The notes beneath the pieces are model-generated. The model was not told where the DNA came from. It made no database searches and saw only the letters and a list, made by a program, of their open reading frames with translations. Positions 1 to 64,000 of a stretch of DNA of 64,000 bases are shown in pieces. The position numbers and the translations under genes are program-made. Positions within the stretch are counted from its first letter, which is position 1; every line of letters starts with the position of its first letter. Origin of the DNA: an uncultured Mycoplasmatota bacterium (GTDB lineage Bacteria > Bacillota_I > Bacilli_A > RF39 > UBA660); assembly GCA_900549325.1 (NCBI GenBank), contig UROI01000002.1, positions 81 to 64,080 on the forward strand, read 5' to 3'.

Positions 1-410
1 AAAATATAACCTACTATAATTAGGACTACTAGAGCTATTAAACCAATTATTAATTGCGGTACTCCAATTTTTCTCTTAGAACTTTTTGTATACGGTGATA
101 CTTTTTCATTTGAGACTACTTCACTTTTTTCTTTTTTAGCCTCTTTTATCATATCCACTGGTATCTTTGATGTTTCGTCAAATAAGTATTCATTAAATTC
201 ATCTAACATTTTATCACTGTCTAAGCCTAAATATTTGGCATAGTCTCTAATAAAATACTTTAGGTAGAATATGTCTTTGAAGTCATCTTTTCTTCCTTCT
301 TCAATACTCTCTATTTGTGAAGGTCTTAGTTTTAAGTCTTCAGCCACTTCATCAATAGATAAACCATTTTGTATTCTTTTTTCTTTTAATTTCAGTCCAA
401 TGTTTTTCAT
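1..410 (-). CDS. RodZ-like helix-turn-helix membrane protein (3' end cut by window edge)
   Basis: Manual minus-strand translation from ATG at 410-408, with AAGGAG-type RBS just upstream: MKNIGLKLKEKRIQNGLSIDEVAEDLKLRPSQIESIEEGR. XRE-type HTH followed by a hydrophobic segment. Frame stays open to position 1. Confidence 0.7.
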   Translation of the reverse strand, partial: MKNIGLKLKEKRIQNGLSIDEVAEDLKLRPSQIESIEEGRKDDFKDIFYLKYFIRDYAKYLGLDSDKMLDEFNEYLFDETSKIPVDMIKEAKKEKSEVVSNEKVSPYTKSSKRKIGVPQLIIGLIALVVLIIVGYI

Positions 411-429
411 ACTTCTCCTTAATAATAAT

Positions 430-772
430 AAATCTTATAAGCCATGTTCTGTACCTATTGCTAGGCGGTAAATATTTATCTATGACATAATGTCATTCTT
501 CTTTGGATTCTTGTTCTCCTTGGAAGATTCCCCTACCATATTTTGGGTTTCTCGCTTGCGGGGTTTACCTCGTTTCATTCTACGAATTTCTTCATAGACT
601 CGTTTCTGTGGCACTTTATATCCATTTTATCATAGTTTCCCTTAGATAAAACGAATGCCGTCAGTTACCTGCCTTAGGTTATTTTTTCCCTAAGCACAAA
701 CACTACTATCATCACAGATAGTGCGAGCATGGACTTTCCTCTACATAATTATATGCAGCATTTACCCAGATA
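430..772 (-). ncRNA. rnpB: RNase P RNA, Bacillus-type (type B)
   Basis: Minus strand carries the universal blocks GAGGAAAGTCCATGCTCGCAC, AAGTGCCACAGAAACG, GGTAAACCCCGCAAGCGAGAAACCCAAA, GGTAGGGGAA and the 3' ACAGAACATGGCTTA. These align to the B. subtilis rnpB layout. Ends are approximate. Confidence 0.9.
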
Positions 773-774
773 AA

Positions 775-1098
775 TTATTGTTCTGATTTTCCTAAAATTA
801 TCTTCTCTAACTGAGATATTCTTCTTAATAAATCAACATTTGTTATTTCTTTTTCGCCAATTCTAGCAGCTTCAATACTTGATCTTAAATTTCTTGCTTC
901 ATTTTTTAGATTTTGATTTTCAAGAGCTAGAGCTCTTTTTTCTTTTTCTAGGTTTTTTATAATATTATTATATTCATTATAATCCTTAATAATAATATCT
1001 AAAAATTTATCTACTTCTTGCGGTCTATATCCTCTGGCATCTATTTTGAATTCCTTCTCTAAAATATCTTGCATAGTTAAAGTAATTCTATCATTCAT
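775..1098 (-). CDS. gpsB: Cell-cycle protein GpsB (DivIVA-domain)
   Basis: 107 aa. ILEKEFKIDARGYRPQEVDKFLDIIIKDY and the C-terminal LLRRISQLEKIILG closely mirror B. subtilis GpsB. Confidence 0.85.
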   Translation of the reverse strand: MNDRITLTMQDILEKEFKIDARGYRPQEVDKFLDIIIKDYNEYNNIIKNLEKEKRALALENQNLKNEARNLRSSIEAARIGEKEITNVDLLRRISQLEKIILGKSEQ

Positions 1099-1119
1099 TT
1101 AAACCACCTCTATAATAAA

Positions 1120-1148
1120 ATTATCTCAAAAAAAATATTATTTGTCAA
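1120..1148 (-). promoter_or_regulatory. Candidate sigma-A promoter of gpsB
   Basis: Minus strand reads TTGACA, 17 nt, GATAAT, about 20 nt upstream of the GAGGTGG RBS. Confidence 0.45.
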
Positions 1149-1261
1149 TTAAAAAGAAGTTCTTTTTAACTAGTTATAATTCTACCACAAATATGTAATA
1201 ATGTCAAAAAAATATGGTAGAAAAATTTTACCAATTGTTAAATAAAAGTAAGTACCATGAT

Positions 1262-3061
1262 TTATAGGTACTTATCTATTATTTCTAGTAATTTATCTTT
1301 GTTTATTGGTTTTAAAAGGTAACCAGCAAAGCCATACTTTAGGTATTCTTCGTTATATTCGTATTCGTTATTTCTGGTTAATAATATTACTTTGGTATTG
1401 AAATCTCTGATATCTTTAAATTTTTTCATAACAGTCTTTCCATCTAGTGGATCCATTACTTCATCTAATAGAATTAGGTCATATTTTTCTTTGCTTCTGA
1501 TTTTATCTAGGGCTTCTTTACCTAGACTTACATAATCTAATTCTATATTGGTATCTTTTAGTAATTTACTTATTATCTTATTAGTGGAAACATTGTCATC
1601 TACAAGTAGGATTCTTTTCTTATCATAGGTATTTTCATATTTAGTTAGCTTTTCATTATCTGGTTCTCCTAGTTTCTGGTCTAAAACTATTTTCATTGTA
1701 GTACCTTCATTATAATTACTACTGGCAATGATAGTACCTCCCATTAGGGTGATTAGTTTTTTAGCGGTATATAAATTACTCTTAATATTACTTCCGTCTA
1801 TTTCTTCTCTATTTTTATAAAAGATGGTATTTAATTTATCGGGAGTTATACCAATACCGGAATCCTCTATGGTTATTATTAGTCTTACTATATTATTTTT
1901 TATGATGGTACTTACATTTAATTCTACATAACCATTACTTGTATATTTAACACTATTATCTAGAATGCTAGCTAGGACATTCTTAAGTCCTAGACTATCA
2001 CCATATAAATATTCTGGTAAAGTGCTATCAATGTTACTTCTGAAAGTTAAATTCTTTTCTTTGCATTTATCGTTATATAGTGTTACTAATCTTCTTAATA
2101 ATAGTTTTATATTATACTTTTCATCATATACTTTGATACTCGCATTATCTATACTAGATACATCTAATATTTCATTAGTCATTGTGGTAAATCTAGCGGT
2201 ATTTTCTTTGATACCTCTTAAGCATTCACTCATATAGTCTTTGTCTATTTTTTTACTATCTAATTCAAGTATAGCATTATTGGCATCATTATTTATATCT
2301 TTGGTAATTGCTCTTATATCGTTAGTCATATTATATAAAAACATTGCTTTATCTTCATTAGCGTTATCGGCAATTTCTTTGGCTTTATGATATTCCTCAA
2401 TCATTTTTACATCAGGGTTTTCAATGGTGAAGTACATAAGGAATGTTATAAAGGCATGAATTGGAGTGGCTAATAGTAAACCAGGACTCATATACTGAAT
2501 ATAAGATGCTACGCCACCCACTACTAAGAATAATAATATTGGAAAGAAACGTCTGTCTTTAATATTTTTGATATTTCTTATTAGTGCAAAAATACCAATA
2601 AAGGAGTACAAAAAGGCTGATATATATATAATGTTAACACTTGGACCATAAGTATATGCTATATAACCATCATATTTAAAATTAAGTGGTAAGATAAAAT
2701 TTAATGTGGCAAATATTATCATTAATGCTATTGCTGTATTTCTTACTATGGGAATATATTTATCTTTTTTTCTTATATTAAGACAGACAAATAAAACATA
2801 ACATAGTAAAATAGTTATCCAAAGTTCCACTACTAATGAATAGAATCTTGCTACAAAGTAACTTACTTTAGGAATGGTTTGATACATTGGTCCTACGATG
2901 TCTAAAACAAATTCTAACAAAAGTTCAAAAAAGGAAACGCCAACAAGTATTGAGTAGACTTTGTTTTCTTTACTTTTATAGACTTGTTTTCTAAAGTAAA
3001 CTATCAGTAATAGTACTGAATAAAATATTGCTTCGATTAAGAAATATATTCCTGTATACAT
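1262..3061 (-). CDS. Membrane-bound hybrid histidine kinase / response regulator with atypical H-box
   Basis: 599 aa. Multi-TM N-terminus, HisKA-like segment FLYNMTNDIRAIT, HATPase_c N-box LDNSVKYT and G1 DSGIGI. C-terminal receiver has VDDN, LLDE, T and K residues. Confidence 0.8.
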   Translation of the reverse strand: MYTGIYFLIEAIFYSVLLLIVYFRKQVYKSKENKVYSILVGVSFFELLLEFVLDIVGPMYQTIPKVSYFVARFYSLVVELWITILLCYVLFVCLNIRKKDKYIPIVRNTAIALMIIFATLNFILPLNFKYDGYIAYTYGPSVNIIYISAFLYSFIGIFALIRNIKNIKDRRFFPILLFLVVGGVASYIQYMSPGLLLATPIHAFITFLMYFTIENPDVKMIEEYHKAKEIADNANEDKAMFLYNMTNDIRAITKDINNDANNAILELDSKKIDKDYMSECLRGIKENTARFTTMTNEILDVSSIDNASIKVYDEKYNIKLLLRRLVTLYNDKCKEKNLTFRSNIDSTLPEYLYGDSLGLKNVLASILDNSVKYTSNGYVELNVSTIIKNNIVRLIITIEDSGIGITPDKLNTIFYKNREEIDGSNIKSNLYTAKKLITLMGGTIIASSNYNEGTTMKIVLDQKLGEPDNEKLTKYENTYDKKRILLVDDNVSTNKIISKLLKDTNIELDYVSLGKEALDKIRSKEKYDLILLDEVMDPLDGKTVMKKFKDIRDFNTKVILLTRNNEYEYNEEYLKYGFAGYLLKPINKDKLLEIIDKYL

Positions 3062-3136
3062 AAAACCAACTCCTTATTTTTTCTATAATAAGTATACAAA
3101 AATTTTTAATTTTTTACAATAGAAAAAGAAGAAAAA

Positions 3137-4882
3137 TTATTTTAGTTCTTTCTTCTTTGATTTGGTATTAGATTCTTTTTTAGCCATTTCTTCAAGTAAA
3201 ACATAATTTACTTTATCAGCTTTAGTTAGTGGTAGTTCATCTAAAAATTCTATGCTTTCTGGAACTTCAAATGGTTTTAATTGAATTGTTTCTCCTGATG
3301 TACTATCATATATTTGTTTATAACATTCTCCAATAATATAATCACTTACTTCTTTAGTAGGCATTATACCATCTTTTAATACTACGTAGGCTTTATTTGT
3401 AAATAGTAAGTCTTTGTCAGGTTTTGGCACAACACAGCAGGATTCAACTACATCAATTAGTGATATAAATTTTTGAATATGTCCTAAATATACTTTATTT
3501 AAGTCAGATCTTATATAATATCTAGAACTTCTTCCTGTTAATTTAAAATATCCATCTTCATCTAAAATGCCCATATTACCAGTCTTATAATATTCTCTAC
3601 CTTTATAATTAAATTTTGTCTCTTTAGTTTTTTCTTCATCATCATAATAGCATTTAAATACATGTTTACCAGATTGACATAGCATTCCTTCTTTACCGTA
3701 ATCTAATTTTTCCATAGTATTTGGATCTACTATAATTGACTTTGTGCCCGCAAGTACTCTACCTACTGTTTCAGGTCTGTTTATAGAACCAACTGCCATG
3801 GTATTGGTACCACATGTTTCAGCATTTCCTGAACCATTGCATATTATGACGTTAGCATCATGTTTTTTAAAGAAAGCTACACCTTCAGCATTTTGCGATG
3901 GCGACAAAAAGTCACCGCCTGATACAAAAGTATGAACCGATGATAAATTATCTGTCGGCAATGAGTTTCTTTTTATTAGTTCTAAGAGTGCTGGACTACC
4001 AAAAATGTAATTTGGATATTTAGACAAGTAATATCTAATGTTATCTTTTGTTAAGTTTGGAGCTAGTATTCCTGTTCTACCACATAATAAGCTCATTATT
4101 GTAGATGTATCTAAACCGTATGGATAAGAAAATGGTACACATACTAAACATCTTTCTCCTGGCTCCGCTTTTATTTTTCCAGTATTCTTCATATAGATTC
4201 CTGAAGCTAAGATATTTTCATTTGTTAGAACAACGCTTTTGGGATTACCTGTTGAACCACTTGTAAATAATATTTGAGCATCATTTTTACCACTATAAAG
4301 TGTATAAATAGGCTTTTTATAATAACTTGATACTTTGCCTATATCACTAAATGTTAAAAAGTCATTGTATCCATTGGCATTAGTAATTGTGTTTCTATAA
4401 TTTTTCGTATTTATTTCATCTTGTTTTAATGTAAGAATATTTTTTACTCTACTACTGGCAGTAATCTTCTTGTTATATTCTTCATCTTTATCGTAGTTTA
4501 TAAATAATGTTGATTCAAATTCATTTAAGTATCCTAGTACCTCTTCGATTGAAGACATTGAATTAATAAATGTAGTTATGGCTCCTATTCGATTGGCTGC
4601 AAGAAATGTTATTACCCCTTGATAGTAATTAGGCATTGATACAGATATTATATCTCCTTTTTTTATTCCTAATTCCTTTAAAGCTTTAGACATAGTTATA
4701 GCATCCTTTAGCATCTCATCATAACTTACAGTTAAATCTAAACAATCAATTGCTTCGACATCTCTATAAAATGTACTTAGTAAACTAATAGCATTATAAA
4801 TACTCATATCTGGTATGATAGGATGTCTTTCTGAAAAACTGTAATCATTATTTATAGTTTTCTTCTTGTGACCTTGTTCCAT
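3137..4882 (-). CDS. AMP-dependent synthetase/ligase (acyl-CoA synthetase-like)
   Basis: AMP-binding motif TSGSTGNPKSV plus YKTGNMG and later adenylation-domain motifs. Start moved to MEQGHKK (ATG 4882), preceded by AAGGGAG. Confidence 0.85.
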   Translation of the reverse strand: MEQGHKKKTINNDYSFSERHPIIPDMSIYNAISLLSTFYRDVEAIDCLDLTVSYDEMLKDAITMSKALKELGIKKGDIISVSMPNYYQGVITFLAANRIGAITTFINSMSSIEEVLGYLNEFESTLFINYDKDEEYNKKITASSRVKNILTLKQDEINTKNYRNTITNANGYNDFLTFSDIGKVSSYYKKPIYTLYSGKNDAQILFTSGSTGNPKSVVLTNENILASGIYMKNTGKIKAEPGERCLVCVPFSYPYGLDTSTIMSLLCGRTGILAPNLTKDNIRYYLSKYPNYIFGSPALLELIKRNSLPTDNLSSVHTFVSGGDFLSPSQNAEGVAFFKKHDANVIICNGSGNAETCGTNTMAVGSINRPETVGRVLAGTKSIIVDPNTMEKLDYGKEGMLCQSGKHVFKCYYDDEEKTKETKFNYKGREYYKTGNMGILDEDGYFKLTGRSSRYYIRSDLNKVYLGHIQKFISLIDVVESCCVVPKPDKDLLFTNKAYVVLKDGIMPTKEVSDYIIGECYKQIYDSTSGETIQLKPFEVPESIEFLDELPLTKADKVNYVLLEEMAKKESNTKSKKKELK

Positions 4883-4976
4883 ATAATCACGCTCCCTTTT
4901 CACGCCAATATTATATAATAATTTTATTAAATTGTAAAGAAAAAGTTTATAATCAAAAAATGATAGAAGACATGTT

Positions 4977-6329
4977 TTATCTTCTACCACTTACTTTGTG
5001 TTCTTTTTTCTCATTTGCCACAATATTGCTGATTAGGCTATCTTCTTGAGACTCATTTTCTTTTAATTTTCTTATTAGTAATTCTGATGGGACAATAAAG
5101 CCTAGTTCACTTCTGTAACCTGATGTATTTGTAAATCCTGATAAATCTTTCTCATCTACAAATTTCTTTATGGCACCATGCATTTGTTTATCACCATATT
5201 TTATTTTTGTCTCAATAGCGGCATTTATTAGTGCATCATAACCCATTTCTAATAAATATTCTTGTAGTACTTCTTTAGGATAATACTTATCTATCATATA
5301 TCTTATTTTATTATTTCTAGTAAAGGCTCTTATATTATCCCTATCTATATAATCCATTATTACTCTGTGTAAATATTCTATGCTGTTGTTTATTTTATCA
5401 CTGGCATCATAACTATTTTTTAATGCTACGAATATTTCTCTTAGGGCTTTTTTCTTTATTTCGACTAATTCATCACTAGTATATTCATACTTATCTCCAG
5501 GTCTAAACTTTTTCATTTTTTGATATTCTTCAATATCTTCTAGTGATAAGTCACTTTCTATATTTTTCTTTACCATACCTGAAACTAGTACAAAATCTTG
5601 ATACATTCGCATATCTTTTAAATCATATAATAAGTAATAATAATGCCAGTTTTTCCCTTCAAAATTACTTAATTCTTCTTTTATAAAATTGGCAAAATCT
5701 CTTGTTGTCACTAGATGTAATGTACCATTCATTTTTTTATCATATAAATATTTATCTAGTAATTTAGCTAATACACGATTATATGATATTTGACCATCAA
5801 TACATGTATTTATTCCTTGTACTTCTGGTATAAATGGATTACCTGTATTTAGGTCTTTTTTATGTTTTTTTATTGCATACTCTATGATTTCGTTTATGTC
5901 TTCTTTATTGGTAGTTCTAATTGTTAGGGTATCATTAGCATGAAAATTTCTTACTTTACACTGCATAGCAATTTTCTTTTTTATAGCAAAATCTATTATA
6001 GATGTTGCTACTTTATATACTTTTGAAGCCTCTAGTGGTAAGTATATTTTTATTCCATCTCCCATAACAAACATATTTTCATATTCTTCACTGCTATTGG
6101 GAGTATCTATAACTAGAAAATTAGGAAATGGTGTTACTCTTAATTTTTTCTTTTTTTCATCTTTGATGTAATCATTTCTTATTTTGGTTTGAGCCCCTAG
6201 TAGGCTTTCGCCAGTACTATTGCGGCTATTTATATAATCGCTTATTGTTTTATCGTTTGGACAAGGAGTATTTTGATAAATAGAAGATAATTTATTTAAT
6301 ATTTCTTCTCTTTCTATGCCTCTACTCAC
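4977..6329 (-). CDS. Hypothetical protein, 450 aa, no family recognised
   Basis: Long uninterrupted ORF with a GTG start overlapping the stop of an upstream micro-ORF. Sits between PFOR and the AMP-ligase on the same strand. Confidence 0.6.
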   Translation of the reverse strand: MSRGIEREEILNKLSSIYQNTPCPNDKTISDYINSRNSTGESLLGAQTKIRNDYIKDEKKKKLRVTPFPNFLVIDTPNSSEEYENMFVMGDGIKIYLPLEASKVYKVATSIIDFAIKKKIAMQCKVRNFHANDTLTIRTTNKEDINEIIEYAIKKHKKDLNTGNPFIPEVQGINTCIDGQISYNRVLAKLLDKYLYDKKMNGTLHLVTTRDFANFIKEELSNFEGKNWHYYYLLYDLKDMRMYQDFVLVSGMVKKNIESDLSLEDIEEYQKMKKFRPGDKYEYTSDELVEIKKKALREIFVALKNSYDASDKINNSIEYLHRVIMDYIDRDNIRAFTRNNKIRYMIDKYYPKEVLQEYLLEMGYDALINAAIETKIKYGDKQMHGAIKKFVDEKDLSGFTNTSGYRSELGFIVPSELLIRKLKENESQEDSLISNIVANEKKEHKVSGRR

Positions 6330-6408
6330 TGTCTTTTATTTCCTTTACGATTTCTGTTAAGTCTATTGTGTCTTCAAGAAATATTATTCTTTCTTTACTT
6401 TCTTCCAT
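6322..6408 (-). CDS. Possible 28-aa micro-ORF (MEESKERIIFLEDTIDLTEIVKEIKDSE)
   Basis: ATG lies 4 nt after the PFOR stop, with GAGGAG inside the PFOR 3' end as RBS. Its TAG overlaps the GTG start of the 450-aa ORF (GTGAGTAG). Confidence 0.25.
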   Translation of the reverse strand: MEESKERIIFLEDTIDLTEIVKEIKDSE

Positions 6409-6411
6409 ATT

Positions 6412-9400
6412 TTACTCCTCACTTATCTTTTTGTAATAATTATACCTATCTATAGCCCACTGTTTTTGCTCTTCTAATAATAGACTGGCACGTTCTTTAT
6501 CTTTTCTTACTAGGCTGGCAAATCTGTTTTCAGTCATTAAATAATCCTCATATTTATCAAATTCTGGTTCTTTAGAATCTAGGCTAAATTTCTTTGTATC
6601 TGGATTATATCTGAATGTTAAGAAATATCCACATTTAGTGGCAAGATAACCATTTGACTGAGAATGTTGCATACCTGTTTTGATACCATGCTCAATACAT
6701 GGAGAATAAGCTATTATTAATGATGGACCATTATGAAGGCTGGCTTCTTTGATAGCTTTTAGATACTGCTCTTTGTTATAACCTATATTTACTGAGGCTA
6801 CATATACATGTGGATAGCACATTGCTATTCTAGCTAAATCTTTCTTATAATTATCTTTACCATTTGATGTAAATGACGCTACTGAGCCGATATTTGATGA
6901 TTTTGATGATTGTCCTCCAGTATTTGAATATACTTCAGTATCAAGTACTAGAATATTTATATTATCTTTCTTTGATAGTACATGATCTAGACCGCCATAT
7001 CCAATATCATAGGCAAAGCCATCTCCTCCTAGAACCCATAACTGTTTAGGCAAGATATAATCTTTCATATCATTTAAATATGGATGTTTTTTATAATCAA
7101 TGCTTTCTTTTACTTCTTTGCAGATATCATAGTTATCCATATTTTCTATCCATTTTTTAAATAGTTTATTTCTTGGATATTCTTTCATGTATTTTTTTAT
7201 TTTATCTCTTTTGATATTTATACCTTGAAGAATACCATAGCCATATTCGGTATTATCTTCAAATAGTGAACTAGCCCAAGGTATACTATATGGCATACTT
7301 GGAACTGATCCTGAATATATTGATGAACAACCTGTAGCATTGGCTATTATTAGATTATCATTAAATACTCTGGTTAAATTTGTTATATATGGTGTTTCTC
7401 CGCAGCCTGCACAAGCACCAGAATATTCAAATTTTGGCTCTTTGAAACTTACATTCTTTACTGTTAATAAATTACTTTGATATTTATCATTAACATTGTT
7501 TTTAAGTAGATATTCAAAATTACTTTCTTTATCTTTATTTGGTACCATCTCCAAGGCTTTCTTACCTAGTTTTCCTGGGCAAGCTAAGGCACATACACCA
7601 CAGCCTGTACACTGTTCATAATTTATTCCAATAGTAAATTCTTTATCTTTTGGTAATAATGATGGTATGCTTTCTACTTTGCTATCTTTTTTATCTAGAA
7701 GGAATGGTCTTATTACACCATGTGGACAAGAAAATGCACACTGATTACATTCTATACAGTTTTCGCTTATCCAACAAGGAACTTCTTCGGCAATGTTTCT
7801 TTTTTCATCCTTAGTAGTGGCTCCTTCAAAAATACCTTCTTTATTTTTTATAAAACTACTTACTGGTAATGTATCTCCTTTAAGTAAATTTATACTTTCA
7901 TTAAAGTTTAATTTTTTATTATCTTTATATTCTAAATCTTTCCATTCTTCTGGTACTTCAAAAGTAGTTAAATATTCTAGTGAATTATCTATTACTTTAT
8001 TATTAATTTCTACGATTTTATCTCCTTTTGAGGCAAATCTTAGTTTATTATTTTCCTTTAGTATTTTTATTACTTTATTTATATCATAGATATTCATTAT
8101 TTTAAATATACATACTTCCATACAAGTATTTATTTTATTCTTTAAGCCTAGAGAGTTGGCTATTTTATAAGCATCTATAATGTATACTTTGATATTTTTA
8201 TCTTTTAATAGTCTTTTTACTTTATTTGGTAAAGACTTTGCTAAGTCTTCTTTACTTAGACTAGTGTTTAATAGTAGTATTCCATTTTGTTTTAGGTTAT
8301 CTATGATATCGTATTTATAAATATATGTGTCTTTTGATACTACAATGAAATCTGGATTATCGATGTAATAGGTACTTTTTATTGGGCTCTCAGAAATACG
8401 AAGGTGACTGCGAGTTACTCCTCCAGATTTTTTGGAATCATATTGGAAATATCCTTGAACATATTTTGGAGTGGCATCCCCGATTACTTTTAGAATATCT
8501 TTTGATGTTCCAACCATTCCATCTGAACCATAGCCATATATTATCATTTGGTAATTATGATTATCTAGTTTAAAATTATTATCTATATCAAGACTCAAAT
8601 TGGTTACATCATCGTTTATACCAATAGTGAAATTATTCTTCATATCTTTATTTAGGTTATCATAAACTGCTTTTATCATACTTGGAGTTGTATTTTTAGA
8701 AGATAATCCATATCTTCCACCGATTACTTTAATATTAGTATCTTTTAAGGCGTTGACAACATCTAGATATAGAGGTTCTCCTGAAGAACCTGGCTCTTTA
8801 GTACGATCTAGTACTGCGACTTTTTCTACTGTACTTGGTAATACCTCAAGTAAATGTTTAATACTAAATGGTCTATATAAATGAACTTTTATTAAACCAA
8901 CATTATAGCCATTTTTATTTAATTTATCTATAGTTTCTTCAATACATTCACAGACTGAACCCATAGCCACGATTACTTCTTTAGCAGTGCTACTACCATA
9001 ATAGTTAAATGGTTTATAATCTTTCTTTACTATTTTACCTACTTTTTTCATGTAATCTATGGTAATATCTACAGCATCTTCATAATATTTGTTTCTTACT
9101 TCAGTATTTTGGAAGTAAATATCGTCATTTTCTGCTGTTCCTCTTTCATTTGGATTTTCATTACTTAAAGCTCTTTCTCTAAAATTTCTTAAGGCTTTTT
9201 TATCTATAAGTGGCTCTAAGCGGGATAAGTCTACTTCTTTTACTTTATCTATTTCATGACTAGTTCTGAAGCCATCAAAGAAATTAACAAATGGTAATGA
9301 TGCCTTGATACTTGATAAATGAGCTATCATAGCCATATGATAAGCTTCTTCTACTGATGATGATGATAACATACATACACCGGTACTTCTTACGCTATAA

Positions 9401-9786
9401 ATATCTTGATGATCTCCAAAAATACTTAAAGCATGAGTAGATAAACTACGTGCAGCTACATGGATTACTCCGGGTAACATTTCTCCTGATAACTTGTATA
9501 ATGTAGGTATCATTAATAATAGGCCTTGACTTGCTGTAAAAGTGCTAGCTAAAATACCACTTTGTAAAGCACCATGAACTGTAGCTACTGCTCCAGCCTC
9601 TGACTGCATTTCTACTACTTTTACTCTATTTCCAAAAAAGTTTATTTCTCCGTTACTACTCAATACATCTATTTTTTCAGCCATTGGTGAAGCTGGAGTA
9701 ATTGGATATATTCCCGCTAGTTCAATAAATTTATAGGCTACTCTAGCTACGGCTTCATTGGCATCTAATACTTTATATTTAGTCAT
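6412..9786 (-). CDS. nifJ: Pyruvate:ferredoxin (flavodoxin) oxidoreductase
   Basis: About 1120 aa single-chain PFOR. Two 4Fe-4S ferredoxin motifs (CIECNQCAFSCPHG, CTGCGVCALACPG) and the TPP region GGDGFAYDIGYGGLDH. Confidence 0.95.
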   Translation of the reverse strand: MTKYKVLDANEAVARVAYKFIELAGIYPITPASPMAEKIDVLSSNGEINFFGNRVKVVEMQSEAGAVATVHGALQSGILASTFTASQGLLLMIPTLYKLSGEMLPGVIHVAARSLSTHALSIFGDHQDIYSVRSTGVCMLSSSSVEEAYHMAMIAHLSSIKASLPFVNFFDGFRTSHEIDKVKEVDLSRLEPLIDKKALRNFRERALSNENPNERGTAENDDIYFQNTEVRNKYYEDAVDITIDYMKKVGKIVKKDYKPFNYYGSSTAKEVIVAMGSVCECIEETIDKLNKNGYNVGLIKVHLYRPFSIKHLLEVLPSTVEKVAVLDRTKEPGSSGEPLYLDVVNALKDTNIKVIGGRYGLSSKNTTPSMIKAVYDNLNKDMKNNFTIGINDDVTNLSLDIDNNFKLDNHNYQMIIYGYGSDGMVGTSKDILKVIGDATPKYVQGYFQYDSKKSGGVTRSHLRISESPIKSTYYIDNPDFIVVSKDTYIYKYDIIDNLKQNGILLLNTSLSKEDLAKSLPNKVKRLLKDKNIKVYIIDAYKIANSLGLKNKINTCMEVCIFKIMNIYDINKVIKILKENNKLRFASKGDKIVEINNKVIDNSLEYLTTFEVPEEWKDLEYKDNKKLNFNESINLLKGDTLPVSSFIKNKEGIFEGATTKDEKRNIAEEVPCWISENCIECNQCAFSCPHGVIRPFLLDKKDSKVESIPSLLPKDKEFTIGINYEQCTGCGVCALACPGKLGKKALEMVPNKDKESNFEYLLKNNVNDKYQSNLLTVKNVSFKEPKFEYSGACAGCGETPYITNLTRVFNDNLIIANATGCSSIYSGSVPSMPYSIPWASSLFEDNTEYGYGILQGINIKRDKIKKYMKEYPRNKLFKKWIENMDNYDICKEVKESIDYKKHPYLNDMKDYILPKQLWVLGGDGFAYDIGYGGLDHVLSKKDNINILVLDTEVYSNTGGQSSKSSNIGSVASFTSNGKDNYKKDLARIAMCYPHVYVASVNIGYNKEQYLKAIKEASLHNGPSLIIAYSPCIEHGIKTGMQHSQSNGYLATKCGYFLTFRYNPDTKKFSLDSKEPEFDKYEDYLMTENRFASLVRKDKERASLLLEEQKQWAIDRYNYYKKISEE

Positions 9787-9823
9787 ATATATCACTCTTT
9801 TCTTATTATAACTATACGATATA

Positions 9824-9832
9824 ATTTTATCA
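9824..9832 (-). promoter_or_regulatory. Candidate extended -10 promoter element for PFOR
   Basis: Minus strand reads TGATAAAAT about 35 nt upstream of the PFOR start. No clear -35. Confidence 0.35.
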
Positions 9833-10091
9833 TAAATGTATTAAAATAACAACTGAATATGTATAAGTTTTCTCAATTCTCAATGTAAAATTTTTATTTT
9901 TGCTTTTTCACTCTTTAACACTAATCTTGTAGCTATTTAATCCTGCCTGACTTTACAAATATGTTTTAAAATAGGAAATTTTTTGATTTAAAACTGTTAA
10001 CTCTACCATTTTTTATATCCTTGTAAAATGTTTATAAGATTTTTATATACTAAACATATGTACTAAACTACAATCAAGTATATAGTTCTTG

Positions 10092-10175
10092 CTTATATAT
10101 AATAGGCATACTGATGCATTATTCTTAGACTAGAATTAGGCTAAGAATAACACTAAAAGACCTTGGCTTTTAGTG
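10092..10175 (+). repeat. Tandem-hairpin intergenic element, copy A
   Basis: CTTATATATAATAG, then GCAT-ACTG-ATGC mini-hairpin. Then ATTCTTAG-ACTAGAATTAGG-CTAAGAAT and CACTAAAAG-ACCTTGG-CTTTTAGTG. Confidence 0.7.
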
Positions 10176-10185
10176 AAAGGAATAG

Positions 10186-10215
10186 AAAAAAATTCTATTA
10201 TTATTAGTAATAGAA
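10186..10215 (-). terminator. Rho-independent terminator of the lipoprotein gene
   Basis: Minus strand: TTCTATTA-CTAATAA-TAATAGAA followed by seven T. Confidence 0.7.
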
Positions 10216-10223
10216 CTTTAGCT

Positions 10224-10766
10224 TTATTTACATGTTAATCCACGGTCTGTATATGTTTTCTTTAGAGTATTAAAATCTCTATTTATACCAAAGTTAGTTA
10301 TATCAGTATCTGTTAATTTTGTTAAATCGTAGGTGTATGTTACACTATAATCATTATCGTTATCATTATCTATTTTGGTAGTAAATCCTTCTGTATTGGT
10401 ATAACTTCCAAATCTAGTATTATGTCTAGTTTTTATACCTGCAATATCTAGAATTGTATCTGCTACTCCTGTTACTACATCATCTAATGCTTCTCCTACT
10501 ACACCATCTACGATACCATTGCTATCAGGATCTTTATCACTAGTTGTACCATCTGTACCTGTTCCTACTCCATCGGTATGATTATCTTTATAATCATAAG
10601 TAGCTGTTAGTTTTTTTACATCATTTCCATCGTATTCTATCATGTACTTTGTCTTGGCTGTGATATTACCTGATTTTGTTTCACTAGTACAAGTTAGTGT
10701 TTTGGTATTGGCTGTACATCCTGAAAGAACTGCAATTACGGCAATTATTAGTAGTACTTTCTTCAT
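10224..10766 (-). CDS. Putative lipoprotein
   Basis: Signal peptide with lipobox MKKVLLIIAVIAVLSGC. Mature part is T/D/G-rich. Confidence 0.75.
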   Translation of the reverse strand: MKKVLLIIAVIAVLSGCTANTKTLTCTSETKSGNITAKTKYMIEYDGNDVKKLTATYDYKDNHTDGVGTGTDGTTSDKDPDSNGIVDGVVGEALDDVVTGVADTILDIAGIKTRHNTRFGSYTNTEGFTTKIDNDNDNDYSVTYTYDLTKLTDTDITNFGINRDFNTLKKTYTDRGLTCK

Positions 10767-10831
10767 ATTTATTACTCCTTTCCAATATTAGTATTGACAA
10801 TTGTTAGTAATATAGTATTGGTATTTTTTGG

Positions 10832-10864
10832 TAATTTTAAAAGGCAGTTATTACTAACTACCTT
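10832..10864 (-). terminator. Rho-independent terminator of asnS
   Basis: Minus strand: AAGGTAGTTA-GTAA-TAACTGCCTT (one G-U pair) followed by TTTTAAAATT. Confidence 0.6.
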
Positions 10865-10874
10865 TGGTATTATT

Positions 10875-12248
10875 TTAATAATCACAGTTTCCTGGAGTTC
10901 TAGGATATGGTATTACATCTCTTATGTTATCTACTCCTGTTAGATAGATAAGTAATCTTTCAAAGCCCATACCGAATCCTGAGTGAGTACATCCACCGAA
11001 TTTTCTAAGGTTTAGGTACCACTGCATTGATTCTTCTTCCATTCCTAGTTCATTCATTCTATTTAATAATTTATCATAGTCTTCTTCTCTTTGACTACCA
11101 CCCATTAGTTCTCCTGCTCCTGGAACTTCTAGGTCTACTGCTGCAACTGTTTTACCATCTGGGTTTTGTTTCATATAAAAGGCTTTGATATCTTTTGGCC
11201 AATTTTTTATGAATACTGGACCACCAAAGTATTCTGTTATGTATTTTTCATGTTCTCTAGCGATATCTTCACCATATTCTGGTTCGAATTCCCATTTTAC
11301 TTTGGCTTCTTTTAGTATTCTTATTACTTCTTCATGATCTACTCTAGTGAAGTGGCTATTTATTAGTTTATTTAATTTTTCTAATAGGCCTTTTTCGACG
11401 AATTTATCAAAGAATTCCATCTCGTTTGGACAATTATCTAGGACATATTTTACTACATACTTTAGCATGTCTTCCATGATGTCCATGTCTCCTTCAAGGT
11501 CACAGAAGGCTATTTCTGGCTCTATCATCCAAAATTCTGAAGCATGGGTTTTGGTGTTAGAATTTTCCGCTCTAAAGGTTGGTCCGAATGTATAGGTCTT
11601 TTTGTAAGCCATAGCAAATGTTTCAGCCTCTAGTTGTCCGGATACGGTAAGAGCAGCCATTTTTCCAAAGAAATCTTTTGAGTAGTCTACTTTTCCTGTT
11701 TCTGCTACTTTGTTTAAGTCTAGTGTTGTTACTTGGAACATTTGGCCTGCGCCTTCACAGTCTGATGCTGTTATTAATGGAGCATGGAAATAAACATAAT
11801 TACGCTCTTGGAAATATTTATGAATAGCATAAGCCGCTACACTTCTTACTCTAAATACAGCATTAAATAGATTTGTTCTTGGTCTTAAATAAGCTATTTC
11901 TCTTAAGAATTCTCTTGTTGGTCTACCTTTGGCTTGAAGTGGGTAATCATCTGGGCAGTCGCCTTCAAGAACAAATGAAGTCATAGATAATTCAAATGGT
12001 TGACCTTCTTTTGGTGACTTTATTAATTTACCTGTTACAGTAATAGCACTACCTAATTTTAATTTTGTTACTTCTTCAAAATCTTTTAGGCTATCATCAT
12101 ATACTACTTGTAATCCTTTGAAGCAAGTTCCATCTGATAAATCTATGAATCCAAAGTGAGCTTGTTTTCTATGACTTTTAATCCAACCACTTACGGTGAT
12201 TTCTTGTCCTATATAATCTTTTAAATATAATTCTTTAATATCTAACAT
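10875..12248 (-). CDS. asnS: Asparagine--tRNA ligase
   Basis: 457 aa class IIb aaRS. C-terminus HSGFGMGFERLLIYLTGVDNIRDVIPYPRTPGNCDY matches the AsnRS signature. Confidence 0.9.
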   Translation of the reverse strand: MLDIKELYLKDYIGQEITVSGWIKSHRKQAHFGFIDLSDGTCFKGLQVVYDDSLKDFEEVTKLKLGSAITVTGKLIKSPKEGQPFELSMTSFVLEGDCPDDYPLQAKGRPTREFLREIAYLRPRTNLFNAVFRVRSVAAYAIHKYFQERNYVYFHAPLITASDCEGAGQMFQVTTLDLNKVAETGKVDYSKDFFGKMAALTVSGQLEAETFAMAYKKTYTFGPTFRAENSNTKTHASEFWMIEPEIAFCDLEGDMDIMEDMLKYVVKYVLDNCPNEMEFFDKFVEKGLLEKLNKLINSHFTRVDHEEVIRILKEAKVKWEFEPEYGEDIAREHEKYITEYFGGPVFIKNWPKDIKAFYMKQNPDGKTVAAVDLEVPGAGELMGGSQREEDYDKLLNRMNELGMEEESMQWYLNLRKFGGCTHSGFGMGFERLLIYLTGVDNIRDVIPYPRTPGNCDY

Positions 12249-12263
12249 AATAATTCCTTCTTT

Positions 12264-12629
12264 CTACTTTGTGCTTCCTGTTAGTAATCTCTTATTTATG
12301 ATACTAGCAGATCTATTAACATCTTTTAATAACTTGTTATATAGATTTGGGTAATGTCTTAATGCCAGAATAAACTGAACATCTTCGTAGGAGATAGCCC
12401 CTATGTATGTTTTGTTTTCTTCATTTTTAACGGCTACTTCTCTACCTAATAAGTAATCTGCAGTTGTTTCTAATACTTCTGATATTTTTACTAAATTGTC
12501 TAAAGTTGGAAGTCTTGTTCCATTTTCGTAACCACAAATTGATACTTTGGTAACTCCTATTGCTGTTCCTAATTCCTGCTGGGAAAAACCTCTTTTCATT
12601 CTTAACTCTTTTAATCTTTTTCCTATCAT
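12264..12629 (-). CDS. XRE-family HTH transcriptional regulator
   Basis: IGKRLKELRMKRGFSQQELGTAIGVTKVSICGYENG is a classic HTH_3 domain. Confidence 0.85.
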   Translation of the reverse strand: MIGKRLKELRMKRGFSQQELGTAIGVTKVSICGYENGTRLPTLDNLVKISEVLETTADYLLGREVAVKNEENKTYIGAISYEDVQFILALRHYPNLYNKLLKDVNRSASIINKRLLTGSTK

Positions 12630-12799
12630 TGTATTTATTACCTTTCTTTATTAGTTATCTCCTTGTTAATATTATTTTATAACAAAATGGGTAAAAAGTA
12701 CATATTTATTTACTAAATTTTACTAAAATATATAGGTTTTATGGGAATTTATCTGTTTATTTTATTATTATTTTCCATATTTTTAATTTTATTATTATT

Positions 12800-12842
12800 T
12801 TTTAATAAATTTAGAGAAAGTAGATTACTCTTCTACTTTCTC
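12800..12842 (-). terminator. Hairpin overlapping the ssb stop codon (probable terminator)
   Basis: Perfect 11-bp stem GAGAAAGTAGA / TCTACTTTCTC spans the TAA. The trailing U-tract is weak. Confidence 0.5.
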
Positions 12843-13214
12843 TTCTTGATCTTCAGATAATTCTTCGACCACTGTATCACTTTTTCTACGTTGGGGGTTG
12901 GATGTTAGAAATGTGACTTTTTCGGCGATTATCTCGGTTTTCTTTCTTTTCGTTCCTTCGGGTGTTTCTACTACTCTGGTCTGAAGACGACCTTTGATGC
13001 CAATCATATCACCAGTTTCACAATATTCACTAGTGGATTCTGCTACTGCAGACCATAGAGTGCAATCTAAGAAATCTGTATCGTATTCACCATTGGAATT
13101 TTTATAATTTCTTGGGACTGCTAGTGTTAGAGTGGCCATCTTTTTACCATTTTCTGTAACTTTTGTTTCAGGGGCTCTTGCTATTCTACCTACTAGAACT
13201 ATTTGATTAACCAT
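12825..13214 (-). CDS. ssb: Single-stranded DNA-binding protein, non-canonical C-terminus
   Basis: OB-fold N-terminus MVNQIVLVGRIARAPE...LWSAVAE...IGIKGRLQTR. Start set to MVNQ behind an AAGGAGG RBS. Tail ends EEKVEE rather than D-D-D-(I/L)-P-F. Confidence 0.85.
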   Translation of the reverse strand: MVNQIVLVGRIARAPETKVTENGKKMATLTLAVPRNYKNSNGEYDTDFLDCTLWSAVAESTSEYCETGDMIGIKGRLQTRVVETPEGTKRKKTEIIAEKVTFLTSNPQRRKSDTVVEELSEDQEEKVEE

Positions 13215-13405
13215 AGTTTTCCTCCTTTCCAGAGCCAATATATCACACTATATTTTTGGCGGCAAATGAGTAAAAATGGTTTTCGGTGGTTAAAAATGTA
13301 AAGAAAAAGAACCTTTAGATTTCTAAAAGTCCTTGCTTTATTTTTTTAGTACCTTTAAAAGATGTTTTTGGGTAAAATTACTACTTTACACAAATTTGAC
13401 ACTTT

Positions 13406-14683
13406 TTATAATCCTAATTCTTTGATTATGGCATCTGATATAGCATTTGCTAGTTTATCTTGGCTATTTATTAAAATATCTAAGTCACTTTGATTTGATA
13501 GATAGCCTAATTCTAGTAGATATGATTCATTGGCTATATTGTTTTTGTAGTATGGGTTTACTCCTACTTTATCAGGATTGCTATCGTCAACATAGGCTCC
13601 AGTTAGGTAACCGCCTGTTTCTCTTATCATATATAGATAGTTGGATTTTTCGGTTACGTTATATGGTTTGTATCCTTTTTCTTCATAGCCTTCAAGGGAC
13701 GATTCTATTTCTTTAGTGGTAAAGTTATGAGTATAGATGCCATTAAATTCTTTATATAATTTATTACTTGAATATCCTAAATCGGTATAAGAAGTGATAT
13801 TGTCTACGAGTGACTTGGCTAAATCATAGTTTATTCCTTTAGCGGTATATATTTCTATTCCTCTTACTTTTGAAGATGTACTTTTATTGATATGGATAGA
13901 GAATGTATATTTTGATTTTACTTCATTTGGTATTACTGCTCTTCCATGCTTATTGTATTCATCCATTACTTCGTTTTTGGTTAAGTCACCTTCATCATGA
14001 GTTAGTTTTACTTTGATGTTTTTCTTTTCTAGATTTTCTTTTATTTTTTTACTGATATCCATAGTGAAGTCAGTTTCTTTATAGTCATTTGCGGTTCCTC
14101 CGCCATCCATTCCACCATGGCCTGGATCGATAGTTATATCATATATTTCTTTATCTTTATTTTCTATTATGTCAAACATCATTGTCTTGTAGTCATTATT
14201 TGAGTTTATTAAGATTTTATTGTTATATTTTGAAAGTGTATAGTAGGTACTTTCTTTATATTCAGTTTTGTTATCAAGGGCATAGTATTTTACTATAGGT
14301 TCGTCTTTGTTTTCTTCATTTTTATACGTTAATTTTAAGAATAAATAATAGGTATCTCTTGGTATGTCATCTAAATATAATCCTTCATTTATTTCTTTAC
14401 TAGTATAGAAACTTATTTTATTATCTTCACTATCTACTTCTATGTCAAAGTCTTTATCTTTACCATTATATAGTGTTAGTTTTATATCGTCATAGCTTTT
14501 ATCTGATAATTCTAGGCTTCCTTTGATATTGAAACGATTTCCATACATATAGTATTCTTCTACTGCTACTTTTTCTGGTTCAGGGGTTATTTTAGGAACT
14601 TTGTTTATGTAATTGACATAGATAAAGTAACCTAGAAAACCTAATACTATTAATACTCCTATTGTTATTATTATTTTTTTCAT
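13406..14683 (-). CDS. Membrane-anchored N-acetylmuramoyl-L-alanine amidase (Amidase_3)
   Basis: N-terminal TM helix. C-terminal ITIDPGHGGMDGGG...FSIHIN motifs of the Amidase_3 family. Confidence 0.85.
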   Translation of the reverse strand: MKKIIITIGVLIVLGFLGYFIYVNYINKVPKITPEPEKVAVEEYYMYGNRFNIKGSLELSDKSYDDIKLTLYNGKDKDFDIEVDSEDNKISFYTSKEINEGLYLDDIPRDTYYLFLKLTYKNEENKDEPIVKYYALDNKTEYKESTYYTLSKYNNKILINSNNDYKTMMFDIIENKDKEIYDITIDPGHGGMDGGGTANDYKETDFTMDISKKIKENLEKKNIKVKLTHDEGDLTKNEVMDEYNKHGRAVIPNEVKSKYTFSIHINKSTSSKVRGIEIYTAKGINYDLAKSLVDNITSYTDLGYSSNKLYKEFNGIYTHNFTTKEIESSLEGYEEKGYKPYNVTEKSNYLYMIRETGGYLTGAYVDDSNPDKVGVNPYYKNNIANESYLLELGYLSNQSDLDILINSQDKLANAISDAIIKELGL

Positions 14684-14686
14684 TTT

Positions 14687-15994
14687 TTAATCTCCTATAT
14701 TTAATTTTAATAATCTATTTAGTTCGACAGCATATTCCATTGGTAGTTCCTCTCTAAAGGCTCCAATAAAGCCCATTATTATTAATTCTTTGGCTTTTTC
14801 ACTATCTATACCTTTACTCATTAGATAGAAGAGTTTATCTTCAGATATTTTGGATACTGTGGCTTCATGTTCCATAAATGATGAGTTGTTATTTACTATA
14901 TTGGTTGGAATGGTATCACTCTTGGATATTTCATCTAGTATTAGGGTATCGCATTTTACTGAGGCTTTGGAATTTATTGCATTTTTAGATATTTTTACTG
15001 TACCACGATAGACTGCTAGTCCACCACCTGATGCTATTGATTTGGATACGATATTGCTTTTGGTATTCTTACCTAAGTGAATCATTTTGGCACCGCTATC
15101 TTGAATTTGTCCTTTTCCTGCGGCTGCTACAGTGATACAACTTCCTCTTGAATAATCGCCTTTTAAAATACAACACGGATATTTCATATTTGTTTTTGAA
15201 CCGATGTTTCCATCTATCCACTCCATTAAGCCATTTTCTTCAACAATTGCTCTTTTGGTGACTAAGTTATAAACATCACTGGACCAGTTTTGAATGGTAG
15301 TATAACGACATTTGGAATTCTTACCAACAAATATTTCTACTACAGCAGCATGAAGGGAATCTTCAGTGTATGTTGGAGCAGTACAGCCCTCGATATAATG
15401 TAGTTCACTATCATCATCGACAATTATTAGGGTTCTTTCAAACTGACCCATGTTTTTGCTATTTATTCGAAAGTAACTTTGAAGTGGTCTATCTAAGTGA
15501 GTATGTGGCGGGATATAGATAAATGTTCCTCCTGACCATACGGCACCATTTAGGGCAGTAAACTTGTTTTCATTATATTTGACTAATGTATTAAAATATT
15601 TTTTAAAGATATCAGGATGTTCTCTTAGGGCGGTATCGGTATCACAGAAAATAACATTTTTCTTTTTTAATTCTTCATTCATATTGTGATATATTACTTC
15701 ACTATCATACTGGGCTCCTACTCCATCTAGATATTTCTTTTCTGCGGATATTACTCCTAAATCATCAAATAGATTTCTTACTTCACATGATATATTATTC
15801 CAATTATCAGTTAGATTATCCTCTCTTTGTTTATAATAATTTATACTATCATAATCTATGTCTAGTTTGGGACCAAAGCTTGGATTACTACTTTTATCAA
15901 AGGCATCTAGAGATGTTAGTCGAAAATCTAACATCCATGATGGTTCTTTTTTTATTTCAGATATTTGTTTTACTACTTCTTTTGTTAACTTCAT
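14687..15994 (-). CDS. sufB: Fe-S cluster assembly protein SufB
   Basis: HYIEGCTAPTY...TIQNWS...KGQIQDSGAKMIHLGKNTKSNIVSKSI match the conserved SufB core. Confidence 0.85.
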   Translation of the reverse strand: MKLTKEVVKQISEIKKEPSWMLDFRLTSLDAFDKSSNPSFGPKLDIDYDSINYYKQREDNLTDNWNNISCEVRNLFDDLGVISAEKKYLDGVGAQYDSEVIYHNMNEELKKKNVIFCDTDTALREHPDIFKKYFNTLVKYNENKFTALNGAVWSGGTFIYIPPHTHLDRPLQSYFRINSKNMGQFERTLIIVDDDSELHYIEGCTAPTYTEDSLHAAVVEIFVGKNSKCRYTTIQNWSSDVYNLVTKRAIVEENGLMEWIDGNIGSKTNMKYPCCILKGDYSRGSCITVAAAGKGQIQDSGAKMIHLGKNTKSNIVSKSIASGGGLAVYRGTVKISKNAINSKASVKCDTLILDEISKSDTIPTNIVNNNSSFMEHEATVSKISEDKLFYLMSKGIDSEKAKELIIMGFIGAFREELPMEYAVELNRLLKLNIGD

Positions 15995-16089
15995 TTTTTC
16001 ACCTTGTTTCTACACTTATTATAAATGAAAATATATTTTATGTAAAGAAAAAAACGGCCTATTTACATGGATAGACAGTTTTTTTACTT

Positions 16090-16830
16090 TCACTCAACTA
16101 TATTTGATTTTGTCTCAAAACCATTTAAATAATAATTTGGTATCTTGCCTTGAATTACTTTCATTCCGATGGGAATACTGGCACTTATATTTAAGTCTTC
16201 TGTTGATATAGGTAAGATTACTTTAGTGGTTACGGATATATTTACTAATACTTTTAATAGGGCATTATTTATACCATACTCTACTACTTCGGTACTAAAG
16301 TTTGTTGATACGTCTCCTAGTAAAGACATTTTTACTGGTATTTTAGGACCTATGTTAGATAAAAGGCTAGAACCTGTGGTTAGTCCAAAGGGTATTGCAC
16401 ATATTATTCTTTTTGATAGTAAGTCCATGTTGTAATTACTTAGACTATTATCTGGTAATTCTAACATATCTATTTTACCTTCTTCGACTGCACGAAGGTT
16501 TAATTCAACAAGGCTTGTCATTGTACTTAATACTTTGGACGTTTTTTTAGTATCAAAATCTATTAAAATTATTTCTCCTTCTTTATTATATGTTATTTTA
16601 AATAATTCCTCAACATCCATATTATATAACTGCTTTGTTACGGCTTTGTTTATAATTAGTATGGTTAGCTTTTGGGTTTCTGCTTCAGCATATGATTTTA
16701 ATATTGGATATGCTTTTTTAGAATAATAATTTATAAATGTAAGTGATAGTATCATAACAGATGTTAATATTAATAAAATTATTAGCAGAATATTATGTTT
16801 TTTATTTTTTTTCTTTAATATCATTCTCAT
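16090..16830 (-). CDS. yunB: Sporulation protein YunB
   Basis: N-terminal TM. The segment LSNIGPKIPVKMSLLGDV...YGINNALLKV...VIQGKIPNYY aligns to B. subtilis YunB. Confidence 0.85.
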   Translation of the reverse strand: MRMILKKKNKKHNILLIILLILTSVMILSLTFINYYSKKAYPILKSYAEAETQKLTILIINKAVTKQLYNMDVEELFKITYNKEGEIILIDFDTKKTSKVLSTMTSLVELNLRAVEEGKIDMLELPDNSLSNYNMDLLSKRIICAIPFGLTTGSSLLSNIGPKIPVKMSLLGDVSTNFSTEVVEYGINNALLKVLVNISVTTKVILPISTEDLNISASIPIGMKVIQGKIPNYYLNGFETKSNIVE

Positions 16831-16852
16831 ACTAAAATATATGATATTTAAA

Positions 16853-17128
16853 TTATTTTAAAGCATTTAATCCACCTTTTATTGATTTTGTATTGTAACC
16901 AAATTCATTTAATCTTTTACTTATTTCGAGGCTTTGTTTTCCTTCTTCACAATAAAGATAATATATATTATTTTTATTTAAATAATGTGAAAAATTATTT
17001 AATAAGTTATAGTAAGGTATATTTATTGAATTCTTTATATGTGAAATACTATATGAATAGTTATCTCTAATATCAATTATAATTGGGTTAGAAATTTTTT
17101 TTAATTCATTTAATGATATTGTATTCAT
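16853..17128 (-). CDS. Rhodanese-like domain protein
   Basis: 91 aa. IIDIRDNYSYSISHIKNSINIP...YLYCEEGKQS has an active-site-loop Cys. Confidence 0.75.
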   Translation of the reverse strand: MNTISLNELKKISNPIIIDIRDNYSYSISHIKNSINIPYYNLLNNFSHYLNKNNIYYLYCEEGKQSLEISKRLNEFGYNTKSIKGGLNALK

Positions 17129-17211
17129 ACTTACACCTCACTATAATATATTAAATTTTTATTATGGTGAAAAGTTAATAAACACAATAATTTCTTATTT
17201 TATTTGTTTTT

Positions 17212-17283
17212 CACTTCAGGCCTAAGGTCCTGAAGTGTTTGTTTAAGCCTTAGGTCTTAAACAAAGAGCTATTATATATAAGC
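17212..17283 (-). repeat. Tandem-hairpin intergenic element, copy D (inverted relative to the other copies)
   Basis: Minus strand reads CTTATATATAATAG, then TTTGTTTAAG-ACCTAAGG-CTTAAACAAA, then CACTTCAGG-ACCTTAGG-CCTGAAGTG. Confidence 0.7.
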
Positions 17284-17322
17284 ATAATTTATATATTTAG
17301 ATTAGAATGGTAGGATATTTGC

Positions 17323-17353
17323 AAAAAAAAAGCCTCTAATAATTAAAGGCTTT
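17323..17353 (-). terminator. Rho-independent terminator of the coupling-protein gene
   Basis: Minus strand: AAGCCT-loop-AGGCTT followed by nine T. Confidence 0.7.
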
Positions 17354-17356
17354 ATA

Positions 17357-19534
17357 TTAATCATCTGAGAAAAAGTCATCAAAGAAATCGTCATCACTTG
17401 TATTATCTGTATACATATTTTGTAGTTTTTCTTCTGCTGTATTATCTTCTTTAGGTACTGATGCTTTTTCTTCACTTTGTGTCAAATCATTAAATGATAT
17501 ACTTTCTTTATCAGCTAGTGGTTTAGCTGGCTCCGAAATTACATCTACTGGTTTTTGCTCTTTTTCTTGTTCCTTAGCTTGTTCTTCTTCTCTTTCAATT
17601 TCCGCTATTTTAGCATCGATCTTCTTAACTAAATCGTCTATGTTGAAACTATCTTCTTCAGGTTCTTGTCTTCCTTGATTACCTAAGAAGCTAGGCATAC
17701 CGCTACTAAATGGATTTGAAGATGGACTAGCAAACGGATTTGAACCACCAAATGGGTTACTCATAAATGGATTTGATGAAGATGCAAATGGATTAGACAT
17801 ATTAGGATTAAATTCTCCCATTGCAGCCATCTTTTCTTGCTTCTTTGCTTTAACAAATTCTCTTATATCAAATAATTGTAACTCTCTCTTTGGTCTTGCT
17901 TCTGGAGTACTTTTTGGATATGTTCTACCCCAATCAACTTGGAAGTCTGTTTGAAATTTTGTTTTATATGGAAACATTCTTCTTCTTAAAACAATTATTT
18001 CAAACTGATTTAGTCTTTGTAAATCACTTACTGTTACTAAAGGTGTTGAAGCAGTTTTATCTTTTTCTTTTGATTTTACTTCACCACACATTTTACTTAT
18101 TTCTTCAAGAGCTGCTATTTCGCTACTTATCAAATATAGTAAATTACAGTTACCACGAATAGTATCACCATTCTCTTTACCATACACTTGGGTTAACTGT
18201 GCGAAGTTTTGAATAATAAAGGTAAATCTAATTAATCTACTTCTAGCAGCAGTAACCATTGTTGTAACATCTTTTAAAGGTGGCATATTGGCAAACTCAT
18301 CTAGAATAAAGTTAGTTCTATATGGTAACTTTCCACCACTTTCTTGAGCAACATCTATCAATGTTTCATAACACTGTTTAATGAATATTGTAGCAAGAGG
18401 ATGCAATGTTTTCTTCTCATCTTGAACTATTAAGAAAACAGCTGTTTTCTTTCTACCAATATCACGCATATCAAAATCGCTATAAGATAGCATTTCTGAT
18501 AAATTTTCTCTTGATGAGAATAATTTTATTTTTTGTTTAAATGTTGCTATAATACCCTGTTTTGTTTCATCCGCAGTGAAAACAGTACCCGAGGCATTAA
18601 TGTATGCAGGTTTAGATGGATCTTTGGCATTAAAGTACTCTTTTATATAGTTATTGTTTGGACCGCCAAATCTTTCTTCACCTAAGCTACTCATTAAGTT
18701 TATACTATTTAAATTTACTTGAGCTGGTGATGCATCTTCAAATAATCCTAATGCAAGACCTGTAAAATAGTCCGCTGCTGTTTTTTCCCAGAATGGATCG
18801 CCGCTACTTTTTTCTTCATATAATATATTTAATGCTAAGTCATCAAGTAACTCTATGGCCTTATCTGTATTGCCATCTTTATATAATTGGTAAGGTAGAC
18901 TCATGGGATTCCATGCATTTCCATGTTGTGGATCCCTAAAATTTAATGTAACTATATTATAGCCTTCATCTTTTAGTAATGATGCTGTCTCTTCATATAA
19001 CTCGCCTTTAGGGTCTGTTAATATCATTGATTCATTGTGCTTAGCTAATAATTTTATCATTGGTTTAGCTACTATTACGGTTTTACCTGAACCAGTAGCA
19101 CCCATAACTAACCAGTGGTCTTCACCATTATCAACCCACATTTTACCTTTTTTACTATATAAGGCTATACCAGCTGCGGGTATTGTCTGATCTTTAATGT
19201 TTACTACTTCAAGACCTTTTTTAAATTCAGCATCAGTTGCCCATCTTGAATAACCTTTTTCTTTCTTTGAACCTATACTAAAACCAAAGCCCTTTTCACG
19301 ATCAAAAATATATGATTTAACCGCTAGAAAAAGTCCTACTAGAGATGCTATAAATAAGAATAATGTCATACCTATGTATCTAGAAGTAAAGGCTTTAAAT
19401 GGTAAAAATCCATAAAACTTATTAGTTGAAGCTAAACTACTTACATTTAGCACTCCTATTGCACATAAATATAATAGAAATACGCAAAAAATTATAAATA
19501 TAATTAAATCTTTCTTTTCTACTTTTATCTTCAT
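17357..19534 (-). CDS. Type IV coupling protein (VirD4/TraG family ATPase)
   Basis: Two N-terminal TM helices, Walker A GATGSGKT, TDPKGELYEE, ILDEFAN Walker B-like motif. C-terminal NPF-repeat and acidic/aromatic tail. Confidence 0.9.
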   Translation of the reverse strand: MKIKVEKKDLIIFIIFCVFLLYLCAIGVLNVSSLASTNKFYGFLPFKAFTSRYIGMTLFLFIASLVGLFLAVKSYIFDREKGFGFSIGSKKEKGYSRWATDAEFKKGLEVVNIKDQTIPAAGIALYSKKGKMWVDNGEDHWLVMGATGSGKTVIVAKPMIKLLAKHNESMILTDPKGELYEETASLLKDEGYNIVTLNFRDPQHGNAWNPMSLPYQLYKDGNTDKAIELLDDLALNILYEEKSSGDPFWEKTAADYFTGLALGLFEDASPAQVNLNSINLMSSLGEERFGGPNNNYIKEYFNAKDPSKPAYINASGTVFTADETKQGIIATFKQKIKLFSSRENLSEMLSYSDFDMRDIGRKKTAVFLIVQDEKKTLHPLATIFIKQCYETLIDVAQESGGKLPYRTNFILDEFANMPPLKDVTTMVTAARSRLIRFTFIIQNFAQLTQVYGKENGDTIRGNCNLLYLISSEIAALEEISKMCGEVKSKEKDKTASTPLVTVSDLQRLNQFEIIVLRRRMFPYKTKFQTDFQVDWGRTYPKSTPEARPKRELQLFDIREFVKAKKQEKMAAMGEFNPNMSNPFASSSNPFMSNPFGGSNPFASPSSNPFSSGMPSFLGNQGRQEPEEDSFNIDDLVKKIDAKIAEIEREEEQAKEQEKEQKPVDVISEPAKPLADKESISFNDLTQSEEKASVPKEDNTAEEKLQNMYTDNTSDDDFFDDFFSDD

Positions 19535-19602
19535 ATAAAAATCTTTCCTTCCAATTAACTACCAATATTATAGCATTAATAATTTGAATTGTAAATAAGT
19601 TT

Positions 19603-19649
19603 AATATAAAAGAAAAGGCATTCCTTAAAAGATGGTCCTGCCTTTCTTT
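19603..19649 (-). terminator. Terminator separating the T4SS core operon from the coupling-protein gene
   Basis: Minus strand: AAAGAAAGGCA-18 nt loop-TGCCTTTTCTTT followed by TATATT. Confidence 0.55.
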
Positions 19650-19662
19650 GAGTATTTATTTT

Positions 19663-20523
19663 TTAACTTTTTAAATATATATCTACTTTATAATTCATAA
19701 TAGATTCTTCACTAAATACAAACTTGTTACCATTTTTATCAATAACTGAATATACTCTATTATTCTTTATTTTTTCCATTAAACATTTATCTGCTGAAGT
19801 TGATATTTGGTTGATATTACTATTCATATATTGCTTATAAGAATCAATGGTATCAAATTCAGCCTGTTTCTTCATACTATCACTAAGTAATGAATATGAC
19901 GAAGTTATATTAGTTCTTACTTTTTCTATATAATCAGATAAGTATAAAGAACATATCTCCTCTTTGGTAACTATACTAGGACTATTTACTTTATTATAAT
20001 CATTACTATTGATACTTATTTTTTTTATTTTATTAATTATTTTTGTATAATCTGTTTTATTGTCAATTGGATAAAATGATACAGTTAAATTGTTTAAATC
20101 CTTTAATATTATTATTTGAAAACTATCATCAATTTCTTTAGTACTATCATAATTATTCTGAATAATACTTCCTTTTAAGTAATAAATATAATTATTCCTA
20201 ACATTTACTGAAGTTATTGTATTTGCCTTTGCTGATGTATTTATTGGATATGTTATTATTTTATCTAATACATTGTCTATGGTTATTTCATTACTTGATA
20301 TATAATCTTCATCTAGTAAAGAATAGATAGCTTCTTTATTATTACTACTAGCATAGTTAACGTATTTATTTACACTGCTAACTATTGAAAAATAATCATT
20401 ATATTCACTTACCGCTGCTAGTTTATCACTATTACTTTTTATATTTAATATTAAAACAATTGCTAGTGGTATTACGCAAACAAGTATTACTACAATTAGT
20501 GTTTTTATATCATCTTTTTTCAT
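19663..20523 (-). CDS. Membrane-anchored T4SS accessory protein, possible VirB8/TcpC-like
   Basis: Single N-terminal TM then about 250 extracytoplasmic residues. Position between hydrolase and T4CP matches the VirB8-like slot of Gram-positive T4SS. No motif-level proof. Start set to MKKDD behind AAGGTGA. Confidence 0.4.
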   Translation of the reverse strand: MKKDDIKTLIVVILVCVIPLAIVLILNIKSNSDKLAAVSEYNDYFSIVSSVNKYVNYASSNNKEAIYSLLDEDYISSNEITIDNVLDKIITYPINTSAKANTITSVNVRNNYIYYLKGSIIQNNYDSTKEIDDSFQIIILKDLNNLTVSFYPIDNKTDYTKIINKIKKISINSNDYNKVNSPSIVTKEEICSLYLSDYIEKVRTNITSSYSLLSDSMKKQAEFDTIDSYKQYMNSNINQISTSADKCLMEKIKNNRVYSVIDKNGNKFVFSEESIMNYKVDIYLKS

Positions 20524-20535
20524 ATGTATCACCTT

Positions 20536-21714
20536 TTATTTACAACCATTTTTTACATAGTTAACGAATTCACTGCTACTTTCTCCTCTTTTAGTACAAG
20601 TATTTTTTGTATCATTAGGTCTTTCAAAATTATAGCAAAAATCATATGTTAGATCTTTACTTGATGATGTTCCTTCGGAAACTCCTTTATAAAGTGTTGG
20701 ATAGTTATTTTCTAGTTCATATAACAAGAAACCTACTTGTCCACCTATTGTATCGTAGTTATTAGGAAAAGTTGTCTTCAGATTATTCCATCTTTCATTA
20801 TGCCATTGACATAATCCATAACTGGTTGGTACACCATTTTCATAATCACCATATGCGTTATAATCAAATGAACTTTCATGATTGATATTAGTCATTAATG
20901 CAATTATTCCATTTTCTGATATTCCATTTGCTCTTAATGTTAAGCAAACACTTTGCTTATTAGAATCACCATCAACAGAACCACCATATTTGCCCTTTGG
21001 TCTAGGATTAGTTGCAGATATATAGTTGCTTGGATCAACATAACTACCATTGACCATAACTCCAAAATGTAGATGTGCACCTGTCGAAGAACCACTATTT
21101 CCTATTTTTCCAATAACTTGACCTTGTTTTACTTTATCTCCTGATCGAACTGTAATACTATTCTTAGCCATATGGGCATACACTGTATAAGTACCATCAG
21201 CATGAAGAATTTTAACGAAGTTTCCAAAGCCACCGCCATCAGTATTTCCGTAATAACCATTGTCGTTATATTGTACATCACTATCGGATGTTGGATATAC
21301 AATTTCTCCTTCTTCAGCAGCAATTACATTTACTGTCCCTACTCCACCTGCTCCTGGAGATATATCTAGACCATTATGATTGCTTGTTCTAAAGCCATCA
21401 TCGCCACCAAACTCTGATGTAATGGTGATACTTACAGGTTCACCATCAGCATATGTTACACCATTTTCAGTTCTTGTCTCTGAACTTCCTACTGGCCACC
21501 AATATGTATTTTTTTCTTTTATCTTAGAATAATCATTATATGCATATGAATTTCCTGAACTACCACCAATTTCTAGATTATCTATCCAAAGTGGTGATGT
21601 TAATATTACAATAAATATTACTGGAAAAAAAGCAATTAATGTTGCTATACCAATTATAACTACCTTTTGTTTAATACTTAAACCTTTCCATTTTTTTAAT
21701 AAAACTTTCCACAT
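20536..21714 (-). CDS. Bifunctional cell-wall hydrolase (M23 peptidase + phage-tail-lysozyme-like domain), VirB1 analogue
   Basis: N-terminal TM. M23 motifs HNGLDISPG and GSSTGAHLHFGVMVNGSYVDP. C-terminal YGLCQWHNERW lysozyme-like domain. Confidence 0.8.
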   Translation of the reverse strand: MWKVLLKKWKGLSIKQKVVIIGIATLIAFFPVIFIVILTSPLWIDNLEIGGSSGNSYAYNDYSKIKEKNTYWWPVGSSETRTENGVTYADGEPVSITITSEFGGDDGFRTSNHNGLDISPGAGGVGTVNVIAAEEGEIVYPTSDSDVQYNDNGYYGNTDGGGFGNFVKILHADGTYTVYAHMAKNSITVRSGDKVKQGQVIGKIGNSGSSTGAHLHFGVMVNGSYVDPSNYISATNPRPKGKYGGSVDGDSNKQSVCLTLRANGISENGIIALMTNINHESSFDYNAYGDYENGVPTSYGLCQWHNERWNNLKTTFPNNYDTIGGQVGFLLYELENNYPTLYKGVSEGTSSSKDLTYDFCYNFERPNDTKNTCTKRGESSSEFVNYVKNGCK

Positions 21715-21739
21715 TAATATCACCACCTAATGGAGAGTA

Positions 21740-23524
21740 TTATAATCCTCCACCTGAGCCAAATGACTCTAATTCATCTTCTGTTACTATTGCGTTTATT
21801 TGCATTCTTCTATTACCACATACAAATAATGCTTCACCTTGGCTAAATCTCTTTATACCTTCTTTTTCATTTTCATTTAAATCTATTAACATTGATAAGT
21901 CTTCAACTGATTGTTTCTTTAATCCCATAACTAAATAATATGAAGAGTTATCAAATATTGCCTTACCATGCATTAATATTCCATCTGCTACAAAGTCTGA
22001 TGGTTGCTGAGTAATTATTATTGTTCCTGTATTGTATTTTCTTGCTCTTCTTTGAACTTGGGCTAAGAATTCTGCTCCTAGTTCATTTTTAGCTCCTAAT
22101 AATACGTGTGCTTCATCTACTGATAGTACTGTATTTTTATTTGGGTCTAAGCATAGTCCCCAAGCAAACTTAAGTACATTAAATAATAGTGCATTTCTTA
22201 TGTTAACATCTGAATTCATTAATTCTTTTATATTGAATACTAGAAAATCACTATCAGTATTTATTGAAGTATGACCATTAAAGTAATATTGTAATTCTCT
22301 TACAAATGGTCTTAATTTTAATTCTAGTCTTTCCATAACATCTCTTTCATGAGTTTTCTCAGTCATTGATGTTAATTTACTTGTTACTGTTACATATACA
22401 TCACTAAATGTTGGAAATTGATTTGAAGTAAATTTAGTAAAATCTGAAGTAAAGGTTATGCCGAATCTAGCATATGTATCTTGCACTACCTCACTAAATA
22501 GTGTTAATACATCATCTTCAATATCTGGAGCATAATACTTCATGAATGCTTTTAATGATTGTAAAGTTTTATTAAGTACAGTGTAACCTAATCCTGACCT
22601 TATTTCATTTTCATCAGCATCCATTATTATTTCAAGTGGATTTACCATTCCGTATTCTCCACCCTTACCTAAGTCTACTACATCGCCACCATACATTTTT
22701 GTCATTTCACTTATTTCGCCTTCAGGGTCTACTGCTACTATTTGATAGCCATTTCTTATATGACTACGAAGTATTAATTTAGCTGCTGTTGATTTACCTG
22801 ATCCTGAAGTACCTAATATAATCATGTTGGCATTATTTCTATTGCTTTCTTTTCTTATTTGATATAAGAACTGATTAAATAGTACAACACCACCAGAGAA
22901 ATCCACTCCAAGAAGTGTTGATAATCCATCATCTTTGATGCTATCAAAGATGAATGGATACATTGCTGCCATTGTTGGAGATGGCATTGGCGTACCAATT
23001 CTACTTTCTATTATTTGTTTGTCAAATATAGGAAGGATAGATTTCAATACTCTTTCTTGTTCAAATCTAAGAGGTATAGCTCTCATTTCCATAGCATCAA
23101 GATAATTCTTAATACTAACTTTCTTATTTTCTAATTCTTCTCTAGTATCAGCAGTAATCATTATATGCATTTGAAAATCAAATGTTTTTGCTTGTGAAGC
23201 AGTAAACTGCTGAATAAAATATTCTAATGAATCAACGTCTTGTCTTATTCTTTCCTGTATTGTTCTATCTTTTTCTTGCTGGTATTTACTTTTTAGATCT
23301 GATATTTCTTTATTTAGCATTTTGGCTAGTACTGAAAATGGTAATGGAATGTGCTTAATAACCATTTTTACACCAGACATATTTGTTAAATTGGATAAAT
23401 ATCCTGGGCCAATTAATCTAGGATATGATATTACTGTTAATATAGTAGCATATCTATCACTGATAACAAAATCAGCAGGATTAAATTGTAATCCTTTCGG
23501 AGCTAGTTCACTTTTAAAATTCAT
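21740..23524 (-). CDS. VirB4-family T4SS ATPase, C-terminal two thirds (ATPase domain)
   Basis: Walker A GTSGSGKST, Walker B SVDEAHVL, IIITQQPSDF. Begins where ConE/Orf16-type VirB4 proteins are about 190 residues in. Confidence 0.9.
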   Translation of the reverse strand: MNFKSELAPKGLQFNPADFVISDRYATILTVISYPRLIGPGYLSNLTNMSGVKMVIKHIPLPFSVLAKMLNKEISDLKSKYQQEKDRTIQERIRQDVDSLEYFIQQFTASQAKTFDFQMHIMITADTREELENKKVSIKNYLDAMEMRAIPLRFEQERVLKSILPIFDKQIIESRIGTPMPSPTMAAMYPFIFDSIKDDGLSTLLGVDFSGGVVLFNQFLYQIRKESNRNNANMIILGTSGSGKSTAAKLILRSHIRNGYQIVAVDPEGEISEMTKMYGGDVVDLGKGGEYGMVNPLEIIMDADENEIRSGLGYTVLNKTLQSLKAFMKYYAPDIEDDVLTLFSEVVQDTYARFGITFTSDFTKFTSNQFPTFSDVYVTVTSKLTSMTEKTHERDVMERLELKLRPFVRELQYYFNGHTSINTDSDFLVFNIKELMNSDVNIRNALLFNVLKFAWGLCLDPNKNTVLSVDEAHVLLGAKNELGAEFLAQVQRRARKYNTGTIIITQQPSDFVADGILMHGKAIFDNSSYYLVMGLKKQSVEDLSMLIDLNENEKEGIKRFSQGEALFVCGNRRMQINAIVTEDELESFGSGGGL

Positions 23525-24081
23525 TATGAAATCACCGTCCCAAAATTAGTTGTCATTCCACTATTAAGGAAATTATCAAGTATTATTCTTAAATCATCAT
23601 TAGATACTTGTTTAGACTCTAAACCTGCATTAGCAAGTCCAGTAATTAGAGTTCTAAGTCTTTTTTGTATCAAATCGTCATTCTTTTCTTTAAATAATAT
23701 ATAGTACTCAGTATCAGTAATATTATTATTCATAAAATCATTGGCCTTATCTATATCTTGATTGATTAACTTTCTAACTGCTGGATTCGGAGTTTGATTA
23801 TATAATAACTGTAATCTAGCAAGATAGTTATTTAGATCTACTGGTCTATCTGCTGATATTAACCAAAATTCAAAATCTATTGTATTATAGAAATTCTTTA
23901 AAGCAATTATAGTATTATCTTGTGTACCTTGATCCAAGATAAAGATATTTCTTGGCTTTATTTTTACCCCTGTTACTTTTAGTTTGTTATCAAGTATTAT
24001 TGCTCCATTAGCAATACTTTTAATTGGTAACCAATCTTCAGTATACTTTGAACTATTTTTTGTCGTCGCCGAATTTTTCAT
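23524..24081 (-). CDS. VirB4 N-terminal domain encoded as a separate ORF
   Basis: DWLPIKSIANGAIILDNKLKVTGVKIKPRNIFIL resembles the N-terminal block of Gram-positive VirB4 (Tn916 Orf16 / ConE type). Its stop overlaps the next ATG (TAATG). Start set to MKNSATT. Confidence 0.6.
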   Translation of the reverse strand: MKNSATTKNSSKYTEDWLPIKSIANGAIILDNKLKVTGVKIKPRNIFILDQGTQDNTIIALKNFYNTIDFEFWLISADRPVDLNNYLARLQLLYNQTPNPAVRKLINQDIDKANDFMNNNITDTEYYILFKEKNDDLIQKRLRTLITGLANAGLESKQVSNDDLRIILDNFLNSGMTTNFGTVIS

Positions 24082-24373
24082 AGAAACACCAACCTCTCCA
24101 TATATAATTTCTTCTTTCTGTAAAAAATCTAAATACACTTTGTATAGCACATAAAACATTATGATAATTTGGTATTGGCACTACCAGTAGGCCAGTTACT
24201 CCTACTGGTAGACATGATATCAATATCATTACAGTATCACTTGAATCAACAAATACTAATAATAATAAAGTTACCACCATTCCTGTACCAAACATAATTA
24301 AATCAAATGGTCTAAATATATTAAATATCAATGTACCTCTTTTAGCATTAGCCGGTACTAAATATCCATTCAC
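24053..24373 (-). CDS. PrgI/VirB3-like small membrane protein
   Basis: 106 aa with GTG start behind AAAGGAG. Two TM helices, sits directly upstream of VirB4 as in Gram-positive T4SS. Confidence 0.55.
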   Translation of the reverse strand: MNGYLVPANAKRGTLIFNIFRPFDLIMFGTGMVVTLLLLVFVDSSDTVMILISCLPVGVTGLLVVPIPNYHNVLCAIQSVFRFFTERRNYIWRGWCFYEKFGDDKK

Positions 24374-24394
24374 TATGTATCACACTCCTTTTTA

Positions 24395-26440
24395 TCAATA
24401 ATAATTCGAACCATCAAACTCGTCATTATCATTACTATTATTTTTATTTTGACTATTATCATTATAATAATTTGGGTTTACATACGGATTATCATCATCG
24501 CTATCTCCTCTAGATGTTGTATCTGCGGTAAATTGACTGTGTCCCGTTTCGTATGGGTTCCCATCATCACTACCATTTGTTACATTACTGCTTCTTCTGG
24601 ATGTTGCATCTGTGGCAAATTGACTATGTCCTGTTTCATATGGATTGCCATCATCACTGCCATTTGTTATATTTTCAAATGTGGAATTTCTAATGTTGGG
24701 GGTTGAGTTTTGTAGATTTTGTCCCACACTATTTTCTCCATTACCCTGATTGTTGCTACCACTAGGTTTAGCACCTGCCGGATGTAGCGATTTGTACATG
24801 CTGATTTGATCTTCTCTTCTCGCATCAGCACCATATCTCTTTCTCATGTTGTCGTGAGTTTTTTGAGCGTCACTAAGAGCCTTAGCAGCAGCATTCTTTC
24901 TTTCGACTGCTCTTTTTATTTCATCAGAATCCCCACTTGCTCTAGCAATTTCGTATGCCTCATCTGCTGCCTTATTCTCATCTTTAGCCTTTTTCAATTC
25001 AAGATAACTATTCTTGAACTCTTCGTTTTTAAATGCACTTGCAATGTTATCACTACCATATTTATCATATAAGTGTTTTCCTGGCTTTTCTAGTTCTTTA
25101 ATTTCTGCGGCGTTCTTTCTATCTTCTTTCCATCTATCATAATTAGTTTTTAATTTCCCACCAGTCTTGTTCCATATTGCATTTCCCGCGGCTTTACCAG
25201 TATGACTCCATGCAAAATTTCCTGCTTTTTTACCTAGATTACCTGCATAGCCTAATACTTTGTTGGCTGCTCCACCTAATAGCGGTACATCAGCAAATGT
25301 TTTCTTTAATCCTTTAACGCCAAAGCCAAGGGTTGCTGCTCCACCGCCCATATTTGGAAATAAATCCTTTAATAGATCTGGAACCCTTTTACCAAACATT
25401 AATAATCCTATAATTAAAAATATTTTTACCCATATATATGTTCCATCACTTTGACTAATTCCTGTACTATCGAATAGTGCTACATCATCATTCATAATAG
25501 TTAGCACTAAGTTTGATAAGGTAACAATAAAATATATTATTGCAAGTCTCACAAATAAATCTAGATATGTTGTAGTGCATTGTTTTATCCAATTTTTGAA
25601 TGCACCCTCCGGATCTGATATGTATGATAGTATAGGAATTGGTGCAATCAATTGTAGATAAGCTAACTGAAATACACGCACTGATACACTAATACAATAA
25701 GTAATTAATATCCATATTACCGCCAAAGCTACAATTGGAGAAAACAAAAAGTCCCATGATATTACATAATGTCCATTTTTTCTTAATGTTAAATAGTATG
25801 TCATGCTGTTGAAGTCTTTAATACTTCCGTCTTTTAAACTTTGCTTTATAGTCTCATAATTTCTTTTATATAGAAATACATCCATATCACTTCCATCTAA
25901 ATCTTTATACTCATATCCACCATCTAATTCACCAGGATTGGTTTCCCTAAAAAAGCAAAAATACAAATCTACTGCTAGCGTTCTTCCAAAATTTTCAACA
26001 TTAATACTTTCATCATCCGGAGAAATCATTCTATATATTATGTTATTTCCTTCTGTTCCAACAATTGTATTTTGTAATTTAAATGCAAGTTTAAATAAAC
26101 TAGGAGTTATTCCAAGCAATACAATTGACATTACACATCTCATTATTATATTTCCAAAGCCATTTTTTTTATCGGTCAATTTTTCAGGATCCACTAGAGA
26201 TTGTATCAATGAAAATGACAATTTAAATATCATAAAAAGTCCAAGAATCATTCCAACTCTAGTATATATTTTTTGAATATAAGTTGAATTTAATATTTGC
26301 GCTCTAGCTAAAATCATAAATAAATTATATATGCTGATTATAAAACTATATAGTTGTGCTGATATCCATCCAAAAAATGTCCTTATTGCTTGTTCAATAA
26401 TAAGTCCAATGTTATCAAATATTCCCAATTGATAAATCAT
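24395..26440 (-). CDS. VirB6/TrbL-like polytopic channel protein with long repeat-bearing C-terminal tail
   Basis: 681 aa with about 7 TM helices in the first 400 aa. Then a charged coiled region and an N/D/G/S-rich tail with a duplicated 29-aa unit. Confidence 0.7.
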   Translation of the reverse strand: MIYQLGIFDNIGLIIEQAIRTFFGWISAQLYSFIISIYNLFMILARAQILNSTYIQKIYTRVGMILGLFMIFKLSFSLIQSLVDPEKLTDKKNGFGNIIMRCVMSIVLLGITPSLFKLAFKLQNTIVGTEGNNIIYRMISPDDESINVENFGRTLAVDLYFCFFRETNPGELDGGYEYKDLDGSDMDVFLYKRNYETIKQSLKDGSIKDFNSMTYYLTLRKNGHYVISWDFLFSPIVALAVIWILITYCISVSVRVFQLAYLQLIAPIPILSYISDPEGAFKNWIKQCTTTYLDLFVRLAIIYFIVTLSNLVLTIMNDDVALFDSTGISQSDGTYIWVKIFLIIGLLMFGKRVPDLLKDLFPNMGGGAATLGFGVKGLKKTFADVPLLGGAANKVLGYAGNLGKKAGNFAWSHTGKAAGNAIWNKTGGKLKTNYDRWKEDRKNAAEIKELEKPGKHLYDKYGSDNIASAFKNEEFKNSYLELKKAKDENKAADEAYEIARASGDSDEIKRAVERKNAAAKALSDAQKTHDNMRKRYGADARREDQISMYKSLHPAGAKPSGSNNQGNGENSVGQNLQNSTPNIRNSTFENITNGSDDGNPYETGHSQFATDATSRRSSNVTNGSDDGNPYETGHSQFTADTTSRGDSDDDNPYVNPNYYNDNSQNKNNSNDNDEFDGSNYY
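24509..24673 (-). repeat. In-frame tandem duplication (~87 nt unit) in the VirB6-like tail
   Basis: Encodes N(I/V)TNGSDDGNPYETGHSQF(AT/TA)D(A/T)TSR twice. Confidence 0.85.
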
Positions 26441-26452
26441 ACTAATAACCTC

Positions 26453-34759: not shown

Positions 34760-36094
34760 TTAACTTATATTTTGATCACTATTTATACTTGCTACATTTA
34801 TACTTGTTGGTGCACTAGGTGCTGAAGCATAAATATTTGGTATATTATTAGGAGGAGTTACCACATTACTAGTATTCATGGTACTTACCATATTATTATT
34901 TGGCGTACTTGTTACTGGATTATTGATAGCTGGAGTATTATAAATTGTATTTTGTACTCCAGTATATAGACTATGGTCTACTACGAACTCTCCTACCTTA
35001 TCTTTATTTATTATATCATTATTTTCGCTACTAGTAAACTCTTCTTTTACTAAAATATCTGGAGGCATTATTACCCCTTGACTTTCTAGATATGAAAGTA
35101 AGTATTTGGATGGATTAGCAGTTGTTTCTTTTCCATCTGGAGTCTTTTTATATAGTATTTTATATTCTGCCTTATTATCGTCTGTAACATAGAATTCTAC
35201 TACCTCTGATACTTCTCTATGAAAGGCATTATATTTAGTACTATAATATCCTTTTATGTGTACTCCTAATTGTACATATCTATGAATTGTTTTTAAAAAC
35301 TGATCTATATCTTGGTTTGTTTCTAGTAGGCTATACATTCTACTTGGAATTGATTCTGCTTTATCAGCATGAATTGTTGATAAAATATTATGTCCAGAAG
35401 ATATTGAGTTTCTAACAGCCATTACTGCTTCAGCACTTCTTACTTCGGATAGTAATATCCATCTTGGGTTCTGTCTCATGCAAGTAACTAATACATCTGA
35501 ATATGATGCTATATTATTTGTTTTCATGGCTACAATATCTCTATGTGGAAATATTTTATCTAAGTGTAACTCTAATGTATCTTCGATTGTTATTATCTTT
35601 TCATTTTCTTTGGTATGGGCTGCTAGATATTTTATGAACTCTGTTTTACCACTACCAGTTTCACCACTTACCATAATGTTACAATGTCCTTCAACGCATT
35701 TAAGTAGAAAATCATGAATATTTAGTCTTATGTAATCTTCTGCGATTATTTTATCTTTTTGTAATCTTATTTTAGCAGGTGTCTTTCTTATTAATACTGC
35801 TATACCATTTCTAGCTATGGAATCATGTACAAAGTTCATTCTTAACTCTGCTGATTCGGCATCAAGAAAGGGATTAGCCATATTAAACGACTTGCCCATT
35901 GAATTAGCACACTGAAAGGCTATTTTTTCCATTAGAGCATTATCTATTCCAGTATTTTCTACTCTATATACGCCTTTAGATAATGACTTTAGCCATACTT
36001 GACCACCATTATCGTAAGATATATCGGTTATATCGTCATTATCAAGAAATTGTTTTAATGGACCAAAATCTATTTGATTAAATTGATTGTCCAT
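34760..36094 (-). CDS. CpaF/TadA-type secretion ATPase (VirB11 superfamily)
   Basis: Walker A SGETGSGKTEF, ITIEDTLEL, LLSEVRSAEA, His box STIHA. About 90-aa N/T/P/S-rich C-terminal extension. Confidence 0.85.
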   Translation of the reverse strand: MDNQFNQIDFGPLKQFLDNDDITDISYDNGGQVWLKSLSKGVYRVENTGIDNALMEKIAFQCANSMGKSFNMANPFLDAESAELRMNFVHDSIARNGIAVLIRKTPAKIRLQKDKIIAEDYIRLNIHDFLLKCVEGHCNIMVSGETGSGKTEFIKYLAAHTKENEKIITIEDTLELHLDKIFPHRDIVAMKTNNIASYSDVLVTCMRQNPRWILLSEVRSAEAVMAVRNSISSGHNILSTIHADKAESIPSRMYSLLETNQDIDQFLKTIHRYVQLGVHIKGYYSTKYNAFHREVSEVVEFYVTDDNKAEYKILYKKTPDGKETTANPSKYLLSYLESQGVIMPPDILVKEEFTSSENNDIINKDKVGEFVVDHSLYTGVQNTIYNTPAINNPVTSTPNNNMVSTMNTSNVVTPPNNIPNIYASAPSAPTSINVASINSDQNIS

Positions 36095-36108
36095 GTTACA
36101 CCTCCTTA

Positions 36109-36945
36109 TTAGTTATTGTTTGTATTAGTTGTATCTTCAGTTACATTATCACTTACTTGTGGTAAATCGTCTACTGATACAAATGCTGTTTTAGAATTTA
36201 TGAATTCTTCTATTTGAAGACTGCTTACTGTTACTTTTTGGTCTTCAGATAATGTTGCAGTATTTGGTATTAATAATAATTCTACATCATAGTCTGTTAG
36301 ATATAATGCTTTTCTTAATAATAGGTGTGTTTCTTCTGGTACTGCAAATAGCATATATGCAGGAGTTCTAGCTTCATCACTATTTTCAAATACATGTCTA
36401 CCTGATGAATCTTTAACATCTAGTACTTCAATATTACTGATGAATTTACCAAACATTACTTCTCCATCGTCATTTAATGATTTGTAATAGATATTGATAT
36501 GACTACCTGGAGCCATTGAGTTAGCGTATGTAGTTGCTATTGTTACTGGATAGTTTATTACAGTATATCCTTCTGGTACTCCTGAAAAAGCTGAATCCGG
36601 TAAGTCTTTTTCGTCTACCACTAAATCTGTATAGAATAAACTTCCTTTAGCTATCATAGTATTATAATTAGAATATTTTCCTACGATACTTTTGGCTGTG
36701 GTATAGTACTTACTAGTATTAAGTAGTTCTATAGGAACATTTCTAATCTCTATCATATCGTCTGTTATGTATGTTCTTGGTTGTATTGTTTGTTTAGCAA
36801 CAGGTACTGCTACTAATTCTGTTTTAGAATTTATTCTATAATTATAACCAATATATAATATTACTAAACATAATATTACCCCTAGTATGGTAACGGTATT
36901 TTTGTTACCAAAAAATTTTTTCATTGATGCTTTTAAATTATTCAT
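36109..36945 (-). CDS. CpaB/RcpC-like Flp pilus assembly protein (SAF domain)
   Basis: N-terminal TM then VPVAKQTIQPRTYITDDMIEIRNVP...IVGKYSNYNTMIAKGSLFYTDLV, typical of CpaB. Confidence 0.7.
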   Translation of the reverse strand: MNNLKASMKKFFGNKNTVTILGVILCLVILYIGYNYRINSKTELVAVPVAKQTIQPRTYITDDMIEIRNVPIELLNTSKYYTTAKSIVGKYSNYNTMIAKGSLFYTDLVVDEKDLPDSAFSGVPEGYTVINYPVTIATTYANSMAPGSHINIYYKSLNDDGEVMFGKFISNIEVLDVKDSSGRHVFENSDEARTPAYMLFAVPEETHLLLRKALYLTDYDVELLLIPNTATLSEDQKVTVSSLQIEEFINSKTAFVSVDDLPQVSDNVTEDTTNTNNN

Positions 36946-36976
36946 ATTATTTTCCTCCTTTATTTAAATAATTTTT

Positions 36977-37867
36977 TTATTTTGCATACTCATATTCATT
37001 ATAATTCCATGTTATTTCTAATTTTAACACTGTTGTTCCTGGACTTCCTGTTCCTGTCCATTCTATCCAATATTTTGATTCTTCACATTCTTCAGTAGTT
37101 AAACATATTCTTCCTTTTATGCTAGTTACTGTAATATTTTTTTGGATGTTATTTATATTCGTAATATTATTACTAGCATCAAAGTTAGTTTGTTCATTGC
37201 TACTTCTAGTCCAATCTATATCTCTATTTAATAGAGCATATAACAGTTCTCCTTCTTCTGTTACATTTCCTTTGTTTGAAGCCTTGGATATTTTAACATC
37301 ATAAACGTTGCTATGATTTAGTTCATCGGGTAAATTGATTGGCTCTTTTACTGAATAGTTACCAGAACTACTATAAGGTACTGAGTAATAAATCTTGGTA
37401 AAGGCTTTATTTACTAAAGGTGTTCCATTTACATAACTTTCACCACTTTTAGATCCATCTTTACCATAATATTCTAATATTGCACTTAAAGTATTAGCAA
37501 CATGATAATCGGATGTATCTTGATAAATCGTGTACTCTCCTATTCCAGTATTTATTGACACTGTTACCTTAGGTGGTTCTTCCATAATATCAAAATAATT
37601 TATTGTATAATTGCTACCTGCAAATACTGTTGATTCTGCAAATCTTCTAGTAAAGCTTTCTACAAATTTATCTTTAATTATTTTTAATTCTCCAGTTTCT
37701 CTATAATAATCCATATTGATGGCATCAATCATTGAGGCTTCAGTTACTTCCTTAAGTAGGTAATAATCATTTTCGTTATTTGTAGTTATATTTTGAAATA
37801 ATATTATGATGGTTAAGCCAACTAATCCAAATACTATTAATCCAACACTAGTAAATGACCATTTCAT
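36977..37867 (-). CDS. Membrane-anchored extracytoplasmic protein, 296 aa, unknown function
   Basis: N-terminal hydrophobic helix MKWSFTSVGLIVFGLVGLTIIILF. ATGA overlap with the upstream gene. Confidence 0.6.
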   Translation of the reverse strand: MKWSFTSVGLIVFGLVGLTIIILFQNITTNNENDYYLLKEVTEASMIDAINMDYYRETGELKIIKDKFVESFTRRFAESTVFAGSNYTINYFDIMEEPPKVTVSINTGIGEYTIYQDTSDYHVANTLSAILEYYGKDGSKSGESYVNGTPLVNKAFTKIYYSVPYSSSGNYSVKEPINLPDELNHSNVYDVKISKASNKGNVTEEGELLYALLNRDIDWTRSSNEQTNFDASNNITNINNIQKNITVTSIKGRICLTTEECEESKYWIEWTGTGSPGTTVLKLEITWNYNEYEYAK

Positions 37868-39957
37868 GAATTACCACCTTCTTTGATATAATTTCTAAAG
37901 AAATCTTTATCTACTTCATTAAAGTAACTATGATTTTTATTATATTCTTTTATCTCACTTATTGTTTTATTATCTAGTTCAGTATAGTATTCTAGCTTTT
38001 TATATGAGTCTTCAAGTGTCTTTTTATCTTTATTTCCTTCAGTTATATACCAGGTATACCAATTAACTCCTGGGAATCTACTAGGAAATGGATTATTTAA
38101 ATTTATTGGTCTATATGTAAATTTATATCTTACTTTACCATTTTCTTTTTCACCACTTGATGGTTCATATATTCTGTTAGTTACTTTTAATAAACAGCTT
38201 GTATCAATAGTCCAAGTGCCAAACCATACTTTATTTTTGTTTGTTGAATCTTTTTTTGCCTGCGTCTCAGATAATCTACTTAAGTTTTCTAATGTTACGT
38301 TTATGTTATACTTTTGTATATCTAATGGTATATAATATTTATTATTAATATTAGCATTATCATTAGATTCTGAATAACTCACTTTACCAGTTAGTTCTTT
38401 TAGATATGATTCTGGTAAAAAGAATGTACATGTTGTTATTAATTTATTGGCAGTAGTAAATGATCCTGACTGAGTACATTTTTTAACAAGTCTTGAACTA
38501 TCTAATCCAGTTATTGTTAATGTTATATTTTCTTCAAAGTCTGATAATGATTTTAATTTGTTTTGCATTGCTTCATCAATATCTTTTCTTTGAGCAGTAG
38601 TTAGTACTTTGTTAGTCGCATAATTCCAGCTAACTTCATTATAATAGGTGATTCCATATTTTAACCAACCGCCATTATAACTATTGGCATTATAATTTTT
38701 ATCTTCGTTTACCAAATTGGATTTAAATACATTTGATATATATCCTTTTTGTTCTATCTTCACTACTGCACTAGTTCCATTGTTTCTTACTGTTAGTTCA
38801 TTACAAGTTGAAGACAAATTAGTCCAACTATTGCAACTCATTTTCTTGTTAGAGGCTGGCTCAGATACAGCACATTTTTTATCATTCTTTACATTAATTT
38901 TAAATGATGTGTTACCTGTAGGTATTACCCAAGAAGACCATGCAGCTTTTGGAGAGCTAGAACCTGGTGGGCAAATTTCTCTGATACCATCACTACCACT
39001 TATGCCAGCAGTTCCTATCAAGAATCTTCCTGGACCATATGTGTTATTTGGAAAACTGTTTTTTTGTGCTTCTAAATAACCATTTTGAAATCCAATACTA
39101 TTGCTTTTTGATACTATGTTATAAGTGGAGTCCGCTGCTCCTATACAGTCTTTTATTTCTTTACCATTTTCTGTTTCTAGATTTTCGTTGCTTATCCAAG
39201 CAGTTGTTGCTATAAACTTTACTGTATTTGAAAAACTTGTTTTATCTATTTGGATATAATCGTTTCCGCTATTGCCTTTAAGTAAACCTTCTCTTATAAA
39301 TAATGATTCATATGCAGAGGTGCTGTTTCCAGTCTTTTTTTGATAATCTTTATTGGTAGCGGCTATTTCAAAATAGACATCACTCTCTTCAGGGACATTA
39401 AGCCATTCTCCTTGACGAACGTTAAAGCTTATATCAAATCCTAAATCCTCATAGTAACAGTTACTACCATCTTTATTAGTATTACATTTGTTATCCCAAA
39501 CTAATCCTACCGGAAATGTATATGTTGTTTCATTATATAATGTTTTAGCTTCATCTTTACTATTTAAATTGTAATACATTTGCTGATAAAAATTATATTT
39601 TTTCCCATTTACACTTTTTTGGCCTTCAATCTCTTTTGTCTCTATTATGGTCTTTCTACCATTTTTCAAATAATAAGCTCTAATAAATATTCTTTGACCA
39701 CCATTTGTAGATGTACTATTATCTGAAAATGTTACATTAAGTATTTCATCAGTTTCATTACCATTACTATCCATTTTATTAACTGTTACAAAGTTGTGAG
39801 TTTGATGTAAGAAAGCCCATCCTTTAAAATTAATTGTACCATCTGGGGTTATTTTAAGATCGGTTACATCATATCTTAATTCTCCTACTACTGCATTTAC
39901 TTTTCCTATCATTAATACGAACAATATGATAGCTACAAAGATGTATCTTTTTCTCAT
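37864..39957 (-). CDS. Large secreted Cys-containing protein, 697 aa (candidate adhesin or pilus-associated)
   Basis: Signal peptide MRKRYIFVAIILFVLMIGKVNA. No TM. Many Cys and N/T/S-rich beta-like sequence. Translationally coupled on both sides. Confidence 0.6.
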   Translation of the reverse strand: MRKRYIFVAIILFVLMIGKVNAVVGELRYDVTDLKITPDGTINFKGWAFLHQTHNFVTVNKMDSNGNETDEILNVTFSDNSTSTNGGQRIFIRAYYLKNGRKTIIETKEIEGQKSVNGKKYNFYQQMYYNLNSKDEAKTLYNETTYTFPVGLVWDNKCNTNKDGSNCYYEDLGFDISFNVRQGEWLNVPEESDVYFEIAATNKDYQKKTGNSTSAYESLFIREGLLKGNSGNDYIQIDKTSFSNTVKFIATTAWISNENLETENGKEIKDCIGAADSTYNIVSKSNSIGFQNGYLEAQKNSFPNNTYGPGRFLIGTAGISGSDGIREICPPGSSSPKAAWSSWVIPTGNTSFKINVKNDKKCAVSEPASNKKMSCNSWTNLSSTCNELTVRNNGTSAVVKIEQKGYISNVFKSNLVNEDKNYNANSYNGGWLKYGITYYNEVSWNYATNKVLTTAQRKDIDEAMQNKLKSLSDFEENITLTITGLDSSRLVKKCTQSGSFTTANKLITTCTFFLPESYLKELTGKVSYSESNDNANINNKYYIPLDIQKYNINVTLENLSRLSETQAKKDSTNKNKVWFGTWTIDTSCLLKVTNRIYEPSSGEKENGKVRYKFTYRPINLNNPFPSRFPGVNWYTWYITEGNKDKKTLEDSYKKLEYYTELDNKTISEIKEYNKNHSYFNEVDKDFFRNYIKEGGNS

Positions 39958-40643
39958 TCTAATACACCTCTTTTCTTTCTCTTATTAACAATAATTATAA
40001 TTATCAATATTATTAATACTACTGCTAAAACGGATACTATATACAGTTGATATTTAGTTATAAGTGATATAGCTTTGTCTAATATTTCTGTAAAATAATT
40101 ACCTTTTTTTGTATTATTATCTTCTGGCTTTATATCTTTTGTTTTTTTATATTCTTCTAGTTTTTTTACAAATGTTTCATAACTTGGCTGATATTCTAAG
40201 TATTTTGAACATAACGGAAATTCGTCGGTATTTATTCCTTCACACAATGGATCTAAAGAATATGAATTAAACTTTGGTAATTTAACACTTATATCACCTA
40301 TCTTTTCCTGGCAACTATTTGAATATATTGAAAATCTATATTTACCAGTAGCAATTTTATTTATAATTATTTTATTATCTTTTACTTCTTTCCACTCTTC
40401 ATTATAATCGTCTATTCTAATATACATATCAGTACTGATATTACTAAATGTTAAATCAAACATATAGTCTACAATTACACCATCATCATTGGCATTGCTT
40501 CCTAAATGTTTATATGTGACTTTTACTTTGCTTGCTTCCTCTTTTAATGTGTCAAGTTCTTCTTTTGTACAAGATGCTGATACTGGTAAAGTACTTAATA
40601 AAAGCATTAAAAATGTAAATATTATATAACTTATTTTTTTCAT
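39954..40643 (-). CDS. Secreted protein with C-terminal membrane anchor, 229 aa
   Basis: Signal peptide ending VSA, four Cys, C-terminal TM followed by KRKKRG. First gene of the operon. Confidence 0.6.
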   Translation of the reverse strand: MKKISYIIFTFLMLLLSTLPVSASCTKEELDTLKEEASKVKVTYKHLGSNANDDGVIVDYMFDLTFSNISTDMYIRIDDYNEEWKEVKDNKIIINKIATGKYRFSIYSNSCQEKIGDISVKLPKFNSYSLDPLCEGINTDEFPLCSKYLEYQPSYETFVKKLEEYKKTKDIKPEDNNTKKGNYFTEILDKAISLITKYQLYIVSVLAVVLIILIIIIIVNKRKKRGVLE

Positions 40644-40764
40644 ATTTAATGCTCCCTTCTCACTACCCTACTATATATATAATGATATCATTTTTTGAAT
40701 TAAAAAAAAAGTAGTTTTTGCTTTTTTTTATAAAAAGTGATATTATTATATTGGTGATTATAAA

Positions 40765-41205
40765 ATGAAAAAGAAAAATTATTTAATTATTGGTGGCATT
40801 ATACTAATAATGGTTATCATTGGTGGTATTATTTGGTATAGCATACACATGGATAATAAAAACTTTATTAAGCTTAGTTATAATGATGTATTGGAAAAAG
40901 TGAATAATAAAGAAAGCTTTATACTATGTGTATCCGCTAGTGAATGTACTCATTGTAAGACTTATAAACCCAAATTAAAGAAAATATCTAATGATTATAA
41001 TATTAAAATATATTATACTGATGTTGATAAGTTTAGCGATGAAGACTATGCTGAATTTAAGAATAAATTTAGTTTTGATGGTGGTACTCCTACAACTATA
41101 TTCTTTAAAGATGGTGAAGAAAAAACTACTGCCACTAGAATTGAAGGAGATATATCAATAGAAAGAACTATAGATAAATTTAAAAAGAATGGCTTTATTA
41201 AATAA
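40765..41205 (+). CDS. Membrane-anchored thioredoxin-fold thiol-disulfide oxidoreductase
   Basis: N-terminal TM and a CTHC active-site motif in thioredoxin-like context (ILCVSASECTHCKTYKPKL). Divergent from the Tad-like operon. Confidence 0.75.
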   Translation: MKKKNYLIIGGIILIMVIIGGIIWYSIHMDNKNFIKLSYNDVLEKVNNKESFILCVSASECTHCKTYKPKLKKISNDYNIKIYYTDVDKFSDEDYAEFKNKFSFDGGTPTTIFFKDGEEKTTATRIEGDISIERTIDKFKKNGFIK

Positions 41206-41206
41206 G

Positions 41207-41716
41207 TCATTCTTTTTCTAAGTAATCTTCTCCTTTAAATGGATCACTTCTTAGTAAGTTAGGAAACTTTTGCTGTCTTAAAGCTTCATAAGTTACTAAT
41301 GCTACACAATTAGATAAATTCAAAGCTCTTATATTATCACTAGTTGGTATCCTATAACATCTATCTAAATTATTATGTAATATTTCTTTTGGGATGCCTG
41401 TGCTTTCTTTCCCAAAGATTAAATAGTAATTTTTATTCTTATCACTAAAATCTATTTCATCATATGCTTTTGTACCATATCTAGTAAAATAATAGTATTC
41501 TCCTTCATTATTATTTTTAAAATCTTCGTAATCTAGGTATCTTCTATATTCTACTTTATCTATATAATTTACTCCACTTCTTTTAATTCTTTTTTCATCT
41601 AGGACAAAACCTAATGGCTCTATTAAATGTAACTTACTATTGGTGCCTGCACAAGTTCGCATTATATTTCCAGTATTTTCTGGTATTTCTGGTTCGTATA
41701 AAACTATATTAATCAT
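41207..41716 (-). CDS. trmL: tRNA (cytidine/uridine-2'-O)-methyltransferase TrmL
   Basis: MINIVLYEPEIPENTGNIMRTC...LHLIEPLGF is near-identical in pattern to E. coli TrmL. Confidence 0.9.
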   Translation of the reverse strand: MINIVLYEPEIPENTGNIMRTCAGTNSKLHLIEPLGFVLDEKRIKRSGVNYIDKVEYRRYLDYEDFKNNNEGEYYYFTRYGTKAYDEIDFSDKNKNYYLIFGKESTGIPKEILHNNLDRCYRIPTSDNIRALNLSNCVALVTYEALRQQKFPNLLRSDPFKGEDYLEKE

Positions 41717-42227
41717 TATTTATTATTCCTTCTTCTATTAAGTATTCTTTTAATAATTTTATATTATAATTATTCTTTTTTACATCAAAGTAACTTATTA
41801 TTTCACCATTTTTGTATATAATTATAGCTGGATAACTAATAGTTTTATTTTCTATCTTAAGTTTGTTTGTATCTTTATCTGTTAAATCTAAATAAAGTAT
41901 TGTATTGTTTAGTGAATAATCATTAACTAATAGTTTTAATTTCTTTTCAAATTTTCTTATTTCTTTATTATTTAATTCTGAAACATAAATAACTGAATCT
42001 TTATTTTCTACAAGAAAGTTATCTAACTCATTATAATTAATTACTCGTAAATATTTATCCATTATTGGTGTTTTTAAATTATTTTCTTCATTACTACTAT
42101 GCCACATAAAGAAATATATTACCACTATTACTGTTAATATAAGAGTTATAGCAAGTAAAATATAGTTTTTAAATGGTATATTTCTATTTTTTTCCATAAT
42201 TTGATACCTCCTTTTATATTGTAACAA
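41709..42227 (-). CDS. Membrane-anchored hypothetical protein, 172 aa (start uncertain)
   Basis: TM helix then a domain with thioredoxin-like spacing but no Cys. Confidence 0.5.
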   Translation of the reverse strand: MLQYKRRYQIMEKNRNIPFKNYILLAITLILTVIVVIYFFMWHSSNEENNLKTPIMDKYLRVINYNELDNFLVENKDSVIYVSELNNKEIRKFEKKLKLLVNDYSLNNTILYLDLTDKDTNKLKIENKTISYPAIIIYKNGEIISYFDVKKNNYNIKLLKEYLIEEGIINND

Positions 42228-42313
42228 TTTATAATTGTTTTTTCAAGAAAATTATATGATTTTACATTTGTTTTATACATTTATTATGTTGATAACACAT
42301 AGTTAATTTTTGG

Positions 42314-42342
42314 TTTACTTTTACGATAATGAATGCTATAAT
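42314..42342 (+). promoter_or_regulatory. Candidate promoter of queH
   Basis: TTTACT, 17 nt, TATAAT with an upstream TGC (extended -10). Confidence 0.5.
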
Positions 42343-42364
42343 ATTAGTGTTTTTGAGGTGAACT

Positions 42365-42964
42365 ATGAAAGATAATTATAGTGTTATGTGCGAAGAAATC
42401 TTAAATAATTTGGATGGTAAAAAGAAACTTTTACTTCATAGCTGCTGCGGTCCATGTAGTAGTTATGTTATTAGTTATCTTACTAATTATTTTGATATTA
42501 CTATCTTGTATTATAATCATAATATATATCCTTATGAAGAATATTTAAAAAGAAAAGAAGAACAGATTAAGCTTATTAAGGAAATTGATAAAACTAATAA
42601 AGTTGATATATTAGATTGTGATTATGATAATGATGCTTATGAAAAATTAATTAAAGGATTAGAAAAAGAACCTGAAAGAGGTAAAAGATGCCTAGTATGC
42701 TATAGGATGCGAATGGAAAAGACTGCTGAAATAGCTAAAGATAATAATTATGATTATTTTTGCACTACTTTATCTGTTAGCCCATATAAAAATTCTCTTT
42801 GGATCAATGAAATTGGTAAGGAACTTGAAGAAAAATATAAAGTTAAATGGCTATACTCTGACTTTAAGAAAAAAGATGGCTATAAAAAATCCATCTTGTT
42901 ATCACAAAAATATAATCTATATAGACAAAATTACTGTGGATGTATATATTCAAAACCACAGTAA
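42365..42964 (+). CDS. queH: Epoxyqueuosine reductase QueH
   Basis: LLLHSCCGPCSSYV and the C-terminal YRQNYCGC are hallmark DUF208/QueH cysteines. Confidence 0.85.
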   Translation: MKDNYSVMCEEILNNLDGKKKLLLHSCCGPCSSYVISYLTNYFDITILYYNHNIYPYEEYLKRKEEQIKLIKEIDKTNKVDILDCDYDNDAYEKLIKGLEKEPERGKRCLVCYRMRMEKTAEIAKDNNYDYFCTTLSVSPYKNSLWINEIGKELEEKYKVKWLYSDFKKKDGYKKSILLSQKYNLYRQNYCGCIYSKPQ

Positions 42965-42970
42965 TTTTTT

Positions 42971-43837
42971 TTATTTCATGTTTTTAATTAAGAAATATGC
43001 TACTACTACCACTGTTATTGCTAGCACTAGGCATATTGTTCCAATGATAATATATTTTGTATTGGCATTTCCAGCACTACCTTTTCTAGCAACATTTGGT
43101 TGAAGATTTAATCCAGCATTATTTAAACTAGGATCTGAAACAACTGCTAGTTTTTCTGCTTGTGGATTAGGTTCATTTACAGTAGAATTACTTGGCATTA
43201 CTGGAGTAATATTTGGCACTGGTTGAGTTGGTGCTTGAGGTGATGTATTAAATATTTGTTCAGCAGAAACTTGAGGATTTGGAGTTATTGGTACACTGGT
43301 AATAGGTGCTACTACTGGTTCAGCAGGGGCACTTGCTACAGGCTCATTTACTTCCATTGTAGGAACTGACCAAGTTGGAATTGTTGGAGCTGGTTCTTCT
43401 ACTTTGGTTACTAAATTTGCTTTAAAGAAATTTATTGCTTCCTCCACTAATAATTTGTTTGTTATTGCTATTGAGCAGTTACTATAATAGTTCTGTTCAT
43501 TAAGCATTGGCATTTCTATTGATAACATAACTTTATTTTCATTAGTTAATTTATCAATCAATGATTTTGCTTCTATTCCTTTTTTAGCTTCATTTGGTGT
43601 TAATATAACAATGTTATATACAACTCCACTTAATTTGTTTTTTTCTTCAGAAGTAATATCATCTATAAAATATCTTCCTTCTGAATTTAAAGTTAATCTT
43701 GAAACAAATACTTGTTTATTACTTTCATTCTCATCAGTACAATAAATTAAATAGTCTTTGTTTTCTAAATTAAATTTTACTATAATTTCTGCTTCTTTTT
43801 TTATGCCATTGGCATTAAGTATAAACTTATTATTCAT
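42971..43837 (-). CDS. Hypothetical protein with Pro-rich linker and C-terminal TM anchor
   Basis: 288 aa. Globular N-terminus, P/V/T/N-rich middle, C-terminal hydrophobic helix. Confidence 0.55.
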   Translation of the reverse strand: MNNKFILNANGIKKEAEIIVKFNLENKDYLIYCTDENESNKQVFVSRLTLNSEGRYFIDDITSEEKNKLSGVVYNIVILTPNEAKKGIEAKSLIDKLTNENKVMLSIEMPMLNEQNYYSNCSIAITNKLLVEEAINFFKANLVTKVEEPAPTIPTWSVPTMEVNEPVASAPAEPVVAPITSVPITPNPQVSAEQIFNTSPQAPTQPVPNITPVMPSNSTVNEPNPQAEKLAVVSDPSLNNAGLNLQPNVARKGSAGNANTKYIIIGTICLVLAITVVVVAYFLIKNMK

Positions 43838-43943
43838 AATTTTTCCTCCATTAAACTATTTTCTATTCTGTTGTAAGTATATCATATTTTTTTAATAGTT
43901 ACAAGTATTAAAGAAAAAATATTTTTGCTTTTTGTATTTTTTT

Positions 43944-44035
43944 AAGTCTTGATGTTATGGCTTATATATAATAGATTTTATTTTAAAACTTTGAAAAGGT
44001 TTAAAATAACGCCTTAAGCCATATGGCTTAAGGGG
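43944..44035 (+). repeat. Tandem-hairpin intergenic element, copy C (divergent)
   Basis: AAG-TCTTGATGTTATGG-CTTATATATAATAG, then an AT-rich hairpin, then GCCTTAAG-CCATATGG-CTTAAGGGGC. Confidence 0.55.
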
Positions 44036-44054
44036 CAAAAAGAAAAAGAAGAAA

Positions 44055-44684
44055 CTATTTTCTTCTAGTTCTTACTTTTGCTTGTTCTTGTACTACATCT
44101 TCTGAAAAAGTATCAAAAGCAAATCTATCTTGTATTTCTGTGTTTTCAACAATTCTTTTTAATTCGTTATAACTATAAGCACTATCAATATCATTAATAG
44201 TTATCATTTCTTTTCCTTGTACATTTGAATTAACTAGTACATTGGTATTTTCTATACCTCTATTAATTACTTCTTGATTTTTAACAAAATATCTATTTTT
44301 TTGCATATCTTTTAAAATTCTGTTACATTTTGCTAATTCTGTAAACATAGGTATATTAGCTACTGTGGCTACTCCTAATCCAATAGCTATTTCCTCAATT
44401 GCTGATAAATTTAAAAGTTTGGTTGTAGCCACTAGTGATACTACAGCAAATGTTAACATTACAGATATACTTATTCCTCTTAATTTTAACATTTTATCCC
44501 TTTTTGCTTTACTTTTTGTTACTTGGTCAACCATTGTACTCTCTAGTATATTTTCATTCTTTTCAGTATTTGGAATGCTACGACTTTCACCATTAGCATA
44601 ATTTACTGTTATAACTTCGTCATTTTTATCATAGTTTAAAACGAAATATTTTCTTTCTTCTTCAGTTAATGAATAATCTTTCAT
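44055..44684 (-). CDS. Hypothetical membrane protein
   Basis: Start moved to MKDYSL behind AAAGGAG. Two central TM helices. Confidence 0.6.
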   Translation of the reverse strand: MKDYSLTEEERKYFVLNYDKNDEVITVNYANGESRSIPNTEKNENILESTMVDQVTKSKAKRDKMLKLRGISISVMLTFAVVSLVATTKLLNLSAIEEIAIGLGVATVANIPMFTELAKCNRILKDMQKNRYFVKNQEVINRGIENTNVLVNSNVQGKEMITINDIDSAYSYNELKRIVENTEIQDRFAFDTFSEDVVQEQAKVRTRRK

Positions 44685-44715
44685 AATAGCCTTCGCTCCT
44701 TTCAAAGTGATACAT

Positions 44716-44744
44716 ATTTTAGCACGATTTGTTATTTTTGTCAA
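44716..44744 (-). promoter_or_regulatory. Sigma-A promoter
   Basis: Minus strand: TTGACA, 17 nt, TAAAAT (preceded by GTGC), about 25 nt before the RBS. Confidence 0.6.
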
Positions 44745-44776
44745 ATATTTGTATGCTATTTATGAAATTGTTGCTT

Positions 44777-45493
44777 TTATTTATTAATAGTAAAGGCCTC
44801 TAGCACTATATTGTTATTAATATTTTTAGTATAAATTATTGTTCCCTTACTTTTAGATACTCCTATTAGATCAGCAGCTCTAGTACTATAAGTAATTTCA
44901 ATATTTGCAGTGTATTTATTATTTTTATATTCTACATTAGTAGCTTTAATCATAGATACATATACATTGTTACTACCTGATCTTCTATTTCTGTAGTAGA
45001 CATATTCTTCGTCATAAGTTGTATTTCCTTTGTCTTGGTTTTTTAAATCAAAATTTTCACCAAAAAACTCTTTATAATATTTATTAAATGTATCATAATC
45101 TAGATAAGCTAATGTATAATCGTCTGTTGGTTCACCATCAATTTGAGTATTATCAAAACCACTTAAAACAATGAATTTATTATTTTCATTCTTAGTAGAT
45201 AATATGTATTCCATTGTAAATAACTGTCTATTAGTAGAATCTTTTAGAAAATTAGTATCGTAACTAATATTGTATTTAGTACCATCTTTAGTTTGATGAT
45301 CAATTCCATCAGTAATAATAAGCCAACCTAATGGTGTTCCTATTTTAGCAAGTTCATCGTCTAATAGTTTTATTTCTTCAGTTTTGTCAAAATTAATATT
45401 TTTCTCCTGTAAAAACTTATTGTAAACAATATAACCTGCTAATAAAAAACATATTACTCCCATGACAATACATATTATATTTGATTTTTTCAC
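44777..45493 (-). CDS. Membrane-anchored hypothetical protein, 238 aa
   Basis: N-terminal TM then an extracytoplasmic domain. No family recognised. Confidence 0.55.
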   Translation of the reverse strand: MKKSNIICIVMGVICFLLAGYIVYNKFLQEKNINFDKTEEIKLLDDELAKIGTPLGWLIITDGIDHQTKDGTKYNISYDTNFLKDSTNRQLFTMEYILSTKNENNKFIVLSGFDNTQIDGEPTDDYTLAYLDYDTFNKYYKEFFGENFDLKNQDKGNTTYDEEYVYYRNRRSGSNNVYVSMIKATNVEYKNNKYTANIEITYSTRAADLIGVSKSKGTIIYTKNINNNIVLEAFTINK

Positions 45494-45586
45494 ACTATCA
45501 CCATTCCTGATATAAATATATCATAAAACATATAAAAAAAGAAGTTAATTTGTTTAACTTCTAAAATTTTTGTTTTAACGTCAAGA

Positions 45587-47035
45587 TTATTTGAATAATT
45601 TTAGTACTTCCTCGCGATCATCAAAATGAGTTCTTTCACCATTTTTTTCTTGGTATGTTTCATGACCCTTTCCTAATATTAAAATTATATCTCCTTCCAT
45701 TGCGTTATCAATGGCATATTTAATTGCTTCTTTACGATCAGGTATTTTGATATACTTACCATTAGTGTTCTTTATACCCACTTCAATATCATTCATAATA
45801 TCATTAACATCTTCATACCTAGAATTATCTTCAGTTATAATAGATAAATCGGCATATTTACCTGATACTTCACCCATATCATATCTTCGTTCTTTACTTC
45901 TGTTACCACCACAGCCAAATAAACTTACAATTCTTTTGGGATTATATTTTCGCATCGTTGTAAGAATACTTTCAGTAGATACTCCATTATGTGCATAATC
46001 AATAATAACGGTATATTTATTGCTGACTGGTACTATTTCTACTCTACCCCTTACTGCAACTTTTGCTAAAGCATTTTTTATACTGACAATATTGCATCCA
46101 AGTAAACTGGTAGTAAGAATTGCACAGGCACTATTGTAGGCCGAAAACTCTCCTGGTGTATTTACTAAAAATTTATCATTTACAATACCACTGGTAGTCA
46201 TTTCTAAGCCAATAAAATGTTCTTTTCTAAGTAATTCTACTTTATCTATTACTAGGTTTGCTTCTTTGTTATGACCAAAAGTATAAATATTACATGTACT
46301 ATTTTTAATCATATTATTGTAATAAGTATCATCTATATTAAAGATTCCATTTTTACACATTTTAAATAATAAACTTTTACAGTATATATATTCTTCCATA
46401 TCTTTATGTTCATTTTCTCCAATATGATCTTCACTTAAGTTAGTAAATATCCCATAATCAAATGTCATACCATCTACTCTACCTACTTTTAAAGCTTGTG
46501 AGGATACTTCCATTACTAGATATTCTACGCCATCATTTACCATTTCATTTAGATACTTTTGAATATCATAACTTTCAGGGGTTGTATTTACTGTACTATA
46601 ATGTTTATCTTCAAAAAAGACACCCATAGTACCTATAACTCCTACTTTTTTATTATCTTCTTCAAGAATATTTTTTATCATAAAGGAAGTTGTGGTTTTA
46701 CCCTTAGTACCAGTAATAGCAATAGTAGTTAATTTACTACCAGGATTATTAAAATAGTTTATTGATACTTGTGATAATACTCTTCTTGTATTATCCACTT
46801 TTATAACAGTAATATCTTTTCTAGTAATGTCTTTCTCTACAAGTACGGCTTTAGCTCCTTTTTCTATAGCACTATCTATATAGTCATGACCATCAAATGA
46901 AGAACCTACGAGACATATAAATAGGCAGCCTTCTTTTATTTTTCGAGAATCATAACAGATATCAGTTATCTCTATATCTGTATTACCATTAATAATACTA
47001 TATTCTACTTTTTCTAATACTCTTTCTAATTTCAT
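45587..47035 (-). CDS. murE: UDP-N-acetylmuramoyl-tripeptide synthetase MurE
   Basis: Mur ligase P-loop TGTKGKTTT, DYAHNG, EDNSR. Length and N-terminal pattern fit MurE. Confidence 0.85.
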   Translation of the reverse strand: MKLERVLEKVEYSIINGNTDIEITDICYDSRKIKEGCLFICLVGSSFDGHDYIDSAIEKGAKAVLVEKDITRKDITVIKVDNTRRVLSQVSINYFNNPGSKLTTIAITGTKGKTTTSFMIKNILEEDNKKVGVIGTMGVFFEDKHYSTVNTTPESYDIQKYLNEMVNDGVEYLVMEVSSQALKVGRVDGMTFDYGIFTNLSEDHIGENEHKDMEEYIYCKSLLFKMCKNGIFNIDDTYYNNMIKNSTCNIYTFGHNKEANLVIDKVELLRKEHFIGLEMTTSGIVNDKFLVNTPGEFSAYNSACAILTTSLLGCNIVSIKNALAKVAVRGRVEIVPVSNKYTVIIDYAHNGVSTESILTTMRKYNPKRIVSLFGCGGNRSKERRYDMGEVSGKYADLSIITEDNSRYEDVNDIMNDIEVGIKNTNGKYIKIPDRKEAIKYAIDNAMEGDIILILGKGHETYQEKNGERTHFDDREEVLKLFK

Positions 47036-47100
47036 AATTGATTCACCTCTAACAATATTATATATTATTTTTTATATTTTGAAAAACAAAATAAATGATA

Positions 47101-47793
47101 TTATCTATTTTTTATTCTTCTAAAACCTGGTATTTCTAATTGTCCCTCTATTTCATTGCTGGAAAGATTAGCCTCATTTTCAATAGCCTCTAGTAATTCT
47201 CTGCTTTTCTTTTCTTTTTCTATTTTCAAATGTATATATTCTTTTTTCTTTTCTAATATAGCTCTTCTTAATATTGATTCCTCATTAGTAACAATCTGTT
47301 TTCTTTCGACTAAATTTTTTAAAGTATTGTTATGTTTTTTCTTTAGGTTATTATTTTCTTTTTCTAATTCGCTATTTATTTGTTCTAAGTTATAGTTCTT
47401 TAAATCTTTTTGTATTTTTATATTTGATAATGCATTCCAAGTTATAGAGGCAATGCCTCCTAGTGAGGATAATAAAAAGATTATACTTGCTGGATTCTTT
47501 GAAACTATTGTTACAGACGTACACAGAATAATAAACATGGTTATCATTATTTTTTGTTTTAACTTTTTCTTAGATAATTTTAAACTATTTATTTTATCTT
47601 GGAACATTTCTTTTTGCCTATTTAGATAGTTTATTCTATCTCTAATATTAAATGTATAATTATCAATTTTTATTTCTATTTTTTCTCTTTCTTTTTCATA
47701 TTTTGTTATTATTTTACTAAGATAAAATATTTCATTATCTAAACTATTCATCATTAATATTATTTTCTTTATTTCTTTTATTTCTTCTTCCAT
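47101..47793 (-). CDS. Coiled-coil protein with central TM segments
   Basis: K/E-rich heptad-like sequence flanks two hydrophobic helices. ATG start chosen over an upstream GTG. Confidence 0.5.
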   Translation of the reverse strand: MEEEIKEIKKIILMMNSLDNEIFYLSKIITKYEKEREKIEIKIDNYTFNIRDRINYLNRQKEMFQDKINSLKLSKKKLKQKIMITMFIILCTSVTIVSKNPASIIFLLSSLGGIASITWNALSNIKIQKDLKNYNLEQINSELEKENNNLKKKHNNTLKNLVERKQIVTNEESILRRAILEKKKEYIHLKIEKEKKSRELLEAIENEANLSSNEIEGQLEIPGFRRIKNR

Positions 47794-47851
47794 ATATATC
47801 ACGATATATATAATATTATATTATTAATAATAAGTCAATTATAATTTAAAC

Positions 47852-47902
47852 AATGAAGAACTTAGGCTTCATTGTTCCTCTTAAGATTACAAGCTTAAGA
47901 GA
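47852..47902 (+). repeat. Tandem-hairpin intergenic element, copy E
   Basis: CAATGAAG-AACTTAGG-CTTCATTG, TTC, then CTCTTAAG-ATTACAAG-CTTAAGAG. Confidence 0.65.
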
Positions 47903-47915
47903 CAGTAAAAAAGAA

Positions 47916-48800
47916 CTAATCTAAAATAGTTCCTTCGATTTTTAATTCATCTTCAAATTGTTCTTTAAATGCCACTAGTTCTTTAGCTATAACATCAGGA
48001 TAAACAGCCTTAGTGGTCTTTATGGCATCATATATATTTTTAAAATTTATAGTTTTTCTATTTTCATATATAGCATTAGAAAAGCACTGTCTTAATATAA
48101 CTAGAGCAATATCTGGATATCTTGATGATATTTCATATACTCTTTTAAATTCAGTTGTCATATTAACAATAAATTTCATTATTTTTTCATTAATAAAATC
48201 AGTATACGGAAGAATTACTCCCGTTTGCTTTTCTAACTTTGGTAATGTCTTAAGTAGTATCTGCACGGTCATTTCTTCAGTAGGTTCAGATACATCCACT
48301 TTTTCAAATCTTCTTAAGAAAGCTTTATCACGCATTATATATCTTTCATATTCATAAGTAGTTGTGGCTCCTATTATCTTGATACTTCCTCTACTTAAAC
48401 CTTCTTTAAACATATTAGCTAAATCTAAAGTACCATTACCTATTAAAGTATGTATTTCATCAATGAAAAGAATTACTTTTTCTCTATTTTTTAATTCCTC
48501 TACTAGTTTTAGTACTCTATTTTCTTCACCATTATTATTAATTAATGCAGTGGTATTAACTCTATATATAGTGTAGCCTTGAAGAGCATCTGGTACTTCA
48601 TTTCTTTGAATACGATAAGCAAGTCCTTCAACAATAGCAGTTTTACCTATACCTGGTTTACCCACTAGAACGGCTGATTTTTCTGGTGTTAAAAGTACTA
48701 ATATTAATTTTTTTATTTCGTCATCTCTAGCTACTGCTGGATTTGTAATATATGTAACTTCGGTTAAGTTATCCGCAAAGCGATCTAATATTGAATTCAT
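47916..48800 (-). CDS. Stand-alone AAA+ ATPase resembling the D1 module of ClpA/ClpB
   Basis: LVGKPGIGKTAIVEGLAYRIQRNEVPDALQG and ILFIDEIHTLIG match Clp D1 Walker A/B regions. Only 294 aa, no second AAA domain. Confidence 0.8.
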   Translation of the reverse strand: MNSILDRFADNLTEVTYITNPAVARDDEIKKLILVLLTPEKSAVLVGKPGIGKTAIVEGLAYRIQRNEVPDALQGYTIYRVNTTALINNNGEENRVLKLVEELKNREKVILFIDEIHTLIGNGTLDLANMFKEGLSRGSIKIIGATTTYEYERYIMRDKAFLRRFEKVDVSEPTEEMTVQILLKTLPKLEKQTGVILPYTDFINEKIMKFIVNMTTEFKRVYEISSRYPDIALVILRQCFSNAIYENRKTINFKNIYDAIKTTKAVYPDVIAKELVAFKEQFEDELKIEGTILD

Positions 48801-48802
48801 AG

Positions 48803-48937
48803 TTATCCTCCTATTAAAGCGAGAAATACTAAAACAGAAGCACTAATCATTATGCCACATAAAAACATAGCATCTAAAAATCCACCATTTGTTCTCTTAC
48901 TATAATCATAGTACATTTTATATTTTCTACTCGTCAT
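48803..48937 (-). CDS. Possible 44-aa membrane micro-protein
   Basis: MTSRKYKMYYDYSKRTNGGFLDAMFLCGIMISASVLVFLALIGG. ATGA overlap with the ylxM stop. Its 3' end carries the GGAGG RBS of the AAA+ gene. Confidence 0.35.
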   Translation of the reverse strand: MTSRKYKMYYDYSKRTNGGFLDAMFLCGIMISASVLVFLALIGG

Positions 48938-49227
48938 AATATCTCCCTTATTTTACTCTTTATTTTTTCATTATCAATATCTTTAATGATATCTTCAAGT
49001 AATTTTTTCTTTTTATATAAGCCTAGTTTTTCTTCATAGAAGTATAGTTTTTCTTCAGCAGTCTTAATATTTTTATGAATAGCATTTCTACTATAACCAT
49101 CATTCTCACTTATCTCTCCTAGTGAAAGATTGTTAAAATAGTAATCTTCAAAATACATTCTTTGTTTATCTGTTAGTAATTCACCATAATAATCATATAA
49201 GATTATTAAATAATTTCTTTCTTCCAT
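48934..49227 (-). CDS. ylxM: YlxM/UPF0122 putative DNA-binding protein
   Basis: LYDYYGELLTDKQRMYFEDYYFNNLSLGEISENDGYSRNAIHKNIK is the YlxM signature. Confidence 0.85.
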   Translation of the reverse strand: MEERNYLIILYDYYGELLTDKQRMYFEDYYFNNLSLGEISENDGYSRNAIHKNIKTAEEKLYFYEEKLGLYKKKKLLEDIIKDIDNEKIKSKIREIL

Positions 49228-49228
49228 A

Positions 49229-49549
49229 TTATTTTATCTTTACCATTGTATATATTACTTCAATAATGATAAGTAATACTCCAAGTCCAAATAATGTGTA
49301 TACTAGTTTTTTCTTTTTTTCGTCATCGATGTAATAGTAACAGATACAAAATAGAAATAATGCAAAAGAAATAAGTGCTGCTGGCATAAATACTTCGTTA
49401 GTAATAGCTAAAATTAATAGTACTAAAAATATTACTCCTACTACTAGAGTTATTACAAACTCAGTCTTTTTTAACTTTACAGAGTCAAATACTTTGTACT
49501 TTTCTTCTTTCTTTGGTTTAGTATTTTTTTTACTAACTTCTTTTTTCAT
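49229..49549 (-). CDS. Small membrane protein, 106 aa
   Basis: Three hydrophobic helices after a Lys-rich N-terminus. Confidence 0.5.
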   Translation of the reverse strand: MKKEVSKKNTKPKKEEKYKVFDSVKLKKTEFVITLVVGVIFLVLLILAITNEVFMPAALISFALFLFCICYYYIDDEKKKKLVYTLFGLGVLLIIIEVIYTMVKIK

Positions 49550-49564
49550 ATTATCAATCCCTTT

Positions 49565-50527
49565 CTATAAATCTTTAAATAAACCATAGATATATTTTTC
49601 AATATCAAATGGTTCTAAATCATTAGTACCTTCTCCTAGTCCAACAAATTTTACTGGTATATCTACTTCTTCTTTAATGGCAAGAACTATGCCACCTTTA
49701 GCACTTCCATCTAGTTTAGTTAGAATGATTCCACTGACATCAGTTACTTCTTTAAAGGCTTTGGCCTGCTGGATACCATTTTGTCCGGTAGTAGCATCTA
49801 CGACTAGTAGTACTTCATGAGGAGCATCTGGTATTACTTTCTTTATTACTTTATTCATTTTTGATAGTTCATTCATTAGATTAACTTTATTTTGTAATCT
49901 ACCGGCAGTATCTATAAGAACAACATCATACTCATCTTTAATTGCTGTATCTATTCCATCATAGACAGCTGCTGATGGGTCTTTACTGCTTGTGGTAACT
50001 ACTGGTACATCTATTCTTTTACCCCATTCCACTAATTGCTCAGTGGCACCCGCTCTAAAGGTATCACCTGCTACTAGAAGAACTTTCTTACCAGCATTTT
50101 TCATTCTATTTGCTATTTTACCAATACTTGTTGTTTTACCAACACCATTTACTCCTACAAAAAGAATAACTGTTGGACCTTCCTCACTATATTTTATCTT
50201 AGTATTTAGTACTTTATTATCCACATACATAATAAGCATTTCATCAACGATTATTTCTTTTAGTGTATCAGTATCTTTAATATTTTCTTCTTTAGCTCTC
50301 TTCTTTAGCTTATCAACAAACTTAACAACGGTATTTATTCCAATATCCGCCATTATAAGAATATCTTCTAACTCTTCAAAATAGTCCTCACCAATATTCT
50401 TATATTTCTTTGATAAATCACTTATCTTAGTAGAAAACTCTTTTCTTGTTTTAGTAAGTGCTTCATCATACTTAACAGCATCTTTATCTTTGCTAAAGAC
50501 ACTTTTTATTTTATTAAATAAACCCAT
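49565..50527 (-). CDS. ftsY: Signal recognition particle receptor FtsY
   Basis: NG domain motifs GVNGVGKTTSIGK, DTAGR, TKLDG. Confidence 0.92.
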   Translation of the reverse strand: MGLFNKIKSVFSKDKDAVKYDEALTKTRKEFSTKISDLSKKYKNIGEDYFEELEDILIMADIGINTVVKFVDKLKKRAKEENIKDTDTLKEIIVDEMLIMYVDNKVLNTKIKYSEEGPTVILFVGVNGVGKTTSIGKIANRMKNAGKKVLLVAGDTFRAGATEQLVEWGKRIDVPVVTTSSKDPSAAVYDGIDTAIKDEYDVVLIDTAGRLQNKVNLMNELSKMNKVIKKVIPDAPHEVLLVVDATTGQNGIQQAKAFKEVTDVSGIILTKLDGSAKGGIVLAIKEEVDIPVKFVGLGEGTNDLEPFDIEKYIYGLFKDL

Positions 50528-50538
50528 AGTAAACCTCC

Positions 50539-50865
50539 TTATAATGTTCTCTTTCTATGTTTTCCTCTTTCTACAACATTAGTATATTCTGATAGAATAT
50601 CATTTTTTAGATATAAATCACTATCATTAATACTTTTTAATCTAGCAGACTTTATTTCATAATCGTCAAGTATAGTCATATCCAGTTGTATTATGTAGCC
50701 ACATCTCGGACACATAGTATAGAACTGTTCTTTGTCCTCTCCAAAATAATCTGTATAAGAAATTTGATAGATTTGATTAGGAGATAATTCAAAATTAAAT
50801 CCACATCCATGCTTTACCCTTCTATCAAATTCAAAATTGTCACTATCTTTACAATTAATATCCAT
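50539..50865 (-). CDS. Hypothetical protein with CPRCG zinc-ribbon-like motif
   Basis: 108-aa ORF tightly spaced between rny and ftsY. Confidence 0.5.
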   Translation of the reverse strand: MDINCKDSDNFEFDRRVKHGCGFNFELSPNQIYQISYTDYFGEDKEQFYTMCPRCGYIIQLDMTILDDYEIKSARLKSINDSDLYLKNDILSEYTNVVERGKHRKRTL

Positions 50866-50927
50866 AACCTTACTTCCTTACTTCTAAAGTATAACATTTT
50901 TAAATAAAATTGTAAATAAAAAAGAAA

Positions 50928-52481
50928 CTATTTTGCTTCTTCTTGAGCTCTAGTTTCTCTTATTACTGTAACTTTAATAGTTCCAGGATATTTTAACTCG
51001 TTTTCTATTTTTTCTTTTATTTCTCTAGCTATTTGATGAGCTGTTAAATCATCTACTTCATCAGGTTTAACCATTACTCTAAGTTCTCTTCCTGCTTGAA
51101 TAGCATAGGCTTTTTCTACGCCTTGCATCTTGTTACCAATTTCTTCAAGCTGCTCTAATCTTTGAACATAGTTTTCACTAGAGTCATTTCTAGCTCCAGG
51201 ACGTGATGCTGATACAGCGTCTGCTATTGCAACAATTGCAGCTATAATACTAGTAGGAGCTACTTCTCCATGGTGGGAAGCAATCGCATTTATAACAACT
51301 TCATCTTCACCATATTTCTTAGCTAAATCTACACCTATTTTAACATGGGAACCTTCCATCTCAAAATCAATTGCTTTACCTATATCATGTAATAGTCCAG
51401 CTCTCTTAGCAAGATTTACATTTTCTCCTAGTTCACTAGCCATAATACCCGCTAGGTTAGCAACTTCCATTGAATGAGTTAAAGCATTTTGTCCATAACT
51501 ACTTCTAAAATGTAGTTTACCTACTATTTCAACTAATTCAGGATCCATTTTTGATAGTCCTAATTCGTATAGAGCATTTTTACCATATTCTTTTATAGTT
51601 TGTTTAACATCTGCACAAGTCTTAGCATATAATTCTTCTATTCTAGCAGGATGAATTCTTCCATCTTTAATTAATGTTTCTAATGTAAGTCTTGCTATTT
51701 CTCTTCTTAAAGGATCAAAACTAGATATTACAATAGCTTCTGGTGTATCATCAATAATTAAATCAACTCCGGTTACTGATTCTATAGTTCTAATATTTCT
51801 TCCTTCTCTACCAATTAATCTACCTTTCATTTCGTCATTAGGTAGTGTTATAACTGATACTGTCTGCTCACTTGTAATATCTGCTGCATATTTTTGCATA
51901 GTACCCACAAGTAATTCTTTGGCTCTTTCGTCAACTTCTAGTTTGGCTTCAGATTCCATTTCTTTAATGTACGCTGCTATTTCTTTTGACATTTTAGTCT
52001 CAACCATTTTCATAACTGCGTCACGAGCCTGTTCTTTTGTATATTTGCTTATTCTTTCTAATTCTTCAAGTTCTTTTCTTTTTATTTCTTCCATTTCTTC
52101 TTTAATTTCTTGAATTTTTTGTTGTTTATCAAGTAAATTATTTTCTCTTTCTTCAAGAGCAGTTTCTCTATTTTGAAGGGCAGTATCCCTTCTGTCAATA
52201 TTATTTTCTCTTTGAAGAAGCCTATCTTCCTGCTGCTTTACTTCACTTTTCTTTTCTTTAATTTCTTTATCAGCTTCTAATTTTAATTTATGAATTTCTT
52301 CTTTTGTTTCAAATAAAGAATCTCTTTTAATTTTTTCAGCTTCTTTTTTAGCTTTATCTATTATAGTATCGGCTTTATTACCATCTTTTTTATTTTTTAA
52401 AAAATTAAATAAAATTACTAAAGCAAGTCCTATTCCCAATCCAAGAACAAATAACAAAATGGAGAGAACAGTTTTGTCCAT
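50928..52481 (-). CDS. rny: Ribonuclease Y
   Basis: N-terminal TM, coiled coil, KH (GREGRNIR) and HD (LHDIGK) domains. Start set to MDKTVLS behind GGAGG. Confidence 0.93.
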
Positions 52482-52661
52482 ATATATACCTCCATTCTTA
52501 ATATATTTTATAGAAAAAATCATTAAATATTAATTTAAACTATACAAGTTAATTTTATCTTAGATTTTTTTTCTTGTCAAGTGCTTTTATTAAATGTGAA
52601 AATACGATATATTATATACCTAAATATTTATACTAAAATATATTTAAATATGTATACTTCT

Positions 52662-52757
52662 CTTATATATAATAGATGCACTGGCATATTAAATTAAGAC
52701 TCTTTAAATGAGGCTTAATTTAACACTCATAAGACTTACATAGTAAGGCTTAGAGTG
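52662..52757 (+). repeat. Tandem-hairpin intergenic element, copy B
   Basis: CTTATATATAATAG, then ATGC-ACTG-GCAT. Then AAATTAAG-ACTCTTTAAATGAGG-CTTAATTT, AA, then CACTCATAAG-ACTTACATAGTAAGG-CTTAGAGTG. Confidence 0.7.
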
Positions 52758-52764
52758 AACGCAA

Positions 52765-52790
52765 GAAAAAACTTACCACTTAAGGTAAGT
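52765..52790 (-). terminator. Rho-independent terminator of gap
   Basis: Minus strand: ACTTACC-TTAAGT-GGTAAGT followed by six T. Confidence 0.7.
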
Positions 52791-52792
52791 AT

Positions 52793-53791
52793 TTATTCTC
52801 CTAGTAACTTTTTAGCAGTTCTAACCATTTGTGCTGAATATCCCATTTCATTATCATACCAAGCAATAATTTTAACTAATTGCTTACCATCTACTTCAAG
52901 TACTTTTGTTAATGATAAATCCACTACAGCTCCATAAGTAGAACTAATTATATCAGAGGATACTATTGGATCAAAAGTACCTTTAATAGTTTCACTTTCA
53001 TTATTTAAGAACATACTATTTATTTCATCTTCAGTAGTCTTTTCTTCTAATTCTAATGATAAATCTATTAATGAACCATCTGATACTGGTACTCTAATTG
53101 CTCCTCCTGATAGTTTACCTTCAAGGCTTGGTATAACTTTTCCAATAGCAGTAGCTGCTCCTGTTGAAGTTGGAACAATATTCATAGCACACGCTCTTCC
53201 TCTTCTGGAATGACTACCTTTCTTATGGCTTACATCTAGTGTTACTTGATCGTTAGTATAAGCATGAATTGTAGTCATAAAGCCCTTTATGATACCAAAG
53301 TTATCATCTACTAATTTTAGTACTGGTGCAAGACAGTTAGTAGTACATGAAGCTGCACTTACTATTTTATCACTATCATTTAAGATATCATCATTTACAT
53401 TATAGACAACAGTCTTGACATTTCCTTTACATGGAGCACTTACTAGTACTTTTTTAGCACCTGCAGTAATATGCTTCATAGCATCTTCTTCTTTAGTAAA
53501 TTTTCCTGTACATTCAAATACTAAATCTATTCCAAGTTCTTTCCAAGGTAAATTTGTTGGATCTATTTCTTTGTATACTCTTACTTTTTTACCCTCTATT
53601 ATAATGTTTTCTTCATCATAAGTTATTTCTTTATTATAGTTACGATGATTTGTATCATACTTAAGAAGATAAGCTAATTCTTCTGGTGTACTTAAGTCAT
53701 TAATAGCCACTACATCAAAATAATTATCTTCTTCCATTAATCTAAATACTAATCTTCCTATTCTTCCAAAACCATTAATTGCTATTTTCAT
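52793..53791 (-). CDS. gap: Type I glyceraldehyde-3-phosphate dehydrogenase
   Basis: MKIAINGFGRIGR and the active site SCTTNCLAP. Start set behind a GAGGAG RBS. Confidence 0.95.
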   Translation of the reverse strand: MKIAINGFGRIGRLVFRLMEEDNYFDVVAINDLSTPEELAYLLKYDTNHRNYNKEITYDEENIIIEGKKVRVYKEIDPTNLPWKELGIDLVFECTGKFTKEEDAMKHITAGAKKVLVSAPCKGNVKTVVYNVNDDILNDSDKIVSAASCTTNCLAPVLKLVDDNFGIIKGFMTTIHAYTNDQVTLDVSHKKGSHSRRGRACAMNIVPTSTGAATAIGKVIPSLEGKLSGGAIRVPVSDGSLIDLSLELEEKTTEDEINSMFLNNESETIKGTFDPIVSSDIISSTYGAVVDLSLTKVLEVDGKQLVKIIAWYDNEMGYSAQMVRTAKKLLGE

Positions 53792-53807
53792 AATCTTCTC
53801 CTCTTTC

Positions 53808-54992
53808 TTAGTCATTAGCGTAATTATCAAAGTATCCTTGGATTAATATTACTGGTGTTCCTTTATCTCCTGAGCCACTTGTAAGGTCGCATAATGAACC
53901 CACTAGGTCTACTATTCTTCTTGGGGTTGTTCCTAAACTCTTGTTTTGGCCTACTAGATTTGATTCTTTTTTCTTTATCTCTTCTTTCATAGCTTCGTTA
54001 AGAGCATCTCCTCGTAGGTTTGATAAGGTATTATCGGATACATATTTTAGTTTTATCTCATTTGGAGTACCTTTTAATCCATCTGTGTATGCTGGTGATA
54101 CTACAGGATCCGCTAACTCCCATATTTTACCTACTGGATCTTTAAATGCACCATCACCATATATTAATACTTCTACTTTTTTACCTGTTTCTTCAAACAT
54201 TCTTTTTTGAATATCTAGAACTAAATCTAAACCATCTTTAGGAAATAGTTTTAATTTTTCATCAGTACTCTTGTTTGAACCTAGTAGTCCATATTCAGCA
54301 TTGTAACCACTATTACAAATACTATGAGTCATTATGTTATCTAATCCTAATATAATATTAGCTTCTTTTAATAACATCTTAGTTCTTTCTCTAGTATGGA
54401 TATCGCAGGCTAGAACATCTTTAGTATATTTTAATATTTCTTTGGGATTATTAGAAAAAATGAATTCTATTTTACAATTTTCTTTTTCACATATTTCAGT
54501 ATATACATCTATATAATTTACTCCAGTGAATTCATGGACGATACCTCTAAAATATTCATTATACTTCTCAATACCGAATGAATCACTATATGGATTAATA
54601 TTATATTTATCTAATAAGTCTTCACTAAATAAATGATTACCTACTTCATCTGCTGGATAAGAAAGTAACATATATATCTTATCTACTCCTCTAGCAATAC
54701 CTTTTAGTATCATAGAAAATCTATTTCTACTTAATATTGGGAATACTAAACCAACTTCTTTATTTGGAAATTTGTTTTTTATATCTTCCGCTATAACATC
54801 TACTGTGACATAGTTACCACTGGCAATACCAACAACTGCTTCGGTTACTCCGATTATATCGCGGTCGTGTATTTTGAAGTTTTCACTTTCACTAGCTCTA
54901 AGGACTGAATTTACAACAATCTCTTCGAGATTATCTCCTTCTTTAATTATTCCTGTTCTTATACCTCTCGCGGTAGTTCCTACATATCTCAT
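53808..54992 (-). CDS. CofE-like gamma-glutamyl ligase family protein
   Basis: N-terminal [25 protein letters not shown]...[12 protein letters not shown] resembles the F420-0:gamma-glutamyl ligase fold proteins common in Firmicutes. Confidence 0.6.
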
Positions 54993-55054
54993 GTCTATCA
55001 CCCTCCTAATATAATTATATATTATATAAATTTAAATTAAAAGAATTTTTACTA

Positions 55055-56074
55055 TCACTTGACACTTTTTTTGTCATAAATTATATTATTTATACCACTT
55101 GATATTACTAGTGATAATTTATCTATTTGGAAATCTATTTCTTTTGGAGTTACAATAAAATTATAGTTAAGTGAATTTAGTACTTCCTCAATTAAACTTA
55201 TTCTATCGATATCAGATAATTCTCCTATTAAACCTAGTACTTCTTTCTTTTCTTCAGTACTTAGATTTTTATCTTTTATTTTATCTAAATAGTTATATCT
55301 ATTAAATACTAATTTATTTTTGGATGAATTGTCTTTGATATAAGAGATATGTTTGAATAAATAATTTATTGTATCATATACAATAATGGAAGAACCTACT
55401 ACTGTGGGAATACCTATGGCAATAACTGGTATACCAAGGGTACTACTACTTATTTCTTTACGCATATTACCTATACCACTTCCTGGATGGATACCAGTAT
55501 CAGTTATTTGAATACTCTTATTTATTCTACTTATTGTAGAGGCCGCTAGTGCATCTATTACTATGATAAGACTTGGTTTTATTTTTTTTGCAATTGACGA
55601 TATTATATCCTGCGTTTCAATACCTGTATCCGCCATTACACCTGGAGCTATCTTGGATACTTTTAAAATATTTTCTTCTGGGCTTTCTAGGAGAAATAGA
55701 TGCCTTGTTACAATAATATTTTCAAGTGCTTTTGGTCCTAGACTATCTGGAGTACTCTTAGCATTACCTAAACCCACAACTAGTATAGAAGATTTATCAT
55801 AGTCTGATAAGATAGTCTTTAATTCATCCTCAAATACTTTGGTTACTTTCTCTCTATTAGTGGTATCTGTAACATCTGCAAATTCTATAGTAATATAGTT
55901 ACCTTTTTTCTTATTTAGTATTTTACTTGTCTCTTCATCAACATTTACTTTTGTTACCTTAATATCATCAATATTATAGGTATCACTTTTAATACTTAAA
56001 CTACTATTTTCTATGGTATCTAATACTAAATCAGTATGTATATCATACTTTTTTAGGTCAATTTCATGATTCAT
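55055..56074 (-). CDS. gpr: Germination protease GPR
   Basis: VVGLGNAKSTPDSLGPKALENIIVTRHL...APGVMADTGIET...IDALAA...QITDTGIHPGSGIGN aligns along B. subtilis Gpr. Confidence 0.92.
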   Translation of the reverse strand: MNHEIDLKKYDIHTDLVLDTIENSSLSIKSDTYNIDDIKVTKVNVDEETSKILNKKKGNYITIEFADVTDTTNREKVTKVFEDELKTILSDYDKSSILVVGLGNAKSTPDSLGPKALENIIVTRHLFLLESPEENILKVSKIAPGVMADTGIETQDIISSIAKKIKPSLIIVIDALAASTISRINKSIQITDTGIHPGSGIGNMRKEISSSTLGIPVIAIGIPTVVGSSIIVYDTINYLFKHISYIKDNSSKNKLVFNRYNYLDKIKDKNLSTEEKKEVLGLIGELSDIDRISLIEEVLNSLNYNFIVTPKEIDFQIDKLSLVISSGINNIIYDKKSVK

Positions 56075-56117
56075 TGTTATCACCAGTAATATTTTTTACA
56101 AAAAGTACCGAAAATAT

Positions 56118-56146
56118 TTGCTTTTTTAGCATTTTTTTGGTAAAAT
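56118..56146 (+). promoter_or_regulatory. Sigma-A promoter of rpsT
   Basis: TTGCTT, 17 nt, TAAAAT with an upstream TGG (extended -10). Confidence 0.6.
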
Positions 56147-56176
56147 TATAATTAGTTTTGGGAGGAGATGAAATTT

Positions 56177-56446
56177 ATGGCAAACGTTAAAAATGCAAAG
56201 AAGAAAATTAAGCAAATTAACAAGGTAACTTTAGCAAACCAACAACTAAAATCTACTGTTAAAAACGCTATTAAAGAAACTGATAAAGCAGTGGCTGCTG
56301 GTAACAAAGAAAGAGCTGAAGATAGATTAAAATTAGCTATCAAATCTTTAGATAACGCTAAGGTAAAAGGTTTAGTACATAAAAATAAAGTTGATAGAGA
56401 AAAATCTAGATTAACTAAAAAAGTAAATACTATGGAAGTAAAGTAA
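56177..56446 (+). CDS. rpsT: 30S ribosomal protein S20
   Basis: MANVKNAKKKIKQINK...KGLVHKNKVDREKSRL. GGAGG RBS. Confidence 0.93.
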   Translation: MANVKNAKKKIKQINKVTLANQQLKSTVKNAIKETDKAVAAGNKERAEDRLKLAIKSLDNAKVKGLVHKNKVDREKSRLTKKVNTMEVK

Positions 56447-56464
56447 TTACTTCTTTTTTTATAT

Positions 56465-56492
56465 TAAAAAAGGAACGAAATGTCCCTTTTCT
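56465..56492. terminator. Shared hairpin between convergent rpsT and hicB
   Basis: AAGGAAC-GAAAT-GTCCCTT flanked by A-run and T-run. Pairs fully (with G-U) on the minus-strand transcript. Confidence 0.5.
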
Positions 56493-56525
56493 TCATCAGA
56501 AAAATGATAATTGTTATTTATTTTA

Positions 56526-56915
56526 CTACAATAGGTTTAACTCATTTTTTAAACTTTCTTGTAATAATTTAGAAAAGTTAATACCTTTCATATCTGCAAG
56601 ATTTTTTAACCACTCTGGCATAGTTACTGTTGTATTTACTGTTTTGGAAGATATTTTCTTTTCGTGTTCTACAGGATCTAACTCTACCATAGTAATAAAG
56701 TCGCCATCTTTTACTTTGATGTCCATATAATTGAATGTTGGCTTTGGTAATCTATCTTTATACTCTGGTAACATAGCATACAATGCATCTTGTGCCATAT
56801 AATATGCATCATCAAAACCAACACCATATGTAAACACATCATCAAAATCAATAAATTTTACATTGTATGCATCTCCTTCTTTGGAAAAAATCGCAGGATA
56901 AAAATATTTTTTCAT
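56526..56915 (-). CDS. hicB: HicB-family antitoxin
   Basis: MKKYFYPAIFSKEGDAYNVKFIDFDDVFTYG is a typical HicB N-terminal fold, with a C-terminal RHH-like tail. Lies downstream of hicA. Confidence 0.8.
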   Translation of the reverse strand: MKKYFYPAIFSKEGDAYNVKFIDFDDVFTYGVGFDDAYYMAQDALYAMLPEYKDRLPKPTFNYMDIKVKDGDFITMVELDPVEHEKKISSKTVNTTVTMPEWLKNLADMKGINFSKLLQESLKNELNLL

Positions 56916-56956
56916 TTTTTATTAGTAGTTTAGTAATAGTGTTTCAAGTACAGAAA

Positions 56957-57139
56957 CTAAAGCTTAATTCCTGTACTTTTCACTATTTGTGATAAAGTAC
57001 CTATGGGAATATCCCCTTTATGGTTGGGAACTATGCAAACTTTGTTGTCTTTTTTATATTTCATATGTGAACCTTTTTGACTTATAAGAACCCAACCATC
57101 TTTTTCAAGTGCTTTTATCACTTTTTTAACAACTACCAT
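56957..57139 (-). CDS. hicA: HicA-family mRNA interferase toxin
   Basis: 60 aa. KKVIKALEKDGWVLISQKGSHMKYKK...IVPNHKGDIPIGTL. Confidence 0.85.
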   Translation of the reverse strand: MVVVKKVIKALEKDGWVLISQKGSHMKYKKDNKVCIVPNHKGDIPIGTLSQIVKSTGIKL

Positions 57140-57273
57140 CTTCCTCCTTTCATTATGAAATTATACCATCTTTTTTTACGCTTGTCAACACGTGTATTTG
57201 TTTTTTCAATTATATTATATGCAATGCAAATTTAAATATAACTTATATTTTTTATGCGATAAAATAAATACTT

Positions 57274-57327
57274 CAATTTGAAGACCTTAGGCTTCAAATT
57301 GCCTCGGAAGACTACAGGCTTACGAGG
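57274..57327 (+). repeat. Tandem-hairpin intergenic element, copy F
   Basis: CAATTTGAAG-ACCTTAGG-CTTCAAATTG immediately followed by CCTCGGAAG-ACTACAGG-CTTACGAGG. Confidence 0.65.
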
Positions 57328-57329
57328 AA

Positions 57330-57358
57330 TATAAAAAGAAAGAGAATTAAATCTCTTC
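57330..57358 (-). terminator. Rho-independent terminator
   Basis: Minus strand: GGAAGAGA-TTTAAT-TCTCTTTC followed by TTTTTAT. Confidence 0.6.
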
Positions 57359-57517
57359 CTATATCATATTTTCTAGGTTATCTATAGCTTTTGTTTTAGC
57401 AGAATTCATTTTTCTAGCTAACTTCTTAATATTACCATTTTTAATGTTTTGATATAGAGCGGCACTACCTACTCCTATACCCATACCCATTAAAGCCATA
57501 CCTACTTTGGATTTCAT
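57359..57517 (-). CDS. Possible 52-aa glycine-zipper membrane protein
   Basis: MKSKVGMALMGMGIGVGSAALYQNIKNGNIKKLARKMNSAKTKAIDNLENMI. GGGTGA RBS and a terminator directly downstream. Confidence 0.45.
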   Translation of the reverse strand: MKSKVGMALMGMGIGVGSAALYQNIKNGNIKKLARKMNSAKTKAIDNLENMI

Positions 57518-57602
57518 TATTTTATCACCCCTTTAAAATATGACAGGTATTTAAGTATTATTAAATACCAATAATATTATTGACTGAATTATTATAATTA
57601 TA

Positions 57603-59789
57603 CTAGATATTGTATTTATTTATTATTAAATCTTTTAGGGTTGTTTTTCTATTGTCTACATAGTCATTGTTTATACCATAGATAAAGGAATTTGGCTCTC
57701 CGACGATGATGAGACTTTTTTTAGCTCTAGTAACTCCAGTGTATACTAGTTTGTTGTATAGCATTCTTTTAAAGTTTGAAGTTATTGGCATGATAACAGT
57801 ATCAAATTCACTACCTTGGGCTTTATGAATACTAATGGCATATCCATGTCTAAAGTTAATAAATTTATCAGGAGTGTATTCTACGATATTGCCATCATAA
57901 TTTATATTTATTTGATTTGGTATTTTTTTGCCATCTGATACAATGATTTCTTCGATATATCCAATATCACCATTGTAGACATTGTTGTCGGGATCGTTAA
58001 CTAGTTGAAGGACTTTGTCGCATTCTCTATAGACAACATCTTTGAAGACTATTTCTTTTTTGTTTTTGGCTTTGGGATTGAATAACTCCTGGAGCATGAT
58101 GTTTAGGCTATCTATGCCATTTATGCTCTTGTACATCGGAGCTAGTACTTGGATGTCCATATCGGAATAGCCTTTTTTGATAGCCTTAGTTACTACTTCT
58201 TTGATGTAGGATAAGGTATTATCATTGTCACTATTTATGAATAGGTAATCGTCTTTTTTTATGAATAAGTCTTCACTAATGTTTTTGCTTTTTATGTCAT
58301 AGGCTAGATTTAATATGTAGGATCCTTCGGTTTGACGATATATTTTGTTTAAACTTATTACAGGAAGGCAGTCGCTATCTATTAAGTCTTTTAGTATTTG
58401 ACCTTCGCTAACACTTGGAAGCTGATAGTAGTCTCCGACGAGGATAAGATGGATATCTCTCTTTGTTCCTTTTAGAAGGGCTTCCATAAGAAGAGTATCA
58501 ATCATACTTACTTCATCTACGATGATGTATTTTTCTTTATTTGGATTATATTCATCTGTGGCAAAGGTGTTGGTATCTTTATCCCAACCTAAATATTTAT
58601 GTATGGTATAGGCGGGAAGGTTTGTTGTTTCCATCATTTTTTTGGCCGCTCGTCCAGTGGGAGCAAGGAGTGCTATATCAGTGTCGTGTGCTTTCTTGCT
58701 ATCCATAATGATACTGACAATGGCTTTGATTATGGTTGTTTTTCCTGTACCTGGTCCTCCGGTGATGATGGTGATGTTATTGTTTACACCACTTTCGATG
58801 GCCTTTAACTGGATATCATCATATGTTATTTTGTTAAATTTATCGTTATCAATATATTTCATTATACTGGTATTTGTCATAATTGGCATATCGTTTAGGA
58901 AGCAGATTCTTTCGCAGATGTATTTTTCGGCTTCGTAAAAATGTTTTAGATAGTATCTTTTGTCTTCAATAACTATTTTGCCTTCGCGTACTAACTGCAA
59001 AATTAGGTAATCAAACTTTTCTGGAGTAATGCTAACATAGTTTGATAGATTGAATGATATTTCTTCTTCGGTTAGATAGGTGTCGCCATTGTTAAAGCAG
59101 AGATTTTTCATGACATATATTATTAGTGCTTTTACCCGGCGGTCATCTTCTTCATTAATTCCCATTCCTATGGCTATTTCATCGATTTTGGTAAAAGGCA
59201 TTTCATCGGTTTCGATTAGTTCATATATGTTAGTATTTACTGTATCTAATATTTTATTATTGTATTTGTTTAAAAAACTTAAAGACTCTTTCATTTCAAA
59301 GCCTAACTTGGTTAGTTCGATTACAACACTGGATGTATCTTGATAGTCTTTTAGGACTTCATATATTTTGTCTATTTTTTTGTCTGTTAGTCTTGGTATT
59401 CCTACGAGGCAAGATTTGTCTTCGAGTATTTTGTTTATGACATCTTCTTTTAGAGTACTCACTATTTTTTCTGCTGTTTTTTCGCCGATGGGAAATAGAT
59501 CACTTGATAGGAATGTTATTAGTTCTTCTTCTTTGGTAGGAACATTTACATTAAAACTATTTACATTCATTTGAAGACCGTATTTAGGGTGATTGGCTAC
59601 TTCTCCATATAAGATATATTCTTTTTTATCGCTAAGTCTTGGAATAGTTCCGGTAATATTTATTACATCTCCTTCTTCAAACTCGGAAAAAGTACTTTCT
59701 TTTACCTTAAATAGTCCTACCATGTAGCTATTTATTTCATTACGATATATTTCTTTATATAGCATTCCTTTGATAAAATTTTCTTCCAT
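57603..59789 (-). CDS. recD2: RecD2-type ATP-dependent DNA helicase (YrrC-like)
   Basis: ITGGPGTGKTT, IIVDEVSMID, LVGDYYQLPSV, AISIHKAQGSEF, YTGVTRAK are superfamily 1B RecD motifs. Confidence 0.9.
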   Translation of the reverse strand: MEENFIKGMLYKEIYRNEINSYMVGLFKVKESTFSEFEEGDVINITGTIPRLSDKKEYILYGEVANHPKYGLQMNVNSFNVNVPTKEEELITFLSSDLFPIGEKTAEKIVSTLKEDVINKILEDKSCLVGIPRLTDKKIDKIYEVLKDYQDTSSVVIELTKLGFEMKESLSFLNKYNNKILDTVNTNIYELIETDEMPFTKIDEIAIGMGINEEDDRRVKALIIYVMKNLCFNNGDTYLTEEEISFNLSNYVSITPEKFDYLILQLVREGKIVIEDKRYYLKHFYEAEKYICERICFLNDMPIMTNTSIMKYIDNDKFNKITYDDIQLKAIESGVNNNITIITGGPGTGKTTIIKAIVSIIMDSKKAHDTDIALLAPTGRAAKKMMETTNLPAYTIHKYLGWDKDTNTFATDEYNPNKEKYIIVDEVSMIDTLLMEALLKGTKRDIHLILVGDYYQLPSVSEGQILKDLIDSDCLPVISLNKIYRQTEGSYILNLAYDIKSKNISEDLFIKKDDYLFINSDNDNTLSYIKEVVTKAIKKGYSDMDIQVLAPMYKSINGIDSLNIMLQELFNPKAKNKKEIVFKDVVYRECDKVLQLVNDPDNNVYNGDIGYIEEIIVSDGKKIPNQININYDGNIVEYTPDKFINFRHGYAISIHKAQGSEFDTVIMPITSNFKRMLYNKLVYTGVTRAKKSLIIVGEPNSFIYGINNDYVDNRKTTLKDLIINKYNI

Positions 59790-59912
59790 TTGATACATCC
59801 TTTCTTCTTAATAATTATATCAATTTGGGAAGGTAAAGTAAATAAAAAAGAATGGTTATTAATAAAAAAAACCTAGAGAAATCAATCATACTCGTGAAAT
59901 AAAAAAGAACTA

Positions 59913-60794
59913 TCATTTACTTTTTTGATAGTTCGTTATTAGTTTACTAGTTTTATACAAATAATCAATCATTTTATTTATTTTTATACACATTTTATAT
60001 TCGTCATTTTCTAACTCTATCTTACTAGGAATAGCTAGCTGGCTGAATAAAAGTAGTCTTTCTTCCTCTTTTAATGGGTAACTACTTTCGTAGTAATGAA
60101 ATAGGTCGTCAAAATCTAATTCTAGATAGTGATTCTTATAGAAGGATAATAAATCATATATTGGGCTATCTATTCTACTTTTATTCCAACTAATAAGATA
60201 GGGCTTCTCACTTTTTATATAATGATCGAGAGTGATGTTGTTATGAATGTTAACTACTCGCTCATTTTTGCTATCCTCTACTTTTTTGTACCAGGCTTCT
60301 ATTTTGTCTCGGGAATAATAGATGCTTTCAAATATTATATTAATATTTCTCGCTATTAAATATGATGATGGCGACATATACACTTCTTTTTCTATGGATG
60401 TAATTAGATCTGTATAATAGTTATTTAGGTAGTCTAAGTTGTTTATAGTGGTTTCGTATATTTCTTTGTTGTGGTCGATGTCTACTTCCCTGTAAAAGGT
60501 TGTTTTGCTGTGTAGGAGACTAAGAAGATATATTAAATCCATGGCTTTTTGTTCTTTTGGTTCATAACTATTTTTGATATAAGGATATAGTTCATACTTT
60601 TTATCAATGGCAACTGGTTCGGGAAAATAATCAAAGGAACGAGACTTTAAATAGCTATATGTTCTTTCTATGTCATCTTTTTTTCTTTCTTTAACTACTA
60701 GTTTGTCATCTATTATTTTGGCATTTGATAGAATGGTAATTTTATTTATGGGAATGTTATACTTAGTAAGTATTTCGCGTAAATTGTTATTCAC
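59913..60794 (-). CDS. ysxE: CotS/YsxE-like spore coat kinase-fold protein
   Basis: 293 aa. Overlaps and follows spoVID as ysxE does in B. subtilis. HNNITLDHY resembles the kinase-like catalytic loop. Confidence 0.6.
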   Translation of the reverse strand: MNNNLREILTKYNIPINKITILSNAKIIDDKLVVKERKKDDIERTYSYLKSRSFDYFPEPVAIDKKYELYPYIKNSYEPKEQKAMDLIYLLSLLHSKTTFYREVDIDHNKEIYETTINNLDYLNNYYTDLITSIEKEVYMSPSSYLIARNINIIFESIYYSRDKIEAWYKKVEDSKNERVVNIHNNITLDHYIKSEKPYLISWNKSRIDSPIYDLLSFYKNHYLELDFDDLFHYYESSYPLKEEERLLLFSQLAIPSKIELENDEYKMCIKINKMIDYLYKTSKLITNYQKSK

Positions 60795-61497
60795 CTTTTT
60801 TTGGAATTATTACTTTTTCTCCTGGTTTGACATCGCTTATGTCATTATAACTTTCAAAATCTTCTTTAGATATTTCATACTTAGTAAGTATCTTCTCGAG
60901 AGTATCTTCTTCTTTTACAATGTAGACATAATAAGTTGCGTAAGTCTCTGTGCTATCTAGGTTTGAAAATAAGTCTGTTCCAATATTTACTGATTCCTCT
61001 CTTGATTCTTCTTTTGTATTTACTTCCGGTGATTTTGTTTCTTCATTTTTATTCTGAACCAATGTATCTTCTGGTACATTAATTGGCACACTTGGTGTTC
61101 TTAACTCTTCTTCTGGCAATTCTTCTTGGACATTAAGCATCTCTTCTGGTTCGTTTTTTGCTGGCTCTTCTGGTAAATATTCTGCTTCAATGAATAAGTC
61201 TATATTTACTTTTAGAGTATCTTCATTAATTACATCATAATAAAAGTCTTCAATATCAGCATTAACTGTACTTATGTCATATCTAGGATCCAAAGTAATG
61301 TCAAATGGTAAATCGAAGGAAAATTTTTCTCTACTGATAGAGCCTTCGTTCATTTTATAGTCTCCTGTTATGTGGAAAACTCCAGATACTACTTTGTCTT
61401 CGGTTACTTCTAAGTCCCTTTCTAGCGATATAGAAGTAATTTCACTAACTTTTGTTTTAAATGGTAATTCTTTTTTGAATGGTATTATCTGTTTCAT
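60787..61497 (-). CDS. spoVID: Stage VI sporulation protein D (SpoVID-like, C-terminal LysM)
   Basis: N-terminal FKTKVSEITSISLERDLEV...GVFHITGDYKMN, an acidic middle, and the C-terminal LysM YYVYIVKEEDTLEKILTKY. Confidence 0.75.
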   Translation of the reverse strand: MKQIIPFKKELPFKTKVSEITSISLERDLEVTEDKVVSGVFHITGDYKMNEGSISREKFSFDLPFDITLDPRYDISTVNADIEDFYYDVINEDTLKVNIDLFIEAEYLPEEPAKNEPEEMLNVQEELPEEELRTPSVPINVPEDTLVQNKNEETKSPEVNTKEESREESVNIGTDLFSNLDSTETYATYYVYIVKEEDTLEKILTKYEISKEDFESYNDISDVKPGEKVIIPKKGE

Positions 61498-61604
61498 AAT
61501 CACTCTTCCTTTCAATAAAGAATATGTTAAAATTTATAAATTATGAAAAAATAGTTCTTTTTTTTATTATTTAATGTTATACTTATTTAAGAGGAGGTAG
61601 AATT

Positions 61605-62096
61605 ATGGGTTTAGATAGTATTTTAGGAAACAGTAATAGTTTTTCTAGTAATCTAGGAGGTGTGGCTGCCGCTGGGGTATGGATGATTGTTTCAGTCGTA
61701 CTTGCTATAATTGGTGGTCTTGCATTGTACTTTTTAGTATTTACAAAGCAAAATGAAAATAAATTCACTGGAAATATGGCTTGGATTTATGACTTTTTTA
61801 CATTTAAAAAAATGTTACTAGAAACTTTACTTAAGATATTATATATGATTGTAGCTATATATATTACATTGTCTTCATTCTCATTAATATCTATAAGTTT
61901 TATTGGTTTCTTACTTCAATTAACATTGGGAAATCTACTTGCAAGAATTGGATTTGAATTTTCATTATTATTATTAACAATCTGCAAGAACACTACTGAA
62001 ATTAATGATAAGTTATCTAAAAACAAAAAAGAAGATAAGAAAGAAGTAAAAGAAATAAAAGCAGATAAAAAAGAAGATAAGAAAGACAAAGAGTAA
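61605..62096 (+). CDS. Membrane protein with Lys/Glu-rich tail
   Basis: Three or four TM helices. AGGAGG RBS. Confidence 0.6.
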   Translation: MGLDSILGNSNSFSSNLGGVAAAGVWMIVSVVLAIIGGLALYFLVFTKQNENKFTGNMAWIYDFFTFKKMLLETLLKILYMIVAIYITLSSFSLISISFIGFLLQLTLGNLLARIGFEFSLLLLTICKNTTEINDKLSKNKKEDKKEVKEIKADKKEDKKDKE

Positions 62097-62145
62097 AATG
62101 AAGTTATAAAATAAAAGTGGACATTAACAAGATGTTCCACTTTTA

Positions 62146-63651
62146 TTATTTGTTATTTGAATTTAATTTACGAACTTTAGTCAAAGTTTCTTTATTTACT
62201 TTTTGATTTTCTATCAATGTATTTTTCATTAGAAATATTTTTTGCCTGCTGTTAAGAATATCATCCTCTAGTAATTCTATTTTTTTATATGCTTCAGTAT
62301 ATTCAGGAAGATTATATTTTAAAAATTTATCTTTAAATTCACACTTTAAATTTTCAATATCTTGAAGTGCTAAATCTATGCTTTTTTCTACTGAACTTAT
62401 GCTACAAATTTTACTATTTAATTCTGAATAATAGTTTTCAAATGAGTAAACTATTTTTTCTTGTTTTTCATAATGTAAGCTGTGATACATACTTCCTACT
62501 AGTTTTCTTGTAGCATATGTTTTGGCGGCTATTCCAGGAAGCAGGCCGCGTAAGGGGGTTAATGAAAGAAGGCCTATATATTTTAATGATGTTGATAGTA
62601 ATTGATTTAATCCATGTAATTTATACTTTGTATATTTTTCATTTGTTATCATGCCAACCTTTAATGATAATTCGTCTATATATTTTTGGTTTGATTTTAG
62701 AATATCATTGCATTTATTGTTGATTTCGTCTAAATCTAGCATTTTTTCTTTAGCATTTTTATATCTCGTATCTCTTTCTGATAATTCTTTTTCTCTTACT
62801 TTTGTTTCTACTTCGAGTTTTTTTGTTTTTATATTTAGTTCTTCTAATTTAATTGTTATATTTTTATATTCATCAAGTAATTTAATATCATTTGGCAATC
62901 TGCTTTCTTCAATATCAGCAATTGTATTTTTATACTTTATTATACTATCTACTAGTTTTTCATCTTTTATGAGCTGTGGCTCTGTTAATAGCCTATCTTT
63001 TATATTATCGAACTCGGCATTAATAGCATTCAATTTTTCTTCTAGTGATTCTACTTCTTTTCTTATAGCTATTGCTTTATTTAAAAGACTTTTATCATTA
63101 CCATATTTTTTTATTAAGTAGGCTTCGCTTTCTATCAAATCACATTGATTATTTAATTTATTAATATTCTTTTTTATTTTTAATATTATTGCAGCCTCCA
63201 TATTATTTTGTATATTTATAGTATGGAGTGTATCATCTTCTGGAACTATGGGATAATTATTTTTTAACTTTATTTCTTTTTCTATAACTGTTTGATTATT
63301 ACTCTTTGATGCTGTATTTTTTTTAATTGTCTTTTCTTCTAAAGTTGGTTTTTTATAATGATTTATGTTATCTATATTGTTCTGTTTTAATGAAATGTCT
63401 GTTGTATCAACATCATTTAAGCTGTTGTTTTTATTAGATACATTATTGTGATCATTATTAGAAAAGTAATCTATAATGTTCTTAATGTAACCCAAAAAAA
63501 TTAGTGGTGAAAATAAAATGATTTTAAATATATTTTCATCTTCTTTTTGTTTATCTAAATATGCTTTTTGCTTTTTTTCTTTTTCTTTCTTTTTTTTATA
63601 AAGAAATGAAAATTTTCTCTCTTTAAATCTCTCTCTAATATTAAATGCCAT
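62146..63651 (-). CDS. Large coiled-coil protein with hydrophobic segments
   Basis: About 500 aa, K/E/N-rich heptads. ATG behind GGTGA chosen as start. Confidence 0.5.
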   Translation of the reverse strand: MAFNIRERFKERKFSFLYKKKKEKEKKQKAYLDKQKEDENIFKIILFSPLIFLGYIKNIIDYFSNNDHNNVSNKNNSLNDVDTTDISLKQNNIDNINHYKKPTLEEKTIKKNTASKSNNQTVIEKEIKLKNNYPIVPEDDTLHTINIQNNMEAAIILKIKKNINKLNNQCDLIESEAYLIKKYGNDKSLLNKAIAIRKEVESLEEKLNAINAEFDNIKDRLLTEPQLIKDEKLVDSIIKYKNTIADIEESRLPNDIKLLDEYKNITIKLEELNIKTKKLEVETKVREKELSERDTRYKNAKEKMLDLDEINNKCNDILKSNQKYIDELSLKVGMITNEKYTKYKLHGLNQLLSTSLKYIGLLSLTPLRGLLPGIAAKTYATRKLVGSMYHSLHYEKQEKIVYSFENYYSELNSKICSISSVEKSIDLALQDIENLKCEFKDKFLKYNLPEYTEAYKKIELLEDDILNSRQKIFLMKNTLIENQKVNKETLTKVRKLNSNNK

Positions 63652-63723
63652 ATGCAATCACCATAAATATAATAGCACATATTTAATTAATTTTAAATAT
63701 TATAATTTATTAAATAACAAAAA

Positions 63724-63756
63724 GTCCAATTACTTATGTTTAAAGTAATTGGACAT
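63724..63756 (-). terminator. rRNA operon terminator
   Basis: Minus strand: GTCCAATTACTT-TAAACAT-AAGTAATTGGAC followed by five T. Confidence 0.75.
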
Positions 63757-63764
63757 AAAAAAAT

Positions 63765-63870
63765 ATTGGCAACGACCTATTTTAGCTTTTATCACTATCT
63801 TCGGCGCTGAAGTGCTTAACTTCTGTGTTCGGTATGGGTACAGGTGAACCACTTCGCAAATATCACCAAT
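63765..63870 (-). rRNA. rrf: 5S ribosomal RNA
   Basis: Minus strand contains CACCTGTACCCATACCGAACACAGAAGTTAAGC and GCGCCGAAGATAGT. Terminal helix ATTGG/CCAAT. Ends within a few nt. Confidence 0.9.
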
Positions 63871-63949
63871 ATAATTTATTAAATTTTTATTTAATAGTTC
63901 TCTGAAAACATGATAATGTGGTTTGTCAAATCAAATTATATAATTTTGG

Positions 63950-64000
63950 GATTAAATCCTCAATCTATTAGTACTAGTCCGCTCAATGTATCGCTACACT
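63950..64000 (-). rRNA. rrl: 23S ribosomal RNA, extreme 3' end (rest lies outside the window)
   Basis: Minus strand reads GAGCGGACTAGTACTAATAGATTGAGGATTTAATCC, matching the conserved 23S 3' terminus. Confidence 0.85.

What the first reader, a model, noticed from the sequence alone, without database searches (positions are those of the whole stretch)
10040..10175. Dispersed family of tandem hairpins with variable covarying stems around a conserved AAG-A...G-CTT core (six loci in this window)
The family occurs at six loci: 10092-10175, 17212-17283 (inverted), 43944-44035, 47852-47902, 52662-52757 and 57274-57327.

Each locus has two or three adjacent hairpins of the form stem-AAG, A, short insert (often CCTTAGG or CCTAAGG), G, CTT-stem. 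The outer stems differ completely between copies but always stay complementary.

When the core changes, both sides change together. Examples are TAG/CTA in copy A and AGG/CCT in copy D. The second hairpin often begins CACT and ends AGTG.

Four copies carry the motif CTTATATATAATAG on the 5' side, and in copy A this motif is the 3' arm of a further TATAAG...CTTATA hairpin.

All copies lie just beyond gene ends. They are not followed by U-tracts themselves and mostly sit next to separate canonical terminators.

Structure is conserved while sequence drifts. That points to a functional RNA or single-stranded DNA structure, such as a small RNA family, a protein-binding or processing site, or a REP/MITE-like element recognised by shape. 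I do not recognise it as a named motif.
Basis: seen in the sequence. Interest (0 to 1): 0.72.

Follow-up and report, generated by a model that had tools for sequence, protein, structure and literature searches.

The report
Dispersed tandem-hairpin repeats, gut Bacilli
The six loci are real copies of an undescribed, abundant family of paired DNA/RNA hairpins, conserved in shape and in a small mismatched core rather than in stem sequence, that sits between genes in some uncultured gut bacteria; its function is unknown and it most resembles the "REP" repeats of other bacteria.

Summary
All six loci carry two directly abutting hairpins with the core ...G|A|C(U)...(A)G|G|C...: an A·G mismatch between a G-C and a C-G pair, under a variable apex. 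The geometry is rigid. The lower stems are 10 bp and 9 bp, and the two cores are 17 nt apart. Stem sequences are locus-specific.

A covariance model finds the family only in the window's species and some sister species. A metagenome scan found 111 further stretches, mostly human gut, against about 5 expected by chance. Viral contigs, plasmids, phages, Rfam and the searched literature gave nothing.

The elements lie in terminator-to-promoter spacers in either orientation, about 2:1 antisense to the genes. They show presence/absence differences between strains and signs of gene conversion between copies. They are absent from equally related sister genomes.

Several asymmetries are strand-specific: the A·G core, purine·purine mismatches, and a 62% A tail after hairpin 2. 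One subfamily also has a perfectly conserved upstream block, CTTATATATAATAG.

Best reading: a REP-like, shape-recognised repeat family folded on one strand, with one subfamily plausibly expressed as small RNAs of about 100-125 nt. No mobilising enzyme, transcript or partner protein was identified.

The parts
10092..10105 (+). Locus A: conserved block CTTATATATAATAG (contains a perfect TATAAT)
   Evidence: Exact match. Every exact copy in 2.3 Mb is followed by family hairpins.
10106..10117 (+). Locus A: small 4-bp hairpin HP0 (GCAT-ACTG-ATGC)
   Evidence: All four pairs are compensated relative to E (ATGC-ACTG-GCAT). It is not in the minimum-free-energy fold of A. E's equivalent is in that fold.
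10119..10150 (+). Locus A hairpin 1: TTATTCTTAG|A|CTAGAATTAG|G|CTAAGAATAA
   Evidence: Covariance model 30.0 bits, E = 0.0023.
10151..10175 (+). Locus A hairpin 2: CACTAAAAG|A|CCTTG|G|CTTTTAGTG
   Evidence: Covariance model 27.2 bits, E = 0.012.
10181..10199 (.). Locus A: A/T-rich terminator-like hairpin between hairpin 2 and the stop of the convergent gene 10224-10766
   Evidence: Fold. ORF map.
17269..17282 (-). Locus B: CTTATATATAATAG block
17238..17265 (-). Locus B hairpin 1: TTTGTTTAAG|A|CCTAAG|G|CTTAAACAAA
   Evidence: Covariance model 33.7 bits, E = 2.5e-4.
17212..17237 (-). Locus B hairpin 2: CACTTCAGG|A|CCTTAG|G|CCTGAAGTG (the AGG/CCT core variant)
   Evidence: Covariance model 33.0 bits, E = 3.8e-4.
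43961..43974 (+). Locus C: CTTATATATAATAG block
43978..44009 (+). Locus C hairpin 1: TTATTTTAAA|A|CTTTGAAAAG|G|TTTAAAATAA (closing pair A-U instead of G-C)
   Evidence: Read. The orthologue in L003 is hit by the model at 23.7 bits.
44012..44033 (+). Locus C hairpin 2: CCTTAAG|C|CATATG|G|CTTAAGG. The mismatch is lost here; L001 has AAGACATATGGCTT.
47849..47876 (+). Locus D hairpin 1: AACAATGAAG|A|ACTTAG|G|CTTCATTGTT
   Evidence: Covariance model 30.2 bits. The whole tandem is absent at this site in L002, L003 and L004.
47878..47901 (+). Locus D hairpin 2: CTCTTAAG|A|TTACAA|G|CTTAAGAG
   Evidence: Covariance model 28.3 bits.
52662..52675 (+). Locus E: CTTATATATAATAG block
52676..52687 (+). Locus E: small hairpin HP0 (ATGC-ACTG-GCAT)
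52689..52723 (+). Locus E hairpin 1: TTAAATTAAG|A|CTCTTTAAATGAG|G|CTTAATTTAA
   Evidence: Covariance model 27.7 bits. The locus is absent between gap and rny in L005, L007, L008 and L012.
52724..52757 (+). Locus E hairpin 2: CACTC(A)TAAG|A|CTTACATAGTAAG|G|CTTAGAGTG (bulged A)
   Evidence: Strain variants.
52771..52790 (.). Bidirectional terminator of the GAPDH gene, 13 nt after E hairpin 2
   Evidence: flagged on both strands.
57274..57301 (+). Locus F hairpin 1: CAATTTGAAG|A|CCTTAG|G|CTTCAAATTG
   Evidence: Covariance model 37.0 bits, E = 3.5e-5. The same hairpin occurs in 19+ metagenome contigs.
57302..57327 (+). Locus F hairpin 2: CCTCG(G)AAG|A|CTACAG|G|CTT(A)CGAGG, with an internal G·A mismatch
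   Evidence: Covariance model 29.2 bits.
57337..57360 (-). Terminator of the upstream minus-strand transcription unit, 9 nt after F hairpin 2

Best explanation
These are copies of a lineage-specific, high-copy family of structure-defined extragenic repeats. In genomic behaviour they are REP-like.

Anatomy. The unit is two abutting imperfect palindromes: a 10-bp then a 9-bp lower stem of free sequence. Each is capped by a fixed core (closing G-C, an A·G mismatch, then C-G and usually U-A) and a variable apex. An A-rich tail follows.

Geometry (inferred). If the two hairpins stack end to end, they form a nicked dumbbell. The two A·G cores would lie about 19-20 bp apart and be related by a two-fold axis.

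Recognition (inferred). The element is probably recognised as a folded single strand, RNA or ssDNA, of the AAGAC strand. The recogniser is probably a dimeric protein that reads shape, the mismatch and distance rather than stem sequence.

Genomic behaviour. Copies sit in the untranscribed spacer between one gene's terminator and the next gene's promoter, in either orientation. They are gained or lost between strains and exchange sequence by gene conversion.

Subfamily with CACT...AGTG second hairpins (window A, B, E; C carries the block but has a different second hairpin). These carry a conserved upstream block, TATATA-N6-8-CTTATATATAATAG(AT), on the same strand. They are probably transcribed from it as small RNAs of about 100-125 nt that end at the neighbouring, often shared, terminator.

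Subfamily with CCTC...GAGG second hairpins (window D, F). This is a bare module of about 58 bp with no conserved promoter.

Shown: the anatomy, distribution, polymorphism and strand asymmetries. Inferred: recognition by a protein, transcription, and the mode of spread.
For: Family is real and specific:
- The covariance model hits only the window and L001, L003-L008, L010 and L011 among 81 sources.
- There are 126 tandems against 0 in the reversed-sequence control.
- A 22-base metagenome pattern gave 111 stretches against about 5 expected (my estimate). Of the 80 listed, 3 soil/rhizosphere contigs got no covariance-model hit.

Rigid geometry with free sequence:
- Core-to-core spacing is 17 nt in 105 of 126 tandems.
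- Lower stem 1 is 10 bp in 38 of 41 unique tandems. Lower stem 2 is 9 bp in 33 of 41.
- Every locus within one contig has different stems.

REP-like behaviour:
- All copies are intergenic, 3-130 nt past a stop codon and upstream of the next gene's promoter, in both orientations.
- In the first 18 loci (window and L001-L011), 12 are antisense and 6 sense to both flanking genes.
- D is present in the window, L001 and L010 but cleanly absent in L002, L003 and L004. F is absent in L004 and L010. E is absent in L005, L007, L008 and L012.
- The same site holds opposite orientations in different species.
- In L003 the second hairpin of C differs by one base from the second hairpin of E. Apex sequences are swapped between strains.
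- There are no hits in about 115 kb of equally related sister genomes, L013 and L015-L019.
- Density is about one locus per 10-15 kb.

One-strand asymmetry:
- The A·G core is kept in nearly all copies.
- Stem mismatches are purine·purine 13 to pyrimidine·pyrimidine 1.
- Within orthologue groups I count 4 internal single changes, all giving U·G on this strand and none giving C·A.
- The 15 nt after hairpin 2 are 62% A in both orientations, against 39% upstream.

Promoter-like block:
- All distinct exact copies of the 14-mer are followed by family hairpins.
- It peaks at a fixed distance, 22-23 nt before hairpin 1 in 9 of 13 loci.
- The small hairpin after it is compensated between A and E.

Conservation at orthologous sites:
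- The central 26 nt of F hairpin 1 are identical between the window and L005, at about 75% genomic identity. The flank upstream of it is unalignable.
Against: - No transcript data are available. Both strands fold equally well.
- The block lacks a TTGACA-type -35, although this organism's mRNA promoters have one.
- The CCTC subfamily has no positionally enriched -10 relative to the opposite strand.
- G·U versus A·C counts among paralogues are balanced, 6 to 6.
- The defining REP features are missing: stems conserved within a genome, a 5' GTAG, and alternating orientation.
- No RAYT/IS200-like gene was found in element-bearing DNA. The queries were recalled from memory and only parts of genomes were sampled.
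- No multi-context gene family was seen near the elements.
- Copy number per genome is extrapolated, not counted.
Confidence: 0.5

Rival explanations
1. A multi-copy family of genuine trans-acting small RNA genes. Each unit would be promoter, two or three hairpins, an A-rich linker and a terminator. The repeated A·G cores would be binding sites that titrate or recruit one RNA-binding protein, in the way CsrB/RsmZ-type sponges work.
For: - A conserved block with a perfect TATAAT lies at a fixed distance on the same strand.
- A compensated small hairpin lies just after the expected start site.
- An A-rich tail and then a terminator-like hairpin follow hairpin 2 in both orientations.
- The units lie outside neighbouring transcription units.
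- There are two or three near-identical sites per unit at fixed spacing.
Against: - About one locus per 10-15 kb, extrapolating to about 100 or more per genome (genome size assumed at 1.5-2 Mb), is far above known sRNA families.
- The family is absent from sister species and polymorphic between strains.
- The CCTC subfamily has no conserved promoter.
- There is no conserved single-stranded seed.
- The shared terminators are optimised for the protein gene's strand, judged from the T-runs in the sequences.
Confidence: 0.2
2. Single-stranded-DNA recombination or transposition sites. The two hairpins would act like the left and right subterminal hairpins of an IS200/IS605-derived miniature element, a REP/RAYT substrate or an integron attC site. 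The A·G mismatch would mark which strand is processed. A retroposition-like route primed on terminator T-tracts is a more speculative variant.
For: - Hairpin size and the single irregularity resemble HUH-enzyme substrates (from established knowledge of IS608 and REP hairpins, not tested here).
- Strand-marking asymmetry is present.
- D is a clean insertion or deletion of about 58 bp at the edge of a terminator A/T-tract that pre-exists in the empty site.
- Different species carry opposite orientations at one site.
- The orientation bias is 2:1.
Against: - No HUH transposase was found in about 1 Mb of element-bearing DNA.
- No multi-context gene family was found there either. Integrases and reverse transcriptases were not searched for specifically.
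- Copy-and-paste spread should keep stems alike, yet every locus differs.
- No target-site duplication or conserved flanking tetranucleotide was seen.
- Most copies have the AAGAC strand on the inferred leading-strand template, not the exposed lagging-strand template. This inference rests on gene orientation and base skew only.
Confidence: 0.12
3. A cis-acting transcription or RNA-processing element. It would be a back-stop terminator or insulator, or an RNase (for example RNase III) processing site, placed after terminators to stop read-through into the next gene.
For: - The elements are always between a terminator and the next promoter.
- A few first hairpins are flanked by A and T runs and look like weak bidirectional terminators.
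- In L004 and L008 the tandem starts within 4 nt of the stop codon with no other terminator.
Against: - Either orientation occurs, yet the conserved asymmetry would be inverted in the read-through RNA.
- Most copies lack U-tracts.
- About 90% of the window's intergenic regions do without the element, and sister species lack it altogether.
Confidence: 0.08
4. Chance palindromes or ordinary intrinsic terminators with no shared identity.
For: AT-rich intergenic DNA is rich in hairpins, and both strands fold well.
Against: - Covariance-model E-values reach 3.5e-5 for many copies.
- There are 0 tandems in the reversed control against 126 observed.
- There are 111 metagenome matches against about 5 expected.
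- Spacing and stem lengths are fixed.
Confidence: 0.01

Closest known systems
REP / BIME elements of Enterobacteria and Pseudomonas (substrates of RAYT transposases)
   Same: - Short imperfect palindromes in high copy.
- Strictly extragenic and close to gene 3' ends, in both orientations.
- Clustered units.
- Strain-to-strain presence/absence.
- A conserved irregularity in the stem.
- Recognised as a folded single strand.
   Different: - The stems are locus-specific and only an internal core is conserved.
- There is no 5' GTAG.
- Units are in direct tandem with rigid 10+9 bp geometry instead of alternating orientation.
- They lie beyond terminators rather than in 3' UTRs.
- No RAYT was found.
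- The host is a low-GC Bacilli lineage.
Integron attC sites
   Same: - Recognised by structure rather than sequence.
- Stem sequences vary.
- The apex is variable, like the attC 'variable terminal structure'.
- Asymmetry in the stem marks the functional strand.
- They lie at the 3' ends of co-oriented genes.
   Different: - There are two abutting small hairpins rather than one long one.
- The conserved part is near the apex, not at the base.
- There are no R'/R'' AAC/GTT boxes.
- The flanking genes are housekeeping genes (GAPDH, RNase Y, PFOR, MurE), not cassettes.
- No integrase was seen.
IS200/IS605-derived miniature elements (PATEs) and their subterminal hairpins
   Same: - Two hairpins of about 25 nt, each with a stem irregularity.
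- No terminal inverted repeats.
- A dimeric enzyme binding two hairpins is the known mechanism for that family.
   Different: - Stems are not conserved between copies.
- No TnpA was found in element-bearing DNA.
- No conserved target tetranucleotide was seen.
Multi-copy sRNA families with their own promoter and terminator (streptococcal csRNAs, Listeria LhrC) and protein-sponge RNAs (CsrB/RsmZ)
   Same: - The subfamily with the 14-mer has a promoter-like block, two or three stem-loops and a terminator.
- It carries repeated identical motifs.
   Different: - The copy number is one to two orders of magnitude higher.
- There is no conserved single-stranded seed or GGA-type loop motif.
- The family is polymorphic between strains.
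- Expression is untested.
ANTAR-target and HK022 put-type two-hairpin RNAs
   Same: Two adjacent hairpins with conserved positions near the loops.
   Different: - They are not in 5' leaders.
- There are no hexaloops with A1/G4.
- They do not overlap a terminator.
- They occur in either orientation relative to the genes.

Membership tests
REP/BIME (RAYT-associated) | Short imperfect palindromes, extragenic, many copies per genome | tested here: met
   All copies are intergenic. Density is about one locus per 10-15 kb in positive genomes. The per-genome number is extrapolated.
REP/BIME (RAYT-associated) | Stem sequence conserved within a genome, with a conserved 5' GTAG tetranucleotide | tested here: not met
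   Every locus in one contig has different stems. There is no GTAG in the 5' flanks.
REP/BIME (RAYT-associated) | Units clustered in alternating orientation | tested here: not met
   Units are in direct tandem with 17-nt core spacing. Only one head-to-head pair of tandems was seen, in L081.
REP/BIME (RAYT-associated) | A cognate RAYT (Y1 HUH transposase) gene in the genome | tested here: inconclusive
   tblastn with IS608 TnpA and E. coli RAYT sequences recalled from memory, over 2.3 Mb, hit only L046. L046 is an element-negative relative. Whole genomes were not available.
MITE | Terminal inverted repeats and target-site duplication | tested here: not met
   Filled and empty comparisons at D, E and F show no terminal inverted repeats and no clear duplication.
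Intrinsic (Rho-independent) terminator | G+C-rich stem immediately followed by a U-tract | tested here: not met
   Only 2 of 12 window hairpins are flagged, on the minus strand, by the consensus scan. Separate canonical terminators lie next to D, E and F.
Any Rfam 15 family | Score at or above the gathering threshold, or any credible sub-threshold hit at the loci | tested here: not met
   The gathering-threshold scan of the window found only RNase P and 5S rRNA. E-value scans of 9.8-17.4 kb and 43.8-57.5 kb found nothing credible at the loci. The one overlapping match, HIV_POL-1_SL at 10156-10250, scores 19 bits at E = 6.6 and is noise.
Integron attC | A single long imperfect hairpin with conserved R''/R' (RYYYAAC/GTTRRRY) at its base, in a cassette array next to intI | tested here: not met
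   There are two small hairpins with the conserved core near the apex. The neighbours are housekeeping genes. The window ORFs scanned gave no integrase hit, though not every ORF was scanned.
ANTAR-target two-hairpin RNA | Two hairpins with hexanucleotide loops (A at position 1, G at 4), in a 5' leader, the second overlapping a terminator | tested here: not met
   The apex is 3-7 nt above a variable upper stem. The elements lie upstream of the next gene's promoter, not in its leader.
Independent small-RNA gene | Own promoter and terminator on the same strand | tested here: inconclusive
   The 14-mer subfamily has a conserved TATAAT-containing block but no -35. The CCTC subfamily has no enriched -10. 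The terminators are mostly the neighbour's.
Independent small-RNA gene | A detectable discrete transcript | not testable with these tools
   No expression data are available for this uncultured organism.

The most novel reading that the evidence does not exclude
The tandem is a new kind of shape-specified genetic element. It would be a nicked dumbbell of two abutting hairpins whose two-fold-related A·G mismatch cores, about 19-20 bp apart, are read by a dimeric enzyme on single-stranded nucleic acid.

That enzyme would insert, invert or convert the roughly 58-bp module next to terminator T/A-tracts.

This would explain three things together: locus-specific stems with a fixed core and ruler-like geometry, the swapping of apex sequences between copies, and opposite orientations at the same site. 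It would be a bacterial mobile or recombination system that recognises structure and distance rather than sequence, possibly working through an RNA intermediate.
Probability: 0.12. Interest if true: 0.85.

Novelty: new variant of a known kind. Interest (0 to 1): 0.5.

Why it matters
Gut Bacilli of this uncultured, small-genome type have no described repeat families or small RNAs.

This family occupies roughly one in ten intergenic spacers in the window. It may therefore mark a lineage-specific nucleic-acid-binding activity.

If the hairpins are recognised purely by shape, a single A·G mismatch and a fixed 10+9 bp ruler, they are a clean natural example of structure-based recognition. The comparable cases are attC and REP, and this family would give a handle for finding the partner protein.

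There is also practical value. The covariance model and the 14-mer are strain-level markers. The elements also sit beside sites where gene content differs between strains, which matters for assembling and comparing these genomes.

If it is merely a selfish repeat, it is still a new one, but of ordinary significance.

Tried and rejected
- Rfam, at gathering threshold and at permissive E-values, over all six loci: nothing.
- Literature search for the core sequences as DNA and RNA: 0 papers. The 200 of 408 held supplementary files of the Fremin & Bhatt human-microbiome structured-RNA catalogue (PMC8040213) gave 0 hits. That paper does report about 20 palindromic non-terminator candidates of unknown nature.
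- Viral contigs with two patterns: 0. Plasmid and phage blastn with the E unit: no match.
- RAYT/IS200 search by tblastn: only an element-negative relative was hit.
- All-against-all clustering of 1029 ORFs from element-bearing DNA, looking for a gene that recurs in many contexts: none stood out.
- Cis-regulatory leader idea: the genes downstream of sense-oriented copies are unrelated. By my reading of their sequences they include a rhodanese, a MurE-like ligase, ribosomal protein S2, NusB-like, SecG-like and RNase J-like proteins. Each has its own promoter after the element. Rejected.
- Thermodynamic strand test: both strands give z of about -4 to -5.6, so it is uninformative.
- G·U versus A·C among paralogues: 6 to 6, uninformative.
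- Promoter search for the CCTC subfamily: -10-like hexamers are equally frequent on both strands.
- Stems copied from the target site: the empty D site shows no trace of the stem sequences. Rejected.
- Hammerhead, K-turn, tRNA-anticodon-mimic and restriction-site readings of the core were considered by eye. The defining positions do not fit or vary between copies. Rejected.
- The long-range TATAAG...CTTATA hairpin in copy A was rejected.
Full report
**Source and setting**

The window is 28.5% G+C, and almost all genes are on the minus strand. The RNase Y gene at 50928-52523 is 100% identical to one in a MAG titled 'uncultured Bacilli bacterium'. It is 99% identical to the gene in 'Clostridium sp. 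CAG:302'. Relatives at about 85% identity are titled uncultured Bacilli or Tenericutes from human gut. The organism has a class B RNase P RNA and sporulation genes.

Reading the six loci shows, on one strand, two directly abutting hairpins. Their form is outer stem, closing G, unpaired A, C(U)...(A)G, unpaired G, closing C, outer stem. In other words, a G-C pair, an A·G mismatch, a C-G pair and usually a U-A pair, with a variable upper stem and loop above.

That strand is the plus strand at A, C, D, E and F, and the minus strand at B. A covariance model of one hairpin built from 21 copies scores 11 window hairpins at E = 3.5e-5 to 0.012.

- The AGG/CCT variant is in B, not D.
- In C the first hairpin closes with A-U, and the second has lost the mismatch in this strain.
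- The proposed long-range TATAAG...CTTATA hairpin in A is not supported.
- The 14-mer CTTATATATAATAG is exact at A, B, C and E.

**It is a family, and it is lineage-restricted**

Among 80 loci around RNase Y from other species, the model hits only L001, L003-L008, L010 and L011. It finds nothing convincing in about 60 more distant relatives. It also finds nothing in about 115 kb from sister genomes with the same RNase Y identity, namely L013 and L015-L019.

A 22-base pattern scanned over metagenome contigs returned 111 stretches, nearly all from human-gut assemblies, where I estimated about 5 by chance. Of the 80 listed, three soil or rhizosphere contigs got no model hit. The model then found 250 hairpins in 684 kb of these stretches.

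Tandem pairs with the core number 126 in all held DNA. There are 0 in reversed sequences, a control that keeps palindromes but changes the core. Two patterns found nothing in 2.9 million viral contigs. The E unit has no blastn match in plasmids or phages. Rfam has no match, and the core sequences occur in no searchable paper.

**Anatomy**

- The distance from the GGC of hairpin 1 to the GA of hairpin 2 is 17 nt in 105 of 126 tandems.
- The lower stem of hairpin 1 is 10 bp in 38 of 41 unique tandems. That of hairpin 2 is 9 bp in 33 of 41.
- The first inner base is C in 66 of 75 unique hairpins, and the inner ends are CU...AG or CC...AG in 58 of 75.
- Above the mismatch, the apex ranges from a 4-nt loop to a 6-bp extra stem.
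- Stems are different at every locus, even within one contig.

If the two hairpins stack, they form a nicked dumbbell in which the two A·G sites are related by a two-fold axis about 19-20 bp apart. This geometry is an inference.

**Two subfamilies**

- One has second hairpins of the type CACT...AGTG. It is preceded by TATATA-N6-8-CTTATATATAATAG(AT) and a small 4-bp hairpin whose four pairs are all compensated between A and E. Window A, B and E belong here. C carries the block but has a different second hairpin.
- The other has a sequence-conserved second hairpin, CCTCTTAAGAC..GGCTTAAGAGG, with variable first hairpins and no conserved upstream block. Window D and F belong here.

Every exact copy of the 14-mer in 2.3 Mb is followed by family hairpins.

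**Context**

All copies are intergenic. They lie after a gene's terminator and before the next gene's promoter.

In the first 18 loci, 12 are antisense and 6 sense to both flanking genes. Across the larger set the ratio of antisense to sense copies is about 2:1. In antisense copies, hairpin 2 is followed within a few nucleotides by the A-run and hairpin of the convergent gene's terminator. The distance to that gene's stop codon is mostly 3-48 nt.

The genes downstream of sense-oriented copies are functionally unrelated, and each has its own promoter after the element. A leader or riboswitch role is therefore excluded.

**Dynamics**

- D is present in the window and L001 but cleanly absent in L002 and L003 (about 90% nucleotide identity) and in L004. 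The difference is just the two hairpins plus about 5 nt, at the edge of an A-run that already exists in the empty site. L010 has an element at the same site with different stems.
- F is absent in L004 and L010. It is present in L005, with the central 26 nt of the first hairpin identical although the adjacent flank is unalignable.
- E is absent in L005, L007, L008 and L012.
- At the C site, the window, L001, L003 and L011 carry the element antisense to the genes, while L004 and L006 carry it in the sense orientation.
- In L003, the second hairpin of C differs by one base from the second hairpin of E. In the window these two hairpins are unrelated. Apex sequences are swapped between close strains among a small recurrent set. 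This points to gene conversion between copies.

**Which strand matters**

Folding energies are the same for both strands. G·U and A·C counts among paralogues are equal. Four asymmetries nevertheless single out the AAGAC strand:
- The A·G core itself.
- Stem mismatches that are purine·purine 13 times and pyrimidine·pyrimidine once.
- Within orthologue groups, I count four internal single changes, all to U·G and none to C·A.
- An A-rich tail after hairpin 2, 62% A against 39% upstream, present in both orientations relative to the genes.

The conserved block of the first subfamily lies on the same strand.

**Interpretation**

The genomic behaviour is that of REP-like repeats: high density, extragenic location, both orientations, strain polymorphism, gene conversion, and patchy presence among sister species.

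The rigid geometry with free stem sequence and a conserved mismatch argues for recognition of a folded single strand by a protein that reads shape and distance. The two-fold arrangement suggests a dimer.

The subfamily with the 14-mer looks like a transcription unit of about 100-125 nt, but there are reservations. The block has no -35, although the organism's mRNA promoters do. The other subfamily shows no promoter signal. No expression data exist.

I found no RAYT/IS200-type gene in element-bearing DNA and no gene that recurs next to the elements. Only fragments of genomes were available.

Membership in REP/BIME, MITE, attC, ANTAR-target and terminator classes fails on at least one defining feature each. 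So this is best filed as a new variant of the structured-extragenic-repeat kind, not as a member of a named family.

**Verdict**

The finding is real and not previously described in the resources searched. It is moderately interesting. Its significance depends on whether a dedicated partner protein or a transcript exists. That can be decided with metatranscriptomes and a whole-genome census.

Noticed in passing
window 56463-57232 (minus strand genes): This segment of about 770 bp is absent from the conspecific contig L001. It is a hicA/hicB-like toxin-antitoxin cassette: a hicA-like small ORF (identified by eye) at about 57137-56958, and an ORF at 56915-56526 with a weak HicB-like antitoxin hit below Pfam's cut-off. 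It has its own TTGACA-17-TATAAT promoter (57188-57160) and terminator. It is bounded by ATAAAAAA on both sides and lies about 25 nt from the hairpin-1 side of element F.
   Followed up: partly
window 17357-28300 (minus strand): A block of conjugation / type IV secretion genes. It includes a VirD4-like coupling protein of the CD1115 family, a TraG/VirB4-like P-loop ATPase, a TrbL-like protein, and an M23 peptidase fused to a phage-lysozyme domain. This suggests an integrated conjugative element or its remnant. Element B sits just past its VirD4-like gene.
   Followed up: partly
L003 6993-9921; L004 9498-9934: In CAG:302 (L003), about 3 kb of extra genes lie between element E and the RNase Y promoter. 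L004 has a different gene at that spot. Gene-content differences between strains sit beside two of the spacers that hold the elements (E here, F for the hicAB cassette).
   Followed up: partly
L081 (13.4 kb), e.g. 9944-9996 (-) and 10035-10087 (+): This metagenome contig carries six element loci in 13.4 kb. They include one head-to-head pair of tandems, the only BIME-like arrangement seen.
   Followed up: no
L010 14212-14237 and about 7588-7613; L104 about 11653-11678: Some second or third hairpins carry a symmetric internal loop, UGA/GAA or AGA/GAA (tandem G·A / A·G), in the lower stem. L104 has three hairpins in a row.
   Followed up: no
window 433-773 (-) and 63764-63870 (-): Class B RNase P RNA (279 bits) and a 5S rRNA gene. 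The 5S gene lies near the window's end, so the window probably abuts an rRNA operon.
   Followed up: no
window 16090-16830 and 55055-56083: Sporulation-related genes are present: YunB and the germination protease GPR. These records are variously titled Bacilli or Tenericutes, so the organism may be a spore-former.
   Followed up: no
L046 1620-1970: Fragments of an IS200/IS605-type TnpA, in three pieces in different frames. They occur in a distant relative that lacks the hairpin family. This was the only clear HUH-transposase-like signal in 2.3 Mb.
   Followed up: no
window 52552-52580 (-) and orthologous positions in L001-L020: The RNase Y promoter (TTGACA-17-TAAAAT) and its leader are conserved across all relatives examined. 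The DNA immediately upstream of it is highly variable.
   Followed up: partly

What the first reader, a model, noticed from the sequence alone, without database searches (positions are those of the whole stretch)
17357..40643. Chromosomal Tad-like pilus operon joined to a Gram-positive-type T4SS, with no relaxase, integrase or replication gene
About twenty co-directional genes sit between housekeeping genes (rhodanese/yunB/sufB on the left, trx-like/trmL/queH on the right).

The distal half reads as a Tad/Flp machine:
- CpaB-like SAF protein
- CpaF/TadA ATPase
- TadB-like and TadC-like platform proteins
- a 60-aa mini-pilin
- a TadE-like protein and a TadZ-like protein
- three exported proteins at the operon head

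The proximal half reads as a Firmicute T4SS:
- three VirB2-like modules
- VirB6-like protein
- PrgI/VirB3-like protein
- VirB4
- M23+lysozyme hydrolase
- a possible VirB8/TcpC-like protein
- a VirD4-type coupling protein

None of the ORFs I translated shows a relaxase, a tyrosine or serine recombinase, or a replication protein. A coupling protein without a relaxase, plus a dedicated Tad-type fibre, is not the layout of classical Gram-positive conjugative elements. It suggests one of three things:
- a domesticated machine for contact-dependent protein or DNA transfer
- a DNA export or uptake system
- a fibre-assisted mating apparatus

A decayed ICE remains the null hypothesis, because two gene wrecks lie in the middle.
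Basis: partly seen in the sequence, partly recalled or inferred. Interest (0 to 1): 0.9.

Follow-up and report, generated by a model that had tools for sequence, protein, structure and literature searches.

The report
Domesticated conjugation-type secretion machine in gut Bacilli
This 23-kb gene block is an intact chromosomal copy, without any relaxase found nearby, of the pilus-plus-channel machinery that Bacillus plasmids such as pLS20 use for conjugation; it is conserved under strong selection across dozens of uncultured gut Bacilli species, so these bacteria appear to have kept a mating machine for a purpose of their own.

Summary
**Observation:** confirmed. Window 17357-40643 (minus strand) holds a Tad-like module:
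- CpaF-like ATPase
- two T2SSF-like platform proteins
- CpaB/RcpC-like protein
- TadZ-like protein
- short pilin-like proteins

It also holds a Gram-positive T4SS:
- VirB2-like pilins
- VirB6
- two-gene VirB4
- M23/lysozyme hydrolase
- CD1115-type T4CP

No relaxase, integrase, replication gene, tRNA or flanking direct repeats were found.

**Interpretation:** partly supported.
- The claim that this layout is foreign to Gram-positive conjugative elements is wrong. pLS20, pXO2 and related plasmids carry the same order. Profile comparisons link the window's TadB, TadC and VirB6 to pLS20 genes 38, 39 and 49.
- The "decayed ICE" null is rejected. VirB4 is 72-99% identical in 80 species-level genomes, and 563 matched overall. 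dN/dS is 0.02-0.11. Synteny reaches into the housekeeping flanks.
- Plasmid VirB4 relatives are below 30% identical.

**Verdict:** an anciently domesticated pLS20-type machine. Its closest published analogue is the relaxase-less chromosomal T4SS of Patescibacteria. A 6.9-kb cassette (VirB6, pilin proteins, accessory genes) is hypervariable within the species. The substrate is unknown. New variant of a known kind; interest 0.65.

The parts
39954..40643 (-). p229: exported protein with a signal peptide and a C-terminal TM anchor; first gene of the block
   Evidence: Translation. No Pfam hit. Orthologues at the head of the Tad-like operon in L001-L009 are only 37-47% identical where the ATPase is 76-87%. 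In L041 and L053 it sits after the T4CP.
37864..39957 (-). p697: large exported protein of unknown family; occupies the position of the Tie adhesin of pLS20, but no homology was found
   Evidence: 31-37% identity in L006 and L009. tblastn with pLS20 Tie found nothing.
36977..37867 (-). DUF5411 protein with an N-terminal TM segment. Its N-terminal ~108 aa are related to pLS20 gene 36.
   Evidence: Pfam PF17424 1.1e-50. hhalign against the gene 36 family gives 70.6%, E 3.8e-5.
36109..36945 (-). CpaB/RcpC-like (SAF) protein
   Evidence: NCBIfam TIGR03177 reaches only E 7e-4 in the window copy. 8 of 11 orthologues hit Pfam RcpC (best 5.8e-9) and 6 hit SAF.
34760..36094 (-). CpaF/TadA/VirB11-family secretion ATPase; Walker A GETGSGKT is intact
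   Evidence: Pfam T2SSE 7e-27. NCBIfam gives VirB11 114 bits and TadA-type 105 bits, both below cutoff. Best solved relative is CpaF at 75 bits against VirB11 at 60. 33-36% identical to the pLS20-family 'VirB11'. dN/dS 0.11.
33853..34758 (-). TadB-like platform protein (T2SSF-like); cognate of pLS20 gene 38
   Evidence: No direct Pfam, NCBIfam or PDB hit. An enlarged family profile scores 97.4% (E 1.2e-11) against the pLS20 gene 38 family. It scores 96.2% against B. badius T2SSF protein bbF2 and 87.2% against TadC. bbF2 passes the Pfam T2SSF cutoff.
33062..33853 (-). TadC-like platform protein (T2SSF-like); cognate of pLS20 gene 39
   Evidence: hhalign 92% (E 6.5e-7) against the gene 39 family and 86.7% against B. 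badius T2SSF bbF1. bbF1 scores T2SSF 24.6 bits against a cutoff of 25.2.
32821..33006 (-). 60/61-aa pilin-like peptide (MKEATG|EVSMTVIV...). The likely true start is the ATG at 33003.
   Evidence: Translation. Conserved family f16/f49 in the same position. No HMM hit. The Flp G/XXXXEY motif is absent.
32340..32792 (-). 150-aa protein with an N-terminal hydrophobic segment. Its leader (MREAFG|G) resembles that of the pilin peptide, so it is a possible minor pilin ('TadE-like' by position only).
   Evidence: No Pfam hit in 18 orthologues. hhalign to pLS20 gene 40 gives only 16-44%.
31345..32340 (-). TadZ-like two-domain protein: a receiver-like N-domain plus a ParA/MinD-like domain with a degenerate Walker A
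   Evidence: AF2 pLDDT 87.4. Foldseek finds ParA 3cwq at 6e-5, plus HypB, BcsQ and MinD. It matches 3fkq (E. rectale TadZ) at E 6.4e-4 across both domains. No sequence-level hit.
31307..31325 (-). Terminator-like hairpin directly after the TadZ-like gene
   Evidence: a consensus scan only.
30687..31211 (-). p174: strain-specific accessory gene at the variable junction
   Evidence: Sister strains L001 and L002 carry a different gene here. It resembles the ~175-195-aa proteins that accompany HExxH proteins in other species. No Pfam hit.
29862..30260 (-). VirB2-like small pilin, copy 1 (132 aa). It has its own TTGACA-17-TAATAT promoter-like site and a 16-bp palindrome at 30301-30336.
29403..29738 (-). 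VirB2-like small pilin, copy 2 (111 aa); a tandem duplicate (81% nt)
   Evidence: Pfam T4SS_pilin E 7.7e-4. 22 of 72 family members hit PF18895. Two invariant Cys residues. Direct repeat D1.
28362..29129 (-). Pseudogene: two fragments (p60b, p162) of a 331-aa HExxH protein that is intact in sister strain L002
26453..28291 (-). p612: exported protein with a C-terminal VirB2-like two-TM domain; hypervariable
   Evidence: PF18895 E 0.0099 at residues 527-593. It clusters with the small pilins. Only 27-28% identical in same-species loci.
24395..26440 (-). Extended VirB6-like channel protein with an internal 87-bp tandem repeat at 24506-24673; hypervariable
   Evidence: TrbL_4 27.1 bits. Mycoplasma ICE TM families score below cutoff. 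hhalign 97.4%, E 1.4e-11 against the pLS20_p028 family. dN 0.44 against same-species L013. Repeat D2.
24053..24373 (-). p106: two-TM protein in the VirB3/PrgI position
   Evidence: Position and topology only. Conserved family f4 in 67 loci. No HMM or hhalign support.
23524..24159 (-). VirB4 N-terminal domain encoded as a separate gene (true start probably 24081)
   Evidence: NCBIfam VirB4_plasma model positions 92-277, E 3.7e-16. Orthologues carry PF26593 TraC-like. It is a separate ORF in every related locus that contains this region.
21740..23524 (-). VirB4 ATPase domain protein (594 aa); Walker A GTSGSGKS is intact
   Evidence: model positions 294-893. Homologues are 81-93% identical, nearly all (113 of 120) exactly 594 aa long. 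dN/dS 0.02-0.05.
20536..21726 (-). Cell-wall hydrolase (M23 peptidase + lysozyme); VirB1 analogue
   Evidence: In other species it is replaced by proteins carrying a GLDCSGF/GFDCSGF motif, which I read as NlpC/P60-type hydrolases; no HMM was run on them.
19663..20532 (-). p289: bitopic membrane protein. The VirB8-like role is unproven.
   Evidence: No Pfam or NCBIfam hit. hhalign to pLS20 VirB8 (gene 53) gives 21%, over the TM segment only. AF2 pLDDT 36.
17357..19534 (-). VirD4-type coupling protein (CD1115 family) with two N-terminal TM segments, intact Walker A/B and a long SNPF-repeat/acidic C-terminal tail
   Evidence: The pLS20 T4CP detects it in 65 sources. dN/dS 0.04-0.10.

Best explanation
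**What it is (shown).** The block is one composite machine. It is a chromosomally fixed, vertically inherited derivative of the pLS20/pXO2-type Gram-positive conjugation apparatus that has no relaxase nearby.

That plasmid apparatus already contains a type-IV-filament (Tad-like) assembly module:
- a CpaF/VirB11-like ATPase
- two T2SSF-like platform proteins
- small pilin-like proteins

This module sits next to the T4SS channel genes: VirB2-like pilins, extended VirB6, VirB3-like protein, two-part VirB4, wall hydrolase and a CD1115-type T4CP. In this lineage of small-genome, spore-forming gut Bacilli the relaxase, oriT-processing and plasmid-maintenance genes are gone. CpaB/RcpC-like and TadZ-like genes are present. 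The whole locus is kept under strong purifying selection.

**How it works (inferred).**
1. The Tad-like module polymerises the 60-aa pilin, and perhaps the 150-aa minor pilin, into a short fibre or piston through the thick wall that the M23/lysozyme enzyme has opened.
2. The VirB4/VirB6/VirB3 channel, with the VirB2-like pilins, forms the conduit.
3. The T4CP recruits a cytoplasmic substrate for contact-dependent export into a neighbouring cell.

I consider protein effectors or another host-beneficial cargo somewhat more likely than self-transfer of DNA. The within-species hypervariable cassette (VirB6 ectodomain, pilin-domain protein, pilins, HExxH genes and their partner genes) would then determine which target surface is engaged.
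For: **Homology and synteny with plasmid systems**
- The ATPase is 33-36% identical to the 'VirB11' of pLS20-family, Enterococcus, Listeria and Paraclostridium plasmids; 610 records score E<1e-25.
- The pLS20, pXO2, Paraclostridium and B. badius gene orders match.
- hhalign: TadB to gene 38, 97.4%; TadC to gene 39, 92%; VirB6 to gene 49, 97.4%; DUF5411 to gene 36, 70.6%.
- The T4CP belongs to the same NCBIfam family as the pLS20 T4CP.
- VirB2-type pilins are present in pXO2 and B. badius plasmids too.
- A Mycoplasmatota plasmid couples VirB4 with a bona fide Tad set that includes Flp-motif pilins.

**Tad-type identity**
- CpaF is the best PDB hit for the ATPase.
- RcpC and SAF hits in the CpaB orthologues.
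- TadZ-like fold.
- A T2SSF bridge through the B. badius proteins.

**Domestication and function**
- 563 genome stretches matched; the best 80 are 72-99% identical.
- 39 of 55 loci have Tad genes upstream and 55 of 66 have the T4CP downstream.
- The same housekeeping flanks recur across species.
- dN/dS is 0.02-0.11.
- The closest plasmid VirB4 is below 30% identical.
- No relaxase, integrase, att repeats or tRNA.
- A closed 1.52-Mb MAG carries the joined locus (L059).

**Surface hypervariability**
- Flanks are 96-98% identical in DNA. Between them, 24.4-31.34 kb aligns only in patches of 69-86% identity (69-81% in L001, up to 86% in L013).
- p612 is 27-28% and VirB6 40-45% identical by tblastn in same-species loci L001 and L013.
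Against: - No substrate, effector signal or expression data exist. All mechanism steps are inference from homologues.
- The window's TadB and TadC have no direct Pfam, NCBIfam or PDB hit. The T2SSF link goes through intermediates, one of which scores just below the cutoff. Only 1 of 19 remote TadB homologues hits T2SSF.
- The pilin lacks the Flp motif, and no prepilin peptidase is in the window.
- A terminator-like hairpin follows TadZ.
- The modules occur apart in some lineages: Tad alone in L006-L008, T4SS without Tad in L043-L049.
- Eleven of 66 loci lack a nearby T4CP.
- A relaxase could be encoded elsewhere in these genomes. Only about ±10 kb per genome was searched.
Confidence: 0.6

Rival explanations
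1. It is a chromosomal mating system. The machine still moves DNA, exchanging chromosomal DNA between conspecific cells. It would do this either with a relaxase encoded elsewhere or independently of a relaxase, as in Mycoplasma chromosomal transfer or the archaeal Ups/Ced pair. The hypervariable cassette would act as a mating-type or self-recognition determinant.
For: - The T4CP is of a conjugative family.
- VirB4 and VirB6 score best against Mycoplasma ICE families.
- The mosaic structure shows frequent homologous recombination between strains: 96-98% identical flanks around a replaced cassette with sharp borders at 24.4 and 31.34 kb.
- Published precedents exist for T4P-assisted DNA exchange: R64, Ups/Ced and MCT.
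Against: - No relaxase, primase or integrase homologue in the window or in 92 related loci.
- Recombination mosaics can arise by any HGT route.
- The nearby SSB is 4 kb away, behind housekeeping genes.
Confidence: 0.22
2. There are two independent systems that merely sit side by side: a Tad-type adhesion pilus operon and a separate T4SS operon, without functional coupling.
For: - The Tad-like operon stands alone in L006-L008.
- The T4SS lacks upstream Tad genes in 16 of 55 loci.
- A terminator-like hairpin follows TadZ, and the pilin genes have their own promoter-like sites.
Against: - The same adjacency is found in pLS20-family, pXO2, Paraclostridium, B. badius and Mycoplasmatota plasmids, inside what is described as a single conjugation operon.
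- In B. badius the T2SSF genes and the ATPase are interleaved with the T4CP and VirB6.
- In L041 and L053 the operon-head genes moved to the far side of the T4CP but stayed in the cluster.
- The Tad-alone loci still end with a VirB2-like small pilin gene.
Confidence: 0.12
3. It is a DNA-uptake (competence) machine. The Tad-like pilus would capture DNA, as reported for Micrococcus luteus tad genes, and the T4SS part would act as an importer like ComB or Ced.
For: Published precedents in PMC8467076 (title and abstract listed) and for Ced/ComB. The lineage has small genomes and an SSB without the usual C-terminal tip nearby.
Against: To my knowledge, importing T4SS-like systems (ComB, Ced) lack a VirD4-type T4CP. 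Here the T4CP is one of the best-conserved genes. No ComEC, ComEA or DprA was seen in the window.
Confidence: 0.04
4. It is a decayed integrative conjugative element, an inactive remnant.
For: One accessory gene is a pseudogene. An IS66 transposase interrupts the locus in one sister strain, L002. Relaxase and integrase are missing.
Against: - All three ATPases have intact motifs and dN/dS of 0.02-0.11.
- VirB4 is as conserved as SufB across species.
- The locus is syntenic in dozens of species.
- There are no att repeats and no GC shift.
- There is no close plasmid or phage DNA match, and the closest plasmid VirB4 is below 30% identical.
Confidence: 0.02

Closest known systems
Conjugation operon of the pLS20 family of Bacillus plasmids, and the related pXO2/pAW63, Paraclostridium, Enterococcus and Listeria plasmids (Val-Calvo et al. 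2021, PMC8557374)
   Same: The gene order is the same: small TM protein (gene 36), CpaF/VirB11-like ATPase (37), two polytopic membrane proteins (38, 39), small TM proteins, then CD1115-type T4CP, extended VirB6, ~100-aa two-TM protein, ~190-aa protein, VirB4 and a wall hydrolase. Profile-level homology was shown for genes 36, 38, 39 and 49, and sequence homology for 37, 48 and 52.
   Different: - The plasmids carry a MobP2 relaxase, auxiliary relaxosome proteins, a primase-like protein, replication and partition genes, the Tie adhesin and surface exclusion. None of these is present here.
- The window has CpaB/RcpC-like and TadZ-like genes, a tandem VirB2-like pilin array and a pilin-fused 612-aa protein.
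- The T4CP lies at the end of the block instead of before VirB6.
- Sequence identity is only 22-35%.
- The locus is chromosomal and lineage-wide.
Chromosomal relaxase-less T4SS of Patescibacteria/CPR (Quinonero-Coronel et al. 2025, PMC12102498; the review PMC12857230 cites Wang et al. 2023 for essentiality)
   Same: It is derived from monoderm conjugation systems, is chromosomal, is widely conserved in a small-genome lineage and mostly lacks a relaxase. It has tandem, sequence-divergent VirB2-like (PF18895) pilin arrays next to VirB6/VirB3/VirB4/T4CP. A type IV pilus system works alongside it.
   Different: - It belongs to a different phylum; here the host is Bacilli with sporulation genes.
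- The Patescibacteria paper does not describe the T4P genes as part of the T4SS cluster, whereas here a Tad-like module is physically joined.
- Whether the VirB4 proteins are specifically related was not tested.
- Essentiality and an epibiotic lifestyle are unknown here.
Tad/Flp pilus (TFF superfamily; Denise et al. 2019, PMC6668835)
   Same: It has a CpaF-like ATPase, paired TadB/TadC-type platform genes, a TadZ-like ParA/MinD protein, a CpaB/RcpC-like protein, and short pilins plus a larger pilin-like protein.
   Different: - There is no Flp G/XXXXEY motif.
- No prepilin peptidase is in the locus.
- There are no direct HMM hits for the platform, TadZ or TadE-like proteins.
- The module is embedded in a T4SS cluster.
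Mycoplasma ICE T4SS (CDS5/16/17) and Mycoplasma chromosomal transfer
   Same: The best NCBIfam matches of VirB4 (VirB4_plasma) and VirB6 (MMCAP2_0566, Mbov_0396) are Mycoplasma ICE families. No classical relaxase is known there either.
   Different: - Scores are below the family cutoffs (356 against 590).
- No transposase or integrase of any kind was found in the window.
- A wall hydrolase and a Tad-like module are present, which wall-less mycoplasmas lack.
IncI R64 thin pilus + T4SS, PAPI-1, and archaeal Ups pili + Ced importer
   Same: In concept, a type IV filament helps a VirB4-containing DNA translocator to make contact.
   Different: The lineages are unrelated. In those systems the filament genes form separate operons or systems with canonical pilins, and Ced imports DNA.

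Membership tests
Tad/Flp pilus system | CpaF/TadA-type secretion ATPase | tested here: met
   Pfam T2SSE 7e-27. The best PDB relative is CpaF at 75.4 bits against VirB11 at 60.5. NCBIfam scores for VirB11 and TadA are similar and both below cutoff, so the subfamily assignment is soft.
Tad/Flp pilus system | Two T2SSF-type inner-membrane platform proteins (TadB, TadC) | tested here: met
   The evidence is indirect. hhalign gives TadB to B. badius bbF2 96.2%, TadC to bbF1 86.7% and TadB to TadC 87.2%. bbF2 passes the Pfam T2SSF cutoff and bbF1 is 0.6 bits below it. Direct Pfam, NCBIfam and PDB searches of the window proteins were negative.
Tad/Flp pilus system | TadZ (receiver-like domain + atypical ParA/MinD ATPase) | tested here: met
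   The AF2 model has pLDDT 87.4 and two domains. Foldseek finds ParA, MinD, BcsQ and HypB, and matches 3fkq (E. rectale TadZ) at E 6.4e-4 over both domains. TM-scores are low (0.3) because the domain orientation differs. There is no sequence-level hit.
Tad/Flp pilus system | CpaB/RcpC | tested here: met
   8 of 11 orthologues hit PF16976 RcpC (best 5.8e-9) and 6 hit SAF. The window copy reaches only E 7e-4 with TIGR03177.
Tad/Flp pilus system | Flp pilin with the G/XXXXEY processing motif | tested here: not met
   The 60-aa peptide reads MKEATG/EVSMTV, with no E5-Y6. There were no HMM hits. By contrast the Mycoplasmatota plasmid pilins have KGSPSLEY.
Tad/Flp pilus system | Dedicated prepilin peptidase (TadV/CpaA) | tested here: not met
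   No A24 peptidase was found among the window ORFs that were scanned. It could be encoded elsewhere in the genome, which cannot be tested here.
Conjugative T4SS of monoderms (pLS20-type / MPF_FATA-like) | VirB4 ATPase | tested here: met
   It is split into an N-domain gene and an ATPase gene.
Conjugative T4SS of monoderms (pLS20-type / MPF_FATA-like) | VirD4-type coupling protein | tested here: met
   NCBIfam NF045973 286.8 bits against a cutoff of 250. Pfam T4SS-DNA_transf 4e-52.
Conjugative T4SS of monoderms (pLS20-type / MPF_FATA-like) | VirB6-like polytopic channel protein | tested here: met
   TrbL_4 27.1 bits against a cutoff of 27. hhalign 97.4% to the pLS20_p028 family.
Conjugative T4SS of monoderms (pLS20-type / MPF_FATA-like) | Cell-wall hydrolase (VirB1 analogue) | tested here: met
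   Peptidase_M23 1.2e-23 and Phage_lysozyme2 2.3e-21.
Conjugative T4SS of monoderms (pLS20-type / MPF_FATA-like) | VirB3-like and VirB8-like subunits | tested here: inconclusive
   p106 fits by size, two TM segments and position only; hhalign to DUF5592 gives 2%. For p289, hhalign to pLS20 VirB8 gives 21% and the AF2 model has pLDDT 36.
Conjugative T4SS of monoderms (pLS20-type / MPF_FATA-like) | Cognate relaxase and oriT (needed for the term 'conjugative') | tested here: not met
   There is no relaxase domain in any window ORF scanned. There is no MobP2 homologue in the window plus 92 loci, 1.75 Mb in all. Other MOB classes and the rest of the genomes were not searched. oriT was not tested.
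Integrative conjugative element (ICE) | Integrase/recombinase, flanking att repeats, insertion at a tRNA or other target, strain-variable presence | tested here: not met
   No integrase. No tRNA. No flanking direct repeats. No GC shift. The locus is present with the same flanks in all same-species contigs and in many species.
Patescibacteria-type chromosomal T4SS | Chromosomal, relaxase-less, with VirB2-like (PF18895) pilin arrays near virB4 | tested here: met
   compared with the description in PMC12102498.
Patescibacteria-type chromosomal T4SS | VirB4 falls in the monophyletic Patescibacteria clade | not tested
   No reference VirB4 set was available for a phylogeny. The host is Bacilli, so membership is unlikely; the resemblance is functional and architectural.
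Mycoplasma ICE (MICE) | Equivalog-level VirB4 (Mbov_0397 family) and the element's recombinase | tested here: not met
   This is the best-scoring family, but at 356 bits against a cutoff of 590. No transposase was found in the window.

The most novel reading that the evidence does not exclude
A large clade of uncultured, small-genome gut Bacilli has converted a pLS20-like conjugation apparatus into a core organelle for interaction with other cells. The apparatus keeps its built-in Tad-like filament module and its VirB2-like pili. This would be a Gram-positive counterpart of the essential T4SS/T4P pair of episymbiotic Patescibacteria. The swappable cassette (VirB6, pilins, HExxH genes and their partner genes) would set partner or prey specificity and deliver effectors or extract resources. 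If so, this would be the second such system after Patescibacteria, and in abundant human-gut organisms.
Probability: 0.3. Interest if true: 0.85.

Novelty: new variant of a known kind. Interest (0 to 1): 0.65.

Why it matters
**Repurposing outside Patescibacteria.** Relaxase-less chromosomal T4SSs with VirB2-like pilins have so far been described as a peculiarity of Patescibacteria. A 2025 review states that VirB2 is otherwise absent from Gram-positive T4SSs. This locus shows the same kind of repurposing in a widespread group of gut Bacilli, with at least 80 species-level genomes. It comes with clear signs of function and a within-species hypervariable surface cassette. That gives a concrete handle on how these uncultured organisms interact with neighbours.

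**Reinterpreting the plasmid genes.** The comparison also bears on model plasmids. pLS20 genes 38 and 39, listed as 'unknown' in PMC8557374, are T2SSF-like platform proteins next to a CpaF-like ATPase. pXO2 and B. badius plasmids encode bona fide VirB2-family pilins. Some Gram-positive conjugation systems may therefore build filaments, contrary to the usual textbook statement.

**An open question made testable.** The link offers a route to an open question: what the 'VirB11' module does in Gram-positive conjugation.

Tried and rejected
- **DNA matches.** Megablast of the whole block against plasmids and phages found nothing.
- **Direct searches of the unknowns.** Pfam and NCBIfam on the window's TadB, TadC, TadZ, TadE, pilin, p229, p697, p289, p106, p162 and p174 gave no hits.
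- **Profile searches.** Orthologue alignments of TadB, TadC and TadZ against PDB sequences gave nothing.
- **First paralogy test.** hhalign of the narrow TadB profile against TadC showed no homology. The link appeared only after remote homologues were added.
- **Concatenated query.** A TadB+TadZ query to the homologue search returned almost only TadZ relatives. These served for the TadZ model but left TadB without a structure.
- **Remote TadB homologues.** Only 1 of 19 hits Pfam T2SSF.
- **p289 model.** Single-sequence AF2 gave pLDDT 36, which is unusable, so no fold search was run.
- **Small channel proteins.** hhalign of p211 against pLS20 gene 51, p106 against DUF5592 and the pilin against the B. 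badius pilin gave no signal.
- **Junction genes.** Pfam on the variable HExxH proteins and their ~175-aa partners gave no hits.
- **att sites.** A search for att-like direct repeats found only AT-rich chance matches.
- **Literature.** Searches for RF39/RFN20 with T4SS terms, and for DUF5411, found no description of this system.
- **Rejected: the downstream HTH as locus regulator.** It travels with the AsnRS gene in other contexts, and XRE hits are generic.
- **Rejected: the nearby SSB as part of the system.** It lies behind four housekeeping genes.

Full report
**1. What is in the sequence**

The window has about 28% GC, with no compositional break across the block. From 40643 down to 17357, 23 substantial ORFs lie on the minus strand, mostly with overlapping or very short gaps. 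The flanks are housekeeping or sporulation genes.
- Left flank: rhodanese, YunB, SufB, an Amidase_3 protein, SSB, an XRE-type HTH protein, a class II aminoacyl-tRNA synthetase and PFOR.
- Right flank: a thioredoxin-like protein, a SpoU methylase, QueH, a Mur ligase, FtsY, RNase Y, GAPDH, Gpr, RecD2 and others.
- No scanned ORF of the window carries a relaxase, recombinase or replication-initiator domain.
- There is no tRNA gene.
- There is no pair of direct repeats bracketing the block.

**2. The T4SS part**

Direct HMM evidence is solid for four components.
- T4CP: T4SS-DNA_transf 4e-52; NCBIfam conju_CD1115 286.8 bits against a cutoff of 250.
- M23 + lysozyme hydrolase.
- VirB4: P-loop_TraG and AAA_10.
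- VirB6-like protein, just at threshold: TrbL_4 27.1 against 27.

VirB4 is encoded in two pieces. ORF 23524-24159 matches positions 92-277 of the Mycoplasma-ICE VirB4 model, and ORF 21740-23524 matches positions 294-893. The split is present in every related locus that contains this region, so it is not damage.

There are two tandem small genes (111 and 132 aa, 81% nt identity) and the C-terminus of the 612-aa protein. All three are two-helix VirB2-like modules. The window copies score weakly with PF18895, but 22 of 72 orthologues match, best 8.4e-7. All 72 share two invariant cysteines.

p106 (the VirB3 position) and p289 (the proposed VirB8) have no support beyond position and topology.

**3. 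The Tad-like part**

- *ATPase.* It belongs to the T2SSE family. Its best solved relative is the Tad ATPase CpaF, at 75 bits against 60 for VirB11 and FlaI.
- *CpaB-like protein.* It is confirmed through its orthologues: 8 of 11 hit RcpC.
- *TadZ-like protein.* It has no sequence hits. A model built on 49 homologues has pLDDT 87.4 and shows an α/β N-domain plus a P-loop domain. Foldseek matches ParA, MinD, BcsQ and HypB. It also matches 3FKQ across both domains. From my own knowledge, supported by reference 47 of PMC6668835, 3FKQ is the Eubacterium rectale TadZ structure.
- *Platform candidates.* The two membrane proteins gave nothing in Pfam, NCBIfam or PDB. I then enlarged the TadB profile with remote homologues and brought in reference proteins from plasmids.
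  - The TadB profile aligns with a Bacillus badius plasmid protein that passes the Pfam T2SSF cutoff: 96.2%.
  - TadC aligns with the second B. badius T2SSF protein: 86.7%.
  - TadB and TadC are paralogues: 87.2%.
- *Pilin-like proteins.* The 60-aa peptide and the 150-aa protein share an N-terminal M-[KR]-[DE]-A-x-G leader followed by a hydrophobic helix. This looks like a class III signal, but it is not the Flp motif. No prepilin peptidase is in the window.

"Tad-like" is therefore a fair name for the assembly module. Membership in the Flp/Tad family proper fails on the pilin motif and on the peptidase.

**4. The two halves are one inherited unit**

tblastn of the ATPase against plasmids finds 610 records at E<1e-25. 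They are almost all Bacillus, Listeria and Enterococcus conjugative plasmids, at 30-36% identity.

In pLS20 (gene table in PMC8557374) the order is:
- Tie adhesin
- gene 36 (126 aa, TM)
- gene 37, 'VirB11'
- gene 38 (268 aa, TM)
- gene 39 (243 aa, TM)
- genes 40 and 41 (small TM proteins)
- further genes, then gene 48 (T4CP, CD1115 family)
- gene 49 (extended VirB6)
- gene 50 (103 aa, two TM)
- gene 51 (192 aa)
- gene 52 (VirB4)
- gene 53 (VirB8)
- gene 54 (VirB1)
- further genes, then gene 58 (MobP2 relaxase)

pXO2, a Paraclostridium plasmid and B. badius pPM400 have the same layout. pXO2 and pPM400 also encode proteins that pass the Pfam TrbC/VirB2 or T4SS_pilin cutoffs.

Profile-profile comparison links the window families to the plasmid families in a cognate-specific way.

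| Window family | pLS20 gene | hhalign probability | E-value |
|---|---|---|---|
| TadB | 38 | 97.4% | 1.2e-11 |
| TadC | 39 | 92% | 6.5e-7 |
| DUF5411 N-terminus | 36 | 70.6% | 3.8e-5 |
| VirB6 | 49 | 97.4% | 1.4e-11 |

A Mycoplasmatota plasmid holds the closest plasmid VirB4, at 29% identity. It joins VirB4 to a canonical Tad set: SAF protein, AAA ATPase, CpaF, T2SSF and Flp-motif pilins.

**5. Not an ICE remnant but a fixed chromosomal system**

*Conservation of VirB4.* VirB4 homologues are remarkably uniform. The best 120 database clusters are 81-93% identical, and nearly all of them (113 of 120) are exactly 594 aa long.

*Distribution.* A scan of one genome per species found 563 matching stretches. 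The best 80 loci are 72-99% identical. They come from MAGs labelled uncultured Bacilli, Tenericutes or Mycoplasmatota, Firmicutes CAG:321 and Ca. Onthousia, from human, goat, rabbit and chicken guts. They include a closed 1.52-Mb genome.

*Synteny.* Mapping the window's proteins onto these loci shows a conserved order: CpaB, ATPase, TadB, TadC, pilin, TadE-like, TadZ, small pilin(s), large pilin-domain protein, VirB6, p106, VirB4-N, VirB4, hydrolase, bitopic protein(s), T4CP, and often rhodanese.
- 39 of 55 loci with enough upstream DNA have the Tad genes.
- 55 of 66 loci with enough downstream DNA have the T4CP.

*Selection.* dN/dS is 0.02-0.05 for VirB4, 0.04-0.10 for T4CP, 0.11 for the ATPase and 0.04-0.09 for TadB. 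Across species VirB4 is as conserved as SufB.

*No mobility genes nearby.* No family in any locus looks like a relaxase. pLS20 and pXO2 relaxases, a TOPRIM protein and an integrase find nothing in 1.75 Mb of clade DNA.

*Exceptions.*
- The Tad-like operon stands alone, but ends with a small VirB2-like gene, in L006-L008.
- The T4SS lacks adjacent Tad genes in L043-L049 and a few others.
- The operon-head genes are moved behind the T4CP in L041 and L053.
- There is no nearby T4CP in 11 loci.

**6. A hypervariable cassette**

Within the species, DNA identity to sister contigs is 96-98% on both sides. It collapses between the 3' end of VirB6 (24.4-24.65 kb) and the stop codon of TadZ (31.34 kb). 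Inside that interval:
- p612 is 27-28% identical.
- VirB6 is 40-45% identical by tblastn in L001 and L013. L010 shows only a partial 34% match.
- The small pilins are 39-87% identical.
- The accessory genes differ. The window has p174 and a broken HExxH gene, while sister strains have other genes, an intact 331-aa HExxH protein or an IS66 transposase.

Other species carry arrays of HExxH proteins (~330-360 aa) with ~175-195-aa partner proteins at the same junction. None has a Pfam hit.

The small pilin genes have their own TTGACA-17-TAATAT promoter-like sites and AGGAGG ribosome-binding sites. The first also has a perfect 16-bp palindrome that is conserved only within the species.

**7. Mechanism**

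*Shown.* The components, their homology to a conjugation apparatus, their intact ATPase motifs, the purifying selection on them, the absence of DNA-processing genes nearby, and the hypervariability of the exposed parts.

*Inferred.*
1. The Tad-like module builds a fibre or piston through the wall.
2. The VirB proteins and VirB2-like pilins form the conduit.
3. The T4CP feeds a substrate for contact-dependent export.

Retention of a T4CP argues for export rather than uptake. Loss of the relaxase argues for a cargo other than a self-transmissible element. The closest published analogue is the chromosomal relaxase-less T4SS of Patescibacteria. I cannot discriminate protein from DNA cargo. Chromosomal DNA exchange remains a serious rival.

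**8. Novelty**

I found no description of this system in these Bacilli. The kinds are known: pLS20-type T4SS, domesticated T4SS and Tad-like modules. The variant is new: lineage-wide chromosomal fixation in gut Bacilli, joined to CpaB/TadZ genes and to a swappable surface cassette. There is a useful by-product for the plasmid field: pLS20 genes 38 and 39 are T2SSF-like, and VirB2-family pilins do occur in Gram-positive conjugative plasmids.

**Verdict:** observation confirmed; interpretation partly supported; new variant of a known kind; interest 0.65.

Noticed in passing
window 24400-31345: There is a within-species hypervariable cassette with sharp borders. Sister contigs are 96-98% identical in DNA up to the 3' end of VirB6 (24395/24655) and again from the TadZ stop (31344). 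Between these points only patches of 69-86% identity align. It spans VirB6, p612, the pilins and the accessory genes.
   Followed up: partly
window 21740-24159, and all related loci L009-L092 that contain this region: VirB4 is encoded as two genes: an N-domain of about 185-215 aa and a 594-aa ATPase. pLS20 also has a ~190-aa gene (51) just upstream of its VirB4, but hhalign found no similarity between that gene and the window's N-domain gene.
   Followed up: partly
window 29403-30260; alignment A6: All 72 small VirB2-like pilins share two invariant cysteines, one near each end (C7 and C104 of the 111-aa copy). This suggests a disulfide that ties the two termini together.
   Followed up: no
window 30288-30336 and 29765-29793: Both small pilin genes have TTGACA-17-TAATAT promoter-like sites. 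The first is overlapped by a perfect 16-bp palindrome (AATAAGTAATTGTCAA/TTGACAATTACTTATT), which looks like an operator. The palindrome is found only in same-species loci (L001, L002, L013).
   Followed up: partly
window 28362-29129; L002:14964-15959; L013:2035-3057; L025:2220-4356: The junction between the Tad-like and T4SS genes collects HExxH proteins of about 330-360 aa together with ~175-195-aa partner proteins. Their number varies and none has a Pfam hit. The window copy of the HExxH gene is broken into two fragments. They are candidate cargo/partner pairs, but nothing has been tested.
   Followed up: partly
L095 (pLS20) 11049-12586; L094 (pXO2) 23516-23794; L097 (B. badius pPM400) 1195-1428, 6956-9804: pLS20 genes 38 and 39, listed as 'unknown' in PMC8557374, are profile-level homologues of T2SSF platform proteins. 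pXO2 and pPM400 encode proteins that pass the Pfam TrbC/VirB2 or T4SS_pilin cutoffs. This is at odds with review statements that Gram-positive T4SSs lack VirB2.
   Followed up: partly
L098 (CP074574.1, Mycoplasmatota bacterium zrk4 plasmid) 11109-33056: The plasmid cluster joins a VirB4 (29% identical to the window's) to a canonical Tad set: SAF protein, AAA ATPase, CpaF, T2SSF, two pilins with Flp-like motifs and TadE-like proteins. It also has a 1650-aa protein.
   Followed up: partly
window 24506-24673: An 87-bp tandem duplication (85% identity) lies in the C-terminal tail of VirB6. It encodes a repeated NGSDDGNPYETGHSQF segment within a long low-complexity tail.
   Followed up: no
window 17357-17900 (C-terminus of the T4CP): The T4CP ends in a ~190-aa low-complexity tail with SNPF repeats and a strongly acidic DDDFFDDFFSDD terminus. 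This could be a substrate- or partner-docking region.
   Followed up: no
window 12264-13238: An SSB whose C-terminus (…EDQEEKVEE) lacks the usual D-D-D-I-P-F tip sits next to an XRE-type HTH gene, 4 kb downstream of the T4CP. The pair is conserved in related species. The HTH gene travels with the AsnRS gene in other contexts, so a link to the T4SS is doubtful.
   Followed up: partly
L024, L026, L027, L028, L030, L032-L035, L037, L039: In eleven species the locus ends after the hydrolase and bitopic genes, with housekeeping genes where the T4CP should be. The T4CP has either moved or been lost in these lineages.
   Followed up: no
L031, L036, L042, L062, L078, L083 (record titles): Several contigs with this Bacilli-type locus sit in MAGs labelled Oribacterium, Methanobacteriaceae or Muribaculaceae. 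This is most likely binning contamination rather than transfer, because the VirB4 proteins are 73-82% identical to the window's.
   Followed up: no
L002:16062-17774: In one sister strain an IS66-family transposase lies directly after the intact HExxH gene, where p612 sits in the window.
   Followed up: no
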